A stretch of 39,468 nt of DNA from Planctomycetota bacterium. Its GTDB lineage: Bacteria; Planctomycetota; SBBH01; JACQRN01. The stretch is taken from NCBI GenBank assembly GCA_016206515.1, contig JACQRN010000211.1:1-39468 (forward strand). The letters are read 5' to 3'. Positions 1-39,468 of the stretch are shown here, piece after piece. Every line of letters begins with the position of its first letter. Within the stretch, counting starts at the first letter, position 1. Made by a program: the position numbers and the translations under genes. The notes beneath the pieces are model-generated. The model was not told the origin of the DNA. It did no database searches and was given only the letters and a program-made list of their open reading frames with translations.

Positions 1-254
1 CAGAAAGTGGTACGCCATCCGGTCACCCTCCCCAGGGGGAAATGCGACCCCCCTCTACCTATAGGGAAAGGAGGGCCTCCGGACTACACGCGGAACAGAG
101 GGTTATGCGACAGGCTCCAATCTATTCTACAATACACGAAGGGGATGGACGGCTCCATCGTCCGCGCCGGAGACAAGCACATGCGCCAGGGGACCGAATA
201 CCGTTACATTCACGGCGAGGGCGTGCGGCATGGCAGGACTACCAGGAGGGGATC

Positions 255-683
255 ATGAAAACCGAGAAGGGAAGCGAACGGGTGAAAACCGTCCTGTGCG
301 TGGATGACGAGGAGAACGTCCTGAACGCGCTCAAGCGCCTCTTCCGGGGGATGCCCTACCGCGTGCTGACCTCGGCAAGCAGCGAAGAGGCGCTCCGGAT
401 CGTCGAGACGGAGAAACCGGACCTGATCCTCCTGGACCTCCGGATGCCGGAACTCGACGGCTGGGGGTTCCTCAAGGAGATCCGCTCACGCGGGCTTACG
501 AATCTTCCCGTCGTCATGGTGACGGGGGAAGGATCCGATGAATCGGCGATGCGAGGGTACCGCGAGGGCGGAACCTACTACATCACCAAACCCTTCAAGA
601 ACGAGACGGTGCGGCAGATCGTGGACTACTTGATCGGCGACCTCTCGGAAGAACAGCGCCGGTGGCTTGAGCAAAGGCTCTAA
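255..683 (+). CDS. single-domain response regulator (CheY-like receiver)
   Basis: ATG at 255 is preceded by AGGAGGG (244-250). 142 aa with receiver motifs VLCVDDEENVL, ILLDLRMPELDG, VVMVTG, ITKPF. The upstream part of the ORF from 42 is R/P-rich and treated as a non-coding extension. Confidence 0.85.
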   Translation: MKTEKGSERVKTVLCVDDEENVLNALKRLFRGMPYRVLTSASSEEALRIVETEKPDLILLDLRMPELDGWGFLKEIRSRGLTNLPVVMVTGEGSDESAMRGYREGGTYYITKPFKNETVRQIVDYLIGDLSEEQRRWLEQRL

Positions 684-713
684 AGGCTGGCGCATGAGGC
701 GGAAATCTACGAG

Positions 714-956
714 ATGCCCCCCGTCCAGATGGAGAGATACTGGGTGAGGAAGATCTACCAGGGAGATATCGTCTCCGCGCCCCCCACGAGGGTTTCGGCC
801 TCGGCGGCCATCCGGGCGGTCAGCCGGGACGAAGGGGGGATCTCTTTCGTTCTGGTGAACGATGTGACGGCGGATGTCAAGGTTCTCAGGATCGACGGCC
901 GCCTGCCGGCGGAGGGCGGCTACCTGTTGCGTGCGACGGCGCCGAGGGACCGGTAG
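714..956 (+). CDS. hypothetical small protein (80 aa), uncertain
   Basis: The ORF exactly fills the gap between the RR stop (683) and the kinase start (961). Composition is not R/P-rich shadow-like (ISFVLVNDVTADVKVLRIDG). No strong SD and no family recognised. Confidence 0.35.
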   Translation: MPPVQMERYWVRKIYQGDIVSAPPTRVSASAAIRAVSRDEGGISFVLVNDVTADVKVLRIDGRLPAEGGYLLRATAPRDR

Positions 957-960
957 GTGG

Positions 961-2463
961 ATGACAGCCGCCATCAACGTCCACAGGCAGATGGGGCTGT
1001 TGGCGCTCGCCGGGACATTGCTGGCGGCGGGGGTCGCCGCGCTCGTTTTCGGCCTCCTTTCGCAACAGGCGGTCGAGCGCGACGGCACGGAGGATGGTCT
1101 CAAACAGATGGCGGTCATCGGGAAGACCGTCCAGGGGTGCACGGCATTGCTCCTGTCCGTGAAGCCGTCCGTCGAGGGGGCGTTGTCCTCAGAGGATATG
1201 GAGCGCGCCCGGGGGCGCTGGGGGGAACTTCACGAGGAGCTGACAGGGAGGCTCCAGCCGATGAGATCGTTGTGCGGCAATTCTCCTGGAGATGAGACAA
1301 CATGGAACCTCCTCGGCAAGGTGGATCAAGGGATCCAGGAATGGTTTCGGTTGACCTCCCTGCAAGCTACCGGGGAGGTCGAGGAGATTCGCGAGGACGT
1401 GGACCGGGATATCGCCGCCTTGCAGGCAGAGATACGCAGCATGGAGACCCGCGCCTTGCAGGTGTTGTCCGTAGAACTTGAAAACACCCGGCGCGAAAGC
1501 CAACGGGTGCTCTACCGGTACGCCGCGGGAGTGTGCGTGTTGTCGGGCTTGACTGTGTTCTGTTTTCTCTGGACCTACCGATCTGTCGTGAAAATGTTCG
1601 ACACCACCGAGAGATTGCATCGCGAACTGCAGGGGAACCAGGCGCAACTGGTGCACTCGGAGAAGATGGCCGGGTTGGGCCAGATCGCGGCAGGCGTCGC
1701 CCACGAGATCAACAACCCCGTGGGGTTCATCATGAGCAACCTGGGCACCCTGACGGGGTACGTCTCCACCTTCAAAGGGCTCCTGGACGAGTACCAGCGC
1801 TTCAGCTCGGCCTTCCAGGAAGGGCGCAGCGGGGAAGCGGCGGAGATCCTCGCGCGGATCCAGGAGATCATCGAGAAGGAGGATCTCGACTACGTCCGCA
1901 AGGATGTGGACCAGCTCCTTTCCGAATCCGCGGAGGGCACCCACCGGATCAAGGAGATCGTCCAGAGTTTGAAGAGCTTCGCACACATCGACGAGGCCCA
2001 GGTCAAGGAGGCCAACGTCAACGACTGCATCGAGACCACCCTGAAGGTGATCTGGAACGAGCTGAAGTACAAGTGCAAGGTCTTGAAACGCCTGGGGGAC
2101 CTCCCCCCCATCCGCTGCTACCCGGGTCAGCTGAACCAGGTCTTCATGAACCTCCTCATCAACGCCGCCCAGGCCATCCCCGAGCGCGGGGAGATCCGGA
2201 TCGAGACCGAGGCCTCCGACAAAGACGTCATCGTGCGCATCTCGGACACGGGGACCGGCATCCCCGAGGAGAACCTGGCCAAACTCTTCACCCCGTTCTT
2301 CAGCACCAAACCCGTGGGCAAGGGGACCGGGCTCGGCCTCTCCATCGCCTTCGGGATCATCCAGAAGCACGGGGGCAGGATCGATGCCCGGAGCACGGTG
2401 GGCAAGGGCACCACCTTCACGATCCACCTGCCGTTGCGGGGGGGGGGGGACTGTGAACCATGA
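961..2463 (+). CDS. transmembrane sensor histidine kinase
   Basis: In-frame ATG at 961. Two hydrophobic segments (LLALAGTLLAAGVAALVFGLL and AAGVCVLSGLTVFCFLW) flank a ~190-aa helical sensor region. H-box GVAHEINNPVGF, N-box NLLINAAQAI, G1 DTGTGI, G2 GKGTGLGLSI. Confidence 0.9.
   Translation: MTAAINVHRQMGLLALAGTLLAAGVAALVFGLLSQQAVERDGTEDGLKQMAVIGKTVQGCTALLLSVKPSVEGALSSEDMERARGRWGELHEELTGRLQPMRSLCGNSPGDETTWNLLGKVDQGIQEWFRLTSLQATGEVEEIREDVDRDIAALQAEIRSMETRALQVLSVELENTRRESQRVLYRYAAGVCVLSGLTVFCFLWTYRSVVKMFDTTERLHRELQGNQAQLVHSEKMAGLGQIAAGVAHEINNPVGFIMSNLGTLTGYVSTFKGLLDEYQRFSSAFQEGRSGEAAEILARIQEIIEKEDLDYVRKDVDQLLSESAEGTHRIKEIVQSLKSFAHIDEAQVKEANVNDCIETTLKVIWNELKYKCKVLKRLGDLPPIRCYPGQLNQVFMNLLINAAQAIPERGEIRIETEASDKDVIVRISDTGTGIPEENLAKLFTPFFSTKPVGKGTGLGLSIAFGIIQKHGGRIDARSTVGKGTTFTIHLPLRGGGDCEP
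2438..2449 (+). repeat. G12 homopolymer tract at the 3' end of the kinase gene, 10 nt upstream of the next start codon
   Basis: Read as cgg ggg ggg ggg gac. The length is cross-checked against two ORF-track frames (LRGGGD and AVAGGGGL). Confidence 0.8.
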
Positions 2464-3275
2464 CTAACCACACGGTCCTCTGTGTGGATGACGAGGCGAG
2501 CGTCCTGGCCGCCTTGAAGCGACTTCTGCGGAAGGAGGATTACGCCGTTCTCACTGCGGAGAGCGGTGCGGAGGGCCTGGCCCTCCTGGAGAAGAATCCC
2601 GTGCAGGTTGTCATCTCCGACCAACGGATGCCACAGATGACAGGGACCGAATTCCTCCAGCAGGTGAAGGGGCGCCGTCCGGAAGCGGTTCGTGTGATCC
2701 TCTCTGGATACGCCGAGATGGCAAGCATTCTGGAGGCCATCAACCAGGGGGAAATCTACCGTTTCCTCGCCAAACCATGGCAGGACGAGGAGCTGAAGGT
2801 CGCCATCCGCCAATGCCTGGAGCAGTATGACATCCGGGCCGAGAACCGGCAGCTTCTGCGACAGATCCAGGCCCAGAACGGGCAATTGAAGGTTCTGAAC
2901 GGGAAGCTGGAGGAGACCGTCCAGGAGAGGACAAGATCCCTGCAGATGTCCCAGGACATCCTCTCGAAACTCGGGACGCCCATCCTCGGCGTGAGCGTGG
3001 AAGGACTGGTGGTCTTCGTCAACGAGGCGGCCTCGGCGCTGTTGCCCTCCGACACCAGGAACCTCGTCGGTGTCGCCGCCAGCGACGTGTTCCCTGACGG
3101 AATCATGAAGGCGATCGACCGATGCCTTGGGGGATCGGAGTCCGTCCAGGCGCATCCCGTCCAGTGGGCCGACAGGTCCTTGCGCGTGCGCGTCGACCCC
3201 CTGAAGACGGAAGGCCGATTGAGAGGATGCATCCTGACACTGGGAGGCGGCTATGAGCGCGCGAGTGATGGATGA
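2460..3275 (+). CDS. response regulator: receiver + coiled-coil linker + PAS-like C-terminal domain
   Basis: ATGA start/stop overlap with the kinase. Receiver motifs VLCVDDEASVL, VVISDQRMPQMTG, RFLAKPW. A heptad-like linker (NRQLLRQIQAQNGQLKVLNGKLEE) is followed by a PAS-like segment PILGVSVEGLVVFVNEAASALL. Confidence 0.85.
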   Translation: MTNHTVLCVDDEASVLAALKRLLRKEDYAVLTAESGAEGLALLEKNPVQVVISDQRMPQMTGTEFLQQVKGRRPEAVRVILSGYAEMASILEAINQGEIYRFLAKPWQDEELKVAIRQCLEQYDIRAENRQLLRQIQAQNGQLKVLNGKLEETVQERTRSLQMSQDILSKLGTPILGVSVEGLVVFVNEAASALLPSDTRNLVGVAASDVFPDGIMKAIDRCLGGSESVQAHPVQWADRSLRVRVDPLKTEGRLRGCILTLGGGYERASDG

Positions 3276-4467
3276 CATCCTGAGGAAGGTGCGGTCGATC
3301 CCGCCCCTCCCGAGTGCCGTCAGCGCCCTTCTCGGCATGGTCGATGACCCGGCCGTGGATATCCGGAAGATGGCGCAAGTGATCGCGCAGGATCAGGCGC
3401 TCACCGCCCGTATCCTCCGGGTTGCCAACTCCTCGTTTTACGGCCTCTCCCGCGCGATCGGCACGGTCCAGCAGGCGATCGTGGTCCTGGGGACGCAGGG
3501 CGTCCGGAACCTCGCGCTGGGGATTGCCATCCTCAGCCTCAAGATCGGGAAGTTCGGGACTCCACCCCTGGATCTGACTGCCCTGTGGAGACACTCCCTG
3601 GCTGTCGCAAGTGCCGCACGGGTCTTGGGTGTCCGCCTACGATACCCCGATCCGGAGGAGGTGTTTGTCGCCGGGCTTCTGCATGACATCGGAATGATCC
3701 TCCTGGCCGAGTATTCCCCCGAACGCTACGGGACCCTCCTGAAAGAGGCCGCGTCCCAGGCCATGCCGCTGCATCTTCTGGAACGGCGGGAATTCGGGAT
3801 CGATCATGCCCAGGCCGGCGCGGAACTCTGCAAGCGCTGGAACATCCCGCCGCGCATCGTGGAGGGGATACTCGACCACAACCGGACGATCCTGGAAACG
3901 GGATGCGCCGGGGAGGAACCGACCGCGGCCCAACTGGTTCGGGGCGCGGACGCACTGGCGCGCATTTCAGGGCTCGGCGCGGACGGCGATCCATGCGTGC
4001 AGATGGACTTCCTTGCGCTTCTGGGCGCCAAACATGTGCGCGCCGAGCATCTGCGCATCCTCCTCCTGGGGCTTTCGGAAGAGGTCCGCAAGGCCGAGGT
4101 CTTCTTCAACCTGGACCGCCCGGCTTCCGAAACGCCGCCGCATCCCCAGGAATCTCCCGGGATCTGCGTGTCCGTGGCGGATGTGCCGGAACGGGAGATC
4201 GTCACGCTCTGCCTGCTTTCCCTGGGGTACGCGGTTGTCTTTCCGGATCATCTGGAGACCTCTGCGCATCTCGCCGGGATCGTATCGGACTGTCCGCTTC
4301 CGCCGACCCTGCAGGGGATCGCCAAGAAGACCGGCCTCCCGATCCTCGATCTCCTCCCGCGGCGGGAACAGGAGAAGCGGGGGACAACGGGCTCCTTCCC
4401 GGTGCATCGATTGGAAGACTGGCTCAAGGGGGCGGGCATCCCCGTCCCGTCCGGGGAGCGCCGGTGA
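3253..4467 (+). CDS. HDOD domain protein with an uncharacterised C-terminal domain
   Basis: HDOD-type N-terminus: IPPLPSAVSALLGMVDDPAVDIRKMAQVIAQDQALTARILRVANSSFYGL, then LHDIGMILL and IDHAQAGAEL. The start could instead be the ATG at 3268. Confidence 0.8.
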   Translation: MSARVMDDILRKVRSIPPLPSAVSALLGMVDDPAVDIRKMAQVIAQDQALTARILRVANSSFYGLSRAIGTVQQAIVVLGTQGVRNLALGIAILSLKIGKFGTPPLDLTALWRHSLAVASAARVLGVRLRYPDPEEVFVAGLLHDIGMILLAEYSPERYGTLLKEAASQAMPLHLLERREFGIDHAQAGAELCKRWNIPPRIVEGILDHNRTILETGCAGEEPTAAQLVRGADALARISGLGADGDPCVQMDFLALLGAKHVRAEHLRILLLGLSEEVRKAEVFFNLDRPASETPPHPQESPGICVSVADVPEREIVTLCLLSLGYAVVFPDHLETSAHLAGIVSDCPLPPTLQGIAKKTGLPILDLLPRREQEKRGTTGSFPVHRLEDWLKGAGIPVPSGERR

Positions 4468-5609
4468 GCACACCCAAGATCCTGTTCGTCGACGACGAGG
4501 AGAATGTCCTTTCGGCCTTTCGACGGACGCTCCGCAAGGAACCGATCGAGGTCTCTTCCACGACCTCCCCGCAGGAGGGGATCGATCTTGTGAAGAAGGA
4601 GACGTTCGCCGTCGTCGTCTCGGACCTCCGGATGCCCCAGATGGACGGCGTGGCCTTCCTGAGCCAGGTCCAGAAGGCCTCGCCCGATTCGGTCCGGATC
4701 CTGCTCACGGGCCAGGCGGACCTGGACGCCACGATCGCCGCGGTGAACGAAGGGCGGGTCTTCCGTTTCCTGACCAAGCCATGCCCTCCCGATGTGTTGA
4801 CGGCCGCGCTCGGGATGGCGCTCGACCAGTACCGTCTCGTGGTCGCCGAGCGGGATCTCCTGGAAAACACCCTCAGCGGAAGCGTGAAGGTCCTGACCGA
4901 GATCCTGAGCCTTGTGAACCCGATCGCCTTCAGCCGCGCCGCGCGGATCAAGCGTTACGCCGCCCAGGTCGCCGAACACCTGGGACTCCCGCAGAAATGG
5001 CAGTTCGGGATCGCGGCGATGCTCTCGCAAATCGGATGCGTGACGCTCCCGCCGGACCTGTTGAACAAGGTCTACGCCGACCAGCCCCTCTCCGAAGAGG
5101 AGAAGAAGCTCTTCTCCTCCCACCCCGCCGTGGGGCGCACGCTTTTGGCGAACATCCCCCGGTTGGAACTCGTCGCCCGGATGATCGAGGGACAGCAACA
5201 GCCCTTCCTGATCGCCCAGGGGACGTCCCCATCCGCCGACGAAAGGGTGGCAAGGCTCGGCGCCGAGATCCTGAAAGCCGTCCTCGACTTCGACGCATAC
5301 TTGGCCAAGCGGAAGCCGGCCGCCGACGCCCTTGCCCTGATGCAGGGAAAGGAGGGGAAGTACAACCCGAAGGTGCTCGAGGCTCTCCGGTTGCTGGACG
5401 TCGACCGCGTGATCTTCGTCCTCCAGGCCGTAACGATCAAGCAGCTGACGACCACGATGGTGCTCGACGAGGATGTGTCGACGAACGGTGGCGTGCTGCT
5501 CGTGGTCAAGGGTCAGGAGGTTACCTATCCCGTCATCGAGCGTCTGCGACTCTACGCGGCCCATGGGGCCGGGGTGAAACAGCCGTTCCGGGTGCTGGTG
5601 CGGCAATAG
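4464..5609 (+). CDS. response regulator with a degenerate HD-GYP-like output domain
   Basis: GTG at 4464 in a GTGA overlap with the HDOD stop. Receiver motifs ILFVDDEENVL, VVVSDLRMPQMDG, RFLTKPC. The output domain follows the HD-GYP layout, but HD is replaced by SQ (AAMLSQIGCV) and there is no HHE..DG.GYP block. Confidence 0.8.
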   Translation: MSTPKILFVDDEENVLSAFRRTLRKEPIEVSSTTSPQEGIDLVKKETFAVVVSDLRMPQMDGVAFLSQVQKASPDSVRILLTGQADLDATIAAVNEGRVFRFLTKPCPPDVLTAALGMALDQYRLVVAERDLLENTLSGSVKVLTEILSLVNPIAFSRAARIKRYAAQVAEHLGLPQKWQFGIAAMLSQIGCVTLPPDLLNKVYADQPLSEEEKKLFSSHPAVGRTLLANIPRLELVARMIEGQQQPFLIAQGTSPSADERVARLGAEILKAVLDFDAYLAKRKPAADALALMQGKEGKYNPKVLEALRLLDVDRVIFVLQAVTIKQLTTTMVLDEDVSTNGGVLLVVKGQEVTYPVIERLRLYAAHGAGVKQPFRVLVRQ

Positions 5610-5649
5610 CGGACGGCCCTGCACAGCTGATCATGGAAGGTCAGGATCC

Positions 5650-6099
5650 TCACGGCCCGGGCGGAGGGGAGGGCTTCAGGAGAAGTTCGAAGACCTTCGT
5701 GACGAGCTGGGAGACCTTGAACGGCTTGGGGACGAAGGCGTCGGGCTGGATCTTCGCCTGGCGGAGGCGGTCGAGACCCTTCGGGTGCGCGGTCATCATC
5801 ACCAGGCGGATGTGGCTCGTCCTGGGGTTGGTCTTGACGCGCTGGCACAGTTCCACGCCGTCGATCAACGGCATCATCATGTCCGTCAGGACGAGGACGG
5901 GGAGCTCCCGCTCGATCACCTCCAGCGCCGCCTTCCCGTCCGCCGCGTAGAGGATCCGGTACTGCCCGTCCTTTTCGAACTGCATCCGCAACAGATTCAG
6001 CAGGAGCCGGTTGTCCTCGGCCACGAGGATCGCGGGCGGGAGCGGCTTCCCCGCGGGGGGAGACTCGACCATGGGGGAAGTCTGGCAGACGGACCGCAT
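5650..6099 (-). CDS. single-domain response regulator, last gene of the filament operon
   Basis: Receiver motifs ILVAEDNRLLL, VLTDMMMPLIDG, VMMTAH, VPKPF. ATG at 6099 shares one base with the PilO-like TAA stop (TAATG). An alternative ATG is at 6072. The rest of the 396-aa ORF is an R/P/G-rich shadow. Confidence 0.8.
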   Translation of the reverse strand: MRSVCQTSPMVESPPAGKPLPPAILVAEDNRLLLNLLRMQFEKDGQYRILYAADGKAALEVIERELPVLVLTDMMMPLIDGVELCQRVKTNPRTSHIRLVMMTAHPKGLDRLRQAKIQPDAFVPKPFKVSQLVTKVFELLLKPSPPPGP

Positions 6100-6677
6100 T
6101 ACGGGAAGGTGTAAGCCTCCACCTGGAGGGCGCACCGCAACCCGTGCGGGCCCGCCTCGATCGACAGGGAGCGGAAGCAGACCGGCGGCGTCATCGTCGG
6201 CGCAAGCGGCCCGGCCTCTTCCAACCTCCGCAGGTACCCCACGACGGCGGGGAAGGGGCCCTCGAAGGAGATCTCTGCGAGGCGCTGCTGGAACTTCCCC
6301 ACCGGCTGCCCCCCCCGCTTGACCACCCCCGGCGTGGCGGCTAGATCGTAGGTGCGCCCCTTCAACAAGGTCTCGTACGACAGGAACCGGTCGGGGAGGC
6401 TCCCTTCGATCCGTTTCAGGAGCGCGCCGTTGACCGAGAGGATCTCCTGAAGACGCTCCACCTCCTGGCGCAACCCCTGCGGCGTGAACGGGAGCCTTCG
6501 CCCCTCCTGCAGGGCGGTCCAGCGGGGAATGATCGCGGCATAGACGTAGAAAAACGCGAACAGGCAGAACGCCCCCGCCTCGAACGCGACAAGCGTGCGA
6601 AGACGCACGGCCGGGACCCACGACGGCAGGCGCATACCCAGCAGGACGCGATCGAAACGGAGGATCCAGCGTCTCAC
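6099..6677 (-). CDS. pilO: PilO/GspM-like inner-membrane assembly protein
   Basis: GTG at 6677 in a GTGA overlap with the PilN stop. One N-terminal TM (LVAFEAGAFCLFAFFYVYAAII), then a coiled segment (LRQEVERLQEILSVNGALLKRIE) and a ferredoxin-like C-terminus. Position after pilM and pilN supports the call. An alternative ATG is at 6635. Confidence 0.7.
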   Translation of the reverse strand: MRRWILRFDRVLLGMRLPSWVPAVRLRTLVAFEAGAFCLFAFFYVYAAIIPRWTALQEGRRLPFTPQGLRQEVERLQEILSVNGALLKRIEGSLPDRFLSYETLLKGRTYDLAATPGVVKRGGQPVGKFQQRLAEISFEGPFPAVVGYLRRLEEAGPLAPTMTPPVCFRSLSIEAGPHGLRCALQVEAYTFP

Positions 6678-7270
6678 CGGGGCTCCTCGCCGGGAGGCGT
6701 CGGCATCGGCGCCCCGGCGATCTCCCGCACGAGGCACGGCGGGACAAGGGAACACTCGATCTCGACCTGCTGCCACCCGCTCTCGTCGTCCTGCAGGAGG
6801 CCCGGGGTGGCCGAGCGGATCCCGCCACGCCCCGATTCAAGATCCGCGAGAAATGCGACGAGCGCGGCGGAATCCTCGCACAGGACCGAGAGCCGCAGGG
6901 TGTCCGTATCCCGATCGATCTGGAGGGTCCGGAACCGGATCCGCCGGCCCGCCAGGGAGGCGGTATGCAGCAGGAGATCGGACCAGACGCGCCGGCCCGT
7001 GACGATCGTCATGACCCCCTGCGCCTCCAGGCGCATCCGCTCCAGCTCCCCCCGCTGGCGTTCCAACCGCGACATCCGCGCCAGCACCAAAGGATCGGTC
7101 GGCGCAAGGAGCCACCGCCGGTACACGAACCACCCCCCCTCCATCCCGAGCGCGGAGAGGGGAAGCAGGACGGCAAGGACCAGGAGGCTCAGCACGATCC
7201 CGTAATCGTCGCGCCTCCGGCGCAGTTCCCCCGGCAGGAGATTCAACGGCGGGATCCCCTGGTCGCTCAC
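6674..7270 (-). CDS. pilN: PilN-like inner-membrane assembly protein
   Basis: GTG at 7270 in a GTGA overlap with the PilM stop. N-terminal NLLP motif (IPPLNLLPGELRRRR), followed by a TM (IVLSLLVLAVLLPLSALG) and a coiled coil (RLERQRGELERMRLE). Confidence 0.75.
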   Translation of the reverse strand: MSDQGIPPLNLLPGELRRRRDDYGIVLSLLVLAVLLPLSALGMEGGWFVYRRWLLAPTDPLVLARMSRLERQRGELERMRLEAQGVMTIVTGRRVWSDLLLHTASLAGRRIRFRTLQIDRDTDTLRLSVLCEDSAALVAFLADLESGRGGIRSATPGLLQDDESGWQQVEIECSLVPPCLVREIAGAPMPTPPGEEPR

Positions 7271-8130
7271 GCCGCGATCCCATCGAGGACGCCGCAGCAG
7301 ACCGCGAACGCGGCGCCCGTCACCCCCGCCGGGAGCCCCCCCTGCGGGAGATCCGGCGGGTAGAGGATCGAGGCGGTCACCCCCAGGTGCATCTGCAGCG
7401 CGCCCGCGATGGCGTCGCTCGCGGCATCCCCGCACAACAGGACCAGGGAGACCGGCGCCAGGGGATGGCGCGTCTCGAAGTGGATCAGATGCCGCTCGCA
7501 GAACCGCAAGAGATCCTGCGCGCGGGGGGGCGCGGCGTGCCGCTGCACGCCGACCCCGCACAGCGCGTCGTTGCGCAGCAGCACGAGCACGGTGGCGTCG
7601 GCGCGCAGGTCGAGAAGCGCCAGGGCCTCCCCCCCCACCCTGGCCCCCAGCCGCGCGAGCGCCGTCGGCGCCACCTCGACGCGCTCGACCCACCCGCCCC
7701 GCGCGCGGACGGCTCGCGAGAGGGTCTCGACGAGCGCCCGGGGAGCCGATGCCAACAGATGCGGCGACGCCCCCTGAATCCCTCCCTCCTCCAGGGGGAA
7801 GGCGTCCAGAACGCTCTCCCGGGCGGCGTCGGGATGGACGCGCGAGACGTGCTCACGCAGGACGGCCTCCTGACCGCGCGTGTCCGGCGGGAGACGCAAG
7901 GTTCGGACCCAGGCAGAGGATCCCGAGAGCGCGAAATAACACGGGGCGCGACGCAGGGAGATCCGGTCCAGGAACCCCTCCAGGCGCCCCTCCCATCCCT
8001 CCTCGCCAGGGAGGATCCCCTCCGCGACGTGCGAGGCGACGATGGACACCCCCTGCGAGGTCCAGGACGCCTCGAGCGCGAGCGAGCGCGCATCGCCCAG
8101 GTCGATCCCCACCCCCCTTCGCGAAGGCAC
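7267..8130 (-). CDS. pilM: PilM-like actin-fold pilus assembly protein
   Basis: 287 aa. GTG start with a G-rich SD upstream (GAGAGGGGGGG). N-terminal GIDLG-type phosphate loop (VGIDLGDARSLAL). Size and position immediately upstream of pilN/pilO fit PilM. Confidence 0.75.
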   Translation of the reverse strand: MPSRRGVGIDLGDARSLALEASWTSQGVSIVASHVAEGILPGEEGWEGRLEGFLDRISLRRAPCYFALSGSSAWVRTLRLPPDTRGQEAVLREHVSRVHPDAARESVLDAFPLEEGGIQGASPHLLASAPRALVETLSRAVRARGGWVERVEVAPTALARLGARVGGEALALLDLRADATVLVLLRNDALCGVGVQRHAAPPRAQDLLRFCERHLIHFETRHPLAPVSLVLLCGDAASDAIAGALQMHLGVTASILYPPDLPQGGLPAGVTGAAFAVCCGVLDGIAA

Positions 8131-8166
8131 CCGCCCCCCCCTCTCACGCGGCCAGGCGCTGGCGCG

Positions 8167-9081
8167 TCACTGGCGTTCGTCGTCCCCCATCAGCATCCGC
8201 GGGACCTCGCCGCCGCGCCCCGCCTCGACGAGATACCGCACCGCGTAGAGGACCACCTGGTCCGTCCGTCCCCGGGCGGTCCGCCGCAGGAACCCCCGCA
8301 GGTAGTACGCCGCGGCGGAAACCTCCGCGCGTTCCGCGTACAGGCGCCCGAGGCCGAAGAAGGCATCCGCCACGCCTGTGCGCGACACGCGGATCGCGCG
8401 CCGGTACGCGGCCTCCTCCTCGGCGCCCAGGGCGAGAATCGCACAGGCGGTCCCGAGATTCGCCCACGCCTCGGCGCGGTCGGGATCCAGGTCGACGGCC
8501 TCCTTCAGGATGCCGTGCGCCTCCTGCGCGAGGCCGTGGTCGAGATAGAGCACCCCCAGGTCGCTGCGGATCGCCCCGTCCCGGGGCCAGCGTTCGAACA
8601 TCTCCCGGTACATCCCCCGGGCACTCTCCAGGAACCGCTCGGAGCGGGCCACGTCGCCGCTGCGCAACGCCCGCAGGGAGAGGTGGCCGTAGACGGCCGC
8701 CAGCTCCAGCCTCGGACGCTTGGCGTCGGGATCCTGTGCGAGCGCCTCCCGATACTGGCGGATCGCCTCCTCCGGCTCGCCCAGGCAGCGGAAGGAGATC
8801 CATCCGAGCCATAGCCGGAGCGTCGCCCGACGCGCCTCGACCGGCTGGATGTCCAGGGCGTCGGCGATCCGGTCGCGCGCCTGATGAAAGTACCCCGTGG
8901 CCATGGCGGGCGGCCCCGCGACCCCCTCTGCGTAGAGTCGCATCGCGTCGGCGACGAGATGCTCGAACAACAGCTGCCGCGCGGCACGGTCCCGCTGCGG
9001 GGCCTCCCGCCGGGAGTCCGAGACGCATCCGCACAGGAGGATCAGACAGGCCACCCACGACAGGAGCTGAGCGCGCCTCAC
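8167..9081 (-). CDS. TPR-repeat lipoprotein (PilF/PilW/MshN-like candidate secretin accessory)
   Basis: GTG start in a GTGA overlap with the secretin stop. Signal peptide with a Cys-containing lipobox-like end (ACLILLCGC). Repeated TPR-like A..Y......G....A motifs throughout. Confidence 0.7.
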   Translation of the reverse strand: MRRAQLLSWVACLILLCGCVSDSRREAPQRDRAARQLLFEHLVADAMRLYAEGVAGPPAMATGYFHQARDRIADALDIQPVEARRATLRLWLGWISFRCLGEPEEAIRQYREALAQDPDAKRPRLELAAVYGHLSLRALRSGDVARSERFLESARGMYREMFERWPRDGAIRSDLGVLYLDHGLAQEAHGILKEAVDLDPDRAEAWANLGTACAILALGAEEEAAYRRAIRVSRTGVADAFFGLGRLYAERAEVSAAAYYLRGFLRRTARGRTDQVVLYAVRYLVEAGRGGEVPRMLMGDDERQ

Positions 9082-10562
9082 CGGGCCCCCTCCCCCGGGA
9101 GGAAGACCCGCGTCTCCGAGCCGGAAGGGATCTCCAGCCGGTCGAGCCCCACGCCGGACGGCGGCCCCATGACCCAGTCCTCCACGGCCCCCCGCTCGGG
9201 GACGATGCGCGCGGTGACGAAGATCAGGAGGCTTTTCGGCTCGCGCTGGATCTTGACATTCCGGAACGGCGCGCCGAGCACGGGGATGCGCCCGAGCCCC
9301 GGCAGCCGCGAGGTGTTGCGCACCTCGCGGTTGCGGTAGAGCCCGCCGATCACGATCGTCTCGCCGTCACGCAGGAGGACCTGCGTGTCCGCCTCCGTCG
9401 TGAGAACCCGCGGGTAGAGGTCCCCGACGAGCTCCCCGAGCTCGCTGGCGGCGGGGTGGACGATCAGGCTGATCCGTTCGTCGCCGACGATGCGCGGGAT
9501 CACCAGCAGCTGGATTCCGATGTTCTCGAACCCCGCCAGCTCCGTGGTCTGGAGCCCCGTCAGGGCGTTGACATTCGTCGTCACGATCGGGAACCGCTCC
9601 CCGATCAGGATGCTCGCCTCGAGGTTATCCACCGTGTCGATTTGGGGCGACGAGATCGTCTGCGCCCGGTCGTCCGTCTCCACAAGTTTCAGGACCGCCG
9701 ACATCTGGGTGGCGTTCAGCGTCCCGAAGGTGAAGGTGCCCCCGGTCGACGGGAAGTTCTCCAGGGTGAAGTCCGACAGCGTCGGCTGCCCCGCCCGGAA
9801 CGGCCAGCTGGTCGGGCGTTGCGCACCGCTCGCGCCCGCCTGCACGTTCCAGTCGATCCCGAGGGTGCGGTCGAAGTCGAGGGTGGTCTCGACCAGCCGC
9901 GCCTCGATCCGGATCTGTCGGGGCTGGACGTCGAGGCGCGCGAGCGTCGAGCGGATCACATCGAGCCGCTCCGGAACGTCCGTGACCGTCAGGACCCTCG
10001 ACAGGCCCGCGCGCGTCGTCTCCACCCCCCGCCGTTCGGTCGCCCCGCCGTAGGTGAACGCCGGCCGCCCCTCCGGCGCGAAGACCTGGACCTTCCCCTG
10101 CGCCGAGACGAGCCCTTCGAGCAGGGTCCTGACGTCCGAGGCCGCCAGGTACCGCAATTCGAACACCTCGGTCCGCGTGCGCGTCCCGAGGTTCTGGAGC
10201 GTGTCGATCCGGAGGATCTCCCCCTCCCGCACGAAACCGTAGGCGTTGACCGCCAGGATGGACCGCAGGACATCCTCCCACGGGACGTCGCGCAGGACGA
10301 CCGTGACGCGCCCCGAGACCTCGGGGCCGACCACCAGGTTCAGCCGGGCCGTGTGGGCCAGGCGCTTGAGCAGATCCTGCAGGTCCGCGTTCCTCACATC
10401 CATCGAGACGAGTTCCTCCGGCTGGGGGAGCGCCTCCGCCCCGCCGGCGGGGGCAGGCTCCTGCGCCCCGACGCCCCGGAGAACCAGCAGGAAGAGGAGG
10501 GACGAGGCGATCCGCCACGCCGCGAACCGCTTAAGCGTTTCGGACCCCCCCGGGGGCCTCAA
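9078..10562 (-). CDS. secretin (GspD/PilQ family outer-membrane channel)
   Basis: Secretin C-domain motifs: VIPRIVGDERISLIVHPAASE, VLLRDGETIVIGGL, SRLPGLGRIPVLGAPFRN, LLIFVTARIV. An N-terminal AMIN/N0-like region (VSMDVRNADLQDLLKRLA) is present. The proposed start is TTG at 10562 in a TTGA overlap with the upstream stop, giving the signal peptide LKRFAAWRIASSLLFLLVLRGVGA. The ORF-track start at 10853 is R/G-rich. Confidence 0.85.
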   Translation of the reverse strand: MRPPGGSETLKRFAAWRIASSLLFLLVLRGVGAQEPAPAGGAEALPQPEELVSMDVRNADLQDLLKRLAHTARLNLVVGPEVSGRVTVVLRDVPWEDVLRSILAVNAYGFVREGEILRIDTLQNLGTRTRTEVFELRYLAASDVRTLLEGLVSAQGKVQVFAPEGRPAFTYGGATERRGVETTRAGLSRVLTVTDVPERLDVIRSTLARLDVQPRQIRIEARLVETTLDFDRTLGIDWNVQAGASGAQRPTSWPFRAGQPTLSDFTLENFPSTGGTFTFGTLNATQMSAVLKLVETDDRAQTISSPQIDTVDNLEASILIGERFPIVTTNVNALTGLQTTELAGFENIGIQLLVIPRIVGDERISLIVHPAASELGELVGDLYPRVLTTEADTQVLLRDGETIVIGGLYRNREVRNTSRLPGLGRIPVLGAPFRNVKIQREPKSLLIFVTARIVPERGAVEDWVMGPPSGVGLDRLEIPSGSETRVFLPGEGAR

Positions 10563-11062
10563 CGTGCGCCCCTCCCCCCCGGCGCATCGAGGCCCGTGCC
10601 GGATGCAAGCCGCAACGTCCGGACCCCCTCGGCCCCCTCGATCTCCACGCACTGCGGCTCGATCGCCCGGACGCGCCAAGCCCCGAGCGGGTTGCCGACC
10701 TGCACCCACTCCCCGCTCACGAGCGCCCAGCGCCCGTCCCGATCCTCGTAGATCCCCTCCAGTTCCAGCGGTCCCCGGCGCGTGGGGATCTCCTCCCGGC
10801 GGACGAACGGATCCGGCGCCATCCCCTCCAGGGGGACCTGGGGTTCCACCCAAACGAGTTCATGCCCTGCGATGTCCGGGATCCGCGCGGAGGGGCGTGG
10901 CGCCTCCGGCGCCCGGAGAGGCGCGAGCGGCGATTCCGGTGCGCGTTCGTCCCCGCGGTCCGGCCATTCCCATCCCATCCAGAGCAGGGAGGTCAACACG
11001 CACAAGCCCAGGATCTTCTCCCTCTTCGAGAGGCGCCTCAGACGTTCGTCCAGTGCGCCCAT
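10559..11062 (-). CDS. PilP/GspC-like small periplasmic protein with an N-terminal membrane anchor
   Basis: 167 aa from ATG 11062. Anchor ILGLCVLTSLLWMGW, a Pro-rich linker, then a small beta domain (WALVSGEWVQVGNPLGAWRVRAIEPQCVEIEG). It lies directly upstream of the secretin. Confidence 0.6.
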   Translation of the reverse strand: MGALDERLRRLSKREKILGLCVLTSLLWMGWEWPDRGDERAPESPLAPLRAPEAPRPSARIPDIAGHELVWVEPQVPLEGMAPDPFVRREEIPTRRGPLELEGIYEDRDGRWALVSGEWVQVGNPLGAWRVRAIEPQCVEIEGAEGVRTLRLASGTGLDAPGGRGAR

Positions 11063-11076
11063 CCCGTCGGACTCTC

Positions 11077-11511
11077 TCAGTAGCCGGAATACGCGTCCCC
11101 CTCGGCGTCGTTCCCCGAGAGGTTCGGCTGGACCGCGTTCGTCGAGGAATTGTAGTACCAGCCGCCGGCGCCAGTCAGCGAGTTGGCGATCGCCGTCGAC
11201 GGCGTGATCCGCTCCTGCGGGATCTTCCGGATAAAGACCTTGCTGTTGGCGTCCGAGGTCAACTCGACCAGGGTCGAGGCCGTCGGGTACGCGCCGTTCT
11301 CCGCGAAGTAGAGCTCGAGCGCCGTCCGCAATTCCTGGAGGTTCTGCTTGGTGGCGGCGATCTTGGCCTTCGGAAGGTTGGAGGAGTACTTCGATACCAC
11401 GATCGTGGCGAGGATCCCGATGATGACGATGACGAAGATCAGCTCGATGAGCGTCACGCCCGCCGCGCCGCGCCCCGACCTGGCCCGCCCCCCCCGGAAC
11501 ACGCCCCGCAT
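11077..11511 (-). CDS. major pseudopilin/pilin, GspG-like (class III signal peptide)
   Basis: Prepilin motif G|VTLIELIFVIVIIGILA with Glu at +5. GspG-like segment KAKIAATKQNLQELRTALELYFAENGAYP. No Cys in the mature part. The 18-aa basic leader is MRGVFRGGRARSGRGAAG, from ATG 11511. Confidence 0.85.
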   Translation of the reverse strand: MRGVFRGGRARSGRGAAGVTLIELIFVIVIIGILATIVVSKYSSNLPKAKIAATKQNLQELRTALELYFAENGAYPTASTLVELTSDANSKVFIRKIPQERITPSTAIANSLTGAGGWYYNSSTNAVQPNLSGNDAEGDAYSGY

Positions 11512-11562
11512 TGTAACCGACAAACGCCGGGCGCAAGGCAAGCCCTGGCCCTCCGCGCCGTC

Positions 11563-12696
11563 TCAACGGACCTGCGTGGTGAGATCCGCCAGGGGGACGA
11601 AGATCGCCATCGCGACGAACCCGACCACCAGCGCCATGACCGCGATCATCAGGGGCTCGATGAGGCGCGTGGCGGTCTTGAGGATCAGCTCGACCTGTCG
11701 GTCGTAGAAGACGCTCACCTTCATCAGCATCTCGTCCAGCTTGCCGGTCTCCTCGCCGACCGTGATCATCTGGGAGACGAGGGGGGGGATGAAGCGGGCG
11801 GCGCGGACCGACTCCCCAAGCGATTGCCCCCCCTCGACGGAGCGCCGGACCGCCTCGATCTCGGAGGAGAGCAGATCGTTCCCGACGACGTCGCGCGCCA
11901 TCTCCAGCGTGGTCAGGAGCGGCACCCCTCCCGCCTGCAGCACCGACATCGTGTGCGCGAAGCGCGCCATGGAGATCTGCTGGGCGACCGGGCCGATCCC
12001 CGGCAGCGAGAGCCAGAGCCGGTCGATGAGGCGGTGGCCGCCCGGCGTCCGGTGCCACACGACCCCGGCGGCGGCCGTGCCGAGGACGACGGGAAGGATC
12101 CAGATCCAGTTCCCCTGCAGGAACGCACCCGAAAACATCAACCCGCGCGTGATCGCCGGGAGCTCGGCGCCGAGATCCGTGAAGACATCCATCAGCTTCG
12201 GCAGGGTGTAGACGAGCAGGAAGGCCGTCGCCCCGAGCGCGGAAAGGACGAGGAAGGCCGGGTAGGCCAGCGCGCCCCGCAGCTGTCCGCGCAGCTCGTA
12301 GCGGCGCTCGACGAACAGCGCGAGCTTCGAGCACATCACGTCGAGCGCCCCGCCCGTCTCCCCCGCCTGGATCAGGCTCGTGTAGAGGCGGTCGAAGACC
12401 CGCGGGTAGCGCGACATCGCGGAGGAGAGCGACGCCCCCCCCTCCACCTCCAGGCACACGGCTCGCAGCACGGAGGCCATCCGGACCGAGCGCGTCTGGG
12501 AAGCGCAGACCTCGATACACCGCAGCACGGGGACCCCGGCGTTCACGAGCGTCGAGAGCTGCCAGCTCATCGCCGCGACATCCCGCAGATCCACCCGCAC
12601 CCCCGGCAGCGGCGCTCGCGGCGCGGGCGTCCCGGAGCCCCCGGCCTGGGCGGGGCGCGCCCCCTGCGCCGGGGAATCCGGCCGCGCGGGGGTCAC
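11563..12696 (-). CDS. GspF/PilC-type inner-membrane platform protein
   Basis: GTG at 12696 in a GTGA overlap with the ATPase stop. Two GspF-type repeats (LSTLVNAGVPVLRCIEV...LIQAGETGG and MSVLQAGGVPLLTTLEM...MITVGEETGKLDEML) with three hydrophobic segments. Confidence 0.85.
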   Translation of the reverse strand: MTPARPDSPAQGARPAQAGGSGTPAPRAPLPGVRVDLRDVAAMSWQLSTLVNAGVPVLRCIEVCASQTRSVRMASVLRAVCLEVEGGASLSSAMSRYPRVFDRLYTSLIQAGETGGALDVMCSKLALFVERRYELRGQLRGALAYPAFLVLSALGATAFLLVYTLPKLMDVFTDLGAELPAITRGLMFSGAFLQGNWIWILPVVLGTAAAGVVWHRTPGGHRLIDRLWLSLPGIGPVAQQISMARFAHTMSVLQAGGVPLLTTLEMARDVVGNDLLSSEIEAVRRSVEGGQSLGESVRAARFIPPLVSQMITVGEETGKLDEMLMKVSVFYDRQVELILKTATRLIEPLMIAVMALVVGFVAMAIFVPLADLTTQVR

Positions 12697-15600
12697 TCCT
12701 GCGCCACCCGCACGACCTCCTCGGGCGTCGTGACGCCCAAGACCGACATCTCGAACCCGCTCTCCCACAACGTCTTCATCCCCTCGGCGCGTGCCTGGGC
12801 GGCGATCGGGGAGGCGCCGGAGCCGCCCATCAGCAGCTTCCGGACCGGCTCGGTCACCTCGAGAAGTTCGAAAATCGCGCCCCGGCCCTTGTAGCCGCTC
12901 CCGTGGCACCGCGGGCACCCCTTCCCGTGCGTAAAATCGAATTCCACCCCGTCCACGCGCGCCAGGAGCGCCTCGATCACGGCGCGCGGCGGCTGGTAGA
13001 TCTCTCCGCACGCGGTGCAGACCTTTCGTACGAGCCTCTGCGCCAGGACGCCGACCACGGTCGTGGCGATCGAGTAGGGCTTCGCCCCCATCTCGACGAG
13101 GCGGATGAGCGCGCTGGCGGCGTCGTTCGTGTGGAGCGTCGAGAGGACGAGGTGCCCGGTCATCGCGGCCTGGCAGGCGATCTGCACGGTCTCCGCGTCG
13201 CGCATCTCGCCGATCATGATCACGTTCGGATCCTGCCGCAGGATCGAGCGCAGCCCCGTCGCGAAGGTGACCCCCGCCTTCGGGTTGATCTGCGTCTGGT
13301 TGATCCCCTTCAGCTGATACTCGACCGGGTCTTCGACCGTGATGATGTTCCTCTCGGCCGTATTGAGGACATTCAGCGACGCGTAGAGCGTGGTCGTCTT
13401 CCCCGACCCGGTCGGGCCGGTCACCAGGACGATCCCGTGGGGGGAATGGATCAGGCGCTCGTAGCGCCCGCGCATGTCGGGGTCCGAAAGGACGTCGGCC
13501 AGCTTCACCCTCGCCTGGGACTGGTCGAGGAGCCGCATGACGACCTTCTCGCCGTAGATCCCCGGCAGCGTCGAGACGCGGATGTCGACCCTCCGCCCCT
13601 GCACCTTCACGTAGATCCGCCCGTCCTGCGGGGCTCTACGCTCGGCGATGTCCAGGTTCGCCATCACCTTGACGCGACTGACCAGCGCCGGCAGCACGCT
13701 CTTCGGCGGGGACTTCTCCTCCTGGAGCATCCCGTCGACGCGGAACCGGACGCGCAGCGTCTTCTCCTCCGGCTCGAGGTGGATGTCGCTCGCGCCCGCG
13801 AGGACCGCCTGTCCGATGACCAGGTTCACCAGACGCACCACCGGCCCCCCCTGCCCCTCAAGCTCGGAGTACTCGACCTCCTTCTGCGCCTCCTCCTCGA
13901 TCACCTCGACGTCGCCCCCGCCCCCCTCGCCCCCCTCGATCTCGCTGAGCAGGTCCTGCATCGCGGCGCCGGGATCGGAGGAGGACGCCCCCCCCTCCTC
14001 GATCCGCCCGCGCAGCTCCCGGAGGACCCAGCGGGGAGCCACCATCCACTCCCCCGGCCCGCCGAGACGATCCTCGACCTGATCGAGGGCGAACGGATCC
14101 GTCGGATCCGCGGTGACCGCCACGGAGAACGCCTTGTCAGGCCCGCGTGCAACGCTGCGCAGGAGAAGGATCCCCGCCTCCTGAACCCAGGGCTCCGCGA
14201 CGGGCGCCACCTCTCCCGCCGGATACGGGAACGCCTCCGGCCCCGGCAGGAACGGCAGCCCCATCTCGCTGGCGAGGAACTGCAGGATCTTCCCCTCCGC
14301 GACGCCAGCCTTCTCGTGCAACCAGTGGGCGAACCCCGTCTGCGGCCATCCCCCCTCCCCCTCGAGACGCGAACGGATCTCCTCCGTGAGAACACCCTGC
14401 TGGACGAGACGCGCCAGAAGGGGGGGACGCTCCTGCCGGACGAGACGCGCCAGGAGGGGGACGCGCCCCCCCTTGGGGTGAACCTTTCGCGTCAGGGTCT
14501 CCCCATCGACATCCGCGTCGCCCAGGAGATCTCCGGAAACGACTTCCGCAGGGGGCGGAACCTCGGCACCCCCCGCAGGGTCCGCCTCCAGCAGATCCCG
14601 GACTTCCGCCTCCGCCGGTGGATCTTCGGAACCGGGCAATATCGCCCGGTCAAGCACCTCCTGCTCCAGCGCTCCCGCCGCCTCCTCCGGCTCCGCCGCC
14701 GCCTCCTCCCCACCGGCAGGCGTGTCGGTTTCCGAGGCGACCGTCGCCCCCTGTGGGGCCACGACAACCCCGGGAGTCGGAGGATCCTCCGGGGCGGGTC
14801 GAGCCGGCTCGTCCGGCACGGGCGGGGGGGGCATTGCAAGCGGCTCCGGGCTGGCTGCGGGCGCATCGGACAGCGCTCCGGCACCCTTCCGCGAAGCCTC
14901 GACCCTCGCAAGCGCCCCCGCCTGCGCCTCGCGCGCCTCGACCTGGAGGCGCGCGAGGATCGCTTGCCTCTCGAACCTGGCGGCGACCTCCCCGCGCAGG
15001 GATGCGAGCGCAAGGCGCCCCTCCTCCGCGCCCGCCATCCACGCGCCACGCAACGACGCGACCCGCGTCTGGATCGCCTGGACGTGCGACGAAAGCGCCC
15101 CCAGTTCCTGCTGGACCGCATCGGAATGACGGCCGGACTCCTCCGCGGCAGCCTGGAGCGAGCGAACCTGCGCCTCCGTCCGCGCCGCCTGCCACTCCAA
15201 CGCGCTCGCTCGCGCGCGCGCGGCCTCCCCCTCCCGCCGCAAAGCCTCGATCCGATCCACCCACTCCATGACACGCGAGGCGATACGGTTCTGGGCCCCC
15301 TGCACCTCCCTCTGCAAGCCCTCCAGCGCCACGAGCCGTCCGGAGATCCCCTCGGCGCCGCGGGCGATCTCCTCGGACGCCTGCTCCCGACACTCCACCC
15401 TTCGCCGCAGTTCCGAGAGTTCCTCGCCAAGCCTCTCCGAGCGCCCGGCCGCCTCCGACAGGTCCCGCAGCCGGCGCTCCACCTTCTCGATCGCGCCGTG
15501 GAGCGACCGCCTCCCCTCCTCCGACTGTCCCGACAGCACGCCCTCGATTTCCTGCCGCGCGACCTTGAGGTCCTGCGCCCACTCCCCCGGGAACCCCGCG

Positions 15601-15983
15601 AGGCGCGAGGCGACGTCCCGCTCCAGATTCGCGCGCGCGGCGCGTTCACGTTCCCACGCGGCCTTCTGCATCTGCTGCTGGGCGCCGATCCCGTCCTCCA
15701 GACCTTTCATGCGCGAGGCGAGCGGGTAGGCGATCTCCCAGGGGAGCGCTTCCAGGCGCTGCTGAAGCCCCGACACCGCCCCGGCAACCTCGACGCGCAG
15801 CGAGTGGAGCAGACCCTCGCGCAGCGCGGCGATCCGATCCTCGCGCAGGCCTCCCGTCGGTTCGAGCCCCGCCGCGACGTACCCTTGTCGCATCAGGAGG
15901 GGGATCTCCCGCTCCAGGAAGTCGGCGACGTCCCGTTCGAGACGGCGGACGATCCCCTCCCCGACAGGCTCCTCCGGCGTCAT
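12693..15983 (-). CDS. GspE/PilB-family secretion ATPase with a ~500-aa N-terminal coiled-coil/acidic extension
   Basis: C-terminal ~590 aa carry a T2SSE_N-like region (LLARLVQQGVLTEE...LASEMGLPF), Walker A GPTGSGKTT (13392-13418), VEDPVEY, IMIGEMRD, GHLVLSTLHTN and a tetracysteine CTAC...CPRCHGSGYKGR. ATG 15983 has GGAGG 11 nt upstream. There is no in-frame stop between the extension and the core. Confidence 0.85.
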   Translation of the reverse strand: MTPEEPVGEGIVRRLERDVADFLEREIPLLMRQGYVAAGLEPTGGLREDRIAALREGLLHSLRVEVAGAVSGLQQRLEALPWEIAYPLASRMKGLEDGIGAQQQMQKAAWERERAARANLERDVASRLAGFPGEWAQDLKVARQEIEGVLSGQSEEGRRSLHGAIEKVERRLRDLSEAAGRSERLGEELSELRRRVECREQASEEIARGAEGISGRLVALEGLQREVQGAQNRIASRVMEWVDRIEALRREGEAARARASALEWQAARTEAQVRSLQAAAEESGRHSDAVQQELGALSSHVQAIQTRVASLRGAWMAGAEEGRLALASLRGEVAARFERQAILARLQVEAREAQAGALARVEASRKGAGALSDAPAASPEPLAMPPPPVPDEPARPAPEDPPTPGVVVAPQGATVASETDTPAGGEEAAAEPEEAAGALEQEVLDRAILPGSEDPPAEAEVRDLLEADPAGGAEVPPPAEVVSGDLLGDADVDGETLTRKVHPKGGRVPLLARLVRQERPPLLARLVQQGVLTEEIRSRLEGEGGWPQTGFAHWLHEKAGVAEGKILQFLASEMGLPFLPGPEAFPYPAGEVAPVAEPWVQEAGILLLRSVARGPDKAFSVAVTADPTDPFALDQVEDRLGGPGEWMVAPRWVLRELRGRIEEGGASSSDPGAAMQDLLSEIEGGEGGGGDVEVIEEEAQKEVEYSELEGQGGPVVRLVNLVIGQAVLAGASDIHLEPEEKTLRVRFRVDGMLQEEKSPPKSVLPALVSRVKVMANLDIAERRAPQDGRIYVKVQGRRVDIRVSTLPGIYGEKVVMRLLDQSQARVKLADVLSDPDMRGRYERLIHSPHGIVLVTGPTGSGKTTTLYASLNVLNTAERNIITVEDPVEYQLKGINQTQINPKAGVTFATGLRSILRQDPNVIMIGEMRDAETVQIACQAAMTGHLVLSTLHTNDAASALIRLVEMGAKPYSIATTVVGVLAQRLVRKVCTACGEIYQPPRAVIEALLARVDGVEFDFTHGKGCPRCHGSGYKGRGAIFELLEVTEPVRKLLMGGSGASPIAAQARAEGMKTLWESGFEMSVLGVTTPEEVVRVAQE
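14401..14466 (-). repeat. in-frame 36-nt tandem duplication inside the ATPase gene
   Basis: The core GGACGAGACGCGCCAG occurs at 14403-14418 and 14439-14454 (+ strand text). It encodes PLLARLVRQERP / PLLARLVQQGVL at the entry of the T2SSE_N-like region. Confidence 0.75.
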
Positions 15984-15990
15984 CGCCCCA

Positions 15991-16392
15991 CTACCTCCAG
16001 GATACCCGCGTGACGCCCCCCCCCACGCCCACCGTGACCACGACCGTACGCGAGGCATTCCCCCACGTCCCGGTCGAGGCGATCTCGACGTTCCCGGAGA
16101 CGTCCGCGAGGCTCGTCGTGTACGTCCCCGTGACGCCGTCGGCGGTGGCGAAACTCTTCCCCGAGAACCCCGTCCTCCAGGAGGCGTTGCCGATCAGCTC
16201 CCGGATCGCGTCCTCCGCGCCCGCCTCGGCGCAGTAGAGCGCCATCGCCCCTCGCCACTCGTTGTCGACAATCTTGACGTGCCGCCGGGCGTTCTGGAGG
16301 AACGTCACGCAGATCGAGAACAGGATCACCATCGTCCCGAGCGCCAGGACGAACACCGCCCCGCGGGAGCCCTCCCTCCCTTTCACGCTCAT
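15991..16392 (-). CDS. PilX/GspK-like minor pseudopilin
   Basis: 133 aa from ATG 16392, in an ATGA overlap with the upstream stop. Non-canonical N-terminal hydrophobic helix GAVFVLALGTMVILFSICVTFL, followed by ALYCAEAGAEDAIRELI as in PilX_N-type proteins. Only the last third of the 539-aa ORF looks coding. Confidence 0.65.
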   Translation of the reverse strand: MSVKGREGSRGAVFVLALGTMVILFSICVTFLQNARRHVKIVDNEWRGAMALYCAEAGAEDAIRELIGNASWRTGFSGKSFATADGVTGTYTTSLADVSGNVEIASTGTWGNASRTVVVTVGVGGGVTRVSWR

Positions 16393-18134
16393 CGCAACCG
16401 GACCGCCGTAGTCCCCGACACGCTGCGCGTCCCGTCGGAGACCGTCAGGCTCACCTGGACCACTTCGGAGGCGATGGTCACGTCGTCCCAGACCCCCAGC
16501 GCGCCGTCCGTGACCGTCTGCCAGGAGACGGTTCCGTCGTCGAACGTGCCACCGGCATGGCTGTGGATCTGCGCGTACCCGACCCCCGAATCGAGGTAGA
16601 CGAGCACCCCGGCGGTGCCGAGCCGCATCTTCACCTTGTACGCGGTTCCGGCGGTCCACGCCGCCAGCGAGTCGGTGGCCTGCTGGGAGATCCCCCCCAG
16701 GTTGTAGAAAAAGCGGACGGTGTTGTCGCTGCGGAACTCGACCGCGTAGCCGGTGTCCGACGCATCCCAGGTGCCGTACTGCAGCGCGTAGGCGGTCCCC
16801 GCCGCGCCCCCCCCCCCGGCGCCGACGTTCGGGAACGAGGTCCGCGCCGTGTTCGAGAAACGGACGTCGTCGAGCATGCCGTCGAGGTACGCGGCGCCCT
16901 GGAGGCTCCCCAGGGTGAGCGACTCCCCGTTCGTCCAGTCTCCCATTCGCGCCGCCGAGGCCTCCTGCGTCCCGTTGACGTACAACCGCATCGTCGTCCC
17001 GTCGTACGTCGCTGCCACGTGGGTCCATGTCCCGGCCGACACCTGCGTCGATCCCAGCGCCGTCGAACCGTTCCCGGCCCCCGTGTCCACGCGGAACTGG
17101 AACTTCCGGCTGCTCTCCAGCGTCAGTTCGAACCCGTCGTCCGACCCCGACCTCTTCCCGGCGATCCCCTGCACGCTCCCCGACCCCACCGTGTCGAACT
17201 TCACCCACGCCTCGATCGTGAAGCTCGCGGGATCGAGCACCGCATCGTCCGATATCTGGAGGTGGTCGTTCGTCCCATCGAACGACAGGCCGTTGCCGAA
17301 CTTCCCCGCCGTCCACTCGGTGCCCAGCATGTTCTGCAGCGGGCCGTCGCGGTTGTTCGCGCTCGCGTCGTCCGCGGACGTCCCTCCCGTCTCGTCCAGG
17401 CGCAGCAGCATCACCGTGTTCGCATCGACGGTCAGCGCGGTGTCGGAGGTCCCGGCGCCGCCGGGGGTGTAGGTGGCCTCGACGACCAGGCCGGACCGGC
17501 GGAAGGTCCCGGCCGAGCGGATCCCGTTCGCCTCGGAACTCCCGTTGCCGGTCACGCGCATCGTGGAGAGCGACTCGACAACGTTCGACCCCGAATCGGT
17601 CTTCGTCCACTTCGCGGTGTCGATCGCGTCGTCGTTGAAGTCGTCGGTCTGCGACTCGTACGTGGCGCGGAACGCCGTGACCCCCTGCGCAAGATCCTGC
17701 GCGGTCCCGTACCCGCCCCCCGTGTCGGTCGAGCGCTGCAGCGTCGAGCCGGAAATCGCGTACTTCACCTTCTCCGTCCCGGAGCCGGTGTCCAGGAGGT
17801 ACGTCGTGGTCAGTTCCAGCAGGGTGGTGTTCGCCGCGTTCACGGCGGTCCCGTAGCGCCCCTCCCGCTCGATCCTCGACAGCGCGACCCGCAGATTCTG
17901 CAGAAGATCCCCCCTCCCGTTATGGTCGCGCCAGACGCGCACCCCCATCGCCAGGGCACCCGCCATGGACGTCGAGATCACCCCGACGATCGCCATGGCC
18001 ATCACCAGTTCGACGAGCGTCAGCCCCGGCGGACGCGGGCGCTTACAACCCGTGACAGAACGTCGCAGAAGATCCCGCGAAGCGCGAGGCGTCCAGCGTC
18101 CAGCGGGGTTCTGCAACAGCCTCTCACTCGGCAT
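16389..18134 (-). CDS. large minor pseudopilin with a LamG/concanavalin-like domain (GspJ position)
   Basis: Prepilin motif G|LTLVELVMAMAIVGVIS. The LamG_3-like core is LSFDGTNDHLQISDDAVLDPASFTIEAWVKFD...GTWTHVAATYDGTTMRLYVNG...LDGMLDDVRFSN. The start is uncertain: ATG 18134 gives a 37-aa leader and an 11-nt overlap with the upstream gene. Confidence 0.8.
   Translation of the reverse strand: MPSERLLQNPAGRWTPRASRDLLRRSVTGCKRPRPPGLTLVELVMAMAIVGVISTSMAGALAMGVRVWRDHNGRGDLLQNLRVALSRIEREGRYGTAVNAANTTLLELTTTYLLDTGSGTEKVKYAISGSTLQRSTDTGGGYGTAQDLAQGVTAFRATYESQTDDFNDDAIDTAKWTKTDSGSNVVESLSTMRVTGNGSSEANGIRSAGTFRRSGLVVEATYTPGGAGTSDTALTVDANTVMLLRLDETGGTSADDASANNRDGPLQNMLGTEWTAGKFGNGLSFDGTNDHLQISDDAVLDPASFTIEAWVKFDTVGSGSVQGIAGKRSGSDDGFELTLESSRKFQFRVDTGAGNGSTALGSTQVSAGTWTHVAATYDGTTMRLYVNGTQEASAARMGDWTNGESLTLGSLQGAAYLDGMLDDVRFSNTARTSFPNVGAGGGGAAGTAYALQYGTWDASDTGYAVEFRSDNTVRFFYNLGGISQQATDSLAAWTAGTAYKVKMRLGTAGVLVYLDSGVGYAQIHSHAGGTFDDGTVSWQTVTDGALGVWDDVTIASEVVQVSLTVSDGTRSVSGTTAVRLR
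16807..16817 (-). repeat. G11 homopolymer (C11 on + strand) inside the LamG pseudopilin coding sequence
   Basis: Encodes GAGGGGAAG (GCC GGG GGG GGG GGC). The length is cross-checked against the opposite-strand ORF translation (RRAPPPGAD). Confidence 0.8.
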
Positions 18135-18510
18135 TGGCGCGGTAGGCGACCAGGCTGCGCGAACTGGGGCGGTTCGACAGGCCGGTCCAGGTGATGGTCG
18201 CGACGATCTTCTTGAGATTCGCCTGCGGGGTCGTGACGACCGTCTCGACCTGGAAGGAGGCGTCCTCGGGTACCGCCGCGATCGTGACGGACGCGACCTC
18301 CGCATACGGCCGCGCGATCTGCGCCTCCACCTCCCGCCGCAGGTACCCGTGCGCCAAGGTGCGCTGCTTGGCGATCCGCTCCGACAGGATGCCGACCTGG
18401 AGGATTTCGGTCGCCGAGACGATCGAGATCGACAGCAACATCAGGGCGAAGAGAACCTCCACCAGGGTAAACCCCTCCGCAAGCCGCCCGACGGGCCGCG
18501 CCGTCGCCAC
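18124..18510 (-). CDS. GspI/PilV-like minor pseudopilin
   Basis: GTG at 18510 gives the leader VATARPVGRLAEG followed by G|FTLVEVLFALMLLSISIV (Glu +5). 128 aa, with small beta-rich C-terminal part. Confidence 0.75.
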   Translation of the reverse strand: MATARPVGRLAEGFTLVEVLFALMLLSISIVSATEILQVGILSERIAKQRTLAHGYLRREVEAQIARPYAEVASVTIAAVPEDASFQVETVVTTPQANLKKIVATITWTGLSNRPSSRSLVAYRANAE

Positions 18511-18530
18511 GCCGCAGTCTACCCCGGCGC

Positions 18531-18992
18531 CTACTGGATCTTCACGATCCCGGTCCCGGCCACGACCGTGACGGTCTTGGCACCCCCCCGGGCGATCGAC
18601 AGGAGCGCCTGCCCACCGGCGGAGGGCCCTCCGGAACCGTCGAAGTCGACCCGGTCGGAGGGAAATGTGGTCGAGTCGATCCGTGCGTGCCGGGGAAGGA
18701 CGACCGTCTCCTGCGCCGTGAAGCTCCCGCCCCCGGCATCCACCTCGAGCGTGGCGCGATCGAGCGCCGTGTCGAAGGTGACGCGCCAGGCGCGGTTCTC
18801 GGCCACCGCGCGCGCCTGCGCCTCGCGCAGAAGCGCGCGCAACTGCGAGGCCGCCGCGTCGAGATCCCGCAATGCGGCCGACTCCCCGATCTTGACCGCC
18901 CCGGTCACCGCCAGGACCGCCACGATCACGAGGATGAACGCGATCTCGATGAGGGTCATGCCGCGAACCACCCGGAAGCGCGGGATCCTCAT
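18531..18992 (-). CDS. GspH/FimT-like minor pseudopilin, first gene of the operon
   Basis: ATG 18992. Leader MRIPRFRVVRG followed by G|MTLIEIAFILVIVAVLAV (Glu +5). GspH-like segment AASQLRALLREAQARAVAENR...VTF. 153 aa. Confidence 0.8.
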   Translation of the reverse strand: MRIPRFRVVRGMTLIEIAFILVIVAVLAVTGAVKIGESAALRDLDAAASQLRALLREAQARAVAENRAWRVTFDTALDRATLEVDAGGGSFTAQETVVLPRHARIDSTTFPSDRVDFDGSGGPSAGGQALLSIARGGAKTVTVVAGTGIVKIQ

Positions 18993-19058
18993 GGCGGGCC
19001 CCCGGGATCTTAACTCCTCGAATCGACACCCCGCGCGAGTCGAGGTACCCTTCGCACC

Positions 19059-20012
19059 ATGAGGACTCCCGGCCCTCGCCCCCACACCTGCTCGACGTGC
19101 GGGGTGACGTACGACCTGTCCGGGGTCCCGCCGGGGTTCGCGGCCGCCTGCCCGGGGTGCAGGACTCCCGCCGCCCCCTCCGGAGGAGGGAGCGGCGGGA
19201 TCCGTGCCGCCATGATCGGCGGGGCGGTCCTCGCCGCCGGGGCGCTCCTGTTCGGGATCTACCTGCTCGCCTCCGGACCGCACGCCGTCGAGGGGGCGTG
19301 GGTCGGACAGATGGAGTGGCCGGGGGAGCCGAAGCCGAGGGTCCTTTCCTTCTACTTCGAAAGGGCCGGTGACGACTCCTTCCGGGGAACCGCCTCGGTC
19401 GCGATCATCACGGAGCCGACGATCCCGATCGTGCAGATGCTGGAGGCGGAGGTGCGGGAGGGGAAGTTCGTGGGGGGGACCGTCCGCTTCACGCTGCGGT
19501 TCGACGGATCGTTCGGGCACGACGACGAGGTGTCGTTCGAGGGGGAGTTCACGCGGGGGGGAGAGAAGATCGAAGGGACGTGGTCGGCCGGGGCGGGCGC
19601 GTCCGGGACGTTCTCGATCCGGACGGTGGAGTCGGCAACCGCCCCCGCGCCGGAGGGGTCCCGGCGGGAGGAAGCGCCCGTTGAGGCTGCACCCCCCCTG
19701 CCCCCGGCGCCGGTGGAGGGGGGATACAACCCCGGCGGGAAGTTCCGGCACTCGTACGGCCTCGGGGTAGTCCTGGATGGGGCGTGCCGCGTCCTGCGCG
19801 TCGAGCCCGGCTCGCCCGCGGAGGGGTGCGGCGTGACCGTCGGCATGCAGCTCGCCCTCGACCAGAGGGCGGGGACCTGGGATTTCAACCGCTCCGCCTT
19901 CGAATGGATGGCGGACCAGAACGGCCCCGGAAGCCCCGTCCTCCTCTACCGCTACTCCGGTGATTTCGGCGACGGCACGAACTTCACGGTCGACCGCGTG
20001 GATCTGCGGTAG
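19059..20012 (+). CDS. membrane protein: N-terminal zinc ribbon, one TM, beta-rich domain, C-terminal PDZ-like domain
   Basis: CSTC...CPGC within the first 35 aa. TM is AAMIGGAVLAAGALLFGIYLLA. The PDZ-like end is GLGVVLDGACRVLRVEPGSPAEGCGVTVGMQL. Divergent from the filament operon across a 66-nt spacer. Confidence 0.7.
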   Translation: MRTPGPRPHTCSTCGVTYDLSGVPPGFAAACPGCRTPAAPSGGGSGGIRAAMIGGAVLAAGALLFGIYLLASGPHAVEGAWVGQMEWPGEPKPRVLSFYFERAGDDSFRGTASVAIITEPTIPIVQMLEAEVREGKFVGGTVRFTLRFDGSFGHDDEVSFEGEFTRGGEKIEGTWSAGAGASGTFSIRTVESATAPAPEGSRREEAPVEAAPPLPPAPVEGGYNPGGKFRHSYGLGVVLDGACRVLRVEPGSPAEGCGVTVGMQLALDQRAGTWDFNRSAFEWMADQNGPGSPVLLYRYSGDFGDGTNFTVDRVDLR

Positions 20013-20016
20013 CGCC

Positions 20017-21999
20017 CTACCCCCGCCGGTATCCCTTCCTCAACTCCCGCCGCATCACCTTGTTCGACGCCGTGCGCGGCAGAGACGCAACGATCACGAG
20101 GTCCGAGATCCGGAACAGGGGGTTGAGCCTCTCGCGGACCGCCTTCTGCAGTGCGGCGAGAGCCACGTCCCGCGCGAGCGCGGTCCCCTCACGCGGGACG
20201 GCGAAGACCACCAGTTCGCTCGGCCCCCCCGCGGGAGGGTCGCAGGCGATCGCCGCGGTCTCGCGCACCCCCTCGACCGCATTGCAGGCGCGCTCGATCT
20301 CGACGGACGACACCTTGATCCCGCCGAGGTTCATCGTGTCGTCGACGCGGCCGTGGGCGCGCCAGAGGCCGCCGGGGAGGCGGCTGAACTCATCGCCGTG
20401 GCGGCGCAACACCTCCCCGCGCGGTCCGCGCGGCGTCCCCTCGTAGTACACCTCGTGGTGGTCGCGGTTCAGGAGCGATGTCGACAAGCCGATCGACGGG
20501 GGGACGACGAACAGTTCCCCGGCGTCGGCGGGGAGCCCCCTCTCGTCGAGGATCGCCAGGTCGAGCCCCAGCGCGGGGGTCGTGAACGCCGACGGGACGT
20601 TCGACTGCACGACCGTCGAGGCGAGGAACCCCCCGCCGATTTCGGTCCCGCCGCAGTACTCGATGACCGGGGCGTACCCGCGCACGCGCGACATCAGCCA
20701 GAACATGTCGTCGGGGTTCGAGCACTCCCCGGTCGAGGAGAAGGTCCGGACGGCGTTCCAGTCCGCGCCGTCCCCGGCGAGCCGGTCGAGCGCCCCCGTA
20801 TTGCGCCAGGTCTTCACCAGGGTCGGGACCACCCCGAGCATCGTCACCCCCGCATCCTTCACGAACCGCGCGAACGGCTTCCCCGTGGGGGTCCCGTCGA
20901 ACAAGGCGATCGCCGCGCCGTTGGCGAGCGCGGCGAAGACGAGCCACGGCCCCATCATCCAGCCGAGCGACGTCGGCCACGCCAGGACGTCGTCCTCATG
21001 GATGTCGTGGTGGAGCCACGCGTCCGCAACACACTTGATCGGAGTGGTCTGCGTCCAGGGGATCACCTTCGGATCGCCGGTCGTCCCGGAGGAGAACAGG
21101 ATGTTCGCCGCGTCGTGCGGATCGCGCTGGACCGATTCGAACGGCCTCTGGGGCCCGAGGAACTCCTCCCACCGGACGTCGCCGGGGCGGAGCGGAGGCG
21201 TTCCGCCAAACGCCGACAGGACGATCGCGCGGGGAGCCCCCGCCTGGGAGACCTTCGAATAGAGAGGAAGCTCCTTCCCACCCCGCAGCATGACGTCCTG
21301 GGTGAATACCCCCTTCGCGCGGGCGAGACGCAGGCGCGTGGCGATCTCGTCCGGGGCGAAGGAGTCGGCAATCGACACGCACGCGCATCCGGCGAGAAGG
21401 ATCCCGAGATAGATCGCGACCGCCTCGGCATGCATCGGCAGGTCGACCGCGACGGCGTCGCCGGGGACGAACCCGGCACGGGCCAGGCTGTGCGCGACGC
21501 GATCCGCCAGCGCGCGCAGATCGCGCAGGGGCATGCGCCGGAGGACGCCGTCCTCGCGCGCGCAGACGATCGCCACGCGGTCCGGATCCCCCCGGAAGCA
21601 CGAGTCGGCGATGTTCAGGCGCGCGCCGGGGAACCACCGGGGCGACTCGACGCCCGCTGACAGGTCGGCGACACGCGCGTAGGGCCGCGCCAGACGGATC
21701 CCGAGCCTGCGGACCATCCGGTTCCAGAACGCCTCGCGGTCCGCGACCGACCAGGCATGGAGTGCCGGCACATCCGCCGCGCCGACCTCGCGCGCGAGCG
21801 CCGTGACGTTCGCTCGCGCGGCCCTCTCCGGCGACGGCACCCACGCCGGGGGCGGTCCCAAGACCTCCGCGTCCCAACACGCGAACGCCTTCGCGTGCGC
21901 CTCCCGGTGGACCTCGAACGGGAGGCCCGGATGCAGAACCTCGTCGCAGAGGCGCCGCCAGGACGTCAGGGGATCGCGCGGGTCCGAGGCGAATGCCAC
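20017..21999 (-). CDS. AMP-dependent synthetase/ligase (acyl/acetyl-CoA synthetase-like, ANL superfamily)
   Basis: 660 aa. Motifs FSSGTTGDPKVIPWT, YCGGTEIGG, DDTMNLGGIKVSSVEIE and LPRTASNKVMRR (A10 Lys). Substrate not assignable from sequence alone. Confidence 0.85.
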   Translation of the reverse strand: MAFASDPRDPLTSWRRLCDEVLHPGLPFEVHREAHAKAFACWDAEVLGPPPAWVPSPERAARANVTALAREVGAADVPALHAWSVADREAFWNRMVRRLGIRLARPYARVADLSAGVESPRWFPGARLNIADSCFRGDPDRVAIVCAREDGVLRRMPLRDLRALADRVAHSLARAGFVPGDAVAVDLPMHAEAVAIYLGILLAGCACVSIADSFAPDEIATRLRLARAKGVFTQDVMLRGGKELPLYSKVSQAGAPRAIVLSAFGGTPPLRPGDVRWEEFLGPQRPFESVQRDPHDAANILFSSGTTGDPKVIPWTQTTPIKCVADAWLHHDIHEDDVLAWPTSLGWMMGPWLVFAALANGAAIALFDGTPTGKPFARFVKDAGVTMLGVVPTLVKTWRNTGALDRLAGDGADWNAVRTFSSTGECSNPDDMFWLMSRVRGYAPVIEYCGGTEIGGGFLASTVVQSNVPSAFTTPALGLDLAILDERGLPADAGELFVVPPSIGLSTSLLNRDHHEVYYEGTPRGPRGEVLRRHGDEFSRLPGGLWRAHGRVDDTMNLGGIKVSSVEIERACNAVEGVRETAAIACDPPAGGPSELVVFAVPREGTALARDVALAALQKAVRERLNPLFRISDLVIVASLPRTASNKVMRRELRKGYRRG

Positions 22000-22041
22000 G
22001 CCTGGATTCTACGCCGGGCCTTGGAACCGGTCCCGAAACCT

Positions 22042-22161
22042 CCTGTCGTCCCGAGGACCGCGATGTTTCCGCGGACCGAGGGACCTGTGTTGGACGCTCG
22101 ACCGATGAACACAGGTCCCTCGTCGCTCGATCGCAACTCGCTCGCTCCTCGGGACGACAGG
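22042..22161. repeat. nested pair of perfect 15-bp inverted repeats (120-nt potential long hairpin)
   Basis: Outer arms are CCTGTCGTCCCGAGG (22042-22056) and CCTCGGGACGACAGG (22147-22161). Inner arms are CGAGGGACCTGTGTT (22077-22091) and AACACAGGTCCCTCG (22108-22122), with a 16-nt apical loop. The text was verified against the ORF-track translation covering the region. Confidence 0.85.
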
Positions 22162-22255
22162 GAGCCGGACGACGAGCGCCGTTTCCTCCGGATAGGAAGG
22201 AACCGCAGGGCGCCGGGGAGCGTCTCACGAGACGGGAATGGAAAGGGGGAGGACG

Positions 22256-23491
22256 ATGGGGACGAAATCAAGCGCGGTCGTGGCGGCGGGGCTTCTGGCC
22301 CTGACGGGGTCGACGGGGATCCTGGCGGACGAGGTGCTCTCTCCCCAGGTGCAGGCACAAGCACCGCGGATCGACCCGAAACCCTTGAGCGCGAACGTGC
22401 AGCGCGGCCTGGCGTATCTGGCGGAGCGGCAGCTTCCAGGCGGCGGCTGGGGCCAGGGGGACGAGTCCGCGAATATCCGTAGCGGCGAAGGGAACGGAGC
22501 CAATGTCGCCGACACCTGCATGGCCGCGCTCGCGCTCCTGCGCGCCGGAAGCATCCCTACGGCGGGTGCGCATGCGCAGAACCTGTGCCGGGCCGTCTCC
22601 TATGTCTGCTCGGAGGTCGAGGCGGCGGACCGGGACTCCCTGTTCGTGACCTCCGTGCGCGGCACGCGGGTCCAGGGGAAGATCGGGAACGCGATCGACA
22701 CGTTCCTCGCCGCGAACCTCCTGGCGGAGGTCCGCAACCGGATGGCGGATGACGCCGCCAACGCGCGCGTGACCGCGGCGCTCGACAAGGTGCTTGACAA
22801 GATCGAGCGGAACCAGCGCGCCGACGGAACCTGGGAGGGCGAGGGGTGGGCACCGGTCCTGTCCCAGGGGATGGCCGCCCGCGCGGTCAATCGCGCAGCC
22901 CAGTCGGGGGCCGAAGTCCCCGCGTCGGTCCGCGCACGCACGGAGGCGAACGCGCGGGGCGCCTTCGACGAGGCATCCGGACGTTTTGCCGGCGGGCCTG
23001 GGGACGCGGGGGTCGGCTTGTACGGCTCCTCTGCGTCGCTGGGCGCGATGCAAGAGTCCGAGAATACGAACCGCAAGCGGGAGGACGACCTGCGCGCACG
23101 CCTCGCGGAGGCGCCGAGCGCCGAACAAGCCGAGATCCAGGGAGAGCTCGGACGCATCGAGGGGAATCGGCGGGAACTCCGACAGGCGCGTGCCTCCATG
23201 GTCGAGCAGCTCAAGGACGAGAGGTTTGTACAGGGGTTCGGCTCGAACGGCGGAGAGGAGTTCCTCTCCTACGTGCAGATCGGCGAGTCGCTCCTGGCGG
23301 CGGGGGGCGAGGAGTGGCGGGCGTGGGACGCCTCGATGACCGCCAACCTTGAGCGCGTCCAGAATGAGGACGGCTCCTGGACCGGCCACCACTGCATCAC
23401 GGGGCGTACGTTCTGCACCTCTACGGCGCTGCTGGTTCTGATGGTCGACCGGACGACCGAGCCCTTGAGCGACGCGGTGCGCAGAAGGTAG
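22256..23491 (+). CDS. secreted prenyltransferase/squalene-oxidase (terpene-cyclase-like alpha/alpha toroid) repeat protein
   Basis: ATG 22256 follows GGGGGAGG. Signal peptide is SSAVVAAGLLALTGSTGILA. Repeats of the Q..DG.W type: ERQLPGGGWGQ, RNQRADGTWEGEGW, VQNEDGSWTGHH. A charged helical insert lies at NRKREDDLRARLAEAPSAEQAEIQGELGRIEGNRRELRQ. Confidence 0.75.
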   Translation: MGTKSSAVVAAGLLALTGSTGILADEVLSPQVQAQAPRIDPKPLSANVQRGLAYLAERQLPGGGWGQGDESANIRSGEGNGANVADTCMAALALLRAGSIPTAGAHAQNLCRAVSYVCSEVEAADRDSLFVTSVRGTRVQGKIGNAIDTFLAANLLAEVRNRMADDAANARVTAALDKVLDKIERNQRADGTWEGEGWAPVLSQGMAARAVNRAAQSGAEVPASVRARTEANARGAFDEASGRFAGGPGDAGVGLYGSSASLGAMQESENTNRKREDDLRARLAEAPSAEQAEIQGELGRIEGNRRELRQARASMVEQLKDERFVQGFGSNGGEEFLSYVQIGESLLAAGGEEWRAWDASMTANLERVQNEDGSWTGHHCITGRTFCTSTALLVLMVDRTTEPLSDAVRRR

Positions 23492-23501
23492 ACCACACCT
23501 T

Positions 23502-24728
23502 GTGACGTTTCGCGCAAGCCGGGCCATCGCGGTCGCCGCCCTCCTCGCCGCGATCGGACCCGGTTGCGCGCGCAGGCCTCCAGAACGCGACGATCTGTCC
23601 GAGAGGATCGACGCGGCGCTCGCCCACGCGCAGGGGTTCCTCCTGTCGCAGCAGTCCCCCGACGGCGCGTGGCGCTCGCGTACGTACGGCGCGATGCGCG
23701 ACGGGCCGTCCTTGACGCCGGCAGCATGCAAGTTCCTCGCGTTCCACCCCTCCCTCGACGAGTCGGGGGCCGCTGCGCTCGCGCGCGGACGCGACTACAT
23801 CGCCAGGATGCTCCGCCCTGACGGATCGAGCGAGCCCGATGGCGGCGCCCTGCTGTACCCGGTCTACACCGCCGCGCTCTCGGCGATCGTCCTCGGACAA
23901 TCCGCGGAGCCGGAGCACGCTCGTGCCTCGCGCTCCTGGCTCACCCTCCTGCGCGAGCACAGGTACGGCCCGCATCTGGGGTGGAGGCGGGCGGATGCGA
24001 CCTACGGCGGATGGGGATACGCGCCCCGTCCGTTCCCCAAGGACGCCGCCCGGGAAGGATTCGAGGGAGAGGCGAACCTCTCCTCGACACTGTTCGCCGT
24101 CGGCGCCCTGCGGATGTCGGGCCTGGGGGCGGACGATCCGGTCTGTCGCGACGCCCTTGCCTTCGCCTGCCGCTGCCAGAATTTCGCGGAGGCCCCCGCG
24201 CTCGGCGACCCCGCATTCGACGACGGCGGCTTCTTCTTCTCGCCGGCCGATACCCTGCGGAACAAGACGGGCGCCGTCCGGGATCGCGACGGCCAGGAGC
24301 GTTTCCCCTCGTACGGGAGCATGACCGCCGACGGGATCCGGCTCCTCCTGCGGTGCGGACTCCCGCCGGACCACCCGCGCGTCCGCGCGGCCTCGTCCTG
24401 GCTCCAGGCGCATTTCGACCCGGCGCACGTCCCGGGCCGTTTCGCCCCAGACCGGGAGTTCCTGCGCGACGCGACCTACTACTACTACGCGTGGTCGTGC
24501 GCGCACGCGTTTGCGACCCTCAACCTGCGGACATGCGACGTCGCCGACCGCCGCGTCGACTGGGCCGCCGCGCTCGCCTCCGAACTCCTCTCCCGCCAAT
24601 GCGAGGACGGTTCCTGGGCGAGCCCGCTCGGCGATTCCAAGGAGGACGACCCCCTCGTGGCGACGCCTCTGGCCGCCGGGGCGCTGGCGCTGTGCGCTCG
24701 GCAGATGGATACGTCCGCCGCACGGTAG
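23502..24728 (+). CDS. secreted (possibly lipidated) prenyltransferase/terpene-cyclase-repeat protein, paralogous type
   Basis: GTG start 10 nt after the upstream stop. Signal peptide ends in Cys (AALLAAIGPGC). Repeats SQQSPDGAWRS, MLRPDGSSEP and RQCEDGSWASP. Aromatic-rich toroid motifs (YGGWGY, YYYYAWS). Confidence 0.75.
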   Translation: MTFRASRAIAVAALLAAIGPGCARRPPERDDLSERIDAALAHAQGFLLSQQSPDGAWRSRTYGAMRDGPSLTPAACKFLAFHPSLDESGAAALARGRDYIARMLRPDGSSEPDGGALLYPVYTAALSAIVLGQSAEPEHARASRSWLTLLREHRYGPHLGWRRADATYGGWGYAPRPFPKDAAREGFEGEANLSSTLFAVGALRMSGLGADDPVCRDALAFACRCQNFAEAPALGDPAFDDGGFFFSPADTLRNKTGAVRDRDGQERFPSYGSMTADGIRLLLRCGLPPDHPRVRAASSWLQAHFDPAHVPGRFAPDREFLRDATYYYYAWSCAHAFATLNLRTCDVADRRVDWAAALASELLSRQCEDGSWASPLGDSKEDDPLVATPLAAGALALCARQMDTSAAR

Positions 24729-24749
24729 CGCGGGGTTCATCCCCGCGCT
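24727..24749 (+). terminator. stem-loop overlapping the stop codon of the upstream + gene
   Basis: AGCGCGGGG-ttcat-CCCCGCGCT: a 9-bp GC-rich stem with no clear U-tract. Confidence 0.45.
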
Positions 24750-24756
24750 CGCCATG

Positions 24757-24777
24757 GGCCGGGCATAAAGCCCGGCC
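24757..24777 (-). terminator. stem-loop abutting the stop of the DMT gene
   Basis: GGCCGGGC-ataaa-GCCCGGCC: an 8-bp stem lying back-to-back with the 24727 hairpin in the convergent gap. Confidence 0.4.
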
Positions 24778-25124
24778 TACCCGGGGGTAGCCATCCCCCT
24801 GAACATGAAGAAGGCCCCCGCCGCCAGGCACAACCCCGCCCAAAGGAAGTCGAGCCGCACCGGCTGCTTCATATAGACGACCGCGAAGGCGGCGAAGACG
24901 CACATCGTTACGACCTCCTGGATCACCTTCAGCTGGGCGAGGGAGAAGTGCCGGTACCCGATCCGATTGGCGGGGACCTGGAGGCAATACTCAAGGAACG
25001 CCACGCCCCACGATGCGAGGATCGCGACGAGGACCGGCTTCCCCTTGAGGTCCTTCAGGTGGCCGTACCACGCGTACGTCATGAACAGGTTCGAGCCGAC
25101 CAGCAGAAGGACCGTCGTCGCCAT
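24777..25124 (-). CDS. small DMT-family membrane protein (DUF486-like)
   Basis: 115 aa from ATG 25124, with four hydrophobic segments. MTYAWYGHLK and LEYCLQVPANRIGY match my memory of DUF486/DMT small proteins. Confidence 0.7.
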   Translation of the reverse strand: MATTVLLLVGSNLFMTYAWYGHLKDLKGKPVLVAILASWGVAFLEYCLQVPANRIGYRHFSLAQLKVIQEVVTMCVFAAFAVVYMKQPVRLDFLWAGLCLAAGAFFMFRGMATPG

Positions 25125-25281
25125 GCCACACCTCCCGGGCGCGGAAGCGCCCTCACAGCAGGAATATCCGCCGCCGCACGGCGCGATTACAATCCCCCCG
25201 TGCGTGGGGAGATCGGACCGATCGGCGGCCGGGCGTTCCTGCATGGGTTCACCTCGTCGATCGGATTTTTCACGGGGAGAG

Positions 25282-25318
25282 GTTGACCGCCATAATGAAT
25301 TAGCGTACGCTAGTCAAC
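25282..25318 (+). promoter_or_regulatory. low-GC palindromic element abutting the start codon of the giant ORF (candidate operator/promoter)
   Basis: GTTGAC-cgccataatgaat-TAGCGTACGCTA-GTCAAC-ATG. It contains a perfect 12-nt palindrome at 25301-25312 flanked by inverted GTTGAC/GTCAAC, a CATAAT -10-like hexamer at 25291-25296 and no SD before ATG 25319. Confidence 0.4.
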
Positions 25319-28300
25319 ATGCCAGACGCCCCGCCACCCCGCGAAACGCTCCTCCGCGGGATCGTCCGACTCGCCGCGCAGGGGGTGCTGCCGCAGGGCT
25401 CGGCGCTCCAGGCGCTGCGCCACCTCTTGGAGGCGCCCGGGGAGACGTCCCCCTCGCTCGGGGCGATCGCGCTCGCCATGGCCGGCGAGGACCACCCCGC
25501 CGTGCGCGCGCTGCTCAAGTCCGTCCTCACCCTGCGCCGTGACACCGCCCGGTCCGTGCACGCCTCGCGCTCCGCACGTCTGGCGATCCCCCCCGAGCAC
25601 GCGCGGGACCTGGAGGGTCTCCCCTTCGACGCGCCCCTGCGATGGAAGGGGGGGGAGGAGACCGACGAGGAAACGTTCCTGTCGGGTACGGAGGCGCGTT
25701 TCCGCGCGTTGGAGCCTGCCCTGCGCGCGTCACTGCTCGACGCGGTCCTCCTATGGCCTACCGCGAGGGCCGCCAAGACAATCGGACGGCTCTCGACGAC
25801 GTTCACCCCCGAGGAGCGCGAGCGAGCCATCCTGATCCTGACATTGCGGTTCGGCGGGCCGGCAGGGGCCGAGTGGGAGACCTGGCGCGCATGGCTCGGG
25901 TCGGAGGACCTGCGATGGGAGGACGAACGACGCAGAACCCACGAGGCGGCCGAGCGGCCCGCCGTCCCGCCCGATCCCGCCCTCCCCGCCGCGCATGCAG
26001 CGCCGCCGGAACTGCCGCGCGCGGTCCCCCTGCCACCCCCTCCGAGCGATATCCCCGGGCCGACCCCTTGGACTCGCCGAGAGCGCGAGGCGCCGCCGGA
26101 GCCAGAGCCTCTCCCGAGGGGGATCCCGCTCTGGCGCGACCACCTGCAACCGCTCTTCGTGGACAACTGGTACCTCGCCGTCGGGATCGCGATGGTCCTG
26201 GCCGGGAGCGCGCTCCTGGCGTACTTCACCTGGGACCGGCACTGGCTGGTGCGGTACGGGCTCCTCCCCGCGATGCTCGGGGGGATCGCCGCGCTCCTGG
26301 GGAGGCTCGGGGCGTGGCTGCAGCGACGCGCCGAGACGTTCGAGGGGGCCGCGGCCGCCCTGCGCGGCGCGGCGGTCGCCCTCCTGCCGATCGCGCTTGC
26401 CCCCCTCGCCTTCCTCGCCGACGACCCCATGGTCGCGCACAAGACGGCGGTCGTCCCCGCCCTCTCGCTCGCCGGCCTTGCCCCTGCCGCCTGGGGGCTG
26501 CGGCGCTGGTGCGGCGGGGTCCATGCCTCCCTCGCCGGGCCCTTCGCCCTCTCGCTTCTGGCGATCAACGCGCTCGCGCTCGCGCGCCCGGTGGGCCAGG
26601 CGCTTCTGGGCCTGGACCGCGCGCACCTCCCCGGGATGCTGGCGCTCTGCGCCTACGCCGGCTTCGCCGCCGCCTCCTTCGCCGCGTGGCGCCTCGCGGG
26701 CAGGACCCTCACGCCGGACCTCGCCCGGCGCCGCCCGGTCGGCGGATTCGTGGGAGCCTCCCTGGCGATCACATCCCTCGCGGTCTTCGCGTGGAGCCAT
26801 GCCGTCCCGCGCGTGCGGCCCGATCCGCAGACGTACGCCTGCCTGGCGATCCTCGCGGGGGGGCTCGTCCTCTGGCTCGAAGCGCGCCTGCAGGGGGTTC
26901 TCCAACTTCCCGCACGGGCCGGCCCCGAGGCGTTCTGCGCCTATGCGCTCCTCCTCCTCGGGATCCTCATGGGGATCCCCTCGGACACGGTCCGGATCGC
27001 GGCGCTCGCGCTCGCCGGCGCCGTCTGGCTCGCGCAGGGGGTCCGCCGCGAGCACGCCCTGCACGACTGGATCGGCCTGACGCTGCTGTCCCTGGCGGGG
27101 GTCTCGGTCGGCCTATTGGAGGGGTTCCCGCGCGAGAGGATCGCGCTCCTGGGCCCCGCCCTCGCCCTGCTTCTATCGGCCGCAGCGCGCCTGTCGGGCG
27201 GCCGCCTGGGGCCGACGTTCGCCTCCTCCTGCCGCGGGCTCCAGGGGATGGTCCTGGTCCTCTCCACGGCGGTCGCCGCGCTCGCACAGTGGCATTTCCG
27301 CAGCGCCCCCCCCTTCACCGCCGCGGTCCTCCTGGCCGACGCGGCGCTCCTCCTGTGGCTCGCGCACCGGGAGGGGACCGTCAACCCCGCCCTCGCCGCG
27401 GCGCTCGCCTGCGCGTTGGCGCTCCCGTACCTCGGATGCGCCGACGTGCTCAGCCGCACCTGGACGGGGAACACGATGGCGTTTGGCCTCGGAACCCTCT
27501 CGTTCGCATGGCTGGCGCTCGCGAGACTCCTGCCGGGCGGCCCGGTCCGGACCACCCGTTCGACCGTCGTCTGCCTGTACGGCGCGCTCGCGGCCACCGC
27601 CTTCCTCCTGCGGATCGGGTTCGAGGGGGATGCCCGGGCGTTCCCGGACTGGACAGGAAGGCTCCTCGACTGGTGCGGCCCGCTCCTGGCGACCGCCGCT
27701 CTCGTCTTCGCCACCTACCACTCGCGGTCGCACCTTCCCACCGCGATCGGCGTCCTCCTCTCGGCGGTCCTCTTCCCGCAGATGAAGGCGGGGCTCCAGG
27801 AGGCGTTCCCAGCCCTGGGGTTCGGCAGCGGGCTCGGGAGCGCCGCGTCCGCCGTCCTGATCGCCGCCCTCCTGTTCCGCCTGCGATCGCTCCCTGCCCT
27901 GCAGAACCTCTCCGGCGGCGACCCCTTCCTGGGGGGGAACCCCTTCCCGATGCGACGGACGGACCCGACCCTTTTCACCTCCCCGCTGATCTGCGCAGCC
28001 CTGTTCCTCGCCGCAAAGGTCGAGACATGGAATCTCGCCCGCAACCTCCCCGATCCGGGGATGAAGACGTGCGTCGCGCTCTGCCTCTCCGGGGCCGCTT
28101 GGACCCTTCTGGCCCTCTTCCGCCATCCGGAGGAGCGCTGGAAGCGGGCGGTCCATCTCGGCTGGATTTGGCTCGCGGCGGGGATCGCCCTGGCCCACCG
28201 GCACCTGTCGGATACACCGAGGTGGGACCTCCCGACCCTGGCGACCGTCCTGTCCCTGCTCGCGATCGTCCTCGCCTGCCGCGCCTGCCGCGCCTGCCGC

Positions 28301-31300
28301 GGGCCCCTGGCCTGGCTGCGCACGGCGCTGGGCGATCCGTACGCGGCCGTCCTGCGCACGGGGAGCCAGATCCTCACGCTGGCGTGCATCGCCGAGCTTC
28401 TCGTGGGACATCCCCCCGCGCGGATCTGGGCGACCGTAGGGACCGCCGCGCTTCTGCACGCTGCGTACGCCCTCGGCGATCGCCGCTCCTCCCTCCACGG
28501 CCTGCACCTGTTCCTGCTCGGTTGGGTGTCGCTCCTGCACGGATGCGTCCCGGGGAGCGGGCCCCTGATCGGGCGCCTCACCCTTGCGAACCTGATGGAA
28601 CCCACCGTCTGGCTCCTCCTGGGCGTCCAGGGTGCGGCCCTTGCCGCGGAGGTCGCGCCCCGTGCCGCGGTACGCCTGCGCTCCCTCCTGGTCCCCGCCC
28701 GCGCCTCCGCGGTGGCGATCTTGATCGGACTCGCCGCCGCTGCGGGAGCGGACGCCCTTCTCGGAAGGGAAATCGCCCCGCTGTACAGGCACTTGCTCGC
28801 CATCGTCGTCCTGCTCGTGGCGCGTCGCGAGCGGCTGGGGCCCGCTGCGCTCGCCGCGCTCGGGCTCGGCTATCTGCTCGTTCACGAGGCGCACCTCGAT
28901 GCTCTCGCGGGTCTGGATTTTCGCCTGCAACTGCTGACGGAGCCGTGGCGCCTCGGAGCTCTGGGCGCCGTGGCGGGTGGGACGGCGGCGCTCTTCGCGA
29001 GACTCGGAGGAAACCGCATCCTGTCCGCTCCGGCGGGGGAAACGCTCCCGGGCCTGGGCGCGGAATCCTGGCGCATGCGTCCCTGGATGCTGGCGCCTGC
29101 GATCGTCCTGGCGCTCCTGGCATCCGGCCGCCACGCGATCGAATGGAACTTCCGGAACGACCCTGGCCAACTCGGCGCGACGTACCTCTCCGCCCTGGCC
29201 CTGGCCGCCGCGGCCTGCGGGGGGGGCGGGGTGCGCGCCCTGGCTCTCTCCGGGGCGCTCGTCGTCCTGGGGAACATCCACGCCGTGCGCGTCCTGGCGG
29301 GGCCGATGTTGCGCGGGCGGGGGCTGTCCGAGACGCACCTCGTCTGCCTGGGGCTCTGGACCGGTCTGGCGCTCGCGTGGGCGCTGCGGCGGGCCCTCCG
29401 CTCGCGCGCCGATGTCGTCAACGCGCTCGAACGCACCGCGCTGGCCCTGGCCGGGACCCTGCTCGCCCTGCTGGCGGCCAACTACCTCGTCCGGCCCGAT
29501 CTGCAGACGATCACCCCGCTCCGGTTCGCGGTCTCCGGCGCGCTGGCCCTCGCATCGGCCCTTCCGTTCCGCCGCGCGTCGCGCAGTGACGCGCCGCACG
29601 CGCCCCTGTGCGAGGGGGTCCACCTGTTCGGGATCGCGATGGCGATCTGGTGCGCCGCGCTCCTGGTGGAGCCCCTGCGCTCCCCCGCGCGCGCCCTATG
29701 GGCGCTCTCCGTGCCTGCCTTCTATTTCGCGATCCGCGCCGAAATCGGCTCATGCACCGGCCACCTCAGCGCCCGTGCCTATCGCGACGGCGCCGCGGTG
29801 GTGGGGTTCCTCCTGCTGGGGCTGTACGCCTCCCGTGGCGCGCTGCGCATGGCGTTCTTCCCGCACGAGCCGATCCGGACGGACCATTACCACGACAACG
29901 CCCCGGCGGTGCTGCTGCTGGGGCTGCTCCTGCTGCGCCTGCGGGGGCTCGGCGGGACCGGGTGGCTCTCCTTCTACGGCGGGATGGCGCTCGTGGCCGG
30001 GACCTACTTCACCGTCACGGCGCTCCCGGGATGGAGTCCCTTCGAGGATCCGACCCCCGGGGCGTGGATCGCGGTGGCGCTCGCGCTCGGATGGAGCGCC
30101 GCCTGGACGCGCGCCTCGCCGATCCGCAAGGGCCTGTCGGCTCTCACCCAGACAACGGAACAGGAGTGGGACCGCTTGCGCCAGGCGTGGGAACTTTTCG
30201 CCTCGGTCGGTGCCCACGCCGCCTGCGCATGGGCCTGTTCCCAGGCAGCCGACACGCGCCAGATCGCGCCGCTCCTGGCGGGCGCGGCGGCGACGCTGCT
30301 GCCGGGCGCGCTGCGGACGAGGGCCGGCGCCGGCGGGCTCCTGGCCGTGGCCCTGATCGAAATCCTCGCGGCGCTCCACGCGGACTTCGCCGTTCCGAGC
30401 TACCTGGGCCGGGCGGACATCGTCTGGGCGATTCTAGGCCTGTTCGCCTCCGTGGTCGCCGCCGCTCATGCGTGCGCGGCGGTGCGCGGCCCTGGGGCGA
30501 CGGACGACAAGACACCTGCGGGGGAACGCCTGCGCTGGGCGGTGGGGCTTCTCTCCCTCCTCTCCTTCGCCCATGTCCTCTACCACCACCCCGGATCGAG
30601 CACGGGCCTGTCGGCCTTCTGCTCCCTCGCCATGCTCCTCGCCGCCTCGCCCAGCGTCGGCGCCCAGGCGAACGCGCTCGGGCTTCCGGCCGTGCCGGTC
30701 CTGGCCGCCCCGGTCTGGATCGCCTACTTCAGCCAGGCGGGCTCGCCGGAAGGCCCGCTTCGCTCAGGACCCCTCCCCTGGGGAAGGGGCCCCTGGCACG
30801 GCCTCGAGACCTGGCCGCTTCTGATCCTGGCGGCCTCGATCCTGGCGACCGGGGCTCTCGCCGCGCGCGCGCGCTTGGCAGGATGGATCCTTCCCGGCAT
30901 CACCCGGCGCGCACAGGTCCTGCTCGACGACACCCTCGATGCGATGCGGGTGCGCGGGGAATCGGTCCACCACGCGACCCTCTGGGTCGCCACGGCCCTT
31001 GCCGCCGCGGTCCAGGTCCACCACTACGGGGCCGCCTTCGAGCACCGCGCCCTGACGCTCCTCGCCCTGCTCTGGTGCGCCCTGGGTCTGGCATGGATGC
31101 GGCAGGGGAAGTTGCGGGACACCTGGCTCCCGTACACGCTGGCGCAGGGATGCCTGTTCGCACTCCTGGCCGCGCTGCGCCGCCAATTGATGCTGACCAC
31201 CTCCTTCTGGACGCACGAGTACGACGTTTGGGCGTCCCTGGCGGCGTCCCTCCTCCTGGCCGGCCTCAAGCCGCAGATCGACCGGCAGGGCGTCGCGGCG

Positions 31301-31987
31301 CGCCGCCCCGCCGGTCTGGCGCTCCTCGTGCTCCCGGCCGTGGCCCTGGCCTGGACGTACCTGCACGGCCTGGGGACCGACCTCGCGCTCGTGGTCCTGG
31401 GACTCCACTCCATGACCTTCTCGTTCCTGGGCCGCTCCGACCGTCACTCCCCCTACAACATCGTGGCGCTGGCGGGCTTCACGGGGTTCGTGACGCTCGC
31501 GTTCTGGAGCAAGCTGGAGCTGCGCGTCGTGCAGGCGTACGTCATCCCCGTAGGCGTCGCGATCCTTCTCCTGCTGCGGGCGTTCGGGGACCGGATGGAG
31601 CCGGGAGCGCGCAACCGGATCCGCCTAGCGACCTTGCTCGCGATGCTCGGCAGCAGCGGCTACTACGCCCTGTTCGACGTTCGCCACCCCCTGCCGTTCC
31701 ATCTGACGTTCCTGGCCCTGGGGCTCCTGGCGATCGGGATGGGGGGACTCCTGCACGTGCGCCTGTACGCAGTGCTCGGGACGAGCGGAGTGCTCCTCGA
31801 CCTCGCCTCGCTCGTCTGGCGCGCCCTGGCGGGGCTCGACGCGCCCGCACGGATGACGGCGCTCGGATTCCTGATCCTCGCCACCGGGGCGGTCCTCGTC
31901 GGCGGCGCCGTCTACTACAAATCGCACCGCGAGGAGATCCTGCGGAGGCTGGGCATGATCCGCGCGCGGTTCTCCGCGTGGGAGTAG
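25319..31987 (+). CDS. giant polytopic membrane protein (2,222 aa), unknown function
   Basis: Uninterrupted ORF. A ~290-aa soluble N-terminus with a Pro-rich linker is followed by about 60 L/A/G-rich hydrophobic segments (by-eye count) with short R/H/W/P loops. Competing long ORFs in other frames are R/P/G-rich shadows. Confidence 0.75.
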   Translation: MPDAPPPRETLLRGIVRLAAQGVLPQGSALQALRHLLEAPGETSPSLGAIALAMAGEDHPAVRALLKSVLTLRRDTARSVHASRSARLAIPPEHARDLEGLPFDAPLRWKGGEETDEETFLSGTEARFRALEPALRASLLDAVLLWPTARAAKTIGRLSTTFTPEERERAILILTLRFGGPAGAEWETWRAWLGSEDLRWEDERRRTHEAAERPAVPPDPALPAAHAAPPELPRAVPLPPPPSDIPGPTPWTRREREAPPEPEPLPRGIPLWRDHLQPLFVDNWYLAVGIAMVLAGSALLAYFTWDRHWLVRYGLLPAMLGGIAALLGRLGAWLQRRAETFEGAAAALRGAAVALLPIALAPLAFLADDPMVAHKTAVVPALSLAGLAPAAWGLRRWCGGVHASLAGPFALSLLAINALALARPVGQALLGLDRAHLPGMLALCAYAGFAAASFAAWRLAGRTLTPDLARRRPVGGFVGASLAITSLAVFAWSHAVPRVRPDPQTYACLAILAGGLVLWLEARLQGVLQLPARAGPEAFCAYALLLLGILMGIPSDTVRIAALALAGAVWLAQGVRREHALHDWIGLTLLSLAGVSVGLLEGFPRERIALLGPALALLLSAAARLSGGRLGPTFASSCRGLQGMVLVLSTAVAALAQWHFRSAPPFTAAVLLADAALLLWLAHREGTVNPALAAALACALALPYLGCADVLSRTWTGNTMAFGLGTLSFAWLALARLLPGGPVRTTRSTVVCLYGALAATAFLLRIGFEGDARAFPDWTGRLLDWCGPLLATAALVFATYHSRSHLPTAIGVLLSAVLFPQMKAGLQEAFPALGFGSGLGSAASAVLIAALLFRLRSLPALQNLSGGDPFLGGNPFPMRRTDPTLFTSPLICAALFLAAKVETWNLARNLPDPGMKTCVALCLSGAAWTLLALFRHPEERWKRAVHLGWIWLAAGIALAHRHLSDTPRWDLPTLATVLSLLAIVLACRACRACRGPLAWLRTALGDPYAAVLRTGSQILTLACIAELLVGHPPARIWATVGTAALLHAAYALGDRRSSLHGLHLFLLGWVSLLHGCVPGSGPLIGRLTLANLMEPTVWLLLGVQGAALAAEVAPRAAVRLRSLLVPARASAVAILIGLAAAAGADALLGREIAPLYRHLLAIVVLLVARRERLGPAALAALGLGYLLVHEAHLDALAGLDFRLQLLTEPWRLGALGAVAGGTAALFARLGGNRILSAPAGETLPGLGAESWRMRPWMLAPAIVLALLASGRHAIEWNFRNDPGQLGATYLSALALAAAACGGGGVRALALSGALVVLGNIHAVRVLAGPMLRGRGLSETHLVCLGLWTGLALAWALRRALRSRADVVNALERTALALAGTLLALLAANYLVRPDLQTITPLRFAVSGALALASALPFRRASRSDAPHAPLCEGVHLFGIAMAIWCAALLVEPLRSPARALWALSVPAFYFAIRAEIGSCTGHLSARAYRDGAAVVGFLLLGLYASRGALRMAFFPHEPIRTDHYHDNAPAVLLLGLLLLRLRGLGGTGWLSFYGGMALVAGTYFTVTALPGWSPFEDPTPGAWIAVALALGWSAAWTRASPIRKGLSALTQTTEQEWDRLRQAWELFASVGAHAACAWACSQAADTRQIAPLLAGAAATLLPGALRTRAGAGGLLAVALIEILAALHADFAVPSYLGRADIVWAILGLFASVVAAAHACAAVRGPGATDDKTPAGERLRWAVGLLSLLSFAHVLYHHPGSSTGLSAFCSLAMLLAASPSVGAQANALGLPAVPVLAAPVWIAYFSQAGSPEGPLRSGPLPWGRGPWHGLETWPLLILAASILATGALAARARLAGWILPGITRRAQVLLDDTLDAMRVRGESVHHATLWVATALAAAVQVHHYGAAFEHRALTLLALLWCALGLAWMRQGKLRDTWLPYTLAQGCLFALLAALRRQLMLTTSFWTHEYDVWASLAASLLLAGLKPQIDRQGVAARRPAGLALLVLPAVALAWTYLHGLGTDLALVVLGLHSMTFSFLGRSDRHSPYNIVALAGFTGFVTLAFWSKLELRVVQAYVIPVGVAILLLLRAFGDRMEPGARNRIRLATLLAMLGSSGYYALFDVRHPLPFHLTFLALGLLAIGMGGLLHVRLYAVLGTSGVLLDLASLVWRALAGLDAPARMTALGFLILATGAVLVGGAVYYKSHREEILRRLGMIRARFSAWE
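28274..28300 (+). repeat. 9-nt x3 in-frame tandem repeat (GCCTGCCGC) inside the giant ORF
   Basis: Encodes ACR-ACR-ACR in LACRACRACRGPL. Confidence 0.8.
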
Positions 31988-32007
31988 GGGGGCGGTATGC
32001 TGTCCGC

Positions 32008-32487
32008 GTGACGCCCCCCCCCTCCCTCCAGGAAACCTACTTCGCCGACGGCACCTGCTTCGGCTGCGGCCCGGCGAACGCGAAGGGGTTGCGCATACGC
32101 TCCCTCCCCGTCGGCGACACGCCCGACGGCGAGGTCGTCGCCGATTGGACTCCGAGCAAGCACCACGAGGCGTTCGAGGGGATGCTCAACGGCGGGATCG
32201 CGGGCGCCCTCCTCGACTGCCACAGCAACTGGACCGCCGCGTGGCACCTGATGAAGCGCGACCGGCTCCCCCGCCCCCCCTGTACGGTCACGTCCGACTT
32301 CCACGTCCGCCTGACCGCGCCGACGCCCCTGGGCGGCCCCCTGCGGATCTCCGCGCGCGCCGTCTCCTCCGAACGCCCCCGCGTCACCGTGGAGGCGACG
32401 ATCAGCGCGAGCGGCAAGGTCACCGCCACCTGCACCGGGACGTTCGTCGCAGTCAAACCCGGGCACCCGGCGTACGGCCGGTGGTAG
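32008..32487 (+). CDS. PaaI-type hotdog-fold thioesterase
   Basis: GTG 32008 lies 20 nt after the giant ORF stop. Motifs CFGCGPANAKGLRI and HEAFEGMLNGGIAGALLDCHSNW, with a typical ~155-aa length. Only the tail of the 959-aa ORF is non-shadow-like. Confidence 0.75.
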   Translation: MTPPPSLQETYFADGTCFGCGPANAKGLRIRSLPVGDTPDGEVVADWTPSKHHEAFEGMLNGGIAGALLDCHSNWTAAWHLMKRDRLPRPPCTVTSDFHVRLTAPTPLGGPLRISARAVSSERPRVTVEATISASGKVTATCTGTFVAVKPGHPAYGRW

Positions 32488-33039
32488 TTATCTCTTCCTT
32501 CGATAGCGGCTGGTCAGGAACGTGTGCCACTCGCCGTCCACCTCGATCATCAAGGTGAGCGTCTTCTGGTCCTCCCCGACAACCTCGATGATGTCCCTGC
32601 ACTTCGCCCGCCCGCCTGGCACGTCGGGGTTGGGGACCTCCGTTTCGAGCGTCAGGATTCTTCCCGCGGCGTCGAGCGCCCCTTCGTAGACCACAAGATT
32701 GTTGGCCATGGAGCAGATCCACGTTCCCACATACTTCCCTCGCTCCGGGTCATACCCCAGCGTCAGGATGCCGGTGGATGGCCCGCCCGGGGATGACCCG
32801 TGCATCTCGAACATCGCCCAGCTTCCGATCCTGCGGCCGCTCTCGGTCCCCGTGAGTCTCTGCGGAGACTGGGACGGGGCCGTGACGACATCCATTTCGA
32901 ACTCCCATTCCCCCACGAGCTGTTCGAGCCACGCATGCTCTCCCTGTGCTCCGGGCGCCTGGGGGGCTTCCGGGTCCGACCTAGCCGCGAAAACCGCAAG
33001 GAGCATCGCAAGACACCCTGCCACCATGAACTTCCTCAT
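32488..33039 (-). CDS. secreted DUF1579-like protein
   Basis: Signal peptide is [31 protein letters not shown]...GKYVGTW...TLE...DQKTL resembles DUF1579 as I remember it. ATGA overlap with the ispG stop. Confidence 0.65.
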
Positions 33040-34205
33040 CCCTTCCTCCCTTTCCGCATTGCCTCACGCGCGGCAGGCTTCGCGAAGATCAATCCGTCCA
33101 ACTCTACACGCAGCTTCTCTAGAACCTCATCGTACCGGAACGCCCCGACCGTCTCCTTGCCGCGCTTGAGGTTCACGTGGGTCGGGCCGCACCAGAGACC
33201 CAGGTCGGCGTCGTCGGTCTCGCCGGGGCCGTTCACGCGGCACCCCATGACGGCGATCGTTAGGGCGTGCTCGCGCGCGTAGACGCTCATGCGCTGGACC
33301 TCCTGCGCGAGCTCCACGAACTTCTCGTTCTCGACGCGCGAGCAGGAGGGGCACGAGATGATGTTGAGGTGCTTGTTCTCGAACTTCGGGACCGACCGGA
33401 ACCTGCCTGAGACGATGTCGTCGAGGATCCGCTGGCCCTCGTGCACCTCTTCCGGTTTGCGGTCGTTCGGAAGCGTGAGCGACACCCGGATCGTGTCGCC
33501 GATCCCGCGCGTCAGGAGCTGCTCGAAGGCGATCCGGGTCTTGACCACGCCGTCGGGAGGGAGCCCCGCCTCGGTCACGCCCAGATGGAGCGGGACGTCG
33601 GGACGGCGCTCGGCGAACCGCACGTTCGCCTCGACCACCTTCGCGGGGTCGGAGTCCTTGATCGAGACGACGAACCGCTGGAACCCGGCCTCCTCGACCA
33701 TCCCGACGTGCTCGAGCGCGGACTGCACGGTCGCCCCCACCGAGTCGCCGGGGAAGCGCTCCGCCGCCGCCGGGTCGACCGAGCCGCAGTTGACGCCGAT
33801 CCGCAGGGCGCAGCCGTGCTTGCGCGCCTGGTCGACGATGAAGCGGACCTTCTCGCGGACCGGCTTCTCCTTCTCGTGGTGGTACAGGTGCCCGGGGTTG
33901 TACCGGATCTTGTCGACGTGCGGAGCGACGTCCTCCGCGAGCCGGTAGTTCTCCTGGAGGTCGACGACGAGGTTCACATCCCCGCGCGTGCGGCGCCGGA
34001 TCCCGGCGAGCCCCTCCACGTCGGCTCGCGAGTCGACCGCCACGCGCACGAGCCCCGCGCCGGCGGAGGCCAGGGCGCGCGCCTGCGCGCAGGTCGCCGC
34101 AACGTCCTGCGTCTTCGTGGCGCACATGCTCTGGACGACGACGGGGTGCCCCCCCCCGATCGTCACGGAGCCCGCTTTCACCTCCCGCGTGGGATTGCGC
34201 CCCAT
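33036..34205 (-). CDS. ispG: 4-hydroxy-3-methylbut-2-en-1-yl diphosphate synthase (MEP pathway)
   Basis: Motifs [35 protein letters not shown], plus the Fe-S ligand region ISCPSCSR...GCRVNGPGE. Start taken at ATG 34205. Confidence 0.92.
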
Positions 34206-34264
34206 CGCGGGCAGTATACTGCCGCCTCCGCGCGCGTGACTTTCCGCCCGGAAGAGGAGGACCG

Positions 34265-35026
34265 ATGAAGAAAATCGCATTCGTGCTGCTGGCAACCGCG
34301 TCCCTGGCGTTCCCCTCCCTCCTCTCCGCGCTTGAGATCGGCGCCGAGGCGCGGCTGTGGGAACAGTCCCTGACGGCGGACATTGAGGTGGACAAGGCGA
34401 CGATCGAGGGGACCGAGATCGACCTCGAGGACACGCTCGACATCGACGACAAGGAGACGGTCCCGGAGTACCGCGCCTGGATCGAGATCGGGAACTCCCG
34501 CCTGACCGGCTCGTACTCGAAGTTCGCCAACGACGGGACCAAGACGCTCACCCAGTCGATCGTCTTCGACGGCACGACCTACGCCGCGAGCACCACGGTC
34601 ACCTCCGACATGGACATCGAGCTGGCGGACCTGACGTTCGAGTCCCCCCTGCCGTTCCTCTCGCTGGGGACCACGGCCTCGATCAACTGGCTCGCCGGCG
34701 TGAAGTACCTCGGCTTCGAGGGATCGATCACGGCGTCCGGCGTCGAGACCGCCAACAAGGTCGGGGTCCCGATCCCGCAGATCGGGGCGGGCGTGCGCGC
34801 CGACCTCCTGATGATCGACGTCTTCGCGACCGCCAAGGGGATCGGCTACGACACCGGGGACGTCCGCGGGAAGATCATCGACGCCGAGGCGGGCGCCGGG
34901 TTCGAGCTGGGGGTCTTCCGGGTCAGCGCGGGGTACCGGATCTTCGACATCGACGTCGATAGCGACGACGCGGCGCTCGAGTTCCAGTACGGCGGGCCGT
35001 TTGTCGGGGCGGGATTCTCTTTGTAG
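34265..35026 (+). CDS. putative outer-membrane beta-barrel protein
   Basis: Signal peptide is [22 protein letters not shown]. Alternating hydrophobic beta-strand pattern, with C-terminal strand FVGAGFSL. Confidence 0.65.
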
Positions 35027-35030
35027 AACT

Positions 35031-35063
35031 GGCGCCGCCTCGGCATCCTGCCTCGGCGGCGCC
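35031..35063 (+). terminator. GC-rich stem-loop just after the OMP stop
   Basis: GGCGCCGCC...GGCGGCGCC forms a 9-bp stem with an inner GGCA/TGCC stem. No U-tract. Confidence 0.4.
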
Positions 35064-35157
35064 GTCTCGCTCGTCGCGGCGGAGCCGCTCCTCACGAAGC
35101 CTCGCTCCGCGCCACCCCGCGATAAGCGCGTGGGGACCCTGGCGCTCCGCTCGGCGA

Positions 35158-35179
35158 CCGCGGCCATCCCTGGCCGCGG
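35158..35179 (-). terminator. stem-loop ~50 nt downstream of the mltA stop
   Basis: CCGCGGCCA-tccc-TGGCCGCGG: a perfect 9-bp stem with no U-tract. Confidence 0.35.
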
Positions 35180-35227
35180 AGTCGTGATGGCGGGAACTCC
35201 GCTCATCCCGAAAAGACTGGGTCCCTC

Positions 35228-36454
35228 TCACTCCTTCAATAACAGGAAATACAACCGCCCCACCTGCTGCGCCTGGCCGGCGATCGCCTCGGCGTGGTCT
35301 CCGATCCCCGTATAGATGTCGGCCCGCCCCGCGGAGCGGATCGCCCCGCCGGTGTCCTGGTTCAGCATGAACTGCCGGAATGGGCGCAGCGTCTCGCCGG
35401 TCGCGTCGGTCGGAACCTGCGTGTCCGCGAAGCAGGCCGCCCCGCGCGGGAAGAGGTTGCGGTCGAGCGCCAGCGTCACGTAGCCGGAGACCCGCTCGTT
35501 GATCGACCCGAACGGCCCCCCCTGGCTCTCGGTGAAGAAGACGTACGACTCGTTGAGGAACAGGTACGAGAGGTCCTCCGGGTGGGCGCGGAAGTGCGCG
35601 CGCATCCCCTGCAGCGACCTCTGCTTCTTCGTGATCTTCCCGGAGCGCAGGAGCGCCTCCGCGACGGAGGCGTAGGAGCGGTCGGTCTTCCCGTGGTAGC
35701 CGACCCGGAGCTCCCCCCCCTCGGAGAGGCGCAGGATCGCGGATCCCTGGACGTGGACGATGTACGCCTCGAACGGATCGCGCAGCCACGCGATCTCGAG
35801 GTCCTTCCCCTCCAGGAGATGTCCCTCCTCGATCTGGCGGCGGGTCGGGTACGGACCGACGGTCCCGTCGGCGAGCCGCCGCCCCATCGGGCTTCCCCCT
35901 TCCCCGAGCGCGAGATCCGGCGGCCGCCGGTAGAGCGGATAGCGGTACGGCCCCGCGCGCGTGCGGCTGGCGTCGAACACCGGGCTGTAGTAGCCGGTGT
36001 ACAGGACCTCCCCCGACCCATCCCACCCGACGGAGCGGTACACATCGAACCGGTCAAGGATCGCCTGCTGGAGCGCGGCCTGGTCCTCCGCCGACCCCAG
36101 CAGCTCGCGGAGCGCCTCCAGGGTCCGGATCGCCCTCTCGTGCGTGAACGCCTGCACCGGGTACGACGCCTTCGCGGACGGCTTGCGCAGGTAGTTGAGC
36201 GACCGGCCGATCGCCTCGACAATCTCGCCGCGGCGCGCGGCATCGGGAAGGTCGAAATCGGGGATCTCCCCGAACGGGACGAGTTCGAGCGCCGGCGTCC
36301 CGGGCGGAAGCTCCCGGTCGTAGTCCGGTTCCATTTCGGGCGCGCCACCGCGGCAGCACCCGGCGAGAATCGCGGCAAGAAGGGGGAACAGGAGGGACGG
36401 CATCATCCTGCGCGATGCGCGATGCGTCCTGCGAAGGCGTCCGGACCGGTTCAT
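35228..36454 (-). CDS. mltA: membrane-bound lytic murein transglycosylase A (lipoprotein)
   Basis: Lipobox is LLAAILAGC. MltA motifs LYTGYYSP and AYIVHVQGSAIL. The 3D domain is NQDTGGAIRSAGRADIYTG. The start could be ATG 36454 or 36406. Confidence 0.88.
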   Translation of the reverse strand: MNRSGRLRRTHRASRRMMPSLLFPLLAAILAGCCRGGAPEMEPDYDRELPPGTPALELVPFGEIPDFDLPDAARRGEIVEAIGRSLNYLRKPSAKASYPVQAFTHERAIRTLEALRELLGSAEDQAALQQAILDRFDVYRSVGWDGSGEVLYTGYYSPVFDASRTRAGPYRYPLYRRPPDLALGEGGSPMGRRLADGTVGPYPTRRQIEEGHLLEGKDLEIAWLRDPFEAYIVHVQGSAILRLSEGGELRVGYHGKTDRSYASVAEALLRSGKITKKQRSLQGMRAHFRAHPEDLSYLFLNESYVFFTESQGGPFGSINERVSGYVTLALDRNLFPRGAACFADTQVPTDATGETLRPFRQFMLNQDTGGAIRSAGRADIYTGIGDHAEAIAGQAQQVGRLYFLLLKE

Positions 36455-36487
36455 CGGGGTGCGACAGCGTACCGTAGAATCCCCCGC

Positions 36488-36739
36488 ATGTTCGAGCGTC
36501 GGCCGGCAGGAGGGATCGGACGGGACCTCGTCGTCTGTGCGGGGTGTCAGGGGCGTTTTTTCTTCTACTACCAGGTGGGAGATACGGAGCCGGTTCGCCG
36601 GCCTTGTCCGAAATGCTCGGAGCCGGTCACGGTGCCGGGGTTCCGCTCGTGGGAGAAGGACGGCCCCCCGCCCGGCGCGAAGGAACCGGATGGAGAGGAC
36701 GACGACGCGGAGGACGACTCGCAAGCGAATTGGGAGTGA
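36488..36739 (+). CDS. small zinc-ribbon protein with an acidic tail (83 aa)
   Basis: CAGC...CPKC pairs with a D/E-rich C-terminus. The stop is immediately followed by a 13-bp hairpin. TAGAAT at 36475-36480 lies 7 nt before the ATG and there is no SD, so the mRNA may be leaderless. Confidence 0.5.
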   Translation: MFERRPAGGIGRDLVVCAGCQGRFFFYYQVGDTEPVRRPCPKCSEPVTVPGFRSWEKDGPPPGAKEPDGEDDDAEDDSQANWE

Positions 36740-36778
36740 CGCGCCCCCTCTAAAATAAGTGTTCAAGAGGGGGCGCGT
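36739..36778. terminator. perfect 13-bp stem-loop with an AT-rich 14-nt loop (candidate bidirectional terminator)
   Basis: ACGCGCCCCCTCT-aaaataagtgttca-AGAGGGGGCGCGT. Verified against ORF-track translations on both sides. Confidence 0.6.
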
Positions 36779-36818
36779 TATCCTGAGCGCGGCATCTCGA
36801 TCAGACCTTCATCGCCGC

Positions 36819-36865
36819 GCGAAGGATCCATGTTCATCATGCAGCGAAGGATCCATGTTCATCAT
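36819..36865. repeat. 22-nt direct repeat x2 (period 25) in a low-GC spacer
   Basis: GCGAAGGATCCATGTTCATCAT occurs at 36819-36840 and 36844-36865, separated by GCA. Confidence 0.85.
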
Positions 36866-36977
36866 CCGAAACCGTCGCGCGTACACACGGATCGCTCGCT
36901 ACATCTCATCCCCGAACACCCGCACGAGCTGTCCCGAAAAACACGGGTTCCTCGCTTCGCTCGGAACGACAAGCGGG

Positions 36978-37379
36978 CTACTCGAACGTCACGTCGATCC
37001 TCACGTCCGGATGAAGCGACCGGTGGACCGGGCACGCCTCGCCCGCCTTGCGCAGGATCTCGCGGTCGGCGCCGGAGAGCGCCGCGGGGAGCGCGATCAC
37101 GACCCCCAGGCGCGCGATCCGGCGCGGCCCCTCGGAGGTCATCTCCTTGACGACGGTCGCGGACGCCCCCTCCATTGCGATCGAGCGGCGCTTCGCCACG
37201 ATCCCCATCGTCGTCAGGATGCACGAGCCGAGCGCCGCGCCCACCAGGTCGGTCGGCGAGAACGCCTCCCCCCGCCCGTGGTTGTCGATGGGCGCGTCCG
37301 TGGCGATCCGCGCGCCGGAGGGGCCGTGCGTCAGGGTGCAGCGCAGGCCCCCTTCGTAAACGACCTTCGACTCCACCAC
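36978..37379 (-). CDS. osmC: OsmC/Ohr-family peroxiredoxin-like protein
   Basis: SPTDLVGAALGSCILTT and EACPVHRSL carry the two conserved Cys. GTG 37379 lies 2 nt after the typA stop. The alternative ATG 37406 would overlap typA. Confidence 0.8.
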   Translation of the reverse strand: MVESKVVYEGGLRCTLTHGPSGARIATDAPIDNHGRGEAFSPTDLVGAALGSCILTTMGIVAKRRSIAMEGASATVVKEMTSEGPRRIARLGVVIALPAALSGADREILRKAGEACPVHRSLHPDVRIDVTFE

Positions 37380-37380
37380 G

Positions 37381-39198
37381 CTACGACTCCACCTTCCGGG
37401 CCTCACGCCGCGCCTTGAACCGCATCGACTCGTTGAGCTCGCGCTTGCGCAGGCGGCACTCGGCCGGGGTGACCTCGACCCACTCGTCCTCCTCGACGTA
37501 CTCGAGCATCGCGTCGAGCGCCATCGTGCGCGGGGGGCGCAGGACGATCGTGTTCTCCGCGGTGGAGGTTCGGATGTTCGTCATCTTTTTCTTACGGCAG
37601 GCGTTGACGTCGATGTCGTCCTCCTCGCCCCGCTCGCCGACGATCTGCCCGGCGTACACCTCGTCGCCGGGCTTCACGAAGAAGACGCCGCGGTCCGCGA
37701 GCCCCTCCAGCGCGTAGCCGGTCACCCGCCCGGTCTCGGTGGTGATCATCACCCCGCCGGAGCGCCTCGGGATCGCGCCCCGCTCCGGCTCGTACCCGTG
37801 GAAGCCGTGGTGCAGGACCGCCTCGCCGCGCGTGGCGTTCATCATCCGGGTTCGCAGGCCGATGAACCCGCGCGAGGGAAGCGTGTAGTCGAGGTGCGTG
37901 CGGTCCCCCTTCGCCTCCATCTTGAGCATCTGGCCGCGCCGCGCGCCCAAGAGTTCGATCACCGCCCCCGCGTAGGAGCCCGGCACGTCGATCGTCAGGT
38001 GCTCGATCGGCTCGCAGGTCTCCCCGTCGACCCTCCGATAGATGACGTTCGGCTTGCCGACGATCATCTCGTACCCCTCGCGGCGCATCGTCTCGATGAG
38101 CACCTCCAGGTGCAGGATGCCGCGGCCCGAGACGCGCCACGTGTCGGCGGAATCGGTCGTCTCGACCCGCAGGGCGACGTTCGACTCCAGCTCCTTCCAG
38201 AGCCGCTCGCGCAGGTGCCGCGAGGTGAGGTACTTCCCGGTCCGGCCGGAGAACGGCCCCGTGTTCGTCGCGAACATCATGGTCAGCGTCGGCTCGTCGA
38301 CGGGGACCGGGGGGAGCGCCTGGGGCTGCGCGACATCGCAGATCGTGTCGCCGATCCCGATCCCTTCGACCCCCGCGATCGCGATGATGTCGCCGCAGAC
38401 GGCCTCCTTCACCCTGCCCCGCGTCAGCCCCTCGTAGGCATAGAGGATCTCGACGGAGGCCGGGTGCTGCGTCCCCTCCCGCGCGATCCGGACGACCTTC
38501 TGCCCCTCGCGGACCTTCCCCTCGAAGACCCGGCCGACCGCGACCCGCCCGACGTAGTCGTTGTAGTCGAGGGTGGTCACCAGGAGCTGCAGGGGGTTGT
38601 CCGGCGAGCCACGCGGGGGCGGGACGGTCTTCACGATCTCTTCGAAGAGAGGGAGGATGTCCGTGTTGGTGTCCGTCAGGTGCCTGCGCGCGAAGCCGTG
38701 CTTGCCGCTGGCGTACAGGACCGGGAAGTCGAGCGCGGTGTCCTCGGCCCCGAGCGAGATGAACAGGTCCAGCACCTCGTCGAGGACCGCCGCGATCCGC
38801 GCGTCCGGCCGGTCGATCTTGTTGATCACCACGATGGGACGCAGATGCGACTCGAAGGCGTTGCGCAGGACGTACCGCGTCTGCGGCATGGGGCCCTCGC
38901 TCGCGTCCACGAGACGAAGGCACCCGTCGGCCATGCGCAGAACCCGCTGTACCTCGCCGCCGAAGTCGGCGTGGCCGGGGGTGTCGATCAGATTGATCTT
39001 GTAATCCCGCCAGCGGATCGCGCAGTTCTTCGCGAAGATCGTGATGCCGCGCTCGCGCTCCTGCGGGTTGCTGTCGAGGATGCACTCCTGCGAGAGCGTC
39101 CCCTCGCGGAACATCCCGGACTGGCGCAGGAGGCAGTCGACGAGCGTCGTCTTGCCGTGGTCGACGTGGGCGATGATCGCGAGATTTCGAAATTCCAT
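37381..39198 (-). CDS. typA: translational GTPase TypA/BipA
   Basis: 605 aa. Motifs [36 protein letters not shown], plus the TypA-specific C-terminal region. Confidence 0.95.
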
Positions 39199-39341
39199 GT
39201 CCGTCCCGCCTTCCCGCGGGACGCAGAGTCTATCGGCTATCGGCGCTGGCGGGAGGAGGGAGCGCCCGCGTGTACCCGCCCGATGACAGGTCCGGCCCTT
39301 TCTGCTATGTTCCGCCGCGTCGTGCAGCGCGCCGTCCGGTC

Positions 39342-39468
39342 GTGACCTCGCAGAACTCCGCCTGGACCTCCCATAAGGAACAGATCCGGAGGCTCTCCGA
39401 TCGGCTGGTCGCGGCCCAGGGGCCGATCCGGATCCTCGACGCCCTGAAGTGGGACGACGCCGCCGAGC
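39342..39468 (+). CDS. 5' fragment of a gene running off the window (possibly DUF1704/QEGLA-type)
   Basis: The open frame from GTG 39342 reads VTSQNSAWTSHKEQIRRLSDRLVAAQGPIRILDALKWDDAAE. The family guess is from memory of similar N-termini and is weak. Confidence 0.3.
   Translation, partial: MTSQNSAWTSHKEQIRRLSDRLVAAQGPIRILDALKWDDAAE

What the first reader, a model, noticed from the sequence alone, without database searches (positions are those of the whole stretch)
5650..18992. 14-gene hybrid type IV filament operon: T2SS-style pseudopilins with T4P-style PilMNO, and no retraction ATPase or peptidase
Gene order on the - strand is: GspH-like, GspI-like, LamG-bearing J-position pseudopilin, PilX/GspK-like, extended GspE/PilB ATPase, GspF/PilC, GspG-like major pseudopilin (no Cys pair), PilP/GspC-like, secretin, TPR lipoprotein, PilM, PilN, PilO, CheY-like RR. 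The H-I-J-K block and the GspG-like major subunit are T2SS hallmarks. Separate PilM/PilN/PilO genes (rather than GspL/GspM) and a TPR lipoprotein next to the secretin are T4aP/MSH hallmarks. No PilT/PilU, prepilin peptidase or obvious secreted substrate is in the window. Nearly every junction is a start/stop overlap: ATGA at 16389-16392; GTGA at 12693-12696, 9078-9081, 7267-7270 and 6674-6677; TTGA at 10559-10562; TAATG at 6099. That implies tight translational coupling of the whole machine.
Basis: partly seen in the sequence, partly recalled or inferred. Interest (0 to 1): 0.65.

Follow-up and report, generated by a model that had tools for sequence, protein, structure and literature searches.

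The report
Divergent planctomycete type IV pilus operon
This is a real, tightly packed 14-gene operon for a type IV filament (pilus-like) machine from an uncultured planctomycete; its mix of "secretion-system" and "pilus" labels mostly reflects naming built on Proteobacteria, so it is an unusual variant rather than a new kind of machine.

Summary

- **Confirmed by HMMs:** a GspH-like pilin, a pilin carrying a LamG domain, the ATPase, the platform protein, a GspG-like major pilin with no cysteine, the secretin, a TPR lipoprotein and a receiver protein.
- **PilM/N/O calls fail every Pfam and NCBIfam threshold.**
  - PilM is rescued by a full HMMER scan (all real hits are PilM_2 proteins) and by a confident AlphaFold model whose best structural matches are PilM.
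  - PilN is supported by an LNLLPGELR motif followed by one membrane helix.
  - PilO rests on topology and position only.
  - The protein before the secretin is GspC/PilP-like only through a chain of weak homology.
- **"Hybrid" is only partly supported.**
  - The secretin is PilQ-type.
  - The ATPase and the platform protein do not discriminate between the two classes.
  - The H-I-J-K minor-pilin set is shared by pili and secretion systems.
  - Operons that combine GspE-F-G labels with PilM/PilN/PilO are common in uncultured phyla.
  - "Generic" and chimeric type IV filament systems are already documented in the literature.

Unusual points are a roughly 540-residue coiled-coil and linker extension on the ATPase, the lectin-type minor pilin, a shortened PilM, and the scarcity of relatives.

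Best reading: a divergent T4aP-like pilus with a lectin at its tip. Interest is modest.

The parts
18531..18992 (-). G1, minor pilin, GspH/FimU-like (153 aa); leader cut after Gly, mature end MTLIE
   Evidence: Pfam GspH 27.8 bits against cutoff 21. NCBIfam ComGD, PpdA and GspH all fall far below their cutoffs. Class III signal peptide.
18124..18510 (-). G2, small minor pilin in the I/PilV position (128 aa); G|FTLVE
   Evidence: Only the N_methyl motif passes. Best NCBIfam hits are PilV at 5.8e-5 and GspI at 0.017, both under cutoff.
16389..18134 (-). G3, modular minor pilin (581 aa): class III signal (G|LTLVE), pilin-sized region, LamG/ConA-like lectin domain (residues 286-432), and a C-terminal region of about 150 aa with no family hit
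   Evidence: Laminin_G_3 1.1e-34 plus N_methyl. 61% identity to the LamG protein in L005. 'J position' is inferred from gene order only.
15991..16392 (-). G4, small pilin-like protein lacking Glu5 (133 aa), in the K/PilX position
   Evidence: N-terminus G|AVFVLALGTMV with one hydrophobic helix. No Pfam hit. GspK at E 0.04 only.
12693..16058 (-). G5, assembly ATPase (1121 aa, or 1096 aa from the ATG at 15983). Coiled-coil residues about 30-400, Pro/Ala/Glu linker 400-560, weak MshEN-like stretch, then a GspE/PilB ATPase core with Walker A and B, His box and two CxxC motifs
   Evidence: T2SSE 5e-138. GspE 566 bits (cutoff 630), PilB 528 bits (cutoff 676). In PDB, EpsE 416, Geobacter PilB 408 and PilF 383 bits. 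Motifs. Weak SMC/Rad50 coiled-coil hits.
11563..12696 (-). G6, inner-membrane platform protein GspF/PilC (377 aa)
   Evidence: T2SSF 8e-59, two repeats. GspF 320 bits (cutoff 424), PilC 300 bits (cutoff 700).
11077..11511 (-). G7, major pilin (144 aa; G|VTLIE), GspG-like N-terminal half, no cysteine
   Evidence: T2SSG 24.1 bits (cutoff 21), N_methyl. GspG 54.8 bits (cutoff 88.85). In PDB, Geopilin 44, PulG 34 and M. xanthus PilA 29 bits, mostly over the N-terminal helix. Zero Cys.
10559..11062 (-). G8, GspC-HR/PilP-like connector (167 aa): weak N-terminal hydrophobic anchor, Pro-rich linker, C-terminal beta domain; no lipobox, no PDZ
   Evidence: No direct HMM or PDB hit. hhalign gives 85% probability, E 6e-6, to the small protein that follows PilO in L009, L012 and L013. 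All three of those hit Pfam T2SSC weakly, best E 1e-3.
9078..10562 (-). G9, outer-membrane secretin, PilQ-type core (494 aa): signal peptide, N0/STN, one Secretin_N domain, secretin domain; no AMIN domains
   Evidence: Pfam. PilQ 217 against GspD 188 bits. In PDB, M. xanthus PilQ 147.5 bits over residues 28-455, against at most 97 bits for GspD.
8167..9081 (-). G10, TPR lipoprotein (304 aa; lipobox LLCGC), candidate secretin assembly factor
   Evidence: Multiple TPR families. Weak PilW (40.9 bits, cutoff 154) and Tgl hits. Lipobox. The role is inferred from adjacency to the secretin.
7267..8130 (-). G11, divergent, shortened PilM (287 aa), cytoplasmic actin-like protein with no membrane segment
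   Evidence: No Pfam or NCBIfam hit. All 8 real hits of the full HMMER scan are PF11104 PilM_2 proteins. AlphaFold pLDDT 87. Foldseek top matches are PilM 5eou/5eox/2ych (E 2e-21, TM 0.74), then FtsA, then EpsL cytoplasmic domain (E 2e-11).
6674..7270 (-). G12, PilN-like (198 aa): N-terminal LNLLPGELRRRR, one membrane helix (25-43), periplasmic domain
   Evidence: The motif matches the invariant INLLPPEIK found at the junction of PilM-PilN fusion proteins. Membrane helix. No HMM or PDB hit. hhalign on the periplasmic part is not significant (E 0.18).
6099..6677 (-). G13, PilO/GspM-like by topology only (192 aa): one membrane helix (32-50), a long helix, then two alpha-beta-beta units
   Evidence: Membrane helix. 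Secondary-structure order from a low-confidence AlphaFold model, pLDDT 39. No HMM or PDB hit. hhalign to PilO proteins E 0.57.
5650..6099 (-). G14, stand-alone CheY-like receiver protein (149 aa) with the acidic pocket, phospho-acceptor Asp72, Thr102 and Lys125
   Evidence: Response_reg 3.9e-21. Conserved residues. One-base overlap (TAATG) with G13.

Best explanation
The block is one operon encoding a complete, self-contained type IV filament machine of the T4aP architectural type. It belongs to an uncultured, high-GC planctomycete.

**Proposed working (inferred from the characterised families).**
1. Five prepilins (major G7; minor G1-G4) insert into the inner membrane. A prepilin peptidase encoded elsewhere cuts them after the conserved Gly.
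2. The hexameric zinc-type ATPase G5 drives the platform protein G6.
3. G5 docks on a cytoplasmic PilM (G11). PilM is held at the membrane by the N-terminal NLLP peptide of PilN (G12).
4. PilN and PilO (G12, G13) connect through the GspC-HR/PilP-like G8 to the N0 domain of a PilQ-type secretin (G9). The TPR lipoprotein G10 assists secretin assembly.
5. The four minor pilins prime the fibre and sit at its tip, so the LamG lectin module of G3 is displayed at the end of a filament built from the GspG-like pilin.

**Most likely output.** A surface fibre that binds glycans or polysaccharides, for adhesion or substrate capture.

**Likely regulation.** The co-translated receiver protein G14 and the convergent cluster of histidine kinase, response regulators, HDOD and HD-GYP-type proteins probably regulate the machine.

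**On the labels.** The T2SS-type labels on E, F, G and C reflect a lineage that lies outside, or between, the proteobacterial reference families. They do not show a secretion system.
For: **Shown here.**
- Operon structure and overlaps.
- Core parts pass Pfam.
- Class III signal peptides, and one minor pilin without Glu5.
- G11 is PilM by chained homology and by fold, with PilM well ahead of GspL.
- G12 has the NLLP motif plus one membrane helix, matching the invariant INLLP of PilM-PilN fusions.
- The secretin matches PilQ over its full length.
- G8 is homologous to the protein that follows PilO in related operons, and those proteins link weakly to T2SSC.
- The ATPase has Walker motifs and the tetracysteine site.
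- LamG domain at 1e-34 on a pilin.

**From the literature.**
- HIJK-type minor pilins form a conserved tip and priming complex. A lectin-module pilin (Streptococcus sanguinis PilC) mediates glycan binding (PMC9934059).
- PilM binds the first residues of PilN and binds the ATPase (PMC6325625).
- Planctomycete pili-like fibres bind dextran (PMC5394234), and T4P are reported to aid adhesion to chitin (PMC11131199).

**Taxon.** TypA is 64-67% identical to Phycisphaerae and Planctomycetota proteins, and the window carries DUF1579.
Against: - No function was tested.
- PilO is unsupported beyond topology, and the AlphaFold model is unusable.
- The periplasmic domains of G12 and G13 show no significant profile match.
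- The major pilin, ATPase and platform protein score slightly better against T2SS models than against T4P models, and the E-F-G and C-D adjacencies follow T2SS order.
- No PilT, so there is no evidence for retraction. No peptidase is in the window.
- The secretin falls below the PilQ subfamily cutoff (217 against 284 bits).
- Tip placement of G3 and glycan binding are inferences.
- The taxon rests on one marker protein.
Confidence: 0.55

Rival explanations
1. It is a genuine type II secretion system of a non-proteobacterial type. A short GspG-like endopilus acts as a piston and pushes folded periplasmic proteins (for example polysaccharide-degrading enzymes) through the secretin. The LamG minor pseudopilin at the tip acts as a substrate or glycan-recognition module. 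The PilM/PilN/PilO proteins simply stand in for GspL/GspM.
For: - GspE, GspF and GspG are the best-scoring NCBIfam models, and Pfam T2SSG and GspH pass.
- Gene adjacencies E-F-G and C-like followed by secretin follow T2SS order.
- G8 links to T2SSC and is membrane-anchored rather than a lipoprotein.
- No retraction ATPase in 39 kb.
- The major pilin has no disulfide.
- Denise et al. reassigned many generic systems in other phyla to T2SS.
Against: - All T2SS equivalog cutoffs are missed.
- The secretin is PilQ-type, with only N0 and one N-domain detected instead of the N0-N3 vestibule.
- No fused GspL; PilM and PilN are separate.
- No candidate substrate gene lies in the operon.
- Lectin-module pilins are known so far from surface pili.
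Confidence: 0.25
2. It is a true evolutionary chimera. An operon was assembled by recombination from a T2SS (pseudopilins, E, F, G, C) and a T4aP (Q, TPR protein, M, N, O).
For: - The HMM labels split into two contiguous blocks: 18992-10559 carries mostly Gsp labels and 10562-6099 mostly Pil labels.
- Denise et al. propose a chimeric origin for the chlamydial T2SS.
Against: - GC content and third-position GC are uniform across the block.
- The margins between Gsp and Pil scores are small for E and F (566 vs 528 and 320 vs 300 bits).
- The ATPase is equidistant from solved GspE and PilB.
- The same label mix occurs in unrelated lineages with other gene orders. That fits an ancestral or intermediate state, or HMM bias, better than a recent fusion.
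- No phylogeny was run.
Confidence: 0.1
3. It is a DNA-uptake (competence) pilus of the Thermus or Vibrio T4aP kind.
For: - PilM/N/O, a TPR protein and the secretin are co-located, as in the Thermus pilMNOWQ locus, which I know from the literature rather than from a result here. The ATPase has a long N-terminal extension, as PilF does (PMC6325625).
- PilF is among the close PDB matches.
Against: - No ComEA, ComEC, DprA or other competence gene is in the window.
- The ATPase extension is coiled coil, not repeated GSPII/MshEN domains.
- A lectin module points to glycans rather than DNA.
Confidence: 0.05

Closest known systems
Type IVa pilus machines of Myxococcus xanthus, Thermus thermophilus and Pseudomonas aeruginosa (PilB/C, PilM/N/O/P, PilQ, and the TPR lipoproteins Tgl, PilW or PilF)
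   Same: - PilM fold, with top structural matches 5eou, 2ych and 3jc8.
- PilN-type NLLP peptide plus a single membrane helix.
- PilQ-type secretin core, 147 bits to M. xanthus PilQ.
- A TPR lipoprotein beside the secretin.
- An extended N-terminus on the ATPase, as in PilF.
- A four-member minor-pilin set.
   Different: - All parts sit in one operon and in a different order: minor pilins, E, F, G, C-like, Q, TPR, M, N, O.
- PilM is about 60-100 residues shorter than the solved PilM proteins.
- No AMIN domains on the secretin.
- The P-like protein is not a lipoprotein.
- The major pilin is short, GspG-like and has no cysteine.
- No PilT or PilD nearby.
- PilB, PilC, PilQ and PilW all fall below NCBIfam cutoffs. 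Pfam and NCBIfam do not detect PilM, PilN, PilO or a PilP/GspC-like protein at all.
Proteobacterial type II secretion system (GspC-M, as in Eps, Pul and Xcp)
   Same: - E-F-G adjacency, and a C-like gene directly before the secretin.
- GspG-like N-terminal half of the major pilin.
- Four minor pseudopilins, including one without Glu5.
- GspE and GspF are the best-scoring HMMs.
- Tetracysteine ATPase.
   Different: - No fused GspL and no detectable GspM family member.
- The secretin is not GspD-type: N0-N3 and the S domain are not found.
- No PDZ domain on the C-like protein.
- All equivalog cutoffs are missed.
- The K-position protein is 133 aa, against about 300 aa for GspK.
- A lectin-bearing pseudopilin is not a known T2SS feature.
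Uncharacterised operons with the order GspE, GspF, GspG, minor pilins, PilM/PilN fusion, PilO, small C-like protein, in Omnitrophota and other uncultured lineages (L009, L012, L013)
   Same: - Closest well-sampled ATPases, about 50% identity.
- T2SSG-type pilin together with PilM_2/PilN/PilO-type platform proteins.
- Homologous small C-like protein (hhalign E 6e-6).
- Neighbouring two-component genes.
   Different: - There PilM and PilN are fused, giving a GspL-like architecture, and the minor pilins follow G.
- No secretin or TPR gene is in those operons.
- Their ATPases are about 565 aa and lack the coiled-coil extension.
Modular lectin pilin PilC of Streptococcus sanguinis type IV pili (PMC9934059)
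   Same: A ConA-like/LamG lectin module is grafted onto a minor pilin that belongs to a tip complex.
   Different: - The host is a monoderm.
- No detectable sequence relation apart from the fold superfamily.
- G3 has an additional C-terminal region of about 150 aa and a longer pilin moiety.
Metagenomic contig L005 (JGI 3300045502, Ga0494960_00030206)
   Same: This is the only real relative found. Its LamG protein is 61% identical and its ATPase 52% identical. The order LamG protein, coiled-coil protein, ATPase, then an ORF cut off by the contig end (not checked; platform protein by analogy) matches.
   Different: - The coiled-coil protein is a separate 1280-aa ORF rather than being fused to the ATPase.
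- No G4-like gene lies between them.
- The contig is only 6.8 kb, so the rest of the operon is unknown.

Membership tests
Type II secretion system (Gsp) | ATPase meets the GspE equivalog model | tested here: not met
   TIGR02533 scores 566.2 bits against a cutoff of 630.25. PDB scores for EpsE (416) and PilB (408) are about equal.
Type II secretion system (Gsp) | GspL (cytoplasmic actin-like domain fused to a membrane helix and a periplasmic domain) together with GspM | tested here: not met
   G11 is a soluble PilM-like protein with no membrane segment. The membrane helix and periplasmic part lie on the separate G12. The alignment profile hits GspL at E 0.026 against PilM at 3e-68.
Type II secretion system (Gsp) | GspD-type secretin (N0-N3 plus secretin domain) | tested here: not met
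   TIGR02517 scores 188 bits against a cutoff of 351. Only N0 and one Secretin_N domain are detected. PDB GspD matches reach at most 97 bits and mostly cover the C-terminal domain.
Type II secretion system (Gsp) | GspG major pseudopilin | tested here: inconclusive
   Pfam T2SSG scores 24.1 bits (cutoff 21) over residues 44-90 only. TIGR01710 scores 54.8 bits against a cutoff of 88.85. The best PDB hit is Geopilin.
Type II secretion system (Gsp) | GspH, GspI, GspJ and GspK minor pseudopilins | tested here: inconclusive
   Pfam GspH passes at 27.8 bits, but this family also covers T4P FimT/FimU (that is my own knowledge, not tested here). The GspH, I, J and K equivalogs all fail: 28.9 against 80, 15.6 against 44, 14 against 65 and 13 against 130 bits. 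The set is shared with T4aP.
Type II secretion system (Gsp) | GspC with an HR domain contacting secretin N0 | tested here: inconclusive
   G8 has no direct hit. hhalign gives E 6e-6 to a family whose members hit T2SSC weakly, best E 1e-3. No PDZ domain.
Type II secretion system (Gsp) | Secretes folded periplasmic proteins | not testable with these tools
   No substrate gene is recognisable in the operon.
Type IVa pilus (T4aP) | Cytoplasmic actin-like PilM | tested here: met
   All 8 real HMMER hits are PilM_2 proteins. The AlphaFold model has pLDDT 87, and the top Foldseek matches are PilM at E 2e-21, TM 0.74. G11 itself fails the Pfam threshold.
Type IVa pilus (T4aP) | PilN: N-terminal (I/L)NLLP peptide followed by one membrane helix | tested here: met
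   G12 residues 9-17 read LNLLPGELR, against the invariant INLLPPEIK in PilM-PilN fusions. Membrane helix at 25-43. The periplasmic domain has no significant match.
Type IVa pilus (T4aP) | PilO | tested here: inconclusive
   No HMM or PDB hit. hhalign E 0.57. The AlphaFold model has pLDDT 39. Only the topology and the gene position fit.
Type IVa pilus (T4aP) | PilP as a lipoprotein | tested here: not met
   G8 has no lipobox (the residue before the Cys is Leu) and only a weak hydrophobic N-terminus.
Type IVa pilus (T4aP) | PilQ secretin | tested here: inconclusive
   It is the best match (TIGR02515 217 bits; M. xanthus PilQ 147 bits over the full length) but falls below the 284-bit cutoff. No AMIN domains.
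Type IVa pilus (T4aP) | PilB equivalog, and PilT retraction ATPase | tested here: not met
   PilB scores 528 bits against a cutoff of 676. No second T2SSE-family gene is in the window. The rest of the genome is not available.
Type IVa pilus (T4aP) | Major pilin with a disulfide-bonded C-terminal D-region | tested here: not met
   G7 has no cysteine.
MSH pilus | MshL secretin and MshE with an MshEN domain | tested here: not met
   MshL scores 100.9 bits against a cutoff of 250.2. MshEN scores 17.3 bits against a cutoff of 23.1.
'Generic' type IV filament system as defined by Denise et al. 2019 | Co-located ATPase, inner-membrane platform protein and major pilin (with or without a secretin) that fit no specific class | tested here: met
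   T2SSE, T2SSF, an N_methyl pilin and a secretin are in one operon. No class-specific equivalog cutoff is met. The definition is in PMC6668835. MacSyFinder itself was not run.
Modular type IV pilins | Class III signal peptide plus a grafted functional module | tested here: met
   G3 has G|LTLVE plus Laminin_G_3 at 1e-34. The concept is described in PMC9934059.

The most novel reading that the evidence does not exclude
The operon, together with its single relative L005, could represent a distinct, deep-branching class of type IV filament lying between T4aP and T2SS. It would keep unfused PilM and PilN and a PilQ-type secretin while using a GspG-like pilin, a GspC-like connector and no retraction motor. 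It would work as a non-retractile, lectin-tipped fibre or endopilus for polysaccharide capture or export in Planctomycetota. The coiled-coil module attached to the ATPase (fused here, a separate 1280-aa protein in L005) would be a new, class-specific anchoring or regulatory part.
Probability: 0.12. Interest if true: 0.6.

Novelty: new variant of a known kind. Interest (0 to 1): 0.33.

Why it matters
**If the reading is right**
- It adds a compact, single-operon, sequence-divergent T4aP-like machine from a poorly sampled planctomycete lineage.
- It gives a concrete genetic candidate for the glycan-binding pili-like fibres seen on planctomycetes, namely a minor pilin carrying a LamG lectin.
- It is a natural example of unfused PilM and PilN sitting beside GspG- and GspC-like parts. 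That bears on how T2SS GspL/GspM arose from T4aP PilM/N/O.

**Practical lesson**
- Standard HMM libraries miss PilM, PilN, PilO and the PilP/GspC-like G8 in such lineages. Gsp versus Pil labels assigned outside Proteobacteria should not be read as function.

**Limits**
- It does not change the current picture of the superfamily, which already includes many 'generic' and chimeric systems.

Tried and rejected
- **Word-indexed homologue search for G11** found only itself. The full HMMER scan was needed.
- **Genome and metagenome scans with the platform protein** gave only relatives at 30-35% identity: Oligoflexales, a Nitrospirae bacterium and one 1.5-kb fragment. No syntenic relative came from them.
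- **The two top ATPase hits, P0002 and P0003,** turned out to be tandem or chimeric ATPase ORFs on short contigs, not relatives.
- **Looking up the window's own contig** returned nothing.
G13 alone gave pLDDT 39, so no fold search was run on it.
- **phmmer of G8, G12, G13 and G1 against PDB** gave only noise. A profile of G8 with its relatives against PDB also gave noise.
- **hhalign of G12 and G13** against PilN parts and PilO proteins of related operons was not significant.
- **Comparing the G5 N-terminus with the L005 coiled-coil protein** showed only compositional similarity (E 0.02).
- **MSH assignment** was considered because of the TPR-secretin adjacency, and rejected on MshL and MshEN scores.
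- **c-di-GMP binding by the MshEN-like stretch** was considered but not claimed. The Pfam hit is below threshold, and by eye the key Arg, Gly and Gln positions of the motif are not kept.
- **No reference phylogeny** was attempted, because no labelled reference set was available offline.

Full report
**1. Observation**

The window has about 70% GC. A third-position GC frame plot and a start-codon survey resolve 5650-18992 into 14 consecutive minus-strand genes, G1 to G14, with no plus-strand gene inside.
- ATGA at 16389-16392;
- GTGA at 12693-12696, 9078-9081, 7267-7270 and 6674-6677;
- TTGA at 10559-10562;
- TAATG at 6097-6101.

Gaps between genes range from -11 to +51 nt. The simple scans found no terminator-like site between the genes; the one promoter-like match (11178-11149) lies inside the G7 coding sequence. 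Three overlapping starts are backed by N-terminal features that begin immediately after them: a signal peptide in the secretin, the lipobox LLCGC in the TPR protein, and the NLLP motif in G12. The structural observation is confirmed. Translational coupling is a reasonable inference from it.

**2. Parts that pass standard models**

| Gene | Result |
|---|---|
| G1 | Pfam GspH 27.8 bits (cutoff 21) |
| G2 | N_methyl only |
| G3 | N_methyl plus Laminin_G_3, 1e-34 |
| G5 | T2SSE 5e-138 |
| G6 | T2SSF 8e-59 |
| G7 | T2SSG 24.1 bits (cutoff 21) plus N_methyl |
| G9 | Secretin 7e-38, with N0/STN and one Secretin_N domain |
| G10 | TPR repeats |
| G14 | Response_reg 4e-21 |

G1, G2, G3 and G7 have G|(M/F/L/V)TL(I/V)E class III signals. 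G4 has G|AVFVL without Glu5, as expected for a GspK/PilX-type subunit. G7 has no cysteine. G5 has Walker A and B motifs, a His box and two CxxC motifs.

**3. Parts that fail standard models**

G4, G8, G11, G12 and G13 have no Pfam hit even at E<=10, and no meaningful NCBIfam hit.

- **G11 (PilM).**
  - The word-indexed search found only itself.
  - The exhaustive HMMER scan found 10 further proteins at E 5e-7 to 6e-4.
  - The eight non-repetitive hits all carry PF11104 PilM_2. Two of them are PilM-PilN fusions.
  - A profile of G11 with these hits matches solved PilM proteins at 3e-68 to 5e-49, and GspL only at 0.026.
  - An AlphaFold model built from that alignment is confident (pLDDT 87, pTM 0.87).
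  - Its best PDB matches are Pseudomonas aeruginosa and Thermus PilM (E about 2e-21, TM 0.74). FtsA follows, then the cytoplasmic domain of EpsL/GspL (E 2e-11).
  - G11 has no membrane segment.
  - Conclusion: G11 is a divergent PilM, shortened to 287 aa.
- **G12 (PilN).**
  - Residues 9-17 read LNLLPGELR and are followed by one membrane helix at 25-43.
  - PilM-PilN fusion proteins from related operons have an invariant INLLPPEIK at the same place before their membrane helix (alignment A3).
  - In Thermus, the first eight PilN residues bind PilM (PMC6325625).
  - The periplasmic domain gives no significant match.
- **G13 (PilO).** It has one membrane helix. A low-confidence model (pLDDT 39) shows the order helix, then two alpha-beta-beta units, which fits PilO/GspM. 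No search supports it. PilO therefore remains a call from position and topology.
- **G8 (GspC/PilP-like).**
  - hhalign matches it at 85% probability, E 6e-6, to the small protein that follows PilO in three related operons.
  - All three of those proteins hit Pfam T2SSC weakly, best E 1e-3.
  - G8 has no lipobox and no PDZ domain.

**4. Which class?**

| Component | T2SS score | T4aP score | Source |
|---|---|---|---|
| ATPase, NCBIfam | GspE 566 (cutoff 630) | PilB 528 (cutoff 676) | |
| ATPase, PDB | EpsE 416 | Geobacter PilB 408; PilF 383 | |
| Platform | GspF 320 (cutoff 424) | PilC 300 (cutoff 700) | |
| Major pilin, NCBIfam | GspG 54.8 (cutoff 88.85) | M. xanthus-type PilA model 35.5 (cutoff 400) | |
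| Major pilin, PDB | PulG 34 | Geopilin 44; M. xanthus PilA 29 | |
| Secretin, NCBIfam | GspD 188 (cutoff 351) | PilQ 217 (cutoff 284) | |
| Secretin, PDB | GspD at most 97, mostly C-terminal | M. xanthus PilQ 147.5, full length | |

The major-pilin PDB matches are largely confined to the N-terminal helix.

So the secretin and the alignment complex are T4aP-type. The ATPase and platform do not discriminate. The pilin and the connector lean towards T2SS labels. The H-I-J-K block is not specific to T2SS, because it is a complex conserved across type IV filaments (PMC9934059). MSH fails on MshL and MshEN scores.

**5. Context from other sequences**

- **Taxon.**
  - TypA from the window is 64-67% identical to Phycisphaerae and Planctomycetota proteins.
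  - It is 94% identical to one protein from an NCBI MAG, assembly GCA_964373005.1.
  - A planctomycete-associated DUF1579 protein is also present.
- **Relatives are very sparse.**
  - Scans with the platform protein found only hits at 30-35% identity.
  - The only true relative is a 6.8-kb JGI contig, L005. Its order is LamG protein (61% identity), a 1280-aa coiled-coil protein, the ATPase (52% identity), then a 62-residue ORF cut off by the contig end, which by analogy should be the platform protein but was not checked.
- **Closest well-sampled ATPases** (about 50% identity) sit in operons with the order GspE, GspF, T2SSG pilin, two small proteins, a K/PilX-like protein, a PilM-PilN fusion, PilO and a small C-like protein. 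These operons often lie next to two-component genes (L009, L012, L013).
- **Implication.** The mix of Gsp labels with PilM/N/O is therefore common outside Proteobacteria.
- **Published background.** Denise et al. 2019 describe 884 'generic' systems, chimeric matches, and a Bacteroidetes 'T2SS' that clusters with T4aP (PMC6668835).

**6. Mechanism**

The parts map one-to-one onto the T4aP assembly model:
1. Pilins are processed by a peptidase encoded elsewhere.
2. The ATPase and platform form the motor.
3. PilM is tethered through the PilN peptide.
4. PilN and PilO, with the G8 connector, reach the secretin N0 domain.
5. The TPR lipoprotein assists secretin assembly.
6. The minor-pilin complex primes the fibre and caps it.

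The LamG module on G3 parallels the lectin-module pilin PilC of Streptococcus sanguinis, which binds glycans at the pilus tip. Planctomycete pili-like fibres bind dextran (PMC5394234), and T4P are reported to aid adhesion to chitin (PMC11131199).

I therefore favour a glycan-binding surface fibre (confidence about 0.55). A T2SS-like endopilus is the main rival (0.25). The receiver protein G14 is probably regulatory, as is the convergent cluster of kinase, RR-PAS, HDOD and RR-HD-GYP-type genes at 868-5609. That role is inferred.

**7. Unusual features**

- The ATPase carries about 400 residues of Ala/Arg/Glu/Leu-rich coiled coil plus about 160 residues of Pro/Ala/Glu linker ahead of the conserved core. 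In L005 the equivalent is a separate ORF.
- A lectin-type modular pilin occurs in a diderm system.
- PilM is shortened, and PilM, PilN, PilO and the PilP/GspC-like G8 are invisible to the Pfam and NCBIfam libraries.
- The gene order is unmatched in characterised organisms.

**8. Verdict**

The operon is real and well described. The 'hybrid' reading is only partly supported, and the broader phenomenon is already documented. It is best filed as a new variant of a known kind: a T4aP-like, 'generic' type IV filament system. Interest is 0.33.

Noticed in passing
window 14378-16058 (- strand; N-terminal 560 aa of G5) and L005 677-4519: The ATPase carries a coiled-coil region of about 400 aa plus a Pro/Ala/Glu-rich linker of about 160 aa fused to its N-terminus. 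In the only relative (L005), a separate 1280-aa coiled-coil ORF sits directly upstream of the ATPase. This suggests a conserved coiled-coil partner that is fused in one lineage and split in the other. Sequence similarity is only compositional (E 0.02).
   Followed up: partly
L009 15970-17508; L012 15488-17080; L013 15974-17602; proteins P0128 and P0131: These are PilM-PilN fusion proteins of about 480-560 aa. They keep an invariant GINLLPPEIK motif at the junction. The result is a GspL-like architecture that carries PilM_2/PilN signatures, inside operons with T2SS gene order.
   Followed up: partly
window 868-5609 (+ strand): A signalling cluster converges on the 3' end of the operon. It comprises a histidine kinase (868-2463), RR-PAS (2457-3275), an HDOD/HD protein (3238-4467) and an RR-HD_5 (HD-GYP-like) protein ending at 5609, which is 40 nt from the stop codon of G14.
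   Followed up: partly
window 25304-31987 (+ strand): A 2227-aa Leu/Ala-rich (18% each) polytopic membrane protein with no credible Pfam family. The region shows a marked AT skew of about -0.3.
   Followed up: no
window 22196-24728 (+ strand): Two adjacent proteins of about 420 aa, each with an N-terminal hydrophobic segment that looks like a signal peptide. Each has weak matches to squalene-hopene-cyclase/prenyltransferase repeats. Function unknown.
   Followed up: no
L011 (GCA_964373005.1, CAYJUE010000012.1) 5812-11618: The closest genome (TypA 94% identical) shares TypA-OsmC-MltA synteny with the window. It then carries a different filament-type cluster: three T2SSF paralogues, three small ORFs and a 391-aa T2SSE ATPase.
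   Followed up: no
window about 14340-14410 (- strand; G5 residues about 551-572): A short tandem duplication, PLLARLVRQERPPLLARLVQQG, lies upstream of the weak MshEN-like stretch of the ATPase (residues 646-690).
   Followed up: no
L006 and L007 (proteins P0002 and P0003): The top-scoring 'homologues' of the ATPase are ORFs with two tandem ATPase cores on short contigs. Their high bit scores are misleading.
   Followed up: yes
window 19014-20012 (+ strand): A divergently oriented 317-332 aa ORF with no family hit begins about 66 nt from the start of G1. It has Cys-rich zinc-ribbon-like motifs at its N-terminus and one hydrophobic helix.
   Followed up: no

What the first reader, a model, noticed from the sequence alone, without database searches (positions are those of the whole stretch)
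12693..15983. Secretion/pilus ATPase doubled in size by an N-terminal coiled-coil plus acidic proline-rich extension
The GspE/PilB-type core occupies only the C-terminal ~590 aa. It comprises a T2SSE_N-like region, Walker A GPTGSGKTT, Asp/His boxes and a tetracysteine CTAC...CPRC. In the same frame, with no stop, it is preceded by about 400 aa of E/R/A/L/Q-rich heptad-like sequence (for example LRDLSEAAGRSERLGEELSELRRRVECREQASEEIARGAEGISGRLVALEGLQREVQGAQNRIASRV and ALEWQAARTEAQVRSLQAAAEE). A ~110-aa acidic Pro/Ala/Glu linker follows (PPPPVPDEPARPAPEDPPTPG...EEAAAEPEEAAGALEQE). Canonical PilB/GspE/MshE proteins are roughly 500-600 aa. I know of extra GSPII/MshEN copies (Thermus PilF) but not of a long coiled-coil arm. 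ATG 15983 has GGAGG 11 nt upstream, which supports initiation at the far N-terminus.
Basis: partly seen in the sequence, partly recalled or inferred. Interest (0 to 1): 0.75.

Follow-up and report, generated by a model that had tools for sequence, protein, structure and literature searches.

The report
Secretion/pilus ATPase with fused coiled-coil arm
A planctomycete pilus/secretion motor ATPase carries a helical coiled-coil arm on a long floppy linker that matches nothing in the databases, while its closest known relative encodes a giant coiled-coil protein as a separate gene in the same spot, so the arm is probably a built-in scaffold or docking partner; this is an unusual variant of a well-known enzyme, not a new kind of system.

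Summary
ORF 15983..12693 (-) encodes 1096 aa. Residues ~522-1096 are a complete GspE/PilB-type ATPase. Residues 7-372 are predicted all-helical, and 373-521 form an acidic Pro/Ala/Glu-rich disordered linker. Two details need correcting. Only residues ~155-372 show real heptad periodicity (a sharp 3.50-residue peak); residues 1-150 are amphipathic helices without it. The linker is about 150 aa, not 110.

The fusion looks genuine. The strong ribosome-binding site sits at ATG 15983, 7 nt after the upstream gene's stop. The frame has coding-type GC3 from codon 1. No credible start exists near the core.

The extension is an orphan: an exhaustive phmmer search of 1.84 billion representative proteins found only itself.

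The closest relative (P0007, 698 aa, 52% identical) has a separate 1280-aa coiled-coil gene immediately upstream of its ATPase, in a syntenic position after a LamG pseudopilin. No coiled-coil neighbour or fusion was seen in 80 other genomic loci or in 120 other homologues. Those homologues often carry other N-terminal modules (TPR, kinase, extra MshEN) on similar linkers.

Best reading: a fused scaffold or recruitment module for the motor ATPase of a type IV filament machine. This function is inferred, not shown. It is a new variant of a known kind, of moderate interest.

The parts
12693..15983 (-). Whole gene: 1096-aa coiled-coil/linker/GspE-PilB-type ATPase fusion
   Evidence: One uninterrupted ORF, identical to NCBI protein P0001.
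15994..15998 (-). GGAGG ribosome-binding site, followed by 10 nt and then ATG 15983; the upstream gene's TAG is at 15993-15991
   Evidence: Sequence read. It is the only SD of 5 nt or more in front of any in-frame start in codons 1-620.
15521..15965 (-). Residues ~7-154: amphipathic helices without heptad periodicity (helices 7-38, 47-79, 82-128, 133-151); fold unknown
   Evidence: AF2 single-sequence model, pLDDT 45-63. Hydropathy peak at 3.6-3.9 residues.
14868..15520 (-). Residues ~155-372: heptad coiled-coil region. Two very long helices (182-283 and 288-372) probably pack as an antiparallel hairpin.
   Evidence: Hydropathy peak at 3.50 residues, reached by 0 of 300 shuffles. Heptad heuristic 143 residues against a shuffle mean of 46. 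pLDDT 70-93. Foldseek's top (non-significant) matches are antiparallel helical hairpins.
14421..14867 (-). Residues 373-521: acidic Pro/Ala/Glu-rich disordered linker (net charge -20). Contains M384 (ATG 14834), a possible weak internal start.
   Evidence: Composition. pLDDT mostly below 50 and little secondary structure. Weak GGAG 9 nt before ATG 14834.
14396..14467 (-). 36-nt tandem duplication encoding RVPLLARLVRQE/RPPLLARLVQQG at the linker/core boundary
13848..14420 (-). Residues 522-712: N-terminal domain(s) of the GspE/PilB core (GSPII/MshEN-like, divergent) plus an acidic Gly/Glu hinge
   Evidence: The NCBIfam PilB model and Geobacter PilB align from residue 522/524. Pfam MshEN matches 621-665 but below its cutoff (17.4 against 23.1 bits).
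12693..13847 (-). Residues 713-1096: N2 plus C-terminal ATPase domains with Walker A (856-864), Asp box, Walker B, His box and the tetracysteine C989/C992/C1023/C1026
   Evidence: Pfam T2SSE E 5e-138. PDB EpsE 4pht E 2e-122. Invariant columns.
15991..16395 (-). Upstream 134-aa gene with an N-terminal hydrophobic helix (minor pseudopilin/PilX-like). Its stop lies 7 nt before the ATPase start.
   Evidence: tblastn hits lie next to pseudopilin genes in L004, L056, L002 and L033. No Pfam hit.
16389..18305 (-). LamG-domain pseudopilin; it anchors the synteny with locus L001
   Evidence: Laminin_G_3 E 2e-34 and N_methyl. 61% identical over 207 aa to the LamG gene of L001.
11563..12834 (-). GspF/PilC platform protein (the true start is probably near the ATPase stop)
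   Evidence: T2SSF E 1e-58, two stretches.
11077..11541 (-). GspG-type major (pseudo)pilin
   Evidence: T2SSG and N_methyl.
9078..10853 (-). Secretin (GspD/PilQ type)
   Evidence: Secretin E 1e-37, Secretin_N, STN and N0.
8167..9081 (-). TPR protein with a lipobox-like N-terminus (candidate pilotin)
   Evidence: TPR families; sequence.
6099..8130 (-). Three ORFs that look PilM-, PilN- (LNLLP motif) and PilO-like by eye only
   Evidence: Sequences. No Pfam or PDB sequence hit. This is inference.

Best explanation
This is the assembly (extension) ATPase of a planctomycetal type IV filament machine, either T2SS-like or type IV pilus-like. Its operon also encodes pseudopilins, a GspF/PilC platform protein, a GspG-type pilin, a secretin and a TPR protein.

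The catalytic part is an ordinary, complete GspE/PilB hexameric motor subunit. A ~370-aa helical module has been fused to its N-terminus. That module consists of a ~150-aa helical head followed by a ~220-aa heptad coiled coil, probably an antiparallel hairpin about 15 nm long. A ~150-aa flexible, acidic Pro/Ala/Glu linker joins it to the core.

I propose that the module is a tethered scaffold or recruitment element. Through coiled-coil self-association or binding to a partner, it would hold ATPase subunits at or near the cytoplasmic base of the machine, or control when they dock there. The long linker would leave the hexamer free to work.

In the nearest relative the same job would fall to a separate giant coiled-coil protein encoded directly upstream of the ATPase. 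The window gene would then be the fused ('Rosetta stone') form of that partnership.

Shown: the architecture, the start site, the coding frame, the orphan status, the operon context and the adjacent coiled-coil gene in the relative.

Inferred: that the two coiled-coil regions are functionally equivalent, and what they do.
For: - Complete GspE/PilB core at residues 522-1096.
- Heptad periodicity at 3.50 residues over 155-372, and long, confidently predicted helices.
- Disordered acidic linker.
- Start at 15983 with GGAGG, 7 nt after the upstream stop, and no alternative start with an SD near the core.
- Coding-type GC3 from codon 1; the other open frame translates to junk.
- No internal repeats that could produce a chimeric assembly.
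- Operon of pseudopilins, ATPase, GspF, GspG and secretin.
- The closest relative P0007 (52% identity over 96% of the core) sits in locus L001 behind a 1280-aa coiled-coil ORF that ends 26 nt before its start. That ORF in turn follows a LamG gene 61% identical to the window's.
- A coiled-coil neighbour or fusion is absent from 80 GTDB loci and from the 120 other homologues, so the association is specific to this small lineage rather than a chance feature of such operons.
- The recurrent design 'N-terminal protein-interaction module, then a Pro-rich linker, then the GspE core' (TPR, kinase, MshEN) among the nearest homologues shows the N-terminus is a usual place to attach regulatory or recruitment modules.
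- Precedents for separate coiled-coil or TPR proteins that bind or recruit PilB. HmpF co-precipitates PilB in Synechocystis (PMC7002697). SgmX (TPR) and FrzS (coiled coil) are needed for polar PilB localisation in Myxococcus (PMC11580455).
Against: - No sequence homologue of residues 1-521 exists among 1.84 billion representatives or in the word-indexed search. Conservation, and hence selection on the extension, cannot be shown.
- Similarity between the extension and the L001 coiled-coil protein is not significant (BLASTP E 0.018; shuffle z 1.2-3.7, which heptad periodicity alone can explain).
- The link rests on a single relative.
- P0007 keeps its own ~110-aa N-terminal helix plus linker, so the fusion point is not a simple loss of a stop codon.
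- No coiled-coil predictor such as MARCOIL or DeepCoil was available. The AF2 model used a single sequence (mean pLDDT 60).
- Assembly and read coverage could not be checked.
- No experimental data on function exist.
Confidence: 0.55

Rival explanations
1. Two products from one reading frame. The functional ATPase starts internally at M384 (ATG 14834) and is 713 aa long, like the 698-aa relative. The upstream 383 codons are in effect a separate coiled-coil gene that has lost its stop codon. The cell would then make both a fusion and a free ATPase, or mostly the short form.
For: A start at M384 gives 713 aa, with the linker at the N-terminus, close to P0007's 698 aa and its N-terminal linker. 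A weak GGAG lies 9 nt upstream. In L001 the two genes are separate.
Against: There is no stop codon anywhere between 15983 and 12693, so ribosomes starting at 15983 must make the fusion. The only strong SD is at 15983. No promoter-like or terminator-like site lies inside the gene. GC3 is continuous.
Confidence: 0.15
2. The extension is a lineage-specific, weakly constrained add-on: a recent accidental fusion with, or capture of, coiled-coil-like sequence. It would have no specific role, and the adjacent coiled-coil gene in L001 would be coincidence.
For: No homologue in 1.84 billion proteins. No demonstrable homology to the L001 coiled-coil protein. Only one supporting relative. Coiled-coil sequence evolves and arises easily.
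Against: Composition is Glu/Leu/Gln-rich, unlike the Arg/Pro/Gly-rich off-frame products of this 70% GC DNA. Heptad phase is kept over ~220 residues. Single-sequence pLDDT reaches 93. GC3 is as high as in the catalytic domain. Coiled-coil ORFs are otherwise absent next to 80 related ATPase genes, which makes chance co-occurrence in the two closest relatives unlikely.
Confidence: 0.2
3. Assembly or sequencing artefact. A frameshift, a missed stop or a chimeric join in the MAG contig has merged a coiled-coil gene with the ATPase gene.
For: The sequence comes from a metagenome-assembled genome. The relative has two genes. GC3 dips to 0.68-0.80 in the linker.
Against: The dip is explained by Pro/Ala/Glu/Gly codons, which have high GC1. 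The alternative frame translates to Arg-rich junk. No repeats longer than 36 nt exist in or around the gene that could seed a chimera. P0007 and many other homologues carry the same kind of Pro/Ala/Glu-rich linker at the N-terminus of the ATPase, so the linker belongs to the ATPase.
Confidence: 0.07

Closest known systems
GspE/EpsE (type II secretion ATPase) and PilB (type IVa pilus extension ATPase), e.g. Vibrio EpsE (PDB 4pht, 1p9r) and Geobacter PilB (5tsg)
   Same: Residues 522-1096 align end to end with these proteins (E 1e-120 range). They share the N-terminal domain, N2 domain, Walker A and B, Asp and His boxes and the tetracysteine zinc site. The operon holds the usual partners GspF/PilC, GspG-type pilin, pseudopilins and secretin.
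   Different: These proteins are about 500-590 aa and have no coiled-coil arm or 150-aa acidic linker. The window protein scores below the equivalog cutoffs of both NCBIfam models (566 < 630 for GspE; 528 < 676 for PilB), so it cannot be assigned to either subfamily.
P0007 with its upstream 1280-aa coiled-coil gene (JGI metagenome 3300045502, locus L001)
   Same: This is the closest relative of the core (52% identity, 96% coverage). It has an acidic, partly Pro/Ala/Glu-rich low-complexity linker at the ATPase N-terminus. It shows the same local gene order: LamG pseudopilin, then coiled-coil sequence, then ATPase core.
   Different: The coiled-coil protein is a separate gene (stop, 26 nt, ATG, in a different frame). 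It is 3.4 times longer, is internally duplicated, and is not detectably homologous to the window's extension. L001 lacks the 134-aa gene.
N-terminally extended GspE/PilB homologues in uncultivated phyla: TPR-fused (Armatimonadota, ~740-830 aa), Ser/Thr-kinase-fused (~875-896 aa), and extra MshEN/DUF4388-fused (~830-866 aa)
   Same: They share the design principle: an N-terminal interaction or signalling module, then a long Pro/Ala-rich linker, then a complete ATPase core. The ATPase domain is 45-58% identical.
   Different: The module is a recognisable Pfam domain in those proteins. Here it is an orphan helical/coiled-coil region, and the protein is 200-350 aa longer.
Thermus thermophilus PilF (PDB 6f8l, 5it5)
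   Same: A large (~890 aa) PilB-family ATPase whose extra mass is N-terminal. Its ATPase domain aligns at E 1e-112.
   Different: PilF's extension consists of repeated GSPII/MshEN domains. The window's residues 1-520 show no MshEN match.
Separate coiled-coil or TPR partners of PilB: HmpF (cyanobacteria), and FrzS and SgmX (Myxococcus xanthus)
   Same: They are coiled-coil-rich or TPR proteins needed for PilB localisation or activity. HmpF co-precipitates PilB (PMC7002697). SgmX and FrzS recruit PilB to the leading pole (PMC11580455). This is a functional analogy for a coiled-coil module that positions the extension ATPase.
   Different: They are independent polypeptides encoded elsewhere. There is no sequence relationship to the window's extension: no Pfam or NCBIfam family match beyond weak generic coiled-coil hits. 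A direct SgmX-PilB contact has not been detected, according to that paper.

Membership tests
GspE/PilB-type T2SS/T4P assembly ATPase (Pfam PF00437 T2SSE) | T2SSE ATPase domain above the Pfam gathering score | tested here: met
   460 bits against a cutoff of 24.9, residues 713-1092.
GspE/PilB-type T2SS/T4P assembly ATPase (Pfam PF00437 T2SSE) | Walker A GPTGSGKT(T/S), Asp box, Walker B and His box | tested here: met
   GPTGSGKTTT at 856-865, VEDPVEY at 883-889, DPNVIMIGEMRD at 918-929 and TGHLVLSTLHTN at 942-953. These are largely conserved with P0007; the exceptions are N920/V921 in the Walker B stretch.
GspE/PilB-type T2SS/T4P assembly ATPase (Pfam PF00437 T2SSE) | Tetracysteine zinc motif of the GspE/PilB (not PilT) branch | tested here: met
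   C989-x2-C992 ... C1023-x2-C1026.
GspE/PilB-type T2SS/T4P assembly ATPase (Pfam PF00437 T2SSE) | N-terminal GSPII/MshEN (T2SSE_N) domain | tested here: inconclusive
   Pfam MshEN 17.4 bits, below the 23.1 cutoff, residues 621-665. However, full-length PilB models and Geobacter PilB align from residue 522/524.
GspE equivalog (TIGR02533) / PilB equivalog (TIGR02538) | Score above the NCBIfam equivalog cutoff | tested here: not met
   566.3 < 630.25 for GspE and 528.3 < 675.65 for PilB. It belongs to the superfamily, but the subfamily is unassigned.
TadA/CpaF (the name NCBI gives this protein) | Best match to CpaF/TadA-type ATPases | tested here: not met
   CpaF chains match the P-loop region only, at E 6e-8, against E 1e-120 for GspE/PilB. 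The TadA-family NCBIfam model scores 46 bits against a cutoff of 373.
Thermus PilF-like multi-GSPII ATPases | Extra N-terminal GSPII/MshEN copies | tested here: not met
   No MshEN hit in residues 1-520. PilF aligns only to 693-1091.
Coiled coil (structural class) | Heptad (3.5-residue) hydrophobic periodicity in long uninterrupted helices | tested here: met
   For residues 155-372: peak at 3.50, 0 of 300 shuffles, and helices 182-283 and 288-372. Not met for residues 7-128 (peak 3.6-3.9). Dedicated predictors were not available.
Coiled coil (structural class) | Oligomeric state and orientation (hairpin versus intermolecular) | not testable with these tools
   Only a monomer single-sequence model is available. 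Foldseek's best, non-significant matches are antiparallel hairpins.
Rosetta-stone fusion of ATPase with its neighbouring coiled-coil partner | Fused part homologous to the separately encoded partner in relatives | tested here: not met
   BLASTP E 0.018 and shuffle z of 3.7 or less. Only position and structural class correspond.
Rosetta-stone fusion of ATPase with its neighbouring coiled-coil partner | Syntenic position of the separate partner gene | tested here: met
   L001 has LamG (61% identical), then the 1280-aa coiled-coil gene, then the ATPase. This is one relative only.

The most novel reading that the evidence does not exclude
The coiled-coil arm and the giant coiled-coil protein of the sister lineage may represent an unrecognised class of dedicated cytoskeleton-like accessory factor for type IV filament motors in planctomycete-related bacteria. 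Such a factor would physically position, cluster or gate the extension ATPase, here caught in fused form. A more speculative version is that the tethered antiparallel hairpin docks into or onto the ATPase hexamer as an autoregulatory stalk, as FliJ/YscO hairpins do with type III secretion ATPases.
Probability: 0.25. Interest if true: 0.6.

Novelty: new variant of a known kind. Interest (0 to 1): 0.42.

Why it matters
How extension ATPases of type IV pili and type II secretion systems are brought to the machine and licensed to work there is an open question. In the studied cases (Myxococcus SgmX/FrzS/SopA, cyanobacterial HmpF, FimX/PilZ) this depends on separate and poorly understood partner proteins.

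A natural fusion of the ATPase to a coiled-coil module, together with a sister lineage that encodes a coiled-coil giant next to the ATPase, gives a concrete and testable pairing in a phylum with unusual cell biology. It also adds to a pattern visible in the database hits: the N-terminus of this ATPase family, via a long Pro-rich linker, is a common attachment site for interaction and signalling modules.

The catalytic part and the operon are ordinary. The extension has no relatives and no functional data, so the significance remains modest until more members or experiments appear.

Tried and rejected
1. Word-indexed search with residues 1-373 found nothing. Exhaustive phmmer with residues 1-521 against 1.84 billion representatives found only the query itself.
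2. The full-length word-indexed search was swamped by low-complexity words and returned only itself plus one weak hit.
3. The longest high-scoring hits to the core (P0003-P0006, P0008, P0009, P0011; 967-1004 aa) first looked like extended relatives. They are tandem double ATPases, so they were rejected as comparators.
4. The GTDB scan returned 80 loci, none above ~53% identity (tblastn). Acidimicrobiia loci show ~360-400 extra upstream codons, but with little or no heptad signal (at most 34 residues). These are probably over-extended ORFs in high-GC DNA.
5. The first metagenome scan, using the clade-specific peptides AC[GL]E[IP]YQP and RVDGVEF[DE], matched 483 stretches but found no relative. 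The second, using a DNA pattern for VLPA[LI]VSR[VI]KVMA, returned L082 and L083. In both, the ATPase gene is cut off at the contig end so its N-terminus is missing. L083 is only 44% identical, so they are uninformative.
6. Foldseek of the extension model against the PDB gave no match better than E 0.8, only generic helical hairpins.
7. Smith-Waterman tests with shuffling, of the extension against the L001 coiled-coil protein and of the linker against the P0007 N-terminus, were not significant.
8. The idea that the arm replaces a missing GspL/PilM anchor was weakened. ORFs downstream of the secretin look PilM/N/O-like by eye, although no Pfam or PDB sequence match confirms this.
9. A hidden frameshift in the linker was rejected. 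The apparently better frame only reflects high GC1 of Pro/Ala/Glu/Gly codons, and it translates to Arg-rich junk.
10. Two literature searches found no description of a coiled-coil-fused GspE/PilB.
Full report
**1. What is there**

On the minus strand an ORF runs from ATG 15983 to the stop at 12693 and encodes 1096 aa. The same 1096-aa protein is already in NCBI. It comes from a metagenome-assembled 'Planctomycetes bacterium' on a 39468-bp contig, where it is named 'Flp pilus assembly complex ATPase component TadA' (P0001).

The preceding gene is a 134-aa protein with an N-terminal hydrophobic helix, at 15991-16395. It ends with TAG at 15993-15991. GGAGG sits at 15998-15994, followed by 10 nt and then the ATG.

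The window is about 70% GC, so long open frames prove little by themselves. I therefore checked codon-position composition. GC3 is 0.85-0.92 and GC2 0.43-0.57 across residues 1-350, the same pattern as in the catalytic domain. The competing open frame (14492-15649) translates to Arg-rich junk.

In the linker GC3 drops to 0.68-0.80. The frame that then looks 'better' is simply codon position 1 of Pro/Ala/Glu/Gly codons.

Among all in-frame ATG/GTG/TTG codons in the first 620 positions, only ATG 15983 has an SD core of 5 nt or more. There is no ATG between codons 385 and 573, and M574 already lies inside the conserved N-terminal domain. No promoter-like or terminator-like site lies inside the gene. 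The longest internal repeat is a 36-nt tandem duplication.

**2. Anatomy**

*Core.*
- Pfam T2SSE matches residues 713-1092 (E 5e-138).
- The NCBIfam PilB model covers 522-1095 and the GspE model 622-1093.
- Solved structures agree: Vibrio EpsE aligns to 688-1096, Geobacter PilB residues 28-584 to 524-1094, and Thermus PilF to 693-1091.
- Walker A (856-865), the Asp box, Walker B, the His box and the four cysteines C989/C992/C1023/C1026 are present.
- Scores fall below the equivalog cutoffs for both GspE and PilB.
- CpaF/TadA matches are weak and limited to the P-loop, so the 'TadA' name is not supported.

*Linker.* Residues 373-521 are 19% Pro, 17% Ala and 13% Glu, with net charge -20. They are predicted to be largely disordered.

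*Extension.*
- A single-sequence AlphaFold2 model makes residues 7-372 entirely helical.
- It has two very long helices, 182-283 and 288-372, at pLDDT 70-93. Confidence is lower (45-63) for residues 1-180.
- A Fourier analysis of hydropathy gives a sharp maximum at exactly 3.50 residues for 155-372 (power 133 against a shuffle mean of 47; 0 of 300 shuffles reach it).
- For 7-128 the maximum lies at 3.6-3.9 residues.
- A simple heptad heuristic marks 158-214 and 232-317 (143 residues against a shuffle mean of 46).
- The 'coiled coil' is therefore about 220 aa, preceded by about 150 aa of other amphipathic helices.
- Foldseek against the PDB gives nothing significant (best E 0.84). Its top matches are antiparallel helical hairpins: LipC, HP0958, CT398, YscO and p85 iSH2. 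This fits a hairpin of the two long helices.

**3. Context**

The gene sits in a minus-strand operon of a type IV filament machine. The genes, in order, are:
- a GspH-like protein;
- an N-methyl pseudopilin;
- a LamG-domain pseudopilin (16389-18305);
- the 134-aa gene;
- the ATPase;
- GspF/PilC (T2SSF, E 1e-58);
- a GspG-type pilin;
- an unassigned 169-aa protein;
- a secretin;
- a TPR protein.

Three further ORFs look PilM-, PilN- (LNLLP motif) and PilO-like by eye. They have no Pfam or PDB sequence match, so this is only my reading.

**4. Relatives**

*The extension is an orphan.* The word-indexed search with residues 1-373 found nothing. An exhaustive phmmer search of residues 1-521 against 1.84 billion representative proteins found only the query.

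*The core has thousands of relatives.* The closest is P0007 (698 aa, 52% identity over 96% of the core). The ~1000-aa proteins that score highest are tandem double ATPases and are irrelevant here.

*N-terminal modules are common in the family.* Many of the next-best hits carry other N-terminal modules joined by long Pro/Ala-rich linkers. These include TPR repeats (Armatimonadota, ~740-830 aa), Ser/Thr kinase domains (~875-896 aa) and extra MshEN/DUF4388 domains (~830-866 aa). An N-terminal add-on on a flexible linker is thus a recurrent theme. None of these modules is a coiled coil: the window protein has the highest heptad score of all 122 proteins fetched.

*The P0007 locus is the key observation.*
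- On its 6.8-kb contig (L001) the ATPase is preceded by a separate 1280-aa ORF that is almost pure coiled coil, with 675 residues in heptad windows. This ORF ends 26 nt before the ATPase start and lies in a different frame.
- It is in turn preceded by a LamG gene 61% identical to the window's LamG pseudopilin.
- The position directly 5' of the ATPase core is therefore occupied by coiled-coil sequence in both members of this small lineage. It is fused in one and separate in the other.
- P0007 itself begins with a ~30-aa helix and a ~80-aa acidic linker.
- Homology between the two coiled-coil regions cannot be shown (BLASTP E 0.018; shuffle z 1.2-3.7, which heptad periodicity alone can produce).

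*Nothing comparable elsewhere.* Among 80 GTDB loci holding related ATPase genes, none has a heptad-rich N-terminal extension or a coiled-coil-rich ORF of comparable size within 4 kb of the ATPase; only two short ORFs with about 70 heptad residues each turned up. Both metagenome scans failed to add clade members.

**5. Mechanism**

*Shown.*
- A complete assembly-type ATPase is covalently linked, through ~150 disordered acidic residues, to a helical head plus a ~220-aa coiled coil.
- It lies in an operon for a type IV filament machine.
- Its nearest relative has a coiled-coil giant encoded next door.

*Inferred.* The arm is a tethered scaffold or recruitment module. [quoted passage not shown] The linker would leave the hexamer mechanically free.

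*Precedents* exist as separate proteins:
- The coiled-coil-rich HmpF co-precipitates PilB and is required for motility in Synechocystis (PMC7002697).
- In Myxococcus the TPR protein SgmX and the coiled-coil protein FrzS are needed for polar PilB localisation (PMC11580455).
- The TPR-fused ATPases among the hits form a parallel to SgmX in the same way.

*Rivals.*
- An additional or alternative internal start at M384. This would give a 713-aa protein very like P0007. It has a weak GGAG 9 nt upstream.
- A weakly constrained lineage-specific add-on.
- An assembly artefact.

I rate the scaffold/recruitment reading at about 0.55.

**6. Comparison and novelty**

The protein is a member of the GspE/PilB ATPase superfamily, and all catalytic hallmarks were tested and met. 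Its subfamily is unassigned. It is not a TadA/CpaF protein and not a PilF-like multi-GSPII protein.

The coiled-coil arm is a new domain-architecture variant. I found no description of it in two full-text literature searches and no second example in the sequence searches.

It is not a new kind of system. The extension has no homologues and no functional data, and support for a conserved partnership rests on one relative.

Interest is moderate. It offers a natural, testable handle on how extension ATPases are positioned, in a poorly studied phylum.

Noticed in passing
window 25319-31987 (+): A 2222-aa ORF with GC3 0.90 that is very Leu/Ala-rich (18% each). It has many transmembrane-like stretches and no meaningful Pfam domain, so it looks like a giant polytopic membrane protein of unknown function.
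   Followed up: partly
window 14396-14467 (-): A 36-nt tandem duplication encoding RVPLLARLVRQE/RPPLLARLVQQG, exactly at the boundary between the linker and the first domain of the ATPase core. It is absent from P0007.
   Followed up: partly
window 6099-8130 (-): Three consecutive ORFs downstream of the TPR gene resemble PilM (GIDLG..., VEVAPTALARL), PilN (LNLLPGE plus a TM helix) and PilO by eye. None has a Pfam hit even at E 5, and the one queried against the PDB (the PilM-like ORF) has no meaningful sequence hit.
   Followed up: partly
proteins P0003-P0006, P0008, P0009, P0011 (database hits, not in the window): The highest-scoring hits to the ATPase core are ~1000-aa proteins made of two complete GspE-type ATPase units in tandem, each with its own Walker A and tetracysteine. 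They come from low-GC metagenomic organisms.
   Followed up: no
proteins P0013-P0046, P0019/P0049/P0071, P0036/P0042/P0043/P0052 (database hits): GspE/PilB cores fused N-terminally to TPR repeats, Ser/Thr kinase domains or extra MshEN/DUF4388 domains, always through long Pro/Ala-rich linkers. The TPR fusions recall the separate TPR activator SgmX of Myxococcus.
   Followed up: partly
L001 677-4519 (+): The 1280-aa coiled-coil protein next to P0007 contains a long internal duplication. For example, ERQRLEEAL[AT]VSRERAGQ[AT]ER[EK]LQAS and EEERKKEGERRES...LLVKEQAEALGRER each occur twice, several hundred residues apart.
   Followed up: no
window 16389-18305 (-) versus L001 11-655: The window's LamG pseudopilin is 61% identical to L001's over 207 aa, but it carries about 140 extra C-terminal residues. 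The window also has a 134-aa gene (15991-16395) that L001 lacks between LamG and the coiled-coil sequence.
   Followed up: partly
window 12693-15983 (-), NCBI record name: The public annotation calls this protein 'Flp pilus assembly complex ATPase component TadA'. The matches found here are to GspE/PilB (E ~1e-120), not to CpaF/TadA (E ~6e-8, P-loop only).
   Followed up: yes

What the first reader, a model, noticed from the sequence alone, without database searches (positions are those of the whole stretch)
25319..31987. 2,222-aa membrane protein with ~60 hydrophobic segments and no recognisable domain
One uninterrupted 6.7-kb ORF covers 17% of the window. The first ~290 aa look soluble and end in a Pro-rich linker (PAVPPDPALPAAHAAPPELPRAVPLPPPPSDIPGPTP...EPEPLPRGIP). 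From FVDNWYLAVGIAMVLAGSALLAYFTW to the C-terminus I count roughly 60 L/A/G-rich hydrophobic stretches separated by short R/H/W/P loops, with no long extracytoplasmic domain. I see no Walker, transporter, peptidase, kinase or glycosyltransferase signature. The entry into the membrane part faintly recalls DUF2339-type proteins (memory only), but those are several-fold smaller. The coding call rests on frame-specific composition: this frame is hydrophobic and L/A-rich, while the overlapping long ORFs (25642-29589 +, 27173-29623 -) are R/P/G-rich shadows. The gene has its own low-GC upstream island and is followed 20 nt later by a hotdog thioesterase, which suggests a two-gene unit.
Basis: partly seen in the sequence, partly recalled or inferred. 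Interest (0 to 1): 0.8.

Follow-up and report, generated by a model that had tools for sequence, protein, structure and literature searches.

The report
Giant 64-helix membrane protein family
This 6.7-kb gene is real and encodes a 2,222-residue inner-membrane protein with about 64 membrane-spanning helices; it belongs to a rare, unnamed family kept intact in five bacterial phyla that matches no known protein family or solved membrane fold, so its function is still open.

Summary
ORF 25319-31987 (+) is a genuine gene: GC3 is 0.90 overall and 0.85-0.93 in every 600-nt block, while the overlapping long ORFs are shadows. Orthologous ORFs of about 2,250-2,450 codons are uninterrupted in about 55 genomes of Planctomycetota, Verrucomicrobiota, Lentisphaerota, Elusimicrobiota and Acidobacteriota.

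The protein has four parts:
- a cytoplasmic helical N-domain;
- a Pro-rich linker;
- about 64 TM helices (N-in/C-in, median loop 9 aa, longest 31 aa);
- a short basic tail.

No Pfam, NCBIfam, PADLOC or PDB-sequence relative exists. That includes DUF2339, which no scanned member matches.

AlphaFold2 models of both halves (pLDDT about 81) resemble only soluble alpha-solenoids, locally and with poor global scores. This points to an up-down helical array, not a known membrane fold.

Three further results:
- No charged residue is conserved inside a TM core.
- There are no clear sequence repeats.
- Acidobacteriota members carry a tandem duplication of about 400 aa, inserted as a 510-530-aa segment.

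No neighbouring gene is conserved, and the adjacent thioesterase-like gene is specific to this window. The two-gene-unit idea is therefore not supported.

My best guess, at low confidence, is a stand-alone membrane-embedded structural or sensing array rather than a transporter or enzyme. The family itself looks new.

The parts
25267..25296 (+). Sigma-70-like promoter candidate (TTTTCA / 18 nt / CATAAT). It lies in the 74-nt AT-richer intergenic region, 22 nt upstream of the ATG and divergent from the DMT_6 gene.
   Evidence: 2 overlapping sites found against 0.0 expected in shuffles; intergenic GC 0.51. This is a consensus match only, and function is not shown.
25319..31987 (+). Complete gene for the 2,222-aa giant polytopic membrane protein (NCBI: hypothetical protein HY608_07575, Planctomycetes bacterium MAG).
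   Evidence: GC3 0.90 overall, 0.85-0.93 per block; 100% identical database entry on a contig of the same 39,468-base length; intact orthologues in about 55 genomes.
25319..25954 (+). N-terminal cytoplasmic domain (aa 1-212). It has no hydrophobic segment and no signal peptide, and is weakly conserved. Relative to the roughly 400-450-aa domain of relatives it lacks two internal stretches.
   Evidence: alignment showing the two gaps; top-residue frequency 0.29-0.41. No Pfam or PDB relative was found.
25955..26167 (+). Pro-rich linker (aa 213-283). It ends in the conserved W-x-x-H...(E/D)N motif that leads into TM1.
   Evidence: P264, P266, W272 and N283 are invariant in the 9-sequence alignment.
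26168..31921 (+). Membrane array (aa 284-2201) of about 64 TM helices. Predicted topology is N-in/C-in, with median loop 9 aa and maximum 31 aa.
   Evidence: 64 segments, alternating K/R loops. (AF2 gives about 32 helices per half; pLDDT 81.3 and 81.6). (conservation 0.42-0.66 in most 100-aa blocks, almost no gaps). (20 of 64 helices show significant 100-degree periodicity of conservation). (loop lengths).
28913..30082 (+). Segment (aa 1199-1588, roughly TM32-44) that is present twice in tandem in Acidobacteriota-type members. It marks a module the array can gain without losing the rest.
   Evidence: The P0007 insertion (aa 1753-2281) matches its own preceding region (aa 1352-1751) at 36% identity, E 6e-27, and window aa 1199-1588 at E 2e-30.
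31922..31984 (+). Short basic cytoplasmic C-terminal tail (aa 2202-2222) ending in the nearly invariant W2221-E.
   Evidence: K2201, R2215 and W2221 conserved.

Best explanation
SHOWN. The ORF is a real, stand-alone gene. It belongs to an unnamed, ancient, patchily distributed family of inner-membrane proteins, mostly about 2,200-2,500 aa.

The protein has four parts:
- a cytoplasmic helical N-domain;
- a Pro-rich linker;
- about 64 transmembrane helices with very short loops on both faces (N-in/C-in);
- a short basic tail.

The family has no detectable relative among curated families or solved structures.

INFERRED (mechanism). The 64 helices form one continuous up-down helical array in the plane of the cytoplasmic membrane, in effect a membrane-embedded alpha-solenoid. 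If two helices thick, it would be about 30 nm long. I propose it works on its own as a structural or sensing element of the bilayer. It would offer a very long lipid-exposed perimeter that organises, stiffens, bends or reports on the membrane, with the cytoplasmic N-domain on its flexible linker as the handle to the cell interior. On this reading it is not a solute transporter, an ion-coupled machine or a classical enzyme.

Confidence differs by layer. The gene, family and topology are near certain. The array-type fold is about 0.5. The scaffold/sensor function is about 0.3. The single confidence value given (0.35) refers to the whole statement including the inferred mechanism.
For: Gene and family:
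- GC3 is 0.85-0.93 in all blocks.
- 19 full-length-type homologues share 32-45% identity.
- 107 relatives were found in GTDB species genomes, and 73 loci were fetched.
- The ORF is intact at about 2,250-2,450 codons in about 55 of them.
- 405 of 1.84 billion cluster representatives match. Full-length hits are mostly 2,224-2,482 aa. Short hits start at scattered profile positions, which fits contig-edge fragments.
- The nearest neighbour is in the same phylum for 40 of 48 sequences, and inter-phylum identity is 36-41%.

Topology:
- 64 hydrophobic segments with alternating K/R loops.
- AF2 gives about 32 helices per half.

No known family:
- Pfam, NCBIfam and PADLOC are negative for the window protein. 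Pfam is also negative for 22 further members.
- PDB profile searches are negative.

Array-type fold:
- For both halves the Foldseek hits with E <= 1e-3 are all soluble TPR/HEAT-type solenoids. Designed toroids appear lower in the lists.
- No membrane protein scores better than chance among the hits shown.
- Acidobacteriota members tolerate an extra tandem copy of about 400 aa, roughly 12-16 helices. Open-ended arrays tolerate this; closed bundles usually do not.

Against a transporter or ion machine:
- Of 49 polar positions conserved at >= 80% in the membrane part, only 5 lie in TM cores (3 Asn, 2 His). None is D, E, K or R.
- The rest sit at the helix ends.

Acts alone:
- No conserved neighbour at the sequence level or the Pfam level.
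- Contexts read individually all differ.
Against: - I could not inspect model coordinates. 'Solenoid-like' rests on Foldseek 3Di matches whose global TM-scores are only 0.1-0.23, and on models built from just 20 sequences (pTM 0.57-0.61).
- A duplicating solenoid would be expected to keep vestigial repeats. Profile-profile self-comparison finds none above 69% probability.
- My coevolution test was noise-dominated (Neff 116) and showed only weak enrichment of adjacent-helix pairs.
- About 1,900 membrane residues are conserved almost without gaps, and several periplasm-side His/Asp positions are nearly invariant: H1340, H1525, H1687, H1752, D1969. A passive scaffold needs less constraint than that, so a specific activity is possible.
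- The family occurs in only a small fraction of genomes, even in the phyla that carry it. It cannot be a core determinant of cell architecture.
- No expression, localisation or phenotype data exist.
Confidence: 0.35

Rival explanations
1. It is a giant channel, mechanosensor or transporter. A conserved terminal module, possibly oligomerised, forms a pathway, and the long helix array acts as a tension- or curvature-sensing arm. This would be functionally analogous to eukaryotic Piezo blades.
For: - The size and a many-helix array with short loops recall Piezo (my own knowledge of Piezo: 38 TM helices per chain).
- The most conserved stretches are the first TM block (aa 301-400, 0.65), the block aa 1501-1600 (0.65) and the last block (aa 2001-2200, 0.64-0.66), as expected for functional core modules.
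- The gene stands alone with no partners.
Against: - No member hits any Pfam model, which includes the Piezo, ion-channel and transporter families.
- Piezo and other membrane structures are absent from the top 50 Foldseek hits for both halves. The single membrane protein listed is at chance level.
- No conserved charged residue lies in any TM core.
- Oligomerisation is untested.
Confidence: 0.2
2. It is a membrane-embedded enzyme or metal/cofactor-binding protein with a site at the periplasmic face, built from the nearly invariant His/Asp/Glu residues of the C-terminal half. It might act on envelope lipids or glycans, or in redox chemistry.
For: - H1340, H1525 (YH motif), H1687 (LH-x-D), H1752 (H-x-x-Y-H-H-P) and E1967/D1969 (E-Y-D-V-W) are conserved at 81-99% and map to periplasm-proximal helix ends or loops.
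- Sequence conservation is unusually tight.
- In this window a thioesterase-like gene follows 20 nt downstream, and PlsC-type acyltransferases are among the most frequent neighbours elsewhere.
Against: - The conserved residues are spread over about 20 helices (TM36 to TM56). In an extended array they would be far apart.
- Three other family-conserved His (1436, 1590, 1662) and N359 are replaced in the window protein, so not all of them can be essential.
- No known His-box, HExxH, GT-C or other catalytic family is matched.
- The acyltransferase neighbour occurs in only 4 of 118 neighbours.
Confidence: 0.15
3. This is the first reader's model: a two-gene unit in which the giant membrane protein works with the downstream hotdog thioesterase, for example in acyl-lipid handling.
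For: A 20-nt gap, the same strand, and no terminator-like site between the two genes in this window. The downstream ORF has a sub-threshold 4HBT match.
Against: - Four contexts read individually lack a thioesterase next to the gene.
- The window's flanks fall in none of the 20 most widespread flank clusters across 73 loci.
- No thioesterase family is among the 25 most frequent Pfam families in 118 immediate neighbours.
- The adjacency looks specific to this genome.
Confidence: 0.04
4. It is an oversized member of the DUF2339 family, or of another existing DUF of polytopic membrane proteins.
For: A soluble N-terminus followed by many TM helices is a generic layout.
Against: - PF10101 is not matched by any of 23 members at E <= 0.01.
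- The only Pfam hit, Ycf66_N at 23.4 bits, occurs in 1 of 20 members and covers one TM hairpin.
- NCBIfam is negative.
Confidence: 0.03
5. It is not a real single gene. It would instead be a chance ORF of a high-GC genome, or an assembly or frameshift fusion of several ordinary genes.
For: High-GC DNA yields long spurious ORFs. Several ORFs of 400-1,300 codons overlap this one.
Against: - Frame-specific GC3 is 0.85-0.93 throughout.
- The frame is conserved and uninterrupted in about 55 genomes of five phyla.
- The alignment is end to end, with 32-45% identity and about 75 invariant columns.
- Short database hits break at scattered positions rather than at a fixed domain boundary.
Confidence: 0.01

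Closest known systems
Soluble alpha-solenoid repeat proteins (TPR/HEAT type, e.g. SKI3/TTC37, Ctr9, separase; designed alpha/alpha toroids)
   Same: They are the only structures Foldseek ranks at E <= 1e-3 for both halves of the model. They share the same local geometry: a long run of consecutive antiparallel helices packing mainly on sequence neighbours. Tolerance of an inserted block of helices is also solenoid-like.
   Different: - Those proteins are water-soluble, whereas this one is built from hydrophobic membrane-spanning helices.
- Global TM-scores are only 0.1-0.23.
- There is no TPR/HEAT Pfam match.
- No sequence repeats are detectable.

The resemblance is architectural analogy, not homology.
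Piezo mechanosensitive channels (eukaryotic, 38 TM helices per chain; my own knowledge)
   Same: A very large single chain with an unusually high TM count, a long array of helices with short loops, and no enzymatic domain. It is a possible functional analogue as a membrane-shape or tension element.
   Different: - No member matches any Pfam model, Piezo's included.
- Piezo structures are not among the top 50 Foldseek hits for either half.
- Piezo blades are repeats of 4-helix bundles with a defined C-terminal pore module and cap domain, and nothing comparable is recognisable here.
- To my knowledge Piezo is absent from bacteria.
DUF2339 (PF10101) predicted membrane proteins
   Same: A soluble N-terminal region followed by many TM helices, and unknown function.
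   Different: The HMM is not matched by any of 23 members.
Antiporter-like membrane arm of respiratory complex I / Mrp (NuoL/M/N; Proton_antipo_M)
   Same: A long, linear, multi-ten-helix membrane assembly. By my own knowledge its total helix count is of the same order.
   Different: - That arm is built from several subunits of 14 TM helices each.
- It has a chain of conserved buried Lys/Glu/His residues, and this protein has no conserved buried charge.
- There is no Pfam match, and no such structure appears among the listed Foldseek hits.

Membership tests
DUF2339 (PF10101) | Match to the Pfam model at or above its gathering score | tested here: not met
   There is no hit at E <= 1 for the window protein. 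There is none at E <= 0.01 for 20 members or for 3 divergent long members.
Piezo channels | Sequence match to the Piezo Pfam models | tested here: not met
   The Pfam-A scan of 23 members returns no Piezo family.
Piezo channels | Structural similarity to solved Piezo blades (arrays of 4-helix bundles) | tested here: not met
   Foldseek against the PDB lists no Piezo entry among the top 50 hits for either half. Only the top 50 of 308-612 weak hits were shown, and coordinates were not inspected.
Complex I / Mrp antiporter-like subunits | Proton_antipo_M match and a chain of conserved charged residues buried mid-membrane | tested here: not met
   There is no Pfam match. None of the 49 conserved polar positions that lie in a TM core is D, E, K or R.
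Alpha-solenoid repeat proteins (TPR/HEAT) | Recognisable tandem sequence repeats or a match to TPR/HEAT models | tested here: not met
   No TPR/HEAT Pfam hit. In the block-wise hhalign self-comparison the best probability is 63-69% for a single pair of blocks.
Alpha-solenoid repeat proteins (TPR/HEAT) | Superhelical stack of antiparallel helix pairs packing on sequence neighbours | tested here: inconclusive
   The Foldseek hits with E <= 1e-3 are all solenoids (best E 2.5e-5 and 3.1e-4), but TM-scores are 0.1-0.23. The coevolution test was too noisy to confirm neighbour-only contacts.
Ycf66_N (PF07444) | Family-wide match to the model | tested here: not met
   The score is 23.4 bits against a cut-off of 22.3, on aa 477-530 of the window protein only. 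It occurs in 1 of 20 members and is a chance match to one TM hairpin.
Known anti-phage defence proteins (PADLOC-DB) | Match to any PADLOC model | tested here: not met
   No family at E <= 0.01.
New family proposed here (giant ~64-TM proteins) | End-to-end alignment over the membrane part, including the motifs (L/V)A(Y/W)(F/Y)TWD(K/R), ESF(L/V/I)G(F/Y) and (F/W)W-x-x-EYD(V/I)W, and a length of about 2,200-2,500 aa | tested here: met
   The window protein aligns over 88-99% of its length with most of the 19 homologues and carries the first and third motifs exactly; at the second it has E-A-F-C-A-Y (E537 and F539 kept) instead of E-S-F-(L/V/I)-G. Its C-terminal half, together with six homologues, defined the profile that found 405 representatives.
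Hotdog-fold thioesterase (4HBT, PF03061), for the downstream gene 32008-32487 | Score at or above the Pfam gathering cut-off | tested here: inconclusive
   18.9 bits against a cut-off of 20.6. Three other thioesterase models also hit weakly.

The most novel reading that the evidence does not exclude
The family would be a previously unrecognised architectural class of integral membrane protein. A single chain of about 64 helices would form a membrane-embedded alpha-solenoid, a ribbon or arc tens of nanometres long in the plane of the bacterial inner membrane. It would corral, bend or sense the bilayer, as a prokaryotic counterpart in principle (not by descent) to Piezo blades or membrane-shaping scaffolds. 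It would have one of the highest TM counts I know of for a single polypeptide.
Probability: 0.25. Interest if true: 0.9.

Novelty: categorically new. Interest (0 to 1): 0.72.

Why it matters
If the predicted architecture is right, it adds a new way to build a membrane protein: an open-ended in-plane helical array instead of a compact bundle. It would also define a conserved bacterial family with no functional annotation at all.

Three further reasons it matters:
- A 64-helix single chain is a demanding substrate for SecYEG/YidC insertion and for membrane quality control, so it would be a useful test case.
- The family is kept under strong constraint in environmental and host-associated lineages, including anammox Kuenenia, Akkermansiaceae, Victivallis and Endomicrobium MAGs. 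Some selectable membrane function is therefore being missed by current annotation.
- The family deserves a Pfam/DUF entry and a structure.

Tried and rejected
1. Word-indexed homologue search with the family alignment and with the N-domain alignment. Both were unproductive.
2. Internal repeats by block-wise hhalign, with 20 and then 56 sequences. Only one weak pair was found (about aa 1702-1783 against about aa 1970-2043, 59-69% probability), so I do not claim repeats.
Top couplings were dominated by a few hub columns. Adjacent-helix pairs made up 10% of the top pairs against 3% expected. The result is inconclusive.
4. Helical periodicity of conservation. It confirms helices with one conserved face (20 of 64 at p < 0.05), but it cannot separate a ribbon from a bundle.
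5. Foldseek against viral structures. Only generic all-helical tape-measure-type hits appeared.
6. PDB profile searches. Only chance hits appeared (antibody heavy chains, OST48, protocadherin) at E > 0.05.
7. Four literature searches and one on novel membrane folds. No paper on such a family was found in the held library.
8. Cluster-member names. The members that carry a name are all called 'hypothetical protein'.
9. Longer variants (2,651-2,989 aa) were scanned for added domains, and none was found. The extra length in P0007 and P0015 is an internal duplication.

Considered and rejected: DUF2339 membership, a thioesterase operon, a shadow ORF or frameshift fusion, and a defence system.

Full report

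Yes. The ORF 25319-31987 on the + strand begins with ATG and runs 2,222 codons to its stop.

- GC content at codon positions 1/2/3 is 0.75/0.55/0.90. GC3 stays at 0.85-0.93 in every 600-nt block.
- The three long overlapping ORFs have GC3 of 0.57-0.74 and GC1 of 0.86-0.90, the signature of out-of-frame shadows in a 70% GC genome.
- The protein is 18.3% Ala, 18.3% Leu and 9.2% Gly.
- A 100% identical database entry exists: 'MAG: hypothetical protein HY608_07575 [Planctomycetes bacterium]', on a contig of the same 39,468-base length as this window.

The surrounding genes are ordinary chromosomal genes. They include a T2SS/T4P-like cluster, an acetyl-CoA-synthetase-like enzyme, IspG, MltA and BipA.

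**2. Anatomy**

- Residues 1 to about 212 carry no hydrophobic segment or signal peptide.
- Residues 213-283 are Pro-rich and end in a conserved W-x-x-H...(E/D)N motif.
- Hydropathy averaged over a 20-sequence family alignment gives 64 hydrophobic segments from aa 284 to 2201. The loops before odd-numbered segments are mostly K/R-rich and those before even-numbered segments K/R-poor. This is the positive-inside pattern expected for a true N-in/C-in polytopic protein with an even number of spans. The basic C-tail agrees with it.
- Loops are short: median 9 aa, maximum 31 aa, and only five longer than 20 aa.
- AlphaFold2 models of aa 276-1250 and aa 1240-2222, each built on 20 sequences, have mean pLDDT 81.6 and 81.3 and pTM 0.61 and 0.57. 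They are almost entirely helical, with about 32 long helices each.
- Twenty of the 64 segments show significant 100-degree periodicity of conservation, where about 3 would be expected by chance. These helices therefore have one conserved and one variable face.

**3. It is a family**

- The first search found 19 homologues of 1,889-2,895 aa at 32-45% identity. Most cover 88-99% of the query. None has a Pfam domain, and the few that carry a name are called 'hypothetical protein'.
- A scan of one genome per GTDB species found 107 relatives, of which 73 loci were fetched. By record title they are 24 Planctomycetota (including Kuenenia and Fuerstiella), 19 Verrucomicrobiota (including Akkermansiaceae and Limisphaerales), 10 Lentisphaerota (including Victivallis), 7 Elusimicrobiota (including Endomicrobium), 2 Acidobacteriota (including one Vicinamibacteria) and 11 unclassified.
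- In about 55 loci with both ends on the contig, the frame is open for about 2,250-2,450 codons. This excludes a frameshift fusion.
- A profile of the C-terminal half, scored against 1.84 billion cluster representatives, found 405 proteins at E <= 1e-3 and 174 at E <= 1e-30. Full-length hits are mostly 2,224-2,482 aa. Shorter hits start at scattered profile positions, as contig-edge fragments would.
- The membrane part is conserved almost without gaps, with a top-residue frequency of 0.42-0.66 in most 100-aa blocks (0.38 in the least conserved). The N-domain is weakly conserved, at 0.29-0.41.
- The nearest neighbour lies in the same phylum for 40 of 48 labelled sequences, and inter-phylum identity is 36-41%. 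The family is therefore old, mostly vertically inherited and patchy.
- The window protein is a divergent member (its closest relative among the fetched genome loci is 41% identical), and at 2,222 aa it is shorter than every full-length homologue listed. Its N-domain lacks two stretches present in relatives. It has also replaced four family-conserved polar residues: N359A, H1436L, H1590L and H1662P.

**4. What it is not**

- The Pfam-A scan of the window protein gives only a borderline Ycf66_N hit on one TM hairpin. That hit is seen in 1 of 20 members. DUF2339 is not matched by any of 23 members.
- NCBIfam and PADLOC are negative.
- Profile searches of PDB sequences with the whole family, the N-domain and the C-half give only chance hits.
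- Foldseek of both models against the PDB returns soluble alpha-solenoids as its only hits at E <= 1e-3: SKI3-containing SKI complexes, with the Ctr9-containing Paf1 complex, separase, karyopherins and designed toroids lower in the lists. E-values reach 2.5e-5, but TM-scores are only 0.1-0.23. No membrane protein scores above chance among the hits listed. BFVD gives nothing.
- The held literature library yielded no paper on such a family.

**5. Context**

- The gene has a promoter-like site in its own AT-richer 74-nt upstream region.
- It is followed after 20 nt by a GTG-started 159-aa ORF with a sub-threshold 4HBT match.
- This adjacency is not conserved. Four contexts read individually all differ: an RDD protein, Ser/Thr kinases, a GH76 glycosidase and others.
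- All-against-all clustering of flanking ORFs from 73 loci plus the window finds no cluster in more than 5 loci, and those are close relatives of one another.
- A Pfam scan of 118 immediate neighbours yields 186 families, none in more than 4 neighbours.
- The gene therefore behaves as a stand-alone unit.

**6. Clues to mechanism**

- (a) Of 49 polar positions conserved at >= 80% in the membrane part, only five lie six or more residues inside a hydrophobic segment (N359, N417, N1319, H1590, H1687). None is Asp, Glu, Lys or Arg. The others cap helix ends. This argues against an ion-coupled transporter or a complex-I-like charge chain.
- (b) There are no convincing sequence repeats.
- (c) Acidobacteriota-type members (P0007 at 2,895 aa, and P0015) carry a 510-530-aa insertion. 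It is a tandem copy of the preceding roughly 400 aa, equivalent to window aa 1199-1588, at 36% identity and E 6e-27. A chain that accepts a dozen extra helices in its middle is more likely an open-ended array than a closed bundle.
- (d) Several nearly invariant His and acidic residues map to the periplasm-proximal side of the C-terminal half: H1340, H1525, H1687, H1752, E1967 and D1969. This keeps an enzymatic or metal-binding role alive.
- (e) My coevolution test could not confirm or refute neighbour-only helix packing.

**7. Best explanation and rivals**

The shown part is near certain. This is a real gene for a roughly 64-span, N-in/C-in inner-membrane protein. It belongs to an unnamed family with no detectable relationship to known families or solved folds.

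The rest is inference.

- The helices form an extended up-down array, a membrane-embedded solenoid. I put this at about 0.5.
- The array acts alone as a structural or sensing element of the bilayer, with the cytoplasmic N-domain as its handle. I put this at about 0.3.
- Rough geometry, by inference only: at about 1 nm per helix, 64 helices give a two-row ribbon of about 30 nm, or a compact disc of about 9 nm.

The rivals, with my confidence in each:
- a Piezo-like channel, sensor or transporter (0.2);
- a periplasm-facing enzyme or metal site (0.15);
- DUF2339 membership (0.03);
- an artefactual ORF (0.01).

**8. Novelty and verdict**

The sequences already sit in databases as 'hypothetical protein'. 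The family has no curated model in the Pfam-A and NCBIfam copies scanned, no structure, and no literature that I could find. Its predicted fold matches no solved membrane protein. Its size and TM count are, to my knowledge, exceptional for a bacterial polypeptide. I rate it as new in kind at the level of family and architecture, with function unknown.

Interest is 0.72. A membrane-protein specialist would be surprised by it, and the next steps are concrete: a full-length model with coordinates inspected, cryo-EM, topology mapping and a knockout. The score is capped because the mechanism is still conjecture and I could not inspect the predicted coordinates.

Noticed in passing
window 32008-32487 (+): A 159-aa GTG-started ORF lies 20 nt after the giant gene. 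It has weak, sub-threshold matches to four thioesterase models (4HBT 18.9 bits against a cut-off of 20.6) and a CxxC motif near its N-terminus. It is not a conserved neighbour of the family.
   Followed up: partly
window aa 1-283 of the giant protein (25319-26167) compared with relatives: The window's N-terminal domain lacks two internal stretches, roughly 130 aa and 60 aa, that eight aligned relatives have. The protein also substitutes four family-conserved polar residues (N359A, H1436L, H1590L, H1662P). It is a trimmed, divergent member.
   Followed up: partly
P0007 aa 1753-2281, P0015 aa 1301-1811 (also L056, a 2,908-codon ORF): The insertion of 510-530 aa is an old tandem duplication of the preceding roughly 400 aa (window-equivalent aa 1199-1588). 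It raises the helix count to about 80. P0070 (2,730 aa) also has about 350 extra residues between window-equivalent aa 988 and 1311, which I did not analyse.
   Followed up: partly
P0152 (2,989 aa), P0154 (2,651 aa): These are distant members at 22-27% identity to the window protein. They have about 500-aa N-terminal regions and no Pfam domain, and may form a second subfamily.
   Followed up: no
L062 4001-8978: This locus comes from a MAG labelled Akkermansia muciniphila. Its match spans the gene but the longest ORF stops at 7945 (1,503 codons). That suggests a frameshift, an assembly error or a pseudogene. The taxonomic label was not checked.
   Followed up: no
window 6099-18305 (- strand): A type II secretion / type IV pilus-like cluster is present: a TPR protein (8167-9081), a secretin (9078-10853), a GspG-like pseudopilin (11077-11541), GspF (11563-13011), a GspE-type ATPase called as 1,121 aa with a long N-terminal extension (12693-16058), and a prepilin-type N-methyl plus Laminin_G_3 protein (16389-18305). 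The ATPase ORF as listed overlaps GspF by about 320 nt, so its true start is probably further downstream.
   Followed up: no
window 22238-23491 and 23502-24728 (+): Two tandem genes of about 410 aa each have only weak squalene-hopene-cyclase-repeat matches (28.1 and 20.5 bits). They are probably prenyltransferase/terpenoid-cyclase-like alpha/alpha-toroid proteins. IspG (33036-34295, -) lies nearby.
   Followed up: no
window 24777-25244 (-), 32488-33039 (-), 34265-35026 (+): The divergent upstream gene is a DMT_6/DUF486 small membrane protein. A DUF1579 protein overlaps IspG by 4 nt. A 253-aa protein has a signal-peptide-like N-terminus and no Pfam match, and could be an outer-membrane protein.
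   Followed up: no
family profile positions 1032-1126: The whole-family profile gives weak hits (E 0.07-1) to antibody heavy-chain variable domains in the PDB. I treated these as chance and did not resolve which rows of the alignment cause them.
   Followed up: no
L002 13260-15536; L001 9396-10004: In one Elusimicrobia genome a Ser/Thr kinase gene overlaps the 3' end of the giant gene by 19 nt. In one other genome an RDD-family gene overlaps its 5' end by 4 nt. Protein kinases recur in only 2 of 118 neighbours.
   Followed up: partly
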